DNA from: Firmicutes bacterium UBA1393
Lineage (GTDB): Bacteria > Bacillota > DTU025
Direction of reading: 5' to 3'
DNA length: 32,000 nucleotides
Assembly: GCA_002305255.1 (NCBI GenBank)
Contig: DBQN01000065.1
Span: forward strand, 2,529-34,528
Shown here: positions 1-32,000 of the stretch, in pieces
Layout: the number at the start of each line of letters is the position of its first letter
Position numbering within the stretch: the first letter of the stretch is position 1
Notes under the pieces: model-generated
What the model was told of the DNA's origin: nothing
The model's database searches: none
Seen by the model: only the letters and a program-made list of their open reading frames with translations
Made by a program: the position numbers and the translations under genes

Positions 1-419
1 ATGACACGATCGCACGAGCTTCCAGACGGGCGCGGATCGCCTTGTCACCGGCCACTGCAGCAACTGCGGCAACCGAGACAACTGCGGCATCAGCCTCTTC
101 CACGCCGAGCGCTGCGCCGGGCTCTCTGTCGCCCTCGGCTCCCCGCCCTGCCATCGCCCTACCACTCTGGCCGCGGCCTCAGCGGCCCAAGCCGCGTGGG
201 ATGCAGGCAGCGGACTAGTGAGCACTGCCATGTCGCAGCGGGCTGCGAGGTTCATGTATCTCCAGGCCGCCTCGGGGTCGGCAGCCACGTGAACCGACAC
301 CCGATCAGGCTCGATCAACAAGAAGACATGGAACATGGACTGCCTCCATCATGGCGTCGTTGTTGCGATTCGCCAGTTGGCTGCATATCCCTGCCATGTC
401 CGCCATAATCATACTGCTG

Positions 420-435
420 GCTAGCCCCGGCTAGC
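420..435 (-). terminator. Short GC-rich hairpin just 3' of the recD2 stop (weak terminator candidate)
   Basis: Inverted repeat GCTAGCC/GGCTAGC begins 7 nt after the TAA at 443-445. No clear U-tract follows, so the call is weak. Confidence 0.25.
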
Positions 436-442
436 TCTTGCC

Positions 443-2620
443 TTAGCCCTTCTCGGTGTCGGCCTCCTGAAGTCGTCGCGCCAGGCGAGTCCGCCTCTGC
501 CCTACCTCGGCTCTGCGGATGGCTATGGCAAGCGCCTTCTTTGTGCCTACCATCACTACCATGCGCTTGGCCCTGGTGACGGCGGTGTAGATGAGGTTCC
601 TCTGAAGCATCACGAAGTGCTGAGTCGAAACCGGAACGACTATCGCCGCGTACTCGCTTCCCTGGCTCTTGTGGACTGACACGCAATACGCCATCACGAG
701 CTCGTCAAGGTCGCCCTGGTCGTAGATCACATCTCTGTCGCCTTCCGGATCACTGAATCTCACTCTGATCTGGCACTCTTCGGGGTCTACCCATACGACT
801 CGACCCACGTCGCCGTTCCACACTCTGCGCTCATAGTTGTTGCGCACCTGCATGACCTTGTCGCCGCGCCGGAACGCTCCACCTCCGCCCCTCAGCTCCG
901 GGGCACCGGCGCGCGGCGGGTTAAGAGCCTCCCGCAACAGCACGTTGAGGTTGTCCACTCCGGTCAGCGACCGTCTCATGGGAGAGAGCACCTGGATGTC
1001 GTCGACCGGATCACACTGGAGCCTGCGAGGCAGTCGCTGAGCTACCATGTTGACCACTGCCGCGGCCGCGCGTTCAGGATCAGGCTCCTCCACGAAGACG
1101 AAGTCCTGCGCTCCGCGGAATTCCGGGAACTCGCCCCTGTTGATCCTGTGCGCGTTGGTCACAATCATGCTGCCCGCAGCCTGCCTGAACACCTCGTCGA
1201 GGTTGACGACAGGCACCACACCGGAGGCGATTATGTCACGTAGTACGTTTCCGGCCCCCACCGAGGGGAGCTGGTCGGCATCGCCCACCAAGAGCAGCCT
1301 GCAGCCCGGCTTTATCGCCTTGAGTAGGTTGTACATGAGGATGATGTCTATCATCGACACCTCATCGACAACCACGGCATCGCATTCCAGCGGGTTAGAC
1401 GGCCCGCGCCCGAAGCGCCAGCCTTCTTCGCCCGGCTCGAACTCAAGTAGCCTGTGGATTGTGCGAGACCGCCTGCCCGTGGCCTCAGCCATCCGCTTGG
1501 CGGCCCTGCCTGTGGGCGCAGCCAGCTGCACTTTCATCTTTCTAGCCTCTAACAAGTCCATGAGCACCCTGAGGGTTGTAGTCTTTCCGGTGCCCGGTCC
1601 GCCCGTCAAGACCATCACGCCTGACACGAAGGCGCGTTCTATCGCCTCGCGCTGAGCCCGCCCGAGCCTGATCCCTGCTGATGCCTGCACGGCATCGAGA
1701 CTCTCGCTGTCTACCTTGTCTAGCTGCCACATCCGTGCGTGCGCCAGCTCTGTGAGGCGAGCGGACACGCCGCGCTCTGCGTGGAAGAATGGAGCCAGGT
1801 ACACTGCATCGTCTTCCACGAACACGTGTCCCTGGCCTTTCAGAGCTTCGATGGCGTCTTCGACGCGCGCGGCGTCCACCTTGAGTTCCTGGGCAACAGC
1901 CGCCACCACATCCGCCCTTGGCTGATAGCAGTGGCCCTCGTCCGCACAGCGGCTCAGCCAGTATTTCACGGCCGATGCCGCACGGTGAGGCGAATCCGGC
2001 GCGATGCCTACCTCGCGCGCGATCTTGTCAGCAGTGCGGAAACCGATGCCCGGCACGTCGTCGGCCAACTGGTAGGGGTTGCGGCTAACGACATCGATGG
2101 ATCTGTCGCCATAGCGGCGGAATATCCTAGCAGCGTAGGCTGGGCTTACTCCATGCGACTGCAGGAACACCATGACCTGCTGCACCGCCCGATGCTCCTC
2201 CACAGCACGCCTGATTCTCTCGGCCTTCTTGGGCCCCACGCCCGCCACACTGAGCAGCGCCTCAGGGCGCTGCTCGATGACGGCCAGCGTATCAAGGCCA
2301 AACGCCTTCACCAAGCTCCTGGCCGTGGCGGGGCCTATGCCCTTGATCAGGCCAGATCCCAGATACTTCTCGATACCGACCAACGTGGCCGGGGCGATGG
2401 TCTCGACCTGCTCCACCTTGAGCTGTTTGCCGTAGGTCTTGTGGCTGACCCATGTGCCATGGATCCTGACGGCCTGTCCCACCACTGCTGTTGGCATGGA
2501 TCCGACAGCAGTGATCTCACGGCCGTCTCTGCAGGTCACCCGCGCGACCGTGTACATCGTGTCATCATTGCGGAACGTCACTCGCTCGATGACGCCTTCC
2601 ACCGTGTCCAGCCTGGCCAC
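443..2620 (-). CDS. recD2: RecD2-type ATP-dependent DNA helicase (RecD-like, YrrC family)
   Basis: N-terminal 'VTFRNDDTMYTVARV' OB-like start and repeated helix-hairpin-helix segments ('GIGPATARSLV', 'GVGPKKAERI', 'VPGIGFRTADKIA'). Walker A 'LTGGPGTGKTT', 'VVVDEVSMID', and C-terminal 'SVHKSQGSEY' plus 'TAVTRAKR'. The longest ORF (start 2755) would overlap metK by 46 nt. The in-frame GTG at 2620, preceded by GAAGGCGAG, gives the usual N-terminus and is preferred. Confidence 0.9.
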   Translation of the reverse strand: MARLDTVEGVIERVTFRNDDTMYTVARVTCRDGREITAVGSMPTAVVGQAVRIHGTWVSHKTYGKQLKVEQVETIAPATLVGIEKYLGSGLIKGIGPATARSLVKAFGLDTLAVIEQRPEALLSVAGVGPKKAERIRRAVEEHRAVQQVMVFLQSHGVSPAYAARIFRRYGDRSIDVVSRNPYQLADDVPGIGFRTADKIAREVGIAPDSPHRAASAVKYWLSRCADEGHCYQPRADVVAAVAQELKVDAARVEDAIEALKGQGHVFVEDDAVYLAPFFHAERGVSARLTELAHARMWQLDKVDSESLDAVQASAGIRLGRAQREAIERAFVSGVMVLTGGPGTGKTTTLRVLMDLLEARKMKVQLAAPTGRAAKRMAEATGRRSRTIHRLLEFEPGEEGWRFGRGPSNPLECDAVVVDEVSMIDIILMYNLLKAIKPGCRLLLVGDADQLPSVGAGNVLRDIIASGVVPVVNLDEVFRQAAGSMIVTNAHRINRGEFPEFRGAQDFVFVEEPDPERAAAAVVNMVAQRLPRRLQCDPVDDIQVLSPMRRSLTGVDNLNVLLREALNPPRAGAPELRGGGGAFRRGDKVMQVRNNYERRVWNGDVGRVVWVDPEECQIRVRFSDPEGDRDVIYDQGDLDELVMAYCVSVHKSQGSEYAAIVVPVSTQHFVMLQRNLIYTAVTRAKRMVVMVGTKKALAIAIRRAEVGQRRTRLARRLQEADTEKG

Positions 2621-2709
2621 CTCGCCTTCGCCCTCAACCGCCCTCGACCACCCCGAACCGCCCTCAGCCCTCGTTAGGCGCCTGTCGTACGCCGTTGGGC
2701 GCCTCAGGC

Positions 2710-3903
2710 CTACATGAGCGCCCTGACCCTGTCGGCTGCGTCGAGCCTCTCCCATGGCAGGTCAAGGTCGGGCCGTCCGAAATGACCGTACACCGACACC
2801 TGCTTGTAGATGGGCCTTCTGAGCTGGAACCTGTCGATGATAGCAGCCGGACGTAGGTCAAAGGCCTTGCCCACTATCTCAACGATCCTTGCCTCAGGCA
2901 CTGTGCCTGTGCCGAAGGTGTCAACGGCAATTGCCACCGGGCGCGCCACGCCGATGGCGTATGCCACCTGCACCTCGCACTTCGACGCCACACCGGCGGC
3001 CACCAGGTTCTTGGCCACGTGCCTTGCCGCATAGGCCCCCGAGCGGTCGACCTTGGTCGCATCCTTGCCCGACAACGCCCCTCCTCCATGCCTGCACATG
3101 CCGCCGTATGTATCCACGATCAGCTTGCGGCCTGTCAGGCCTGAATCAGCCGCGGGGCCACCCTTTTCAAACCTGCCGCTCGGATTCACCAGGATGCGCG
3201 GAGGTGCGCCCTTCACGTAGTCTGACACAACGGGCATGATCACGCGCTCGGTGATGTCGGCCGCCATCTGCTCAAGATCGACATTGGGGTCGTGTTGTGC
3301 CGACACAACCACGGTGTTTACGCGCACAGGGCGACCGTCTTCGTACTCTACAGTGACCTGAGTCTTGCCGTCGGGACGAAGGTAACCCAGGGTGCCGTCC
3401 TTTCTTACAGTCGCCATGCGCATGGCCATCCTGTGCGCAAGCGTAATAGGCAACGGCATGAGCTCAGGGGTTTCGGTACTCGCATAGCCGAACACCATCC
3501 CCTGGTCGCCCGCGCCCACCATGTCGTAAGCATCGCACGTCGGCCCGGCGCAACCTTGCCGCACCTCAAGCGACGTGTCGACAGCAGCCTGGATATCTGT
3601 CGACTGGCTGCCTATGGCCGTGATGACGCCGCATGTGTCTCCGTCGAATCCGAACTTGGCTCTGGTATAGCCAATCTCTTTCACGGTGGCCCTGACGATA
3701 TCCGGGATCTCCACATACTCGCAGCACGTGAGTTCACCCATCACCAGCACGAGCCCTGTTGTGGCACACACCTCACACGCCACTCGAGCTTTCGGATCCA
3801 GCTTCAGCAGCTCGTCAAGGATGGCATCGGCTACCTGGTCACAAACCTTGTCGGGATGCCCCTCGGTGACCGACTCTGACGTAAAAAGGCTCTTTGCGCT
3901 CAC
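2710..3903 (-). CDS. metK: S-adenosylmethionine synthetase
   Basis: Hallmark motifs '[16 protein letters not shown]', '[12 protein letters not shown]' and '[18 protein letters not shown]' in a full-length protein. GTG at 3903 has GGAGGG 7 nt upstream and yields the canonical '[18 protein letters not shown]' N-terminus. The ATG at 3918 has no SD. Confidence 0.95.
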
Positions 3904-3922
3904 AAGACCGCCCTCCATCTGT

Positions 3923-3950
3923 CATATACACTTACCTAATGTTACTACAA
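3923..3950 (-). promoter_or_regulatory. Candidate sigma-A-type promoter for metK
   Basis: Minus strand reads TTGTAG (3950-3945), 16 nt, TATATG (3928-3923), in a locally AT-rich patch just upstream of the metK SD. Match to consensus is only partial. Confidence 0.3.
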
Positions 3951-4026
3951 AACCATGGCAACCGCACTCGTCGGCACATACGCCTCAGCGCAGCGCCCAC
4001 GGCGGTGGCGCCAAGCACCCCGTTGT

Positions 4027-4070
4027 ACAGAAAGGAACGGCGCACATCTGCCGGATAGACAGCATGCGCC
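4027..4070 (-). terminator. Rho-independent terminator candidate after the 4135..5067 CDS
   Basis: Minus-strand hairpin GGCGCAUGCUGUC-UAUCC-GGCAGAUGUGCGCC (about 13 bp including G-U pairs and one bulged A), followed by GUUCCUUUCUGU. It starts 64 nt after the stop codon. Confidence 0.45.
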
Positions 4071-4134
4071 AGCCCCTCATCAGCTATTTGAACTAGACTG
4101 TGCCCCGCTGACCGGTCTCCTCGCTACTCCCTCG

Positions 4135-5067
4135 CTAGTTCGCGGCGGCCGCCTGCAGTGTGAGACCGAGCACCTTGGCAGACTGCATCACCGAGAGGAA
4201 CAGAGGAGTGCCCGCCTCCAGCTCGAGCTCGGGATTGGGGCTGAGGAAGCCTCCATCCTTGCCTATCACTGCGAACCTGCGGAGGCTGTCACTGGCTGCT
4301 ACCGTAGCCGCCACGTTGGCCGCGATGGCCGCAGTGTCGACTCCCAGGGTCACCGGAACTGAGTCCATGCCCTCGATGGTCGAGATCTCAACATCGACTC
4401 TGGCCTTCACGCCAGTCTTGGTCGGGCGGACGTTGTCGAGTACCCTGCCCATGACCACCGTGCCCTTTGGCACTACCAGGCGTCCTTCAGCCACGACATC
4501 CTCCATCACGACGAGGCGCACAGCATCGCCCGGACGCGACTTAGATGAGCTGAGCCCTGACTCTATTGCCAATTTGACGAGGGCGCCTTTAGGGAGCAAA
4601 GCGTAGTCCACGTTGGGCTTGCCTCCCGGGATCGTCAGGCTCATCAGCACGTCAAGACGCTGGCCTATGGAGCCCGATCCTCCCGTCCCTAGGATCCTGA
4701 GTTCCGCGTCATCGAGGGCAGGCACTATGGGCCTGTCGACGATGCTTCCGAACACGCTCCACTGTACCGCCTTGAGCTTGAACTTGAGGTTCATGCCGCC
4801 GGCGCGGTCACCCTGGACGAAGTTCCAGCACTGCTCCATCCTCTCGGGAAGGGTACCGGTACCTACCTTCCCGAACACAAGACGCTCTATGATCTCAAGC
4901 CTGTTGACTACCGCACCCTCTTGAATCGACCCGAAAAGCACCTGTTCCATGCCTACAAGTCGCTCAATGGGGCTGACCTGAGCGGCAACATTCATGCCGA
5001 GAGACACGAGTACCACGAGAAGGCAGGACAGAGCCGCTGCCGCGATGTGTGGGAATCCCCTGCGCAT
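4135..5067 (-). CDS. Secreted/periplasmic protein of unknown function
   Basis: 310-aa ORF with GGGAGG (5075-5080) 7 nt upstream of the ATG. The N-terminal hydrophobic signal ends in 'NVAAQ'. Two copies of an 'ERLV..EQ.LFG / ERLVFGKV' motif are followed by a beta-rich C-terminal half ('GDAVRLVVMEDVVAEGRLVVPKGTVVMGRV'). No family recognised. Confidence 0.6.
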   Translation of the reverse strand: MRRGFPHIAAAALSCLLVVLVSLGMNVAAQVSPIERLVGMEQVLFGSIQEGAVVNRLEIIERLVFGKVGTGTLPERMEQCWNFVQGDRAGGMNLKFKLKAVQWSVFGSIVDRPIVPALDDAELRILGTGGSGSIGQRLDVLMSLTIPGGKPNVDYALLPKGALVKLAIESGLSSSKSRPGDAVRLVVMEDVVAEGRLVVPKGTVVMGRVLDNVRPTKTGVKARVDVEISTIEGMDSVPVTLGVDTAAIAANVAATVAASDSLRRFAVIGKDGGFLSPNPELELEAGTPLFLSVMQSAKVLGLTLQAAAAN

Positions 5068-5102
5068 TCAACTACCTCCCAGTGAGCCACGGGCCTTAGG
5101 CC

Positions 5103-6581
5103 TCAGAATCTGATGGTGACCTCGGCCGTAGCAAGGTTCTTTGGCGTTTCGGATGAACCGACTTCCGAGAAATCGATAAGCTTGTAGCCGAGCAAGAGCG
5201 CGGTATCACCCATGAGTTTGTATCCGAAGTCAATTGATGTCACTGTGCGGGTTGCGTCAGCTCCCGACAGGCGGAGGGGTTCGTCGCTGGGCCAGCCGCC
5301 GAGCCCACCCCCGTCGTAGGCGTCGGACTTGGTCCATACCGCCCCGGAGGCGATCAAGTCACGCATGCGCTCGTACCTGTAGCCTGCCTGTAGAAATGCC
5401 GCATCGCCCAACAGGAGTTTGTAATCGATGACCAACGATGCCGTCGTCTGCAGGCTATCCCTCGACGCAGCGGAGCTTGCGCCCCTCTCATACAGCTCGT
5501 AGCCGGCCCTTACCGTCAGGGAGTCACCTGCCACTACGTTGCCGGTGATATCGGGCAGGGAGTATTTCACGTCGACCGACGTGACCGTTTCTTTCACGGC
5601 CTTGCCCGGTTCTGAGGCGGCCTCAGTCACCCTGGTTCCTACCGCGAAGCCGGCTTCATCTCGGTCACCTACGCGGACGCCCACTGCCGCAGACGTCTCA
5701 CGGTTGGACACGGCCTCATCAGTGAAGAAGGCAGCAGACACCTTCAGGATGTCGGCCAGATGCACGTTGGTGGATAGATCGAACCCGCTGCTCTCTGTCT
5801 TCGTAGGGGTCGCGGTCTCCTCGGGCGGGTCAGGCTTTGCCGGCCGTCTCGCCGCCTGGCTCGACAGAGCTACTGCCACGTTGCCTATGGGAGCGGGCAA
5901 CCCCAACTCGAATTGGGGATCAGGCAACGGGGCGGGCGGCTTCACACCCGATGAGAGCTGCGTAAGTATGCGCTCGATATCGCCTACTCCAGCGGCACCG
6001 GGCAACGGTGTCGATGCCGACGCTGCCGCAGTCACAGGCTGCTGTGCGCTGCCGTTTTGAGCGGGTTCCGATGGCACCAACGACAACACCAGGGCCGGCC
6101 CGCCGTTGGCGAGGGCGGCCGTCGACAGATCGAGACGCACCGAGACCGGAGTTCCGAAGCTCTGCCCGAACTCTTGAACCAAACCTGCTAGCAGCGCTGC
6201 CTGGCGCGGCGATACCGAAAGCACGCCGCCGGGGTTGTCATCCAGCCGAAGCGGGCCCTGACCCCCATCACCGTCTTGAGTCATGACCTGAATCACTCTA
6301 GTGACACCCGGGCCACCGATGCGGAGCACTGTGCGCTCGACACTGCTGGTCATCTGCTCGATCGACACGGGGTTGCCTCCGGTGTACAACGTTGCATCGT
6401 CAAGCTCCAACAGACCGCTGAGGCCGAGCTCACGGAGGGCATCGTAGCGCCAGTCGCCGGGATTCACAGGAGCTGACGCGGCGCCGCCTGCGATCACGGC
6501 GCAGGAAACCGATGCAACAACCGCAAGCGCCAAGGCTAACACCACCGCCAGCCCGAACTTGCTGCTGACCTTCGATAACAT
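5103..6581 (-). CDS. Putative outer-membrane beta-barrel protein (possible lipoprotein signal), unknown family
   Basis: ATG at 6581 is preceded by GGAGGTGA and gives a signal peptide 'MLSKVSSKFGLAVVLALALAVVASVSC' (lipobox-compatible 'SVSC'). An SLH-like remnant 'DWRYDALRELGLSGLL' and a P/A-rich middle follow. The C-terminal ~230 aa show an alternating hydrophobic pattern ending in 'TAEVTIRF' (terminal Phe, as in OMP beta-signals). The 98 extra codons of the longest ORF overlap the neighbouring YqgF-like CDS and look non-coding. Confidence 0.6.
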   Translation of the reverse strand: MLSKVSSKFGLAVVLALALAVVASVSCAVIAGGAASAPVNPGDWRYDALRELGLSGLLELDDATLYTGGNPVSIEQMTSSVERTVLRIGGPGVTRVIQVMTQDGDGGQGPLRLDDNPGGVLSVSPRQAALLAGLVQEFGQSFGTPVSVRLDLSTAALANGGPALVLSLVPSEPAQNGSAQQPVTAAASASTPLPGAAGVGDIERILTQLSSGVKPPAPLPDPQFELGLPAPIGNVAVALSSQAARRPAKPDPPEETATPTKTESSGFDLSTNVHLADILKVSAAFFTDEAVSNRETSAAVGVRVGDRDEAGFAVGTRVTEAASEPGKAVKETVTSVDVKYSLPDITGNVVAGDSLTVRAGYELYERGASSAASRDSLQTTASLVIDYKLLLGDAAFLQAGYRYERMRDLIASGAVWTKSDAYDGGGLGGWPSDEPLRLSGADATRTVTSIDFGYKLMGDTALLLGYKLIDFSEVGSSETPKNLATAEVTIRF

Positions 6582-6642
6582 TCGGCGTCCGTCACCTCCG
6601 TTCATCGATTTATGTACCCAGCTATATTCTCCGCATGATGCC

Positions 6643-7056
6643 CTATTCCTGCCCGCCGCGCCGTTGAGCGAAGTACCGAGTGGCCAAAACCTCGGCAACG
6701 TAGTCATCGAAAGGCCGGTCAGGGCTGCGGAGACCGGGAGGAAGGAACCGCGCAATGCCCCTTCCGGGGTTCTCCCTGAGATACCGTTCCCTTCCCTCCA
6801 TGGAAGAGCGATGCTCGTCCACCGTGACCACCGGAACACTGGTGACTTCTCTGAGGCGGCATAGGGTGTCGACACAGGCAGTCCTGTCGCCCACGACTAT
6901 CGTAGTTACCGCGTGTGTCGACATGATGCGGCGTGCGGAGTCGGCAAGCGCAGCAGCAGGCTCAACGCGTCGCGCCAGGAGCCCCCGTGTTGAGCTGACA
7001 ACCGCCATGCCCACCTTGTCCCTTCCGGGGTCGATCGCGAGAACGATCTCTTCTAT
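6643..7056 (-). CDS. YqgF/RuvX-like RNase H-fold nuclease (putative)
   Basis: Blocks 'IVLAIDPGRDKVGMAVV', 'TTIVVGDRT', 'VPVVTVDEHRSSMEGR' and 'DDYVAEVLATRYF' parallel the RuvX/YqgF blocks (DxG..K.iGvAv, ivVG.P, DERlsT.eA, a..iLq.yl). The first canonical start is GTG 7014, which would delete the Asp-containing first strand. An in-frame ATA at 7056 sits 9 nt after GGGAG and 2 codons after an in-frame TGA, so the start is uncertain. Confidence 0.55.
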   Translation of the reverse strand: MEEIVLAIDPGRDKVGMAVVSSTRGLLARRVEPAAALADSARRIMSTHAVTTIVVGDRTACVDTLCRLREVTSVPVVTVDEHRSSMEGRERYLRENPGRGIARFLPPGLRSPDRPFDDYVAEVLATRYFAQRRGGQE

Positions 7057-7084
7057 CGTTGATCACTCCCCAGTGATGCAAATG

Positions 7085-7110
7085 CCCCGGAGAGCCGTGG
7101 CTCTCCGGGG
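7085..7110 (-). terminator. Strong hairpin 3' of the SLH-barrel gene (terminator candidate)
   Basis: Perfect 11-bp inverted repeat CCCCGGAGAGC-CGTG-GCTCTCCGGGG, 17 nt after the stop at 7128-7130, followed on the minus strand by CAUUUGCAU (short, imperfect U-tract). Confidence 0.6.
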
Positions 7111-7127
7111 CATCGTGAGTCCACCGG

Positions 7128-10100
7128 CTAGAACGTGGTCTTCAGAGACAGACCGGCTACGCGCACACCATAGTCGTCAGGTCCACCAGCAGCATACAGC
7201 ACGTTCTTGATGTCGTACTTCAGCGTGAGGCTGGTGTTCTTGTAGAACTTGTGGTTCAGCGCGGCGCCGAACTGCAGGTACTCGCCTGACGGATGCACCG
7301 CCGTCGGAGTCTCGTACGCGCGCGACTCGTAGGACGCGGTTCCGCTCAGCGTGGTGTCAGGACTGAGGTTGAACGTCAGGCCACCGGCCAGTGCCAGACG
7401 AGTCAGGTCGTTGAACTCCTCGTCGTAGCTGGCATGGCTTGTGGGCACGTCGTGAGTCACATCGTAGCCAGCTTCAGCAGTGAGGGTGAGCCTATCCTCG
7501 ATAAGCGGCATGGCCATGTTCAGGCCAGCGCCCCAGATCTGCCACGTCTCAGCGCCGAAGCTCTGCTCCCAACCGCCGCGGAGCTTCAGAGTGTCGCCGC
7601 CGATAGGCGCATCGAGCTTGACATATCCGATGTAGGACATGGCGGGCTCCCAGCTGTCTTCGAAGTGGTTCTTCCAGGTGAAGCCAGCCGATACCGGCAT
7701 GTACTTCAGGTCGAAGCCCAGCTTCGCGACGCCTTCATTCTCCCAGTCCACGATGAACGCGTCGTAGTTGTAGGTTGCGTCAGCGCGGAGGGTCAGCCCG
7801 ATGCCGAGCAGTTGGGCATTGTACTTCACCCCGCCGCCGACCGTTGCGACGTCCTTGGATGCGAAGTCAGCATCACCCTTACGCTGTACCAGACCATTGA
7901 CGACGAACCCGCCGATCGAGTCGGTGACCAGCGTGAGCTTGCTCACCCTGGTATCGGGGGACACGCGGTCGGGATCGCTGCTGGACGTACCGCGGTAGGA
8001 AGGCGCATAGCCCTCGTCCACCTGGACGTGCGACGCCGCGATGTTAACCACGCCGAGCTTGCCGCCGATAGAGAGGTCTCTCGCATACACGAACTCGGTG
8101 GGTTCAGTGCTGAGGAGCTTGCTGTCAAACGCCGACAGCTCTCCACGGGCGCTCCAGGTGTCACTGAGCTTCAGCGATACGTCGGCACCGATGAGGCTCT
8201 CATCCGGATCGTCGCCGCTCGTGTCCTGTGACGGCTCGTCATGCACCTTCACCATGGCGCGCGCGCCAACGGTGATAGCCTCGGTGAGCTGCAACGTTCC
8301 AGCGGCGCCAGCGATGTGCATGTACTCGTAGGTGCTGGCATCGTTGCTGCCGTGCCCGACCTTGGCCACGAAGCCGCTGAGGTCAAGCTTGCCGGCATCA
8401 TGTGTCAACGCAATGCCCTCGATGGCCTTGCTGTTCCATACCTTGGCGCTGGCCTGGTACTTGGTCAGCCCGGCCGGACGAGCGAGCTCGCCAGCGAGGA
8501 TCGTCGTGACACTGTTCGGCGTCACGATGCTCATGTCGAGATCCAGCTTGGGCAGGACGCTGCTTGTGTCGGCAACTCCGAACACATCGGAGAGCAGACC
8601 TATCTGAGCTGTCACCGTAACGCCCGGATCAGGCTGGATGTTGAGCGTCAGCTTCAACTCGTTCTGCATGATAGAAGAGGGTATATACAGATCGTCGTCA
8701 TCGGGATCCGCTACCCTGTTGAACGGGTTCTTGTAGAGATCCGACACCGGAGCACCGGATATCTGCGACATCGCGTTGATATCCTCGAACCTCACCTCGT
8801 TAGAGCCAGTGAGCTTCACGCGGTTCAGCTCGGTCCAGAGGTTGCCGATGCTCGTCTTGTTGGTCGCGATATCAGCCTGCGCGATCTCGGTGTCCCTCTC
8901 CAGCTTGCGCACGCGCTGGGTGATGGGGGCGATCTCCTCGGTTCTGATCGCCGCTATGTCGCGGGCGTTCTGGTCGGCCTTGGCCTCGACCACAGCCAGC
9001 TGAGCCTCGAGATTCGAAACCCGGGCGCTCAATGCGTTGAGTTCCTTCTGGTACTCATCCTTGAGTGCAGCGATGGACGCGACCACCAAGTCGATGCGCG
9101 CTTCGAGATCCTCGCGCAGGGCGATCATGGAGTCGTAGAAGCCCATCTGCATCTCCGCCTTGAGCTGCAACAGGTCGAGATCATGCTGCTCGGCCAGGGC
9201 CTCGAGGGCTCTCTGCCATGCGTCTCTCTCGGCCGCGATGGAGTCGAGGAAGCTCACCTGGAGCTCTGCCCTGAGCTGAGCCAGATCGAGGTCGTGTTTC
9301 TCAGCAAAGGCCTGAAGCGCTCTCTCGCGGGCGTCCCTCTCGGCCGCGATGGAATCATAGAAGCTCATCATGAGTTCGGCCTTCTGCTGAAGCAGGGCTA
9401 CCTCCCAAGTGGCTTCCATGTCGTCGAGCCTCGCGTCGTACGCCGCCTTCATCTCATTGACGGAAGCGGTGTGCATCTCGAGGATCTCGTTACTCTGCGC
9501 CCTAAGCGCGGCCACGAGCTTCTGGTTGAGTTCGTCGGCGGTGGCTGCATTGGCTGCATTGAACTGAGCGATCAATTCAGCCTTCTGTTCGGCCAGGGCC
9601 TGGTCGAAACGCGCCTGGAGCTCGTTGTATCTTGCGTTGAGCTGACTGGTGGAGTTGACCAGCCTCATGTCGATATCGTTGAGCTTGCCGTCGACAACCA
9701 GGGCGGAATCGGCCATCTGGTTGTACACATTGCCGAACCTGGCGTTCGTTTCGGCAGACGACTGAGCCGCCTCGGCCTCAATCTGCGCAAACCGGGCGTC
9801 AACTCCGGCGGCATAGGCCTCGAACTTGCGGTCGACTTCGTCGCGATATGCGTTGAGCGACTCGCGCGCAGCATTGATAATCGCCATGCTGCTGTCGTCA
9901 ATAGCCTTGACCAGCATATCATCGTGACGGGCATCGATAGCAGCGATGATTGCCGCTTCCCTGTCAGCGATGGCCTTCTCAAGGTCAGCCCTGAGGTTGG
10001 CCAGCAGGATGTCGCGGTCAACGTTCGATGCGATAATCGAGTCGTAGAACGCCATCATCACTTCGGCCTTCTGCTGGAGCAGGGCCAACTCGATCTTGGA

Positions 10101-11063
10101 ATCGAGTTCTGCCAGGGCAGCCTCGCGCGCCGCTCTCTCCTCAGCGGCGTGAACAGCTAGCAGCGTGTTGATTGCCGCTTCATAGTCGGGGGCGGACTCG
10201 ACCGGCGTGGCACCGGTTGTCGATATCGTGAGCGCCTCCAACTTCCTGGCGAGCTCAAGGCTGATCTCCTGGTTCTGCTCTTCGGCAGCCTGCGCTTCCT
10301 CGTACAGCGCACGCCTCAGAGCCTCAAGGCGAGCATCGAAGTTGTCGTGGTCTGCCGCGAGCAACTTGATCTGCCCTTCGAGGTTCGCCACGGCTGCCTG
10401 CCATGCAGCGTTGCTCTCTGCTACTGCATCTGCAACCAGCTTCTCGCAACCGGGAAGCGTGGCCACTGACTGCTGCACTTCGGCACCCACAGGAGTGGTG
10501 CAGGACGCGAAATGTGCCTCATTTGCAGCTCTGACAGCCTCTATGGCTGCCCAGAGCTGGGCATGCTCGGCCTTGTTGGCTTCCGTCAGATCATCCACGC
10601 GCGCGAGCAGAGCAGAGAGCCTATCGTCAAACTGCTCCCACTGCGCCTCCGACATGCCGGCGATCTTCTCGGCGATCACTTGCTCGAGTATGGTGGCATC
10701 CGGCGAAGCCACAGGCTGAAGCACCACCCCGTCGGCTGGGCTGGCACTTGAGTCGGGAGCCTGCGTGCCTGAGACCTTGGCGTCAAGCTCGCCTACAGTC
10801 TCAGCGAGACTGCGGATGTCCCTGTCGAGGTACTCCAGGGCCCGGGCGATCATGATCGCCACCTCGTACCTGGTGGCCTGGTTCTTGCCCTGGAAGGTAC
10901 CATCAGGATAGCCCTCGACGATTCCCAGAGCCGCTAGGAGGTTCACGGCGTCCAACGCCCAGTGGTAATCGGGCACGTCTGAGAAAGGCGTGCTCGCCGT
11001 TACTGGGAGCGCCATCATGATCACCATGAGAGCACTCACTAGTATGGCCAGGAATTTCTTCAT
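7128..11063 (-). CDS. SLH-domain / long coiled-coil / C-terminal beta-barrel outer-membrane tether (OmpM/SlpA-like)
   Basis: 1311 aa with SD AAGGGGGG upstream and signal peptide 'MKKFLAILVSALMVIMMALPVTAS'. One SLH domain is present ('FSDVPDYHWALDAVNLLAALGIVEGYPDGTFQGKNQATRYEVAIMIARAL', about 10824-10991). About 650 aa of A/E/L/Q/D-rich heptad-like sequence follow (aa ~85-750). The last ~560 aa have an alternating beta pattern with aromatic girdle residues and end in 'GLSLKTTF'. Confidence 0.85.
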   Translation of the reverse strand: MKKFLAILVSALMVIMMALPVTASTPFSDVPDYHWALDAVNLLAALGIVEGYPDGTFQGKNQATRYEVAIMIARALEYLDRDIRSLAETVGELDAKVSGTQAPDSSASPADGVVLQPVASPDATILEQVIAEKIAGMSEAQWEQFDDRLSALLARVDDLTEANKAEHAQLWAAIEAVRAANEAHFASCTTPVGAEVQQSVATLPGCEKLVADAVAESNAAWQAAVANLEGQIKLLAADHDNFDARLEALRRALYEEAQAAEEQNQEISLELARKLEALTISTTGATPVESAPDYEAAINTLLAVHAAEERAAREAALAELDSKIELALLQQKAEVMMAFYDSIIASNVDRDILLANLRADLEKAIADREAAIIAAIDARHDDMLVKAIDDSSMAIINAARESLNAYRDEVDRKFEAYAAGVDARFAQIEAEAAQSSAETNARFGNVYNQMADSALVVDGKLNDIDMRLVNSTSQLNARYNELQARFDQALAEQKAELIAQFNAANAATADELNQKLVAALRAQSNEILEMHTASVNEMKAAYDARLDDMEATWEVALLQQKAELMMSFYDSIAAERDARERALQAFAEKHDLDLAQLRAELQVSFLDSIAAERDAWQRALEALAEQHDLDLLQLKAEMQMGFYDSMIALREDLEARIDLVVASIAALKDEYQKELNALSARVSNLEAQLAVVEAKADQNARDIAAIRTEEIAPITQRVRKLERDTEIAQADIATNKTSIGNLWTELNRVKLTGSNEVRFEDINAMSQISGAPVSDLYKNPFNRVADPDDDDLYIPSSIMQNELKLTLNIQPDPGVTVTAQIGLLSDVFGVADTSSVLPKLDLDMSIVTPNSVTTILAGELARPAGLTKYQASAKVWNSKAIEGIALTHDAGKLDLSGFVAKVGHGSNDASTYEYMHIAGAAGTLQLTEAITVGARAMVKVHDEPSQDTSGDDPDESLIGADVSLKLSDTWSARGELSAFDSKLLSTEPTEFVYARDLSIGGKLGVVNIAASHVQVDEGYAPSYRGTSSSDPDRVSPDTRVSKLTLVTDSIGGFVVNGLVQRKGDADFASKDVATVGGGVKYNAQLLGIGLTLRADATYNYDAFIVDWENEGVAKLGFDLKYMPVSAGFTWKNHFEDSWEPAMSYIGYVKLDAPIGGDTLKLRGGWEQSFGAETWQIWGAGLNMAMPLIEDRLTLTAEAGYDVTHDVPTSHASYDEEFNDLTRLALAGGLTFNLSPDTTLSGTASYESRAYETPTAVHPSGEYLQFGAALNHKFYKNTSLTLKYDIKNVLYAAGGPDDYGVRVAGLSLKTTF
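9084..9380 (-). repeat. Intragenic tandem 111-nt (37-aa) repeats in the coiled-coil region
   Basis: Unit 1 is aa 562-598 'AELMMSFYDSIAAERDARERALQAFAEKHDLDLAQLR' and unit 2 is aa 599-635 'AELQVSFLDSIAAERDAWQRALEALAEQHDLDLLQLK'. A partial third unit reads 'AEMQMGFYDSMIALREDLEAR'. DNA copies share strings such as ctctcggccgcgatgga. A more distant copy, 'LALLQQKAEVMMAFYDSI', lies at aa ~326-343 (about 10035-10088). Confidence 0.7.
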
Positions 11064-11249
11064 GTACTGTTCCCCCCTTATTCGTACTCAACGCTAAGGC
11101 TAACCTGAACGGGGTGCCATACCGAGTGGTCATGTTTCCTCGCGCAGCGCCCTGCCCACGTCAGCCGATGCGTGTCTCTGTGGCAGCCCGAGGGATCACT
11201 GATAAACCCGCCTCAAGCTGCGAGTATCCGCGCTCGACAAAGTGCACAG

Positions 11250-11278
11250 ATATTCACACTACATTAGGATATTCTTCA
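11250..11278 (-). promoter_or_regulatory. Candidate promoter region for the SLH-barrel gene (AT-rich island)
   Basis: This is the only AT-rich patch in the 279-nt gap. The minus strand reads TGAAGA (11278-11273), 17 nt, then TGTGAATAT (extended -10-like, 11258-11250). GAATATC occurs twice as a direct repeat 19 nt apart (11255-11249 and 11274-11268). Consensus match is weak, and a ~185-nt leader would follow. Confidence 0.25.
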
Positions 11279-11342
11279 GTCCCTAGGGAACTCCTTCCCC
11301 AGCGCGAAATTTGACCCACCGTTGCAAAACCCTTTTTAGCTG

Positions 11343-12698
11343 CTATTCAGCTATGAGCCTTATGGATGCGGAGGTGCTTGCGCGCCATATGTCAGTACCT
11401 GCCACAGCCTTCACCGTCTTCACTGCCCTGGAGTTGATCACCGCGACGATGGCGTTTGAGAATTCAGAGACGCTTAGAAGTGTCCCGATCTTGCCTTCCT
11501 CGTCGGAAGGCATTCCCTCGGCAATGAGAATGCTGTTGACCTGCTGCACGAGGGCAAGCAGGCTGGCCTGGACGCGGTCGGCGCCGGCGGCCCCGTCTAT
11601 CAGCGCAGACGCTATGACCTGGCCCTCTGAGTAGATCTTCTTGTCTGGATACACATGAAGCGATACCATCAGCGGCTCACCGCTCCAGGTGTTCACCGGA
11701 GATATGGCCCTGAGGACCACCCTATCAGACGACTCGTCGATCTTCTGGAAGGCGGCGAGCACATTTGCCTCTTCAAAGCTGAGGGTGAACTGATCGCCGT
11801 CGTCCCGGGCCGAGCGGGCCCCCCTACTCTGCGCCACGTCGTTTACTCTCAGAAGGAACGCGTTAACCTGCTCCTGGACGACCTGGGCAGGCTGTGAGCA
11901 GTCGATAATGGCTCCGAGCACCACCTCGTCAGCGCGGAAGATCACCTTGCCCCACATGGACAGCTGCCCTGCTTCCCACAGCAGTTCAGCACTGCGTTGT
12001 GTAGTCTCAGTCAGGGTACTCTCAAGCGTGGCGACTTCCTTCGCCAGCATGTCCCGGGTCTGAGTCAAGGCTTCGACCCGCTCAGTCTGTACTCTCTGCT
12101 CCTCTTCCAGCGCAGCAATATCCACCCGCGCGTTCTCAAGGTCGGCCGCGGCTGCCTCAAGCTGCGCGGACACGCCATCAAGATCTGACTCCATCTTCTG
12201 AAGCCTGCTGGATGCCTCAACCAGCCTGCCCTCTGAGTCTTTCAGGCGAGACTGGAGCATCGACAACTCATCGAGAGCGAGACCTCGCTCCTCAGATACG
12301 CGTGCTAGCTCGGCAACCGCACGATCATATTCGGACTGGAGATCCTCTCGCTCCTTGGCCATCTTGTCAACCTGCATTGACAGCTCATCTACCTGAGCTC
12401 TCTTAGCTTCCAGATCGGAAGTTGCCGTGGCCAGCGAGTCCTGAATCTCCTTTATCTCGAACAGTGCCGTCCTCACATTGTCGGAGGCGAGGGAAAGCAG
12501 AATGATGGAGCAGCCTGCGATCATCACGCCGGTCATGATAGTGACAATCATAGACGTGTACCTGGGGCGCAGGCCGAACATGGACAGCCTCTTTCGACCG
12601 ACCTTCATTCCGATGCGGTCACCAACGTAGGCTATGACTCCTCCTGCAATCGCCAGCACGACTATGAGGGGAAAACCATACACACGCCATCCCTCCAC
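11343..12698 (-). CDS. DUF3084-like membrane-anchored coiled-coil protein
   Basis: 451 aa. Two N-terminal TM helices flank the basic loop 'GDRIGMKVGRKRLSMFGLRPRYTS', the signature I associate with DUF3084. An ~170-aa heptad-rich segment follows ('LEAKRAQVDELSMQVDKMAKEREDLQSEYDRAVAELARV...'), then a ~200-aa globular C-terminus. The start is 16 nt after the lptB stop. Confidence 0.6.
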   Translation of the reverse strand: MEGWRVYGFPLIVVLAIAGGVIAYVGDRIGMKVGRKRLSMFGLRPRYTSMIVTIMTGVMIAGCSIILLSLASDNVRTALFEIKEIQDSLATATSDLEAKRAQVDELSMQVDKMAKEREDLQSEYDRAVAELARVSEERGLALDELSMLQSRLKDSEGRLVEASSRLQKMESDLDGVSAQLEAAAADLENARVDIAALEEEQRVQTERVEALTQTRDMLAKEVATLESTLTETTQRSAELLWEAGQLSMWGKVIFRADEVVLGAIIDCSQPAQVVQEQVNAFLLRVNDVAQSRGARSARDDGDQFTLSFEEANVLAAFQKIDESSDRVVLRAISPVNTWSGEPLMVSLHVYPDKKIYSEGQVIASALIDGAAGADRVQASLLALVQQVNSILIAEGMPSDEEGKIGTLLSVSEFSNAIVAVINSRAVKTVKAVAGTDIWRASTSASIRLIAE

Positions 12699-12714
12699 GC
12701 TGCGACGCCCACTG

Positions 12715-13443
12715 CTACAGAGTGAATCTCTCTCCTAAGTACAACTGCCTTGCAGTTACGTCATCAGCGACTTCCCTGGCCGTTCCCGACACAACGATGC
12801 GTCCCTCATACAGAATGAGCGCACGATCCACGATCGCCAGAGTATCTCTGACGTTGTGGTCAGTGATGAGAACGCCCAGACCCCTCGACTTCATGTCTGC
12901 CACGATCCGCTGCAGCTCTCCCACGGCGATGGGATCGACTCCAGTGAATGGTTCGTCTAGCAGTACGTAAGCCGGAGACGCGGCCAGCACCCTGGCGATC
13001 TCCACTCGCCTTCGCTCACCCCCCGACAGGGTCATGCCCGGCTGGCGCGCAACATGCGACAGGTTCAGCTCTTCCCTCAGCTCTGCGAGACGTCGTTCTC
13101 TCTTGGCCTTCACCGGCTCAAAGAGCTCCAGCACAGCCAGGATGTTCTGATCCACGCTGAGCTTACGGAAGACCGAAGGTTCCTGGGCCAAGTATCCGAG
13201 GCCCAAGCGCGATCTGCGCCATGCCGGCAGACAAGTGACGTCCACGCCGTCTACCCATACCCTGCCTGCGTCGGGTTGCTCCAGGCCGACCACCATGTAG
13301 AACGTAGTGGTTTTTCCCGCTCCGTTTGGCCCCAGCAGGCCCACTACCTCGCCCTTCTCCAGAGTCAACTCGACCCCGTTGACCACGGTTCGGCCTCCGA
13401 AGCTCTTGACCAGAGCCTCCGCCCTGATTCCCACGCGACGCAC
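12715..13443 (-). CDS. lptB: LPS export ABC transporter ATP-binding protein LptB
   Basis: 'VKSFGGRTVVNGVELTLEKGEVVGLLGPNGAGKTTTFYM', signature 'LSGGERRRVEIARVLA', Walker B 'VLLDEPFTGVDP' and 'ITDHNVRDTL' match the LptB pattern. Length is typical at 242 aa. The start is GTG 13443 or GTG 13434, and the frame is closed by TGA at 13453-13455. Confidence 0.9.
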   Translation of the reverse strand: MRRVGIRAEALVKSFGGRTVVNGVELTLEKGEVVGLLGPNGAGKTTTFYMVVGLEQPDAGRVWVDGVDVTCLPAWRRSRLGLGYLAQEPSVFRKLSVDQNILAVLELFEPVKAKRERRLAELREELNLSHVARQPGMTLSGGERRRVEIARVLAASPAYVLLDEPFTGVDPIAVGELQRIVADMKSRGLGVLITDHNVRDTLAIVDRALILYEGRIVVSGTAREVADDVTARQLYLGERFTL

Positions 13444-13653
13444 CGCCTCGCTTCAAGATCGGGCCAGGCAGCGACGACCTTACCCTCATGGAACACACTA
13501 ACCTGTATTGACGGTTCTTCCCACGCGAAGGTTCCCTCTGAAGGAGTTCCTTCGACAGCCATGAGCCTCACACCTGCCCCGCGGCATGGCCGGGATCTCG
13601 GTGATTGCTGGCAGGCACGGTGAGTCACGGCGTAACACGAGAGGCTGCGACCG

Positions 13654-14889
13654 CTAGCCAGGCACGCTTGAACGAATACCCTGTATCACAGCATCAGCCG
13701 CCCCCGGCAGCCCAACCGTCTCTTTCAGTCCCCTGGCCACCCTGTCGGCGGCGGCTGGATCACCGATCATCTCCACCACGGGGATGACTACGTCTTCCGG
13801 CCTGACTGAGCCCACAACCTCACGAGCGACGTCTCTGCCAGCCCTCATGTTTGGCCCTGACACGAGCACCGATCCGCCCGCCGGCTGCGATCGTGTCGCG
13901 ACGGCTCGCACCTGGCTCAGCATTCTCGCCCATCGACCGCCCCGCCTCGATACCAGGCCACGGGGAGCTACTACTATGTAAGGCACCCCCGCGTAAGCCA
14001 GCTCGTGGCAGAGGGGTCCGGGAACCGTCAGGACTGCGTCACAGCTGTAAAGGGCAGAGTGGTCGGGCCCAACATCAATGGGCACACGAACGCCCTCCTC
14101 GGTGATCAAAGTGAACGGCACCGCGCTGCGGTCTATTGAGGCAGCGGCGGCATCACTTCGAGCAGATCTTGATGTCGGCTTGAAGACGCTGTCGAGAGAA
14201 GCGGTACCAATGAACGGCGACAGCCGCAGTATGAACGAGGTGCCCCGCTCAACCCTGGCAAGCAATCCAGCTGCTTTGAGCATGAACGGGCCCATCTGAC
14301 GAGCCTCGCGAAGGCCGTCGCCCGGAAACAACCCGATTACCTTCACGGATCCGTCGCTTCTGTTTGCCACGGCCGACGCCGGCTCTCTCAACCCTGAGCT
14401 GCGCTCCATGGTGGCTGCAACGTCCAGACACAGATCGCCCACGACTCGCACCGAAGCGGGGGCCGCACCGCCAGCAATGAGAGCAGCTTGTACGCGCTCG
14501 TCTTCCACAAGGTACAGTGCTGACCCCCTTGGTACCACTGGATACTCGCGCGAGACGTAGTGAATAAGTGGATACCTCAGTCTCCTAGCCAGCGCCGCCG
14601 CAAAGCCCGAGTCACCGCCGAGGTTCACCACTACACCGCGCCCCGACACCGTGAATCCCCGTGGCCTCAGTCCCACGTAGGCCGTGTTCCATGCCTCACG
14701 GGGGCCGAATGCGCGCCTCACACCCCTGTAGGTAGAGGCAATGCGCACTTCACGGGCAAGAGCCTGCGATCCGGGCGAAGAGAACACCCATATGTCAGCC
14801 GCGGAGAACGCCAGAGCAGCCCTGTACGCCACAGGCCGTACAAGGCTGTTCATCTCTGCCGGACCGCCGGTCACCAGGACTATATCCAA
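13654..14889 (-). CDS. LpxB-like (GT19 lipid-A-disaccharide synthase-related) glycosyltransferase, divergent
   Basis: The block order parallels LpxB: 'IVLVTGGPAEM' (vs 'vaGE.SGD'), 'GGDSGFAAALARRLRYPLIHYVS' (vs 'D.PdFn..la..lk..gi..ihYvsP'), 'IGLFPGDG' (vs 'lLPGSR'), 'CDAVLTVPGPLCHELAYAGVPYIVV' and 'GPNMRAGRDVAREVV' (vs 'lpNllag..v.pEl'). TTG at 14889 has GAGGTGG 7 nt upstream. The longest ORF starts at TTG 14919. Confidence 0.55.
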   Translation of the reverse strand: MDIVLVTGGPAEMNSLVRPVAYRAALAFSAADIWVFSSPGSQALAREVRIASTYRGVRRAFGPREAWNTAYVGLRPRGFTVSGRGVVVNLGGDSGFAAALARRLRYPLIHYVSREYPVVPRGSALYLVEDERVQAALIAGGAAPASVRVVGDLCLDVAATMERSSGLREPASAVANRSDGSVKVIGLFPGDGLREARQMGPFMLKAAGLLARVERGTSFILRLSPFIGTASLDSVFKPTSRSARSDAAAASIDRSAVPFTLITEEGVRVPIDVGPDHSALYSCDAVLTVPGPLCHELAYAGVPYIVVAPRGLVSRRGGRWARMLSQVRAVATRSQPAGGSVLVSGPNMRAGRDVAREVVGSVRPEDVVIPVVEMIGDPAAADRVARGLKETVGLPGAADAVIQGIRSSVPG

Positions 14890-14936
14890 GACGCGACCAC
14901 CTCGTCCTACCGGGCACAATGCCCTTGGACGGAATT

Positions 14937-15701
14937 CTACAACGCAGCTACGTTTTCCTTCAGTGGAGCTGCCGCATAGGCCAGGGCACGCGCGTAGCGC
15001 CTCCCCACGTCTGACAAGGGGTTCGCGAGCACCGCGTCAGGGGCACCCTGTTCGACTACGGCGCCTGCCTCCATCAGGACGATGTTGTGCGCTGCTCTCA
15101 GCGCGAAGCCGATCTCGTGAGTCACGACCACCATGGTGGCCTCCAGTGTCCTCGAGAGCCGCTCCATCAAGCTTAGCACGTCCACCACCAGCGTGGGGTC
15201 GAGTGATGCCGTCGGTTCATCCCACAGGATCAGCGACGGATGATCGGCAATGGCCCTGGCAATGGCCACTCTCTGCATCTCACCGCCCGACAGTCCCCGC
15301 ACATCTTCATCAGCTCTGGAGTCCATGCCCACCTCAGCCAGAGCTCGCATCGACAGGTCGTGAGCCTCGTCCACTGACTTGCCCACGGCCACCATCGGCA
15401 GCATGACATTTCGCACGACATTGAGACGGGAGATGAGGTTCGATCTCTGAAACACCAGTCCCACTCCTCGCCTGAACCTCTCCAGCTGAGACTGGGACAT
15501 GGCAGTAACGTCTTCGCCCATCCACGTCACCTGCCCAGAATTCGGCTCCACTAGGCGGATTATGCTCCTGAGCGCTGTGGACTTGCCGCAGCCCGACGGC
15601 CCCATTACCGCCACGACGGAACCCGTAGGCACCTCCAAGCTGAATCCATCGAGGGCCCTTCCACTCGGGAACGTTACCGTCACGTCTTGCATTCTGAGCA
15701 T
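14937..15701 (-). CDS. ABC transporter ATP-binding protein, polar-amino-acid (HisP/GlnQ) class
   Basis: Walker A 'GPSGCGKST', Q-loop 'LVFQ', signature 'LSGGEMQRVAIARA', Walker B 'LILWDEPTASLDP', and the class-typical 'VVVTHEIGFA...GAPDAVLANP'. ATG 15701 has AAGGGAGGTG 7 nt upstream and overlaps the preceding CDS by 22 nt. The 52 extra N-terminal codons of the longest ORF look non-coding. Confidence 0.9.
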   Translation of the reverse strand: MLRMQDVTVTFPSGRALDGFSLEVPTGSVVAVMGPSGCGKSTALRSIIRLVEPNSGQVTWMGEDVTAMSQSQLERFRRGVGLVFQRSNLISRLNVVRNVMLPMVAVGKSVDEAHDLSMRALAEVGMDSRADEDVRGLSGGEMQRVAIARAIADHPSLILWDEPTASLDPTLVVDVLSLMERLSRTLEATMVVVTHEIGFALRAAHNIVLMEAGAVVEQGAPDAVLANPLSDVGRRYARALAYAAAPLKENVAAL

Positions 15702-23469: not shown

Positions 23470-25194
23470 CTAGAAGGTTTGGCCGAAGCTGAAGTAGAGC
23501 TGGCCGCCTTGCTTGCTGATACCATAGTCCACCCTGATGGTGCCTAGCACAGGCACGTTCAGACGGACTCCGACGCCATAGCCGATCTTGGTGTTCTTGA
23601 TGTCGAGCGACTCACCGGCGTTCCAGGCCTGCCCGGCATCGACGAAAGCCACGCCCTGCAGGCTGTCGATGATCCTGAATCTGTACTCGGCGTTGGCATA
23701 TGCCATCCTGTCGCCTTCGAGATCACCGTACTTGTAGCCGCGAACGGTTTCCGCCCCGCCGAGGATGAACCTCTCCTGCTCGGGAAGGGGCGTCAGTCCC
23801 CATCCTCCACTCACCCTGCCGGCCAGCACGTGGCCATCGTGAATCTGGACATATCCTGCGCCTTCGGCCTGAACCTTGGTGAAGCTGTAGTCGCCTCCGA
23901 GGATTCCACCGGCATACTCAATGGATCCCGAAAGCCTATGCCCATCGGATGGGTTCCACAGGTCGTTTCTGGCGTCGTTCACTGCCGACAGCGTGATTGA
24001 ACGGGTGATGCCGCCTGCCGGCAAGCCTTCGGGTCCCGCAGGATCTGACGTGGTGTTCACCACGTTGTCCATCTTCAGCTTGAGGAACACCTTGGTGTTC
24101 AGCGACAGGCTGGTGCCGAGGCTCACGTCAGCGCCTGTGCGCCTCTGCGAATACGGTATGGTGACCGGATCCTCGCCCTCGCCACCCTCTGACTCAGGCG
24201 TGTATTTCTTGTCAGCAGTCTTGTTATACAGATTGAGGCCGAGGGACATCTTGCCCGTCTTGCCCAGCCAGGGTTCGAAGAAGCCCAGCTCATAGTTGGC
24301 CTTGCCCCAGCCGAACTCGGCCTTGGCATTGATCCTCTGTGCGTTGCCGAGGAAGTTCTCATCTCCTAGCTCCAGATAGCCCATGATGCCAGTTGAGGAG
24401 CTATAGCTGAGGTTGATGTTGGCGACACCGGTCTTCCTCTCGGTGAAAATGTAAGTGACCGTGAACTCAGGCTTGCCTGCCACGGGCTCAACCTTTGCCT
24501 GCACGTCCTCGAAGGCACCCAGCATGTACAGGGCACGGCGGTCGTTGTTTATCTTGGCGACATCGATGAACTCGCCTTCCTTAAGGGATATGGAGCGCCT
24601 GGCCACAGCAGGCTTGGTCTTGCCCAGTCCTTCGAGCTTAATCTCTGACACCGTCCACTCCACAAGGTGTACGGCAAGCTCTGCGTCTCCCTGCAGGGAT
24701 GGCTCAATGCTCACCCAGTAGCCCTTGTCGCTGTAGAGCTTCGAGATCTTCTCAAGATCAGACCTGAGTGTGGCTGCGTTAAGCTGCTCACCGGCTCGGG
24801 TTGTCATGAGTGCAGCAAGCTCATCGGTGGGAATCAGCTGATTGCCGGCAATGCTCACACTCTTCAGCACGGGAAACTCCCTTACCACGAAGATGAGTTT
24901 GAGTCCCCCGAGATACTGAACGGTGTTAGCATTCAAGTCGGAGAACCAGCCCATGCTGTCGAGTCTTGCGAAGGTCTCGTTGACGGCCTCTTCGGTTATG
25001 TCGTCACCGATCTTCAATGTGACTTGCTTGAGAATAGTCTCGCTATCGATCCTGCTGTTGCCTTGCACCTCGACGGCAGTAAGCTTGCCCAACGACTTCG
25101 ATTGGGCGGCCAGCGCGGGAACAGCGGCTAGTGTGACGGCCATGGCGACCATAACAACGATGCTGCAAACCTTCCTGGCGCAGAATGAGTTCAT
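23470..25194 (-). CDS. bamA: BamA/Omp85-family outer membrane protein assembly factor (about three POTRA repeats + barrel)
   Basis: ATG 25194 has GGGAGGGAG upstream and gives the signal 'MNSFCARKVCSIVVMVAMAVTLAAVPALAAQ'. A POTRA-like start 'LTAVEVQGNSRIDSETILKQVTLKIGDDITEEAV' follows. The Omp85 barrel end reads 'RFILGGAETVRGY', 'AFVDAGQAW', 'GYGVGVRLNVPVLGTIRVDYG', terminal 'FSFGQTF'. Confidence 0.9.
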   Translation of the reverse strand: MNSFCARKVCSIVVMVAMAVTLAAVPALAAQSKSLGKLTAVEVQGNSRIDSETILKQVTLKIGDDITEEAVNETFARLDSMGWFSDLNANTVQYLGGLKLIFVVREFPVLKSVSIAGNQLIPTDELAALMTTRAGEQLNAATLRSDLEKISKLYSDKGYWVSIEPSLQGDAELAVHLVEWTVSEIKLEGLGKTKPAVARRSISLKEGEFIDVAKINNDRRALYMLGAFEDVQAKVEPVAGKPEFTVTYIFTERKTGVANINLSYSSSTGIMGYLELGDENFLGNAQRINAKAEFGWGKANYELGFFEPWLGKTGKMSLGLNLYNKTADKKYTPESEGGEGEDPVTIPYSQRRTGADVSLGTSLSLNTKVFLKLKMDNVVNTTSDPAGPEGLPAGGITRSITLSAVNDARNDLWNPSDGHRLSGSIEYAGGILGGDYSFTKVQAEGAGYVQIHDGHVLAGRVSGGWGLTPLPEQERFILGGAETVRGYKYGDLEGDRMAYANAEYRFRIIDSLQGVAFVDAGQAWNAGESLDIKNTKIGYGVGVRLNVPVLGTIRVDYGISKQGGQLYFSFGQTF

Positions 25195-25286
25195 CAGTCT
25201 CCCTCCCATGATTGGCCCCAACCGCCGCATATCACAGCGTACAGAGGCGCTGATCGGCAAAATGATTGTCCACAAGCATTCCGTGT

Positions 25287-27221
25287 TTAGTTCGCTTCCG
25301 GTGAGTTGGTTCCTGCCATTGCCCGCGGACCCCGCGGAGCCGAGTCTAGCCAGGCTGCGATCTGATCCAGAATATACTGACGCACGCGCGAGCCGATTAG
25401 TTTCACGAGCATGTCACCGCTTTGAGGAATATCGGCGCCGGGCATCACCGCATCCTCAAGCTGCAGCTCAATGTCACCCAGTACGCCACGGGCCGTGAGG
25501 AGGACATCGTCACCCTCCACATGCTCGGCCAGGGTCAGGGCGAACTCAGGCTCCACGCCCGGCTCAAGCAGCGCCTGCCCGCTAACCACCGCAAATGTCT
25601 GGCCCGACACGAACAGCTCGCCTGCACCCAGGCCGATTCTGCCGCTGAACACGGGCTTTTTGAGGCTCCCGAGAACGCGAACCTCCGATCCTGCGTCGAT
25701 GCGAGCCCACGATTCCTCTCGCACAACCGTAAGCCCCTCTCCCATCCCGACCGTGAGGTCAACGGCGAGGTCGGGGATGTTGGGTACCGCGGAGAAGCCC
25801 GCAGTCACTGCGTCTATCGCGCCCTCAGCCAGCGTCACCCTGCCCGAGAGCTTTCCATCGGAGTAGCCGACATCTGCGTCGAGTCTCGCTTTCACCACCT
25901 GGTGGACAAGGTCAACATCGTCGGCCACCAGCCGCAACTCGTCGGGCCGCCCCTCCAGGTGCACAGAACCATTGGAGAACTCCGCACTGAGGTCGACGCG
26001 TCCGAGGCTTGTCCGCCCGCTAGAGACGGCATATGACAGATCCGCCGTACCGCGAACTCCGGTGAACTGACCGTCGAAGTCATCGAGGAGATCCGCAGTT
26101 ATCTCACCGTCTGTGAGTCGCACAGAGCCAACCGCACCGCGCCGATCAGCGCGGAGGTGTAGGTTCCAGTTGATCCATCCGTGTGCCTTCGATGCCCACT
26201 CCACGATCTGGTTCGCCGCAGGTGAAGCCGCAAGGGTGTTGAGAACGCGGTCTAGGTCGGTGCGGCCGCCACGCACGACTGCTGTGGCCGCCCCATCCGT
26301 GTAGTCGACATCGGCGCCCATGGTCCAGTCTCTCACCGACACCGAACCCCAGTCTAGCTCGGCGATCTTGACCTCGCCTGTAGCCTTAACTTGAGGCTTG
26401 CCCTCGTGAAGAGCAGCCTCGAGCTCTCCGGCGAACTCGATCTCCGCCTTGCCGTCGGGCGAGGTGGCACGCAACCTGAGCTGGTCGGCAGCCATCGCGT
26501 CAAGTGAAAGCCTACCGCCGAGTTCCAGATCATCGACGAGCCAAGCTCGGAAGTCTATCGATGCCACGGAGACTGCCCGCGAGTCAAGTGGAGCCGACAG
26601 GTCGATAAGGGCCGAACCTGCGAGACTGACACTCTCAAGGGCGACATCGGCACCCTCAACGTACAACGTATCCCCGTCCAGCCTGATCTCGGCTCGGCTG
26701 ATTCTCAGAGGGCCCGCACCGTCTGTCACGATGACGCAGTCAATCAGGCCGACAGGCGCCCTCGGGCCGCCTTCGGAGGCCGCCGAGGTCGCGCCCGCCC
26801 TGCCGTTGGGCCTGGTGGCCTTGGAGTCGCCCCTAGGCTTCGCCCGGCCGCGCAAGATGGACTCTGCTAATTCGGTAAGCTGCGATTGGCTGCCCCTCAA
26901 TCCAAGAAGGTCGATCCGAACAACGCTGGCCAACGGATCGACCCGTCGGGCAAGGAGATCTGCAAGGTCATACGTGACGACGGCCTCCTCGATACTGAGC
27001 CCGCCGTCGATGACGACATCTTTCAGTTTCAGCTGCCTTCCCTCGACTATGGCAACATCTGTCACGCTCACGGGCACACCACCCAGAAGCGTCGAAAGCA
27101 CTGACTCAGCTGCCACTGAGCCGAGCCATGCCCTATTGGTCACGACAAACGCCCCGGCCGCAACGGCGAGCAGGAGCAGTACTATCCATACGACAAGGGA
27201 GCGCTTCAAGAGCATCACCAT
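25287..27221 (-). CDS. tamB: TamB/AsmA-like translocation-and-assembly-module protein (short form)
   Basis: An N-terminal TM 'LLKRSLVVWIVLLLLAVAAGAFVV' is followed by long repetitive beta-rich sequence. A DUF490-like C-terminal pattern is present: 'LGSLKKPVFSGRIGLGAGELFVSGQTFAVVSGQALLEPGVEPEFALTLAEHVEGDDVLLTARGVLGDIELQL'. The position directly upstream of bamA is the common tamB-bamA arrangement. Start is taken as ATG 27221; the longest ORF starts at GTG 27296. Confidence 0.65.
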   Translation of the reverse strand: MVMLLKRSLVVWIVLLLLAVAAGAFVVTNRAWLGSVAAESVLSTLLGGVPVSVTDVAIVEGRQLKLKDVVIDGGLSIEEAVVTYDLADLLARRVDPLASVVRIDLLGLRGSQSQLTELAESILRGRAKPRGDSKATRPNGRAGATSAASEGGPRAPVGLIDCVIVTDGAGPLRISRAEIRLDGDTLYVEGADVALESVSLAGSALIDLSAPLDSRAVSVASIDFRAWLVDDLELGGRLSLDAMAADQLRLRATSPDGKAEIEFAGELEAALHEGKPQVKATGEVKIAELDWGSVSVRDWTMGADVDYTDGAATAVVRGGRTDLDRVLNTLAASPAANQIVEWASKAHGWINWNLHLRADRRGAVGSVRLTDGEITADLLDDFDGQFTGVRGTADLSYAVSSGRTSLGRVDLSAEFSNGSVHLEGRPDELRLVADDVDLVHQVVKARLDADVGYSDGKLSGRVTLAEGAIDAVTAGFSAVPNIPDLAVDLTVGMGEGLTVVREESWARIDAGSEVRVLGSLKKPVFSGRIGLGAGELFVSGQTFAVVSGQALLEPGVEPEFALTLAEHVEGDDVLLTARGVLGDIELQLEDAVMPGADIPQSGDMLVKLIGSRVRQYILDQIAAWLDSAPRGPRAMAGTNSPEAN

Positions 27222-27337
27222 GATGCCTAATACGCGATGACTAACAACATCCCTGCTTGCGTATGGAAGTGAAATGGATGCATTGCGGGTATACACTGGT
27301 AAGACTGGCCATTCAGGCTATGCCATGACTCCACTCT

Positions 27338-29182
27338 TCAGTCGGTAGCGCTGATCTCCATATCGACCCATGTCGTACCCTCGATGAACCACTCCGTGAG
27401 CAACCTGGCGCTCGGCAGCTCTGTGCCATGTAAGCCGTGGTCGGCGTCACCGTCCTCTTCGGAATCGCCCGCCTTGTCCCTGGCATCGGGGTTACTCTGC
27501 GACGTGCTCACCGCCACTCCACTCAGGAGGTCGGTATGCGGATAGTCCTCGCCATCCAGATAGGGCTCATCATAGTCATAGAAGTAGTCTTCCATCTGCA
27601 CCACTATCTCGTCGCCCCTTGGAGCACGTCCCAGTTCTGCCAGCAGCTCGTCGAGGTCCATGTAAGCGAGGGCGTCCTCGTCTGGTTCATATGACTCGCC
27701 CTCATCGTCGTCTCCCACACCTCCGCCTGTCACCATGAAGGCGACCGGGCCTTCGGGCGTATCGTCGGGGATCTCCACCTCCACGATGCGCGTGGTGAGT
27801 GGGCCGCGGAATGGCCTGAGGGTTACCTCGATTCTGGCGACGCCTCCGGGTGCCACGACTGGCTCAAGGGGTATCGCACTGAGTATCCTTGCGGTTCGCC
27901 TGCCAGCGCTCACGGTGACGTTCATACTCAGCGACTTCACCACAGCCTGCTCCACGGCATTGCCCACAACCAGCTCGAGCGCTCTGCGCGGAACCTCGGC
28001 GACAGCGTATGAAATGTCGGAAGCGCTCCACACCGTGTCGGACCTGCGCAGAGGTTCATGCCCTTCGAGCTCGATCACATAGTCGATGCTGGCGGTTCCT
28101 TGTCCGAGCCTATCAATGGCTTGGTCCGCTCCGCCCAGGGCGACTGTGAAGAACAAGTCTGCCACCAGCAGTTCAGAGCCGGATACGGCCGATTGCACAC
28201 GCACGGGCTTTCCGCCCGCATCATGTACGGCCTCGACAATCACTGGAATCATGTGTGCGCGGGCCCCAGCCTTACCCGCGGAACCGTACAGTCTATCTTG
28301 AGTGAACGCACCGATGTTCTCAAGGGATGATGCCACTTTGAAGGGTACGCTGTCACTTCTGACCACTGTGTGAACAGTGGCGCCGGCGGCCTGCAGGTCT
28401 ACGGCACCGAGAGAAAGGACCGGGTGACCGAAGGCAAGAAATCTGCCTTCGTCGACATGTGTCACAGACCCGTACACTGACACCTCGATGTCGCCCTCTG
28501 CCAACTGCATTGCCACCATGGCCCCGGGCACCAGTCGGTAATCTGAAGCCACCGCGTCACGGGCAGCGGTTCCCAGCGATGCCGACGCAGGAAGCACCCT
28601 TATTCCCCTGAACGATACTGCCTCTGACAGCCTCTCAATGGCCCTCTGTGACGCGCCTGACACATACATCGTCGCGCCTGCGGCGAGAGGCGGCGCGCCG
28701 GCTGCCCGCGTGCTCGCGACAGAGTCAGTGCCGATGTCATCGTAGTCGAGCATTCTGAGCATGTCGGCGATGGGCGTCACTCCTGCGATGAAGTGGTCGC
28801 TTCCTGGGAATACGTATGCAATCGCGCCGATGAGCTTCCCATCGATGTACACAGGGCTTCCGCTCATGCCTTCTGCCACTCCGCCCGCGGCCTCAATGTT
28901 CTTGCCTGACGCGCGCACGAGAATCATGCTTCCCGGACTATCGCCCCGAGGCGATACCGCAAGGATCTCGACATCGAACGGCTCCGGTTTCACGCCTTTG
29001 AACACTGTCAGCCCGTACCCCTTCATGCCGGTCGATAGATCAGTCGTAGCTATGGTGGCGGTGTACGCAGCTGCTGCCGGCCAGTGGCCGGCGGCGCCGA
29101 CGAACGCTATGATGGCAAGGATCACCAGGGTGATACGAAGTGTGCTGTTGCGCACGGCGGAAACGCCCCTTCCCTGACGCAT
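27338..29182 (-). CDS. Peptidase S55 (SpoIVB-type) domain protein with a long non-SpoIVB C-terminal extension and acidic tail
   Basis: Signal/anchor 'LRITLVILAIIAFVGAAGHWPAAAA', then 'GMKGYGLTVFKGVKPEPFDVEILAV...GGVAEGMSGSPVYIDGKLIGAIAYVF'. The latter matches the catalytic-Ser block of SpoIVB ('GGIVQGMSGSPII.NGK.IGAVTHVF'). I recognised no PDZ-like segment. About 400 further aa end in D/E/Y-rich 'DDDEGESYEPDEDALAYMDLDELL...EDYFYDYDEPYLDGEDY'. Confidence 0.65.
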   Translation of the reverse strand: MRQGRGVSAVRNSTLRITLVILAIIAFVGAAGHWPAAAAYTATIATTDLSTGMKGYGLTVFKGVKPEPFDVEILAVSPRGDSPGSMILVRASGKNIEAAGGVAEGMSGSPVYIDGKLIGAIAYVFPGSDHFIAGVTPIADMLRMLDYDDIGTDSVASTRAAGAPPLAAGATMYVSGASQRAIERLSEAVSFRGIRVLPASASLGTAARDAVASDYRLVPGAMVAMQLAEGDIEVSVYGSVTHVDEGRFLAFGHPVLSLGAVDLQAAGATVHTVVRSDSVPFKVASSLENIGAFTQDRLYGSAGKAGARAHMIPVIVEAVHDAGGKPVRVQSAVSGSELLVADLFFTVALGGADQAIDRLGQGTASIDYVIELEGHEPLRRSDTVWSASDISYAVAEVPRRALELVVGNAVEQAVVKSLSMNVTVSAGRRTARILSAIPLEPVVAPGGVARIEVTLRPFRGPLTTRIVEVEIPDDTPEGPVAFMVTGGGVGDDDEGESYEPDEDALAYMDLDELLAELGRAPRGDEIVVQMEDYFYDYDEPYLDGEDYPHTDLLSGVAVSTSQSNPDARDKAGDSEEDGDADHGLHGTELPSARLLTEWFIEGTTWVDMEISATD

Positions 29183-29195
29183 GGCGTCTCTTTAA

Positions 29196-30167
29196 TCATA
29201 CACCTGCAGCGACATTTGTCACTTGCGGAATGTCGCACTCGGCCATGTACAGGAGTCCCCTGGCCGCCGCAAGTTGCGGATCATCTGCCAATCGGCACCC
29301 CACCCCGGCATGCTCTGCCACATGCGCCGCGAACATGTGCTGCAGCGCTCCCCCGCCCGCCAGAATCACCTCGTCGCATCCCCACCTTGACCGTGCAGCA
29401 CCGAGCGAATGCCCCACTGACCTGGCGAGGCTTTCCACTGCGGCATCGATGAGCACATCCGGTACCTCGGCGTCGGTTGGAAAACACGTGCCCACATGGC
29501 AGCCGCGCACACGAATGCCTCGCTCGCCCGGGCGTAGATCGTTTCTGGCTTCCCTTGCCCTCCTCGCCTCCGAGAAACCGACCCTGATCCCCAGCTCCTC
29601 CCTAATCCTTCGCTGCACGTCTCGGTCGACACTGCTCATCCCTGACCGCTCGCGCCCACTCCACACCACCGCTCCCATCTGAATCGTGGCGATGTGCACG
29701 CGCTCGGCGCCTACATCGGTGACGATGGTGTCACGGTCGATGGCACCGGCACCCATACACACCGCCAACGGCGACTGCACGATGGCGACGGGCTTCAGCC
29801 CGGCGTCTGACGCAAGCTGGAACATGGTTCGTATGTCGAGCACCGTAGGAGCCGCAGGTGCGAGGAGCACCGCCCTGGGCACCGCAAGCCTCTTTCTGCC
29901 GCACAGCTCCCGTGCTACGGCACTGAGTACATAGAGAGCCAACGGGCGCCGGAGTGAGTCGCCCCACGCGCCAGTGGCCGCCAGATGGTAACGAGCCGGG
30001 TCGCGCAAGAGCATCGCCATGGCGCCCGTGCCCCATCCCGCTGCGTAGCCCGTGCTCCTCTCCACCGCCACCACGGAAGGTGCAGAAATGACGACTCCGC
30101 GTCCGGGAGCAACTGCAACCACGTTCGCGGAGCCCAGATCAATGCCTATGTCAAATCGCCGCCGCAT
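29196..30167 (-). CDS. Divergent MreB/Mbl-family actin-like protein (nucleotide-binding motifs partly degenerate)
   Basis: ATG 30167 (GGAGGG 6 nt upstream) gives 'MRRRFDIGIDLGSANVVAVAPGRGVVISAPSVVAV' (MreB phosphate-1 block). 'EVILAGGGALQHM' and 'DDPQLAAARG' are retained. The canonical 'DIGGGTTE' block reads 'DVGAERVH'. The position after spoIIID matches spoIIID-mbl/mreB synteny. Confidence 0.7.
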   Translation of the reverse strand: MRRRFDIGIDLGSANVVAVAPGRGVVISAPSVVAVERSTGYAAGWGTGAMAMLLRDPARYHLAATGAWGDSLRRPLALYVLSAVARELCGRKRLAVPRAVLLAPAAPTVLDIRTMFQLASDAGLKPVAIVQSPLAVCMGAGAIDRDTIVTDVGAERVHIATIQMGAVVWSGRERSGMSSVDRDVQRRIREELGIRVGFSEARRAREARNDLRPGERGIRVRGCHVGTCFPTDAEVPDVLIDAAVESLARSVGHSLGAARSRWGCDEVILAGGGALQHMFAAHVAEHAGVGCRLADDPQLAAARGLLYMAECDIPQVTNVAAGV

Positions 30168-30186
30168 CGAGTTCCCTCCGCCGCGC

Positions 30187-30444
30187 TTACGGTATCCTCC
30201 GAGTCCGGTACTTGCGGCGAGTGGCCTCACCGCCCCTTATGTGCCGCTCGGCCTTGTTCTGGTCGAGGATCACTTTGACCTCCATCGCAAGCTGTTTGCT
30301 TATTGATGGCAATCTCTCGGTCACGTCCTTGTGGACGGTGCTCTTGCTGACATTGAACAGGCGGGCCGTCTGCCTGACCGTCGCCTTTGTCTGAATCATG
30401 TGATCGGTTATCTCCAGAACTCGCCGGCGAATGTGATCCCTCAT
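30187..30444 (-). CDS. spoIIID: Stage III sporulation protein D (mother-cell transcription factor SpoIIID)
   Basis: 85 aa. 'IQTKATVRQTARLFNVSKSTVHKDVTERLPSISKQLAMEVKVILDQNKAERHIRGGEATRRKY' is near-identical in pattern to the SpoIIID HTH and the 'RHLRGGEAT' basic region. Confidence 0.95.
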   Translation of the reverse strand: MRDHIRRRVLEITDHMIQTKATVRQTARLFNVSKSTVHKDVTERLPSISKQLAMEVKVILDQNKAERHIRGGEATRRKYRTRRIP

Positions 30445-30455
30445 GCAGCGCCCGG

Positions 30456-30506
30456 CCTCCCCCCTGCCGTTTGCTAGATATGTATTCCAGCAGGGGAGGA
30501 TTATTC
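30456..30506 (-). promoter_or_regulatory. Sigma-E-like promoter candidate for spoIIID embedded in an inverted repeat whose downstream arm contains the SD
   Basis: Minus strand reads GAATAAT (30506-30500; fits the recalled B. subtilis sigma-E -35 'ZHATAXX' 7/7), 13 nt, then AATACATA (30486-30479; 5/8 to 'CATACAHT'). Arms CCTCCCCTGC (30499-30490) and GCAGGGGGGAGG (30467-30456, the spoIIID SD) can pair, with a 2-G bulge, around a 22-nt loop holding the -10. Confidence 0.35.
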
Positions 30507-30521
30507 GCGCTACAGTCGGGT

Positions 30522-31118
30522 TCAGATTCGGGTGCTGGGGTCCTGCGGCTCGCCTCTCAACATCAGTTTGAAGTCGATCACCGACTTCGCGGAGCCCCCC
30601 GGTGCCATGCCGATGCAGTCGCCTGCCAGCACCTGCTGCCCCTGTGCCACCGATACGGTGTCGAGCGAGGCATAGTATGTTTCGAACTCGTACGAGTGTT
30701 TGATACGCACACCATAGCCCTGCTCAAGGGCAGTCACCTCGCTTACCTCGCCGTCAGCCGCAGCGCTGATTGCGCTCTCGGCCGGCACCTCTAGCGCGAT
30801 ACCGTCTCTATAGCGCCATTCACGTCGGAGCGGGTCACGGTACCATCCGAAGGAACCGACGACTGTTCCGTCTGCAGGCCAGGAGAACACCGGGGGTGGT
30901 TCCTGCTCACTGGCATCGCTCTCTGCCGGCGGTTCCTCGATCACGGCCGTCACCGGCTGCGCCCCCGGGTCGGGGACACTCAACGTTACTCTGGGCCAAT
31001 ATGCTTCGTAGGCCAGCCTCAGGACGATCCCGATACCGATGCACGCCAGGGCAGCCAGGGCCAGGCCCAGCCACTTTCTGCCCAGCTTCCATCCTCTCCA
31101 ACTTCTGAGCTTCACCAT
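30522..31118 (-). CDS. Membrane-anchored degenerate LytM/M23-domain protein, SpoIIQ-like by position
   Basis: TM anchor 'WLGLALAALACIGIGIVLRLA', then an M23-fold pattern 'YRDGIALEVPAESAISAAADGEVSEV...GYGVRIKHSYEFETYYASLDTVSVAQGQQVLAGDCIG'. The Zn/catalytic positions are substituted (H.GID -> RDGIA; YAHL -> YASL; HLHFE -> IDFKL). It lies between spoIID and spoIIID, as clostridial spoIIQ does. Confidence 0.6.
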   Translation of the reverse strand: MVKLRSWRGWKLGRKWLGLALAALACIGIGIVLRLAYEAYWPRVTLSVPDPGAQPVTAVIEEPPAESDASEQEPPPVFSWPADGTVVGSFGWYRDPLRREWRYRDGIALEVPAESAISAAADGEVSEVTALEQGYGVRIKHSYEFETYYASLDTVSVAQGQQVLAGDCIGMAPGGSAKSVIDFKLMLRGEPQDPSTRI

Positions 31119-31142
31119 GCTCGATCACCTCAGGTGGTATTA

Positions 31143-32000
31143 TTACCCGCCTTGAGATGATGATACGCGCACCAGCGCCACGCCCCGGTAGTAATGGGTG
31201 AGGATTTGATGGAAGGACCAGCCCCTGATGGCATACGCGCGGGCGCCCCACTGGCACATGCCCACGCCATGACCGTACCCGATGGTAGAGAAGTTGACTA
31301 GGTCGCCTCCGCTTGACACTGACATAGCAGTCGACCTGAGGGAGAGAGCCTTCCTGATATCCGTGGCGTTGACGTTTGTTCCGAACACCGACAGAGTCTT
31401 GGCCCTGTTTGTTGTGGTTGTCGAAGACACACGCACACCCTGCGCCAGTGCCGGTACAGCACCGCCGCTCCAGTAGGAACTGAGGGCGGCGATGAGATCA
31501 GACTGACGCACGGAGCGCTGCTCAACCTGAGCATAACCATGCTCAGCACAGACGCAGGCAGTCGGAACAAGGTATGGCACGCTTCGGCCCCATACCGCCG
31601 CCGCGTCTTCAGTGGCCCCACCGCAGCACGCGTGATATACCGCATCAATGAGCTTGCCTCCGTAATGGAGCACCATTCCGTGGGTCGCCGCTACCGCCTG
31701 TACGACTCTGACGATGTTTCGCACGTAGTCTGTGCTGCCCCATTTGCGCACCAGGTCATCGCGGGAACTCCATGCCTGGCAGCAGCCTGGATCAGAGCAC
31801 ATCAGCGCACCCATGTGGCCTGGCTTCGCCGGAGCCCCCGGGGTCTTCTGATCTTCCTCCAGCTTGCGCATGGTGTATGTGCGAGCCGCCACTGCCTGTG
31901 CTTTCAGTGCCTCCGGTTCGAAGGACGCCGGCATCTCTGACGCAACTACTCCGACAAGGTAATCCTCAAGAGCCATGGTCAGCACCCGGCCCGTGGTCTT
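31143..32000 (-). CDS. spoIID: Stage II sporulation protein D (SpoIID lytic transglycosylase family), 5'-partial at window edge
   Basis: 'LEDYLVGVVASEMPASFEPEALKAQAVAARTY', 'CSDPGCCQAW', 'VLHYGGKLIDAVYHACCGGATEDAAAVWG..VPYL' and 'GYGHGVGMCQWGA' are SpoIID-domain hallmarks. The frame stays open upstream to position 32000 ('KTTGRVLTMALEDY'), so the N-terminus lies outside the window. Confidence 0.9.
   Translation of the reverse strand, partial: KTTGRVLTMALEDYLVGVVASEMPASFEPEALKAQAVAARTYTMRKLEEDQKTPGAPAKPGHMGALMCSDPGCCQAWSSRDDLVRKWGSTDYVRNIVRVVQAVAATHGMVLHYGGKLIDAVYHACCGGATEDAAAVWGRSVPYLVPTACVCAEHGYAQVEQRSVRQSDLIAALSSYWSGGAVPALAQGVRVSSTTTTNRAKTLSVFGTNVNATDIRKALSLRSTAMSVSSGGDLVNFSTIGYGHGVGMCQWGARAYAIRGWSFHQILTHYYRGVALVRVSSSQGG

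Follow-up and report, generated by a model that had tools for sequence, protein, structure and literature searches.

The 32,000-nt stretch analysed here (the window; contig DBQN01000065.1) is best read, with a probability of about 0.8, as an ancestral supercluster of cell-envelope genes from diderm Bacillota, in which sporulation and outer-membrane (OM) genes adjoin through shared ancestry and not through a coupling of the OM to engulfment. Gene calls gave 21 genes from spoIID to recD2, all on the minus strand, as are all features described below, which bears out the roughly 20 consecutive minus-strand coding sequences listed in an earlier sequence-only reading. Pfam and NCBIfam domain searches of the window ORFs upheld most of the gene names given there, whereas the assignment of the S55 gene to the sporulation block failed and the YqgF-like, OMP and secreted-protein identifications are weak. 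The organism is labelled 'Firmicutes bacterium ADurb.Bin506', an uncultured anaerobic-digester lineage listed by NCBI under unclassified Bacillota. In a tree of the S55 family the window sequence forms a long branch with no resolved class-level neighbour, and the Limnochordia-like source suggested earlier is a candidate placement only. The juxtaposition of sporulation genes with BamA, TamB, Skp, Lpt and SLH porin genes, together with the Bacillota label, agrees with the diderm endospore-lineage source proposed before.

A chimeric join between the two blocks, or a recent horizontal insertion of a Gram-negative OM island beside sporulation genes, had been raised as a caveat, and no positive evidence for either was found. 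Contigs of the same organism from ENA, Logan, JGI and NCBI, derived from different samples, have the same gene order, and because these independent assemblies agree the contig is not chimeric. The order is also kept in four related species-level lineages, in relatives whose S55 identity falls as low as 46%. Over the whole window both GC content and GC skew are uniform, and across the junction of the two blocks GC content is 0.57-0.64 and the skew monotonic. As the synteny is moreover common to all three diderm Firmicute classes, a chimera or an insertion is extremely improbable.

The sporulation block begins with spoIID (31143-32000, truncated at the 5' end by the window boundary), which scores 271 bits with TIGR02870 against a cutoff of 234.75. 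On an identical public contig (L001), from whose gene calls all intergenic gaps given here were measured, the full gene encodes 340 residues and lies downstream of murA and the murA terminator. After 24 nt follows an M23/LytM protein (30522-31118; PF01551, E 2.2e-15) at the position of SpoIIQ, as judged by the spoIID-M23-spoIIID synteny described in a preprint (10.1101/2022.02.25.481979); on inspection by eye it appears to lack the catalytic His residues. A further 77 nt separate it from spoIIID (30187-30444; TIGR02844 128.9 bits against a cutoff of 111.5; PF12116, E 1e-37). The conserved mbl position, 19 nt downstream, is occupied by a MreB/Mbl paralogue (29196-30167; PF06723, 104 bits) that scores 94.9 bits with the NCBIfam MreB model, under the cutoff of 293, and matches MreB structures in the PDB at E 1e-21. 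It is about 24% identical to Halanaerobium Mbl, whereas most other diderm Bacillota proteins reach 41-60% and a few are lower, and its phosphate-2 motif reads DVGAER. Judged from its sequence, the protein is highly divergent with a degenerate nucleotide-binding motif, and its gene is packed against spoIIID. The S55 gene follows after 40 nt, a gap that shrinks to 13 nt should the ATG at 29182 be its start codon.

When gene order was compared across diderm Bacillota, Negativicutes, Halanaerobiales and Limnochordia proved to share a recurrent arrangement, murA-(spoIID-M23-spoIIID)-mbl-(flg genes)-S55-(mla)-tamB-bamA-skp. The order from murA through S55 to tamB/bamA was found in Pelosinus, Propionispora, Veillonella, Dialister, Megasphaera and Phascolarctobacterium, and likewise in Halanaerobiaceae, Halanaerobium hydrogeniformans and one Limnochordia MAG. 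Non-sporulators keep murA-mbl-S55-tamB-bamA with the spo genes lost. Thus the head-to-tail fusion noted earlier is neither specific to this organism nor a regulatory novelty, since the OM cluster follows spoIIID-mbl in all three groups. Garcia et al. 2021 (PMC8136486) infer an ancestral origin in Firmicutes for a murA-spoIID-spoIIID-mbl cluster, and, according to PMC11456536, Taib et al. 2020 added Limnochordia to the groups that have the OM cluster. In other lineages the mbl-S55 interval normally holds flgF-G-A-H-I-J, and in the Limnochordia locus flgF, flgG, flgA, flgH, flgI and flgJ plus a NAGPA gene; these agree with the flagellar genes that Antunes et al. 2016 locate inside the OM locus. 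The two blocks presumably abut in the window because this lineage lost the genes for the flagellar rod and ring, which usually part mbl from S55. Under the preferred reading, an old murA-spoIID-spoIIQ-spoIIID-mbl block is followed here, as in all diderm Firmicute lineages that were compared, by an OM cluster made up of S55, tamB, bamA, skp, lpt genes, DUF3084, an OmpM/SlpA tether and a yqgF-like gene.

Where the sporulation block ends depends on the S55 gene (27338-29182), which encodes an exported serine-peptidase-like protein of 605-614 residues. If it were a true SpoIVB-type sporulation signalling protease, the sporulation block would reach tamB. The protein has a partial match to PF05580 (E 8.7e-11) and a GMSGSP serine motif that is invariant in the family alignment, and its profile matches the SpoIVB structure 9LNF at E 1e-12. 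However, this alignment covers only 79 residues, in that half of the protease domain which carries the Ser, the SpoIVB equivalog model gives 42 bits against a cutoff of 305, and the protein has no PDZ domain. Compared with Bacillus subtilis SpoIVB (MEROPS S55), it carries about 480 extra C-terminal residues, and the candidate catalytic residues D222 and H244 come after the Ser instead of before it. Members of the family, about 600 residues long, were found in at least 599 genomes spread over many diderm phyla, including the non-sporulating Veillonella, Dialister, Acidobacteriota, Planctomycetota, Gemmatimonadota, Deinococcales, Atribacterota and others. A role as SpoIVB is therefore very unlikely, and the gene is effectively the first gene of the OM block, not a member of the sporulation block as previously grouped. 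No discussion of an S55 gene at the head of the OM cluster was found in the OM-cluster literature searched.

The OM block continues 128 nt downstream with a short TamB/AsmA-family protein of 640 residues (25287-27209). The protein itself has no Pfam match, but three of four family members match PF04357 (best E 3.9e-7), and its AF2 model (pLDDT 59) resembles TamB (9xdd_B, 9xdc_B, 5vtg) and also LPD-3. The bamA gene follows after 77 nt (23470-25275; Omp85, E 2.4e-47; three POTRA stretches, PF07244; TIGR03303, 225 bits), and skp/ompH after another 215 nt (22865-23329; PF03938, E 1e-10). Then, with a gap of 37 nt, a single 1101-residue ORF (19522-22827) encodes an LptF/G permease fused to a full-length LptD. 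Its LptF/G part matches PF03739 at E 1.6e-88, and Foldseek searches with the AF2 model (pLDDT 76) retrieve LptD at E ~1e-27 and LptF/G at E ~1e-14. Homologues of this size form 18 clusters of 1086-1110 residues, and a linker alignment places an internal signal-peptide-like linker at residues ~355-410. An LptC-like protein (18817-19479) with a TM anchor, an OstA fold and weak PF06835 and TIGR04409 matches follows after 42 nt, and overlaps by 4 nt with an LptA-like protein (18089-18820; PF03968, E 6.9e-14).

Beyond a gap of 93 nt lies the gene for a 771-residue membrane protein (15680-17995), the partner in the proposed ABC pair, with no Pfam, NCBIfam or PDB match. It has homologues in L007 and L017, and hydropathy indicates a single TM at the N terminus, a large exported domain of helical character and C-terminal TMs. 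The adjacent ABC ATPase (14937-15857; PF00005, E 2.2e-33) probably starts near 15701. The next gene (13654-14919) encodes an LpxB-related GT-B glycosyltransferase with no direct family match of its own. Its homologues match TIGR00215 (LpxB) and TIGR03492 under the cutoffs, and one homologue is an LpxB tandem; by sequence the gene is placed in an LpxB paralogue family and not with the LpxB equivalog. It is followed by lptB (12715-13443; TIGR04406, 331 bits against a cutoff of 240), a DUF3084/COG4372 membrane coiled-coil protein (11343-12698; PF11283, E 3.3e-31), named as an OM-cluster gene by Antunes 2016, and a SlpA/OmpM-type tether of 1311 residues (7128-11063; PF00395, E 1.3e-13). The tether comprises an SLH domain, a coiled coil of about 680 residues and, at the C terminus, a beta-barrel whose last residue is Phe. 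The remaining genes encode a YqgF/RuvX-like remnant (6643-7014; weak PF03652 match, E 0.014), COG0816 being a known OM-cluster gene (Antunes 2016), a putative OM protein (5103-6590) identified by signal peptide and C-terminal Phe only and with no Pfam or NCBIfam match, and an exported protein (4135-5067) with a signal peptide and only faint TrbI/TraM matches.

The compact spacing leads to the question whether sporulation transcription extends into the OM genes. Upstream of spoIIID, at 30475-30506, lies a sporulation-type promoter, GAATAAT-N12-GAATACATATCTA, as anticipated by the earlier idea of a mother-cell promoter. Among 16 spoIIID-bearing loci from Negativicutes, Halanaerobiaceae and Limnochordia, most show both blocks of the motif, and nearly every one has the downstream block resembling CATATACAT; the promoter's assignment to sigma-E is inferred. 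If transcription from this promoter ran past the mbl-like gene as far as S55-tamB-bamA, or perhaps further, OM machinery could be made during engulfment, and OM assembly would then build or prime the OM of the forespore. The gaps of 19 and 13-40 nt would favour such coupling, as would the loss of flg genes and of an epimerase gene seen in relatives, which drew the genes closer here. Transcription of mbl in sporulating B. subtilis is driven by a sigma-E promoter that lies upstream of usd-spoIIID (PMC4474612). In line with the earlier expectation, no intrinsic terminator was found between spoIIID and the OM genes, nor anywhere in the ~24 kb from spoIID to the end of the SLH gene, so long read-through transcripts are possible, and sporulation-time read-through into S55 is possible from the sequence. 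A 15-bp GC-rich hairpin (7081-7114), located 14 nt 3' of the SLH gene, is the window's only strong terminator-like element.

The suggested functional link to engulfment or forespore envelope formation, in contrast to read-through as such, is not supported. Sigma-A-like promoters, each matching 10 of 12 consensus positions, lie upstream of S55 (29195-29222; GTGACA-16-TATGAT) and skp (23373-23401; TAGCCA-17-TATAAT). The former is conserved in a relative (L085), but is located inside the coding sequence of the mreB-like gene, at its 3' end, so that its conservation may partly reflect protein constraint; TGTATAAT upstream of skp is kept in non-coding DNA of all five relatives. Two relatives (L086 and L088) carry the epimerase gene on the opposite strand between S55 and tamB, in other lineages spoIIID is parted from S55 by 2-7 kb or by a terminator, and non-sporulators retain the adjacency. 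In Acetonema longum, OM-biogenesis genes and tamB are not differentially expressed in sporulation, and spores have no OM proteins (BamA and LptD are absent), the OM being built at germination (PMC13018214). Functional coupling is thus unlikely, and modular transcription of the ancestral supercluster is the most likely arrangement. In this arrangement, spoIID-spoIIQ would be transcribed from a sporulation promoter downstream of the murA terminator, spoIIID and the degenerate mbl from the sigma-E-like promoter, S55-tamB-bamA from the site at the mbl 3' end, and skp-lptFG::lptD-lptC-lptA with the following genes from the conserved TATAAT promoter, while the SLH tether would be a separate unit closed by the hairpin.

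The sporulation block has the same gene order as the published murA-spoIID-spoIIQ-spoIIID-mbl cluster (PMC8136486; Galperin et al. 2022 preprint), including, on the full contig, murA with a terminator upstream; it differs in the divergence of the Mbl-like protein and the apparent loss of catalytic His from M23. It resembles B. subtilis usd-spoIIID-mbl (PMC4474612) in the sporulation-type spoIIID promoter with mbl immediately downstream, but the 19-nt gap is too short to hold an intergenic sigma-A promoter like that of B. subtilis. With the OM cluster of Antunes et al. 2016 (eLife, PMC5007114) the window shares the single-strand tamB-bamA-skp triad, lptB, a single lptF/G, two OstA-domain proteins of ~200 residues, and SLH-domain OmpM-type tether, DUF3084/COG4372 and COG0816-like genes. 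In contrast, it contains no lpxA, lpxC, lpxD, kds or msbA, only the LpxB-related paralogue, and no flgA, flgH, flgI, mlaEFD or tolC; the absence of lpxA, lpxC, lpxD and kds, which typify the published cluster, counts against the preferred reading. Its TamB has half the usual length, it has an LptD, which is fused to LptF/G, and the tether coiled coil is very long. Like the E. coli Lpt machine (LptB2FGC-LptA-LptDE), the window encodes an LptF/G fold, an LptD jellyroll with a large barrel, and LptC-like, LptA-like and LptB proteins. It departs from that machine in that no LptE was found in the window and that its only LptF/G, which presumably forms a homodimer as suggested for A. longum (PMC13018214), is translationally joined to LptD. 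Finally, the tether has the architecture of Deinococcus radiodurans SlpA and OmpM tethers (PMC9388160, PMC10628300) as described in PMC9388160. The SlpA stalk measures 28 nm, and the ~680-residue stalk of the window protein would be several times longer if its predicted coiled coil is continuous.

The ORF call of the window yields an unbroken run of 21 minus-strand ORFs that begins with spoIID at the right edge and ends with recD2 on the left side, and most gene labels of the sequence-only reading were borne out by Pfam and NCBIfam scans. SpoIID (TIGR02870, 271 bits against a cutoff of 234.75), SpoIIID (TIGR02844, 128.9 bits against 111.5) and LptB (331 bits against 240) exceed their NCBIfam cutoffs, and the scans also support BamA, Skp, the LptF/G domain, LptC-like and LptA-like proteins, an ABC ATPase, and the MreB-family, S55-domain, DUF3084 and SLH-domain proteins. 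For the gene called lpxB-like, a relationship to LpxB is retained through homologues, as members of this family of about 300 representatives match LpxB and TIGR03492; these matches fall below the cutoffs, and the protein is a paralogue only. Among the accessory genes, the DUF3084 assignment (COG4372) is clear, and the YqgF-like one (COG0816) is weak at an E-value of 0.014. Pfam, NCBIfam and PDB searches gave nothing usable for the 771-aa ABC partner, the putative outer-membrane (OM) protein and the 310-aa exported protein. The 771-aa membrane protein (15680-17995, minus strand) has one N-terminal TM segment, a helical, Ala-rich exported domain of about 560 aa and C-terminal TM segments, and homologues occupy the same position in the comparison loci L007, L017, L085 and L087. 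An FtsX-like topology was a guess for this protein and was left unsupported. MetK and RecD2 were identified by the same profile scans outside the stretch at issue; their genes overlap by 46 nt (2710-2755) as called from the longest ORFs, and the 216-nt region upstream of metK (3919-4134) has no Rfam SAM-riboswitch match. No Rfam family or tRNA was detected anywhere in the window.

A chimeric join was looked for and none was found: independent assemblies, related lineages and base composition all agree. In exact-sequence look-ups the proteins match exactly those of Firmicutes bacterium ADurb.Bin506, an anaerobic-digester lineage for which a literature search found no publication using that name. 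The same gene order occurs on contigs from independent ENA, Logan, JGI and NCBI assemblies, and the core order in four related lineages with S55 identities of 73%, 56%, 51% and 46%. Neither GC content nor GC skew shows a break across the window. The source organism is classified by NCBI as unclassified Bacillota. SpoIIID, BamA and LptF/G-LptD have somewhat higher identities to a Limnochordia-MAG group than to Negativicutes or Halanaerobiales, and in a neighbor-joining tree of S55 the window sits on a long basal branch that does not assign it to a class. The proposal of a diderm spore-lineage member of the Bacillota as the source is supported, and a Limnochordia-like placement is plausible.

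The central claim of the sequence-only reading, a special fusion coupling OM biogenesis to sporulation, was not supported, as the arrangement is conserved. Window proteins and the H. hydrogeniformans proteins MurA, MreB, S55, TamB and BamA were applied as tblastn queries against 84 loci, and the order murA-[spoIID-M23-spoIIID]-mbl-[0-7 kb]-S55-tamB-bamA-skp recurred in Negativicutes, Halanaerobiales, a Limnochordia MAG and many Bacillota MAGs. In Negativicutes the ABC ATPase of an mla set is inserted between S55 and tamB, and in the non-sporulating Veillonellaceae and Acidaminococcaceae mbl directly follows murA. H. hydrogeniformans has murA...mbl-S55-tamB(1479 aa)-bamA-skp...lpxD without the spo genes. 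On the full contig of the window, murA and a textbook terminator lie upstream of spoIID, preceded by wecB, tagO, a dCMP deaminase gene, upp, rpiB, a low-molecular-weight phosphatase gene and sua5. Such a neighborhood is typical Firmicutes synteny.

In the Limnochordia locus, the 6-kb interval between mbl and S55 encodes FlgF, FlgG, FlgA, FlgH, FlgI, FlgJ-like rod-binding and NAGPA-domain proteins, and the same flagellar genes were placed inside the conserved OM locus by Antunes et al. (PMC5007114). The murA-spoIID-spoIIID-mbl group has been inferred to be an ancestral Firmicutes cluster (Garcia et al., PMC8136486), and spoIID-spoIIQ-spoIIID operons have been described (Galperin et al., 10.1101/2022.02.25.481979). 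Based on the recurring order, the flagellar genes in the Limnochordia interval and these published clusters, the tight junction in the window is best understood as the standard arrangement that has shed its flagellar genes, and the locus is a compacted new instance of a known conserved locus type. Because murA-mreB-S55 is also found in two Atribacterota loci (L010 and L022), and mreB-S55 in one Deinococcales contig (L072), the envelope part of the synteny may be older than sporulation. The sporulation genes would then sit within an older envelope locus.

At the hinge between the two blocks lies the gene for a 605-614-aa S55-domain protein (27338-29182, minus strand), which had been counted with the sporulation block. 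It is not a sporulation gene. A SpoIVB signaling protease would have a full S55 domain together with a PDZ domain, score above the cutoff and be confined to spore-formers. The window protein reaches 42 bits on the SpoIVB equivalog model, whose cutoff is 305, and alignment of its family profile to the SpoIVB structure 9LNF is limited to 79 residues flanking the catalytic serine. A homologue search gave 1152 matches, and a survey with each species represented by a single genome found the family in at least 599 genomes, including the non-sporulating Negativicutes Veillonella, Dialister, Megasphaera and Phascolarctobacterium as well as Halanaerobium and a Limnochordia MAG. Beyond the Bacillota, the family occurs in Atribacterota, Acidobacteriota, Planctomycetota, Gemmatimonadota, Latescibacterota, Zixibacteria, Obscuribacterales and Deinococcales. 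The low score, the partial alignment and the wide occurrence in non-sporulators speak against a SpoIVB identity. Because the family is spread across diderm phyla, non-sporulators included, it is a diderm-wide family of exported serine-peptidase-like proteins. The GMSGSP motif is invariant, as are D222 and H244 downstream of it; their position after the catalytic-type serine hints at a permuted protease domain. This family of about 600-aa S55-domain proteins seems unstudied, and S55, SpoIVB, MreB and spoIIID are unmentioned in the supplements of Antunes et al. (PMC5007114) and of the V. parvula Mla paper. As an S55-type protease family that heads the cluster and recurs across diderm phyla, it offers a testable item.

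The same junction had led to the suggestion that transcripts read through from a mother-cell promoter into the OM-assembly genes. Read-through from spoIIID is physically possible because no intrinsic terminator intervenes, but as a functional link or mechanism it is unsupported. On the coding strand, no intrinsic terminator was found from spoIID to the end of the SLH gene, and the only strong terminator-like structure in the window is a perfect 15-bp GC-rich hairpin (7081-7114, minus strand) 14 nt after that gene. Searches for consensus sigma-E, K, F and G promoters, allowing up to 2 mismatches, gave background-level matches only; phylogenetic footprinting was more informative. Upstream of spoIIID it revealed a two-block motif in most of 16 loci, ACATAT or GCATAA followed after a spacer of about 13-15 nt by GCATATACAT, with the downstream block in nearly all of the 16. 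The window version (30506-30475, minus strand) reads GAATAAT-N12-GAATACATATCTA, and by resemblance the motif would belong to the sigma-E class. In B. subtilis, mbl is driven during sporulation by a sigma-E promoter upstream of usd-spoIIID, and vegetative mbl is served by a sigma-A promoter between spoIIID and mbl (PMC4474612). In the window, in contrast, the mbl-like gene starts just 19 nt after spoIIID, leaving no space for a promoter of its own. In some relatives this position holds a terminator or spans more than 100 nt.

Several results speak against read-through as the mechanism. Only two sigma-70-like sites matching at 10 of 12 positions occur on the strand. One precedes the S55 start by 39 nt and is conserved in the relative L085, though inside coding sequence; the other, upstream of skp (TGTATAAT), is kept in the non-coding DNA of all five related lineages (5/5). 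In the relatives L086 (11974-12957) and L088 (3353-4342), a gene for an NAD-dependent epimerase/dehydratase lies on the opposite strand between S55 and the tamB-like gene, and tamB-bamA therefore needs its own promoter there. The 128-nt gap at this position in the window (27210-27337) may be the scar of a loss of the epimerase gene. A CCATACGCAA element precedes the tamB-like gene in the window (about 27240-27260, minus strand) and in L086 (about 13095-13105), and reads CCATACACAT in the 73% relative L087. The element resembles a sigma-E/K -10 sequence, has no matching -35 and is unaligned in some relatives.

In Acetonema longum, sporulation brings no differential expression of OM biogenesis genes or tamB; mature spores lack BamA and LptD, and OM proteins appear at germination (PMC13018214). 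It is improbable that, in a flagella-less lineage with a compacted locus, the spoIIID mother-cell promoter would feed a sporulation-only, degenerate Mbl and then S55-tamB-bamA. If it did, a burst of OM-assembly machinery would be expected at the engulfing membrane of sporulating cells, and OM construction would start at engulfment, not at germination as in Acetonema. A regulatory link between OM and sporulation would bear on how diderm spores regain their OM, and is not favored by the present evidence.

Within the conserved order, the protein at the mbl position (29196-30167, minus strand) clearly belongs to the MreB fold family, but its NCBIfam MreB score of 94.9 stays below the cutoff of 293. 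Its identity to canonical or Halanaerobium Mbl is 23-24%; the Mbl proteins of other diderm Bacillota are mostly 41-60% identical to that of Halanaerobium, a few lower, and the closest GTDB relative (L053) falls in between, with 34%. The phosphate-2 motif reads DVGAER in place of DxGGGT. The gene may encode a relaxed or sporulation-only MreB paralogue, and this candidate sporulation-specific Mbl is testable. The M23 protein (30522-31118, minus strand) scores 26.9 against a cutoff of 250 on the Bacillus-type SpoIIQ model and is assigned as SpoIIQ by synteny only. Its HxxxD and HxH catalytic residues are apparently missing when the sequence is read by eye; the clostridial-type SpoIIQ of Negativicutes and Limnochordia is apparently intact (Galperin et al., 10.1101/2022.02.25.481979).

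In the OM block, LptF/G and LptD are encoded by a single 1101-aa ORF (19522-22827, minus strand). In Foldseek searches with an AF2 model (pLDDT 76), the N-terminal 360 residues match LptF/G (E about 1e-14), and the C-terminal 700 or so match LptDE structures (E about 1e-27, probability 1.0). The predicted model has both the N-terminal beta-jellyroll and the large C-terminal beta-barrel of LptD; Cys526 and Cys1060 are invariant in this part, and an LptE partner was not identified. Eighteen protein clusters (1086-1110 aa) share the fusion, and Halanaerobium has similar proteins of 1018-1071 aa; the Limnochordia locus carries separate LptF/G and LptD genes, 16 nt apart. The linker contains an Arg-rich (RR-rich) stretch, a hydrophobic stretch and then AxA. 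It looks like a retained Sec signal peptide, and cleavage into two proteins is most plausible. NCBI annotates the fusion as an LptF/LptG permease only, and no LptD was found in diderm Firmicutes by Antunes et al. (PMC5007114). The translational fusion may explain why LptD escaped notice in some of these organisms.

The tamB-like protein (25287-27209, minus strand) has no direct Pfam match, gave an empty PDB sequence search and had no significant BLASTP match to H. hydrogeniformans TamB. The label nevertheless proved sound through its small family, in which three of four proteins match PF04357, and through its fold: an AlphaFold model of moderate confidence (pLDDT 59) matches TamB in TamAB complexes, a TamB beta-taco fragment and LPD-3, and the N-terminal TM anchor, beta-taco repeat groove and DUF490 C terminus are present. 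At 640 aa, it is about half the length of the 1479-aa H. hydrogeniformans TamB. Four comparison loci (L007, L012, L016 and L017) have little or no space for tamB between S55 and bamA. The SlpA/OmpM-type tether (7128-11063, minus strand) combines an SLH domain (E 1.3e-13) with a predicted barrel and a C-terminal beta-signal-like ...KTTF. About 680 of its residues are predicted to form a coiled coil, with internal repeats such as LLQQKAE.MM.FYDSI, far longer than described stalks; that of D. radiodurans SlpA measures 28 nm. The long tether and the short TamB seem to conflict if both span the same periplasm.

No COG0750-type protease was found in the window, and lpxABCD or other LPS-synthesis genes are not co-localized, the LpxB-related paralogue being the only one in the 32 kb; genuine lpx genes may be encoded outside the window. 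Compared with the ancestral murA-spoIID-spoIIQ-spoIIID-mbl cluster, the locus has spoIID and spoIIID above curated cutoffs, an M23 gene between them and murA upstream. Of the OM cluster described by Antunes et al. (PMC5007114), it has the order tamB-bamA-skp, the Lpt set (lptB, one lptF/G gene and a pair of OstA-domain proteins, each about 200 aa long), and a counterpart of the OmpM-type SLH-domain OM protein within the locus. It is a clean and compact example of the arrangement behind the idea of a diderm ancestor of Firmicutes. The OM cluster occupies the site where all that monoderm Firmicutes keep is mbl together with flhO and flhP of the flagellar rod, so that OM loss can be read as a deletion at one site.

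What the first reader, a model, noticed from the sequence alone, without database searches (positions are those of the whole stretch)
7128..11063. Giant SLH / ~650-aa coiled-coil / ~560-aa beta-barrel protein: an oversized OmpM/SlpA-type OM-to-peptidoglycan tether
Seen: one SLH domain directly follows the signal peptide. About 650 residues of heptad-like A/E/L/Q/D-rich sequence come next, then a long alternating-pattern region ending in Phe. Established: OmpM of Negativicutes and SlpA of Thermus/Deinococcus use SLH + coiled-coil stalk + barrel to staple the OM to the cell wall, and OmpM-type proteins are far shorter overall. An alpha-helix rises about 0.15 nm per residue. Inference: a continuous coiled coil of this length would be on the order of 90-100 nm, far beyond a normal periplasm. 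The stalk must therefore fold back, lie obliquely, or form a lattice under the OM, or the envelope is unusually wide. Either option would be structurally novel.
Basis: partly seen in the sequence, partly recalled or inferred. Interest (0 to 1): 0.7.

Follow-up and report, generated by a model that had tools for sequence, protein, structure and literature searches.

The report
Giant long-stalked OmpM/SlpA-type outer-membrane tether
This gene encodes an unusually long version of a known protein that ties the outer membrane to the cell wall; its roughly 60-90 nm helical stalk, built from a 37-residue repeat, points to a very wide or oddly organised envelope in an uncultured two-membrane Bacillota lineage.

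Summary
The ORF at 7128-11063 (- strand, 1311 aa) is real. It has a strong ribosome-binding site, about 30 full-length homologue clusters (36-76% identity) and conserved synteny inside an Lpt/BamA/Skp outer-membrane cluster. Its layout is: signal peptide, one SLH domain (closest solved relative Veillonella OmpM1), a Pro/Ser linker, a highly conserved helical module, two loop-interrupted helices, a 420-residue proline-free helix, a short heptad neck with an OmpM-like junction, and a barrel of about 28 strands ending in Phe. D. radiodurans SlpA is the best structural match to the barrel. The OmpM/SlpA-type reading is therefore supported.

Two details are wrong. The stalk is not heptad-like: its hydrophobic periodicity is 3.69, against almost no signal at 3.50. 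That periodicity comes from a 37-residue tandem repeat of 10 helical turns, present in 1-8 recognisable copies across homologues. The helical region is also modular rather than one 650-residue coil.

Family stalks span 515-710 residues. Distant barrel relatives have shorter, heptad-type stalks. Whether the rod is extended (about 68 nm, up to 90 nm), tilted, folded back or part of a lattice could not be decided; only monomer models were possible. I rate it a new variant of a known kind.

The parts
7128..11063 (-). Complete ORF, 1311 aa plus stop: giant SLH / helical stalk / beta-barrel protein
   Evidence: ORF; about 30 full-length homologue clusters, 36-76% identity; conserved synteny
11071..11079 (-). 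Shine-Dalgarno AAGGGGGGA, 7 nt upstream of the ATG; it lies within a 279-nt intergenic region upstream of the gene
   Evidence: read directly from the sequence
10995..11063 (-). Sec signal peptide, aa 1-23 (MKKFLAILVSALMVIMMALPVTAS)
   Evidence: Read from the sequence; aligns with the OmpM1 signal peptide
10818..10994 (-). Single SLH domain, aa 24-82, carrying W35, GIVEG (47-51) and TRYE (64-67)
   Evidence: Pfam PF00395 E 1.3e-13; family profile against PDB gives OmpM1 8BYS domain E 6e-23 and SlpA 7ZGX 1.7e-15
10704..10817 (-). Short helix after the SLH domain (to about aa 98), then a Pro/Ser-rich linker predicted non-helical (aa 99-120)
   Evidence: AF2 secondary structure; Pro at 103, 109, 117 and 121
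10512..10703 (-). Highly conserved helical module, aa 121-184 (PDATILEQVIAEKIAGMSEAQWEQFDDRLSALLARVDDL...), with about 19 family-invariant residues
   Evidence: Invariant columns; similar segments seen by eye in distant relatives P0171, P0173 and P0174; weakly aligned to SlpA
10188..10511 (-). Interrupted helical region, aa 185-292: Cys188...Cys206 loop, helices about 206-238 and 242-282, and a Pro-containing loop at 283-292
   Evidence: AF2 secondary structure, with pLDDT blocks 64-81 here, the highest of the N-terminal model together with 653-723; Pro, Cys and Gly positions
8928..10187 (-). Proline-free helical rod, aa 293-712 (420 aa), hydrophobic periodicity 3.69; register discontinuity near aa 450-457
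9051..9383 (-). Three consecutive 37-residue repeats, aa 561-671 (motif KAELxMxFYDSI...); a further isolated copy starts at aa 332
   Evidence: DNA-level 111-bp tandem repeat at 9127-9367 (2.2 copies, 76% matches)
8973..9083 (-). OmpM-type coil motif, about aa 661-697 (VASIAALKDEYQKELNALSARVSNLEAQLAVVEAKAD)
   Evidence: The family profile aligns this segment to OmpM1 residues 87-122 (13.7 bits, domain E 0.086, recovered in 8BYS and 8BYM); the correspondence to window residues was made by eye
8808..8927 (-). Neck, aa 713-752: conserved Pro713, then a heptad-type segment (periodicity 3.50) ending in the junction NRVKLTGS
   Evidence: best period 3.50 for 715-750
7131..8807 (-). C-terminal outer-membrane beta-barrel, aa 753-1311, about 28 strands, C-terminal signal ...LSLKTTF
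   Evidence: AF2 mean pLDDT 82.4 with 28 strand elements; Foldseek top hits SlpA 7ZGX, 8AGD and 8AE1, and the other listed hits are also OM barrels

Best explanation
The gene encodes an OmpM/SlpA-type connector between the outer membrane and peptidoglycan, in an uncultured two-membrane, spore-forming Bacillota lineage that is probably related to Limnochordia.

Proposed mechanism:
1. The protein is exported by Sec.
2. Its C-terminal barrel of about 28 strands is inserted into the outer membrane by the BamA/Skp machinery encoded 12 kb away.
3. Three chains associate in parallel, as in OmpM1 and SlpA. This builds a three-fold SLH module that binds peptidoglycan or a wall polymer.
4. Between the SLH module and the barrel lies a very long alpha-helical rod. 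Unlike known relatives, the rod is not heptad-based. It is built from a 37-residue unit of 10 helical turns (periodicity 3.70, that is 11+11+15), which predicts a slightly right-handed supercoil.
5. Repeat copy number varies between homologues, so the rod can act as a ruler adjustable in steps of about 5.5 nm.

My preferred geometry is an extended or tilted parallel trimeric rod. That gives about 62-68 nm for residues 293-752, and up to about 90 nm if the N-terminal helices are collinear. Such a rod would hold the outer membrane unusually far from the wall.

Shown here: domain identities, helicity, periodicity, the repeat architecture, the barrel and the genomic context. Inferred: trimer state, parallel extended geometry, the ligand and the spacer role.
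For: Identity:
- SLH domain: Pfam E 1.3e-13.
- Family profile against PDB: the best hits are OmpM1 8BYS (1.1e-27) and SlpA 7ZGX (1.7e-15). An OmpM coil motif is also aligned.
- Barrel model pLDDT 82.4 with 28 strands; SlpA is the top Foldseek hit at 2.9e-10.
- The family ends in an invariant L-K-T-x-F.
- Neighbouring genes are LptB/A/C, an LptFG-LptD fusion, BamA and Skp, and the order is conserved in L010.
- This is the only SLH protein in the window and in each related locus.
- It meets the published OmpM definition of SLH plus beta-barrel (bioRxiv 10.1101/2021.05.31.446380).

Rod:
- AF2 predicts helices at 291-450, 458-589 and 594-747.
- Proline-free runs are 421 aa here and up to 546 aa in homologues.
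- Periodicity is 3.68-3.71 in 26 of 27 family members (z = 6-24), with negligible power at 3.50.
- The phase of that periodicity is steady over about 448-690.
- The 37-mer consensus fits a 10-turn core far better than heptad models: core occupancy 0.78 against 0.40-0.42.
- The spacing variant of 44 residues (37+7, which equals 4x11) keeps the periodicity near 3.67.
- Copy number runs from 1 to 8 and stalk length from 515 to 710 aa. Single-unit insertions and deletions are easy to tolerate in a straight rod and hard to tolerate in a hairpin bundle.
- The 111-bp DNA repeat shows tandem duplication.

Precedents for long spacers: the SlpA stalk is 28-29 nm in a 121-nm periplasm, and Omp-alpha is about 45 nm (PMC9388160).
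Against: - No multimer model could be run. The monomer AF2 model of the stalk has low confidence (pLDDT 58, pTM 0.30) and breaks the rod at 451-457 and 590-593.
- The hydrophobic phase jumps by about 90 degrees near residue 450, so the rod has at least two segments.
- The repeat carries a second hydrophobic stripe (L32, L35, A2', M6', Y9'). That stripe could mediate back-folding or lateral contacts.
- The OmpM1 stalk has an experimentally observed compact alternative conformation (PMC10628300).
- Cultured Limnochordia cells are only 0.15-0.30 um wide (PMC11456536). That leaves little room for a 70-90 nm radial gap if this organism is similarly thin.
- The taxonomy of the source is only approximate: the best named MetK hits are Bacillota MAGs at 77% and a Limnochordales MAG at 68%.
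Confidence: 0.55

Rival explanations
1. The protein is the same OmpM/SlpA-type tether, but the stalk is folded back. The long helices (about 293-450, 458-589 and 594-750) and the N-terminal helices pack into antiparallel bundles, so the effective OM-PG spacing is an ordinary 20-30 nm. The extra helix mass then acts as a rigid or elastic periplasmic body, possibly able to switch between compact and extended states.
For: - AF2 places low-confidence breaks at 451-457 and 590-593, giving three helices of similar length (160, 132 and 154 aa).
- The hydrophobic phase jumps at about residue 450.
- The repeat has a second hydrophobic stripe.
- pLDDT of 64-81 over 193-283 suggests a packed hairpin at 206-238 / 242-282.
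- Foldseek hits of the stalk model are helical bundles, though none is significant.
- A compact stalk state is known for OmpM1 (PMC10628300).
Against: - There is no phase change at 590-593, and that site lies inside a repeat that reads WEVA/WELA in homologues.
- Homologues carry up to 7 consecutive repeat units and proline-free runs up to 546 aa with one coherent 3.70 period.
- Repeat number varies by single units, which would unbalance an antiparallel bundle.
Confidence: 0.25
2. The protein is the same, but the rods lie obliquely or tangentially between the outer membrane and the wall. They associate side by side through the second hydrophobic stripe and form a periplasmic lattice under the outer membrane, rather than acting as radial spacers.
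For: - Two hydrophobic stripes about 135 degrees apart occur in each 37-mer (my geometric reading of the consensus, plus the strong k=13 and k=17 harmonics).
- The stalk-barrel junction is known to be flexible in OmpM1, where the stalk is tilted (PMC10628300).
- Cultured Limnochordia cells are thin.
Against: There is no direct evidence for lateral contacts. The stripe covers only about 15 residues of each 37-residue repeat. Known relatives (SlpA, OmpM1) have free-standing trimeric stalks.
Confidence: 0.15
3. It is not a periplasmic tether. Either it is a surface S-layer or adhesin-type fibre whose helical region is exposed outside the cell, or the C-terminal region is not a membrane barrel at all.
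For: [quoted passage not shown] S-layers have been seen on cultured Limnochordia (PMC11456536).
Against: - The barrel is confidently predicted, and the top structural hits are OM barrels.
- The protein has a C-terminal Phe signal and BamA/Skp/Lpt neighbours.
- The domain order SLH, coil, junction, barrel is collinear with OmpM1, where the stalk is periplasmic.
- SLH ligands are wall-bound.
Confidence: 0.03

Closest known systems
OmpM1 of Veillonella parvula (PDB 8BYS/8BYM/8BYT; Negativicutes OmpM)
   Same: It shares the signal peptide plus single SLH domain (83.7 bits, domain E 6e-23), the coil motif (OmpM1 L..EF..EL..LGVRV..LE), a similar coil-barrel junction (N-V-K-V-T-G in OmpM1, R-V-K-L-T-G here) and a C-terminal OM barrel. 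Both genes sit in the outer-membrane gene cluster of a two-membrane Firmicute.
   Different: OmpM1 is about 430 aa, with a coil of roughly 40 residues and 16 strands (PMC10628300). This protein has about 670 residues between SLH and barrel and about 28 strands. Roughly 580 residues, including the 37-residue repeat rod, sit between the SLH domain and the OmpM-type motif.
SlpA of Deinococcus radiodurans / Thermus (PDB 7ZGX, 8AE1)
   Same: Both have the tripartite SLH / long stalk / very large barrel layout. SlpA barrels have 28 or 30 strands, and SlpA is the best structural match to this barrel (E 2.9e-10, TMq 0.41). The SLH domain and first stalk segment align (1.7e-15). SlpA has a proposed spacer role in a wide periplasm.
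   Different: The SlpA stalk is about 200 residues (28-29 nm) and heptad-based with two beta-layers, and its barrel is about 900 aa with insertions. Here the stalk is about three times longer with a 3.70 periodicity, and the barrel is about 560 aa. No barrel sequence similarity was detected (domain score -1.4).
Omp-alpha (with Omp-beta) of Thermotoga maritima
   Same: [quoted passage not shown] One distant relative was auto-annotated 'Outer membrane protein alpha precursor'.
   Different: Omp-alpha ends in a transmembrane helix, and its barrel partner is a separate protein. Here the barrel is fused to the rod, and the rod is longer.
Right-handed hendecad/pentadecad coiled coils (e.g. the roughly 70-nm tetrabrachion stalk of Staphylothermus; YadA-type stalks). 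This comparison rests on my own knowledge plus the periodicity theory in PMC4786415.
   Same: The periodicity is above 3.63 (here 37/10 = 3.70, lying between 11/3 and 15/4), which predicts right-handed supercoiling. The rod is also very long and would define an envelope compartment.
   Different: There is no sequence relationship. Oligomer state and handedness were not determined here. Tetrabrachion is an archaeal S-layer protein, not an OM barrel protein.

Membership tests
OmpM/SlpA-like OM-PG connectors (SLH + OM beta-barrel; definition of Witwinowski et al.) | Sec signal peptide followed by a single N-terminal SLH domain | tested here: met
   Pfam PF00395 at aa 26-69, E 1.3e-13; profile against OmpM1 8BYS gives domain E 6e-23
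OmpM/SlpA-like OM-PG connectors | SLH ligand-binding motifs (conserved W, G-[IV]-x-x-G, TRYE/TRAE) | tested here: met
   W35, G47-IVE-G51 and T64-R-Y-E67 are present, and most are invariant in the family. The motif list comes from PMC9388160.
OmpM/SlpA-like OM-PG connectors | C-terminal outer-membrane beta-barrel with a C-terminal aromatic signal | tested here: met
   AF2 pLDDT 82.4 with 28 strand elements; the top Foldseek hits are OM barrels, led by SlpA; the protein ends ...LSLKTTF with F invariant
OmpM/SlpA-like OM-PG connectors | Alpha-helical coiled-coil stalk between the SLH domain and the barrel | tested here: met
   The region is predicted helical with a significant amphipathic periodicity. 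The OmpM coil motif aligns weakly (13.7 bits, domain E 0.086) but does so in both full-length OmpM1 entries, 8BYS and 8BYM.
OmpM/SlpA-like OM-PG connectors | Homotrimer in which three chains together form the SLH module | not testable with these tools
   Only monomer predictions were possible. The single SLH domain was modelled with pLDDT below 50 in the monomer. That is compatible with a need for trimerisation, but it is not a test.
OmpM/SlpA-like OM-PG connectors | Binds peptidoglycan or a secondary cell-wall polymer and tethers the outer membrane | not testable with these tools
   This needs sacculus-binding or deletion experiments.
OmpM/SlpA-like OM-PG connectors (two-membrane Firmicutes) | Gene embedded in the conserved outer-membrane (Lpt/Bam) cluster | tested here: met
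   LptB, LptA, LptC, an LptFG-LptD fusion, BamA and Skp all lie in the window. The same order is found in L010.
OmpM sensu stricto (Negativicutes porin type) | 16-stranded porin barrel and a short (about 40-residue) stalk | tested here: not met
   The barrel has about 28 strands and the stalk is about 670 residues. The reference values come from PMC10628300.
SlpA (Deinococcus-Thermus) | Barrel homologous to the SlpA barrel; heptad stalk with beta-layers | tested here: not met
   No barrel sequence match was found (domain score -1.4). There is only fold-level similarity (TMq 0.41). Stalk periodicity is 3.70, and the heptad-plus-nonad model fits poorly.
Omp-alpha (Thermotogae) | SLH plus coiled coil ending in a C-terminal transmembrane helix, with the barrel on a separate protein | tested here: not met
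   The barrel is fused in the same ORF.

The most novel reading that the evidence does not exclude
This uncultured Bacillota lineage has an ultra-wide periplasm or intermembrane compartment, at least about 60-90 nm. Its width is set by a parallel trimeric, right-handed (37/10) coiled-coil ruler fused to a 28-stranded barrel. The length of that ruler is tuned in evolution by adding or removing 37-residue units of about 5.5 nm. This would be the longest OM-PG spacer known and the first built on a non-heptad repeat.
Probability: 0.3. Interest if true: 0.75.

Novelty: new variant of a known kind. Interest (0 to 1): 0.6.

Why it matters
OmpM/SlpA-type connectors are proposed to be the ancestral way of attaching the outer membrane in Terrabacteria, and they are central to models of how Firmicutes lost that membrane. 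The stalk in this family is about three times longer than the SlpA stalk and about fifteen times longer than the OmpM1 stalk. It is built from a copy-number-variable 37-residue unit with a right-handed-type periodicity.

That gives a directly testable link between a sequence-encoded ruler and envelope geometry: does OM-wall spacing scale with repeat number? If the rod is extended, these digester and subsurface Bacillota have an envelope unlike any described Firmicute. If it is folded or forms a lattice, it is a new kind of periplasmic scaffold. The 37/10 rod would also be a useful natural example for coiled-coil structural biology.

Tried and rejected
- A single-sequence Kyte-Doolittle Fourier scan was too noisy because the stalk is alanine-rich. 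I replaced it with a binary large-hydrophobic scale and a family-averaged profile.
- I considered a beta-layer reading, because MAFYDS resembles the [aliphatic]-A-T-K-polar-[DE] motif of PMC4786415 and 37 = 4x7+9. I rejected it as the main model. The 10-turn pattern gives core occupancy 0.78 against 0.40-0.42 for heptad models, the k=10 harmonic is 0.70 against 0.20 for k=11, and AF2 keeps the motif helical. It is not strictly excluded without a trimer model.
- The single-protein scan of genome contigs found nothing. The alignment-based scan found 9 MAG loci.
- Foldseek on the low-confidence stalk model gave no significant hits.
- The promoter/terminator scan found nothing on the gene's strand.
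- Pfam scans of the unknown neighbours gave nothing usable.
- A literature search for a described long-stalk OmpM in Limnochordia found none.
- Exact taxonomy (GTDB placement of the DTU025 and UBA5389 MAGs) could not be established.
- I rejected the reading of a monoderm S-layer protein, because of the barrel and the Lpt/Bam context.

Full report
**Observation.** The window holds a 1311-codon ORF at exactly 7128-11063 on the - strand. An AAGGGGGGA Shine-Dalgarno lies 7 nt before the ATG, after a 279-nt intergenic gap. The long antisense ORFs inside it, such as the 639-aa ORF at 8241-10160 (+), are most likely by-products of the 61% G+C content and alanine-rich coding (my inference). The gene is real. 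An indexed search of 5.8 billion proteins found about 30 clusters of full-length homologues, 1129-1347 aa long and 36-76% identical. [quoted passage not shown]

**Anatomy**.
- aa 1-23: Sec signal peptide.
- aa 24-82: one SLH domain (Pfam E 1.3e-13) carrying W35, GIVEG and TRYE.
- aa 83-98: short helix.
- aa 99-123: Pro/Ser-rich linker predicted non-helical.
- aa 121-184: helical module that is the most conserved part of the stalk, with about 19 invariant residues. Similar segments are visible by eye in distant relatives, and it aligns weakly to D. radiodurans SlpA.
- aa 185-292: helices interrupted by a Cys188...Cys206 loop and a Pro loop.
- aa 293-712: 420 residues without a single proline, predicted helical.
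- aa 713-752: conserved Pro713, then a heptad-type neck ending in NRVKLTGS.
- aa 753-1311: beta-barrel. The AF2 model built with the family alignment has mean pLDDT 82.4 and 28 strand elements. An even strand count fits both termini being periplasmic. The protein ends ...LSLKTTF, and L, K, T and F are invariant.

**Relationship to known proteins.** A profile of the family searched against all PDB sequences hits V. parvula OmpM1 best (8BYS 1.1e-27; SLH domain 83.7 bits), then D. radiodurans SlpA (7ZGX 1.7e-15), then Bacillus Sap SLH domains.

A second, weak match was recovered in both full-length OmpM1 entries. It aligns the OmpM1 coiled coil (AMINRLADEFSNELNNLGVRVSRLEDRVGNVKVTGD) to the family segment that I map to aa 661-697 here. 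The coil-to-barrel junction also looks alike: NRVKLTGS here and GNVKVTGD in OmpM1. SlpA carries the same motif, ELAADLAALGVRVSDLEA.

Foldseek of the barrel model against the PDB puts SlpA first (7ZGX 2.9e-10, TMq 0.41; also 8AGD and 8AE1). The hits that follow are other large OM barrels such as MtrB, LptD, ushers and TonB-dependent receptors. No barrel sequence similarity to SlpA was detectable.

By the published definition 'SLH domain plus beta-barrel' (bioRxiv 10.1101/2021.05.31.446380), this is an OmpM-type protein. By strand number it resembles SlpA, which has 28 or 30 strands (PMC9388160). The stalk is helical in all relatives, but in this family it has a different periodicity (see below).

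**Context.** All genes in the window lie on the - strand.
- Upstream of the giant gene: a DUF3084 membrane/coiled-coil protein, an LptB-like ATPase, two unknown ORFs and a second ABC ATPase, LptA, LptC and an LptF/G permease fused to an LptD-like region.
- Further upstream: Skp, BamA, a SpoIVB-like peptidase, an MreB-like protein, an M23 peptidase and SpoIID.
- Downstream: a small ORF at the position of a weakly RuvX-annotated gene in L010, a candidate small OMP, an unknown ORF, MetK and RecD2.

The same order recurs around a 55%-identical homologue on a 148-kb contig. An SLH profile finds no other SLH protein in the window or in any related locus. The organism is therefore a two-membrane, LPS-making, sporulation-gene-bearing member of the Bacillota. 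The best named MetK relatives are Bacillota MAGs (77%) and a Limnochordales MAG (68%). Placement near Limnochordia is an inference, not a demonstrated result.

**The stalk is not heptad-like.** Pattern searches show a 37-residue tandem repeat with consensus KAELTMAFYDSIQALKDENEQRFAALEEKWELALLEQ. This protein has four recognisable copies (starting at aa 332, 561, 598 and 635), and homologues have up to eight. Spacings are 37, occasionally 44 (= 37+7), or multiples. The last three copies here are still visible as a 111-bp DNA tandem repeat at 9127-9367.

Large hydrophobic residues occupy positions 4, 8, 12, 15, 19, 23, 26, 30 and 34. That is 10 core steps per 37 residues (3,4,4 / 3,4,4 / 4,3,4,4 = 11+11+15), giving a periodicity of 3.70.
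- The discrete spectrum of the consensus has power 0.70 at 37/10 and only 0.20 at 37/11.
- Heptad-based registers place hydrophobic residues at only 40-42% of core positions, against 78% for the 10-turn model.
- On the actual protein, residues 293-712 give a sharp peak at 3.69 (power 3.95, z = 9.1; 0 of 500 shuffles reached the observed peak) and 0.13 at 3.50.
- The same 3.68-3.71 peak appears in 26 of 27 family members, with z up to 24, over proline-free runs of 250-545 residues.
- The phase of the stripe is steady from about 448 to 690 and drifts only slowly from about 304 to 448. It jumps by about 90 degrees near 450-457 (DSALVVDG), where AF2 also breaks the helix. There is no phase change at AF2's second break, 590-593.
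- Only the neck (715-750) is heptad-like, with a best period of 3.50; the short helix after the SLH domain (65-98) gives no clear preference (best period 3.58-3.66).

According to coiled-coil theory, periodicities above about 3.63 give right-handed supercoiling, with 11/3 = 3.67 and 15/4 = 3.75 as the classic cases (PMC4786415).

MAFYDS resembles the beta-layer motif [aliphatic]-A-T-K-polar-[DE], and 37 = 4x7+9. [quoted passage not shown] The periodicity fits argue against it, but only a trimer model could exclude it.

**Distribution.** An exhaustive HMMER scan of 1.84 billion representative proteins with the barrel found only 14 matches. Besides the family itself, these include five complete, more distant proteins (P0170, P0171, P0173, P0174 and P0176; 845-1114 aa; 24-29% identity) with the same SLH / linker / helical stalk / barrel layout, read by eye from the sequences, but shorter stalks. 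Those stalks have near-heptad periodicities of 3.52-3.59. Within the family the stalk measures 515-710 residues and the barrel 514-560. The 37-residue, 3.70-period rod is thus a lineage-specific elaboration of an already long-stalked OmpM-like group.

**How it most likely works.** By homology with OmpM1 and SlpA, the barrel is inserted by BAM, three chains associate in parallel, and the three single SLH domains form one three-fold wall-binding module. The protein then tethers the outer membrane to peptidoglycan or an attached polymer. All of these steps are inferred from homology.

The rod is the distinctive part. At about 0.148 nm per residue, aa 293-752 would be about 68 nm long, and about 90 nm if the N-terminal helices are collinear. 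Each repeat adds about 5.5 nm. For comparison, the SlpA stalk is 28-29 nm in a 121-nm periplasm, and Omp-alpha is about 45 nm (PMC9388160).

I favour an extended or tilted parallel rod, for four reasons:
- the hydrophobic seam is phase-coherent over hundreds of residues;
- prolines are excluded;
- repeat number changes by single units;
- both ends of the molecule are three-fold and parallel.

This preference is not strong. The monomer AF2 model is poor (pLDDT 58). There is one register break. Each repeat also has a second hydrophobic stripe about 135 degrees from the main seam, which could mediate back-folding or lateral association. OmpM1 itself has a compact alternative stalk (PMC10628300). 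Cultured Limnochordia are only 0.15-0.30 um wide (PMC11456536). The fold-back and tangential-lattice readings therefore remain live rivals.

**Verdict.** The 'heptad-like continuous 650-residue coil' needs correcting to a modular stalk whose core is a rod of about 420-460 residues with 37/10 periodicity. I rate it a new variant of a known kind (an OmpM/SlpA-type tether), uncharacterised, restricted to uncultured Bacillota, and of moderate to high interest. It offers a sequence-encoded, copy-number-variable ruler against which envelope geometry can be tested.

Noticed in passing
window 19522-22827 (-): A 1101-aa ORF fuses an LptF/LptG-type permease (aa 6-355, E 1.6e-88) to a region with LptD_N/OstA and DUF3769 (cyanobacterial LptD-like) matches. 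A comparably long LptF_LptG gene (1089 aa) is present in locus L010. This looks like an unusual inner-membrane permease fused to a periplasmic bridge or LptD-like region.
   Followed up: partly
window 5103-6875 (-), probable true start near 6578: This ORF has a signal-peptide-like start (MLSKVSSKFGLAVVLALALAVVASVSCAV), no Pfam or NCBIfam match, and a beta-rich C-terminal ~230 aa ending ...VTIRF. It is a candidate small outer-membrane barrel lying downstream of the giant gene, separated from it only by a small ORF. A 492-aa ORF occupies the same position in L010.
   Followed up: partly
window 11343-12698 (-): A DUF3084 protein (N-terminal membrane segment, a coiled coil of about 170 aa, and a C-terminal domain) lies immediately upstream of the giant gene, both here and in L010. 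It could be an inner-membrane partner of the long stalk. This was not tested.
   Followed up: no
window 15680-18052, 13654-14919, 25287-27296 and 4135-5067 (all -): Four ORFs (790, 421, 669 and 310 aa) within the Lpt/Bam cluster have no usable family match even at E 0.5. ORFs of similar size (811, 414 and 309 aa) occupy the corresponding positions in L010 for three of them; the 669-aa ORF lies outside the part of L010 examined. The 790-aa ORF overlaps the adjacent ABC ATPase ORF, so its true start is probably later.
   Followed up: partly
window 22865-31985 (-): Skp and BamA lie next to a SpoIVB-like S55 peptidase, an MreB-like protein, an M23 peptidase and SpoIID. Outer-membrane biogenesis genes and sporulation genes are thus interleaved, as expected for a spore-forming two-membrane Firmicute.
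   Followed up: partly
window 8241-10160 (+) and 7293-8231 (+): Very long antisense ORFs (639 and 312 aa) lie inside the giant gene. I judge them to be by-products of the high G+C content and alanine-rich repetitive coding, not genes.
   Followed up: no
window about 10446-10502 (-), aa 188-206: Cys188 and Cys206 flank a Pro/Gly-containing loop in an otherwise cysteine-free stalk. A similar pair (C199/C205) occurs only in the closest homologues. This could be a periplasmic disulfide, within or between chains.
   Followed up: partly
proteins P0170, P0171, P0173, P0174, P0176: This is a wider, uncharacterised group of proteins (845-1114 aa) that share the SLH / linker / helical stalk / barrel layout and have heptad-type stalks. 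P0171 is auto-annotated 'Outer membrane protein alpha precursor'. Long-stalked OmpM-like proteins therefore seem more widespread in uncultured Bacillota than the literature I searched describes.
   Followed up: partly
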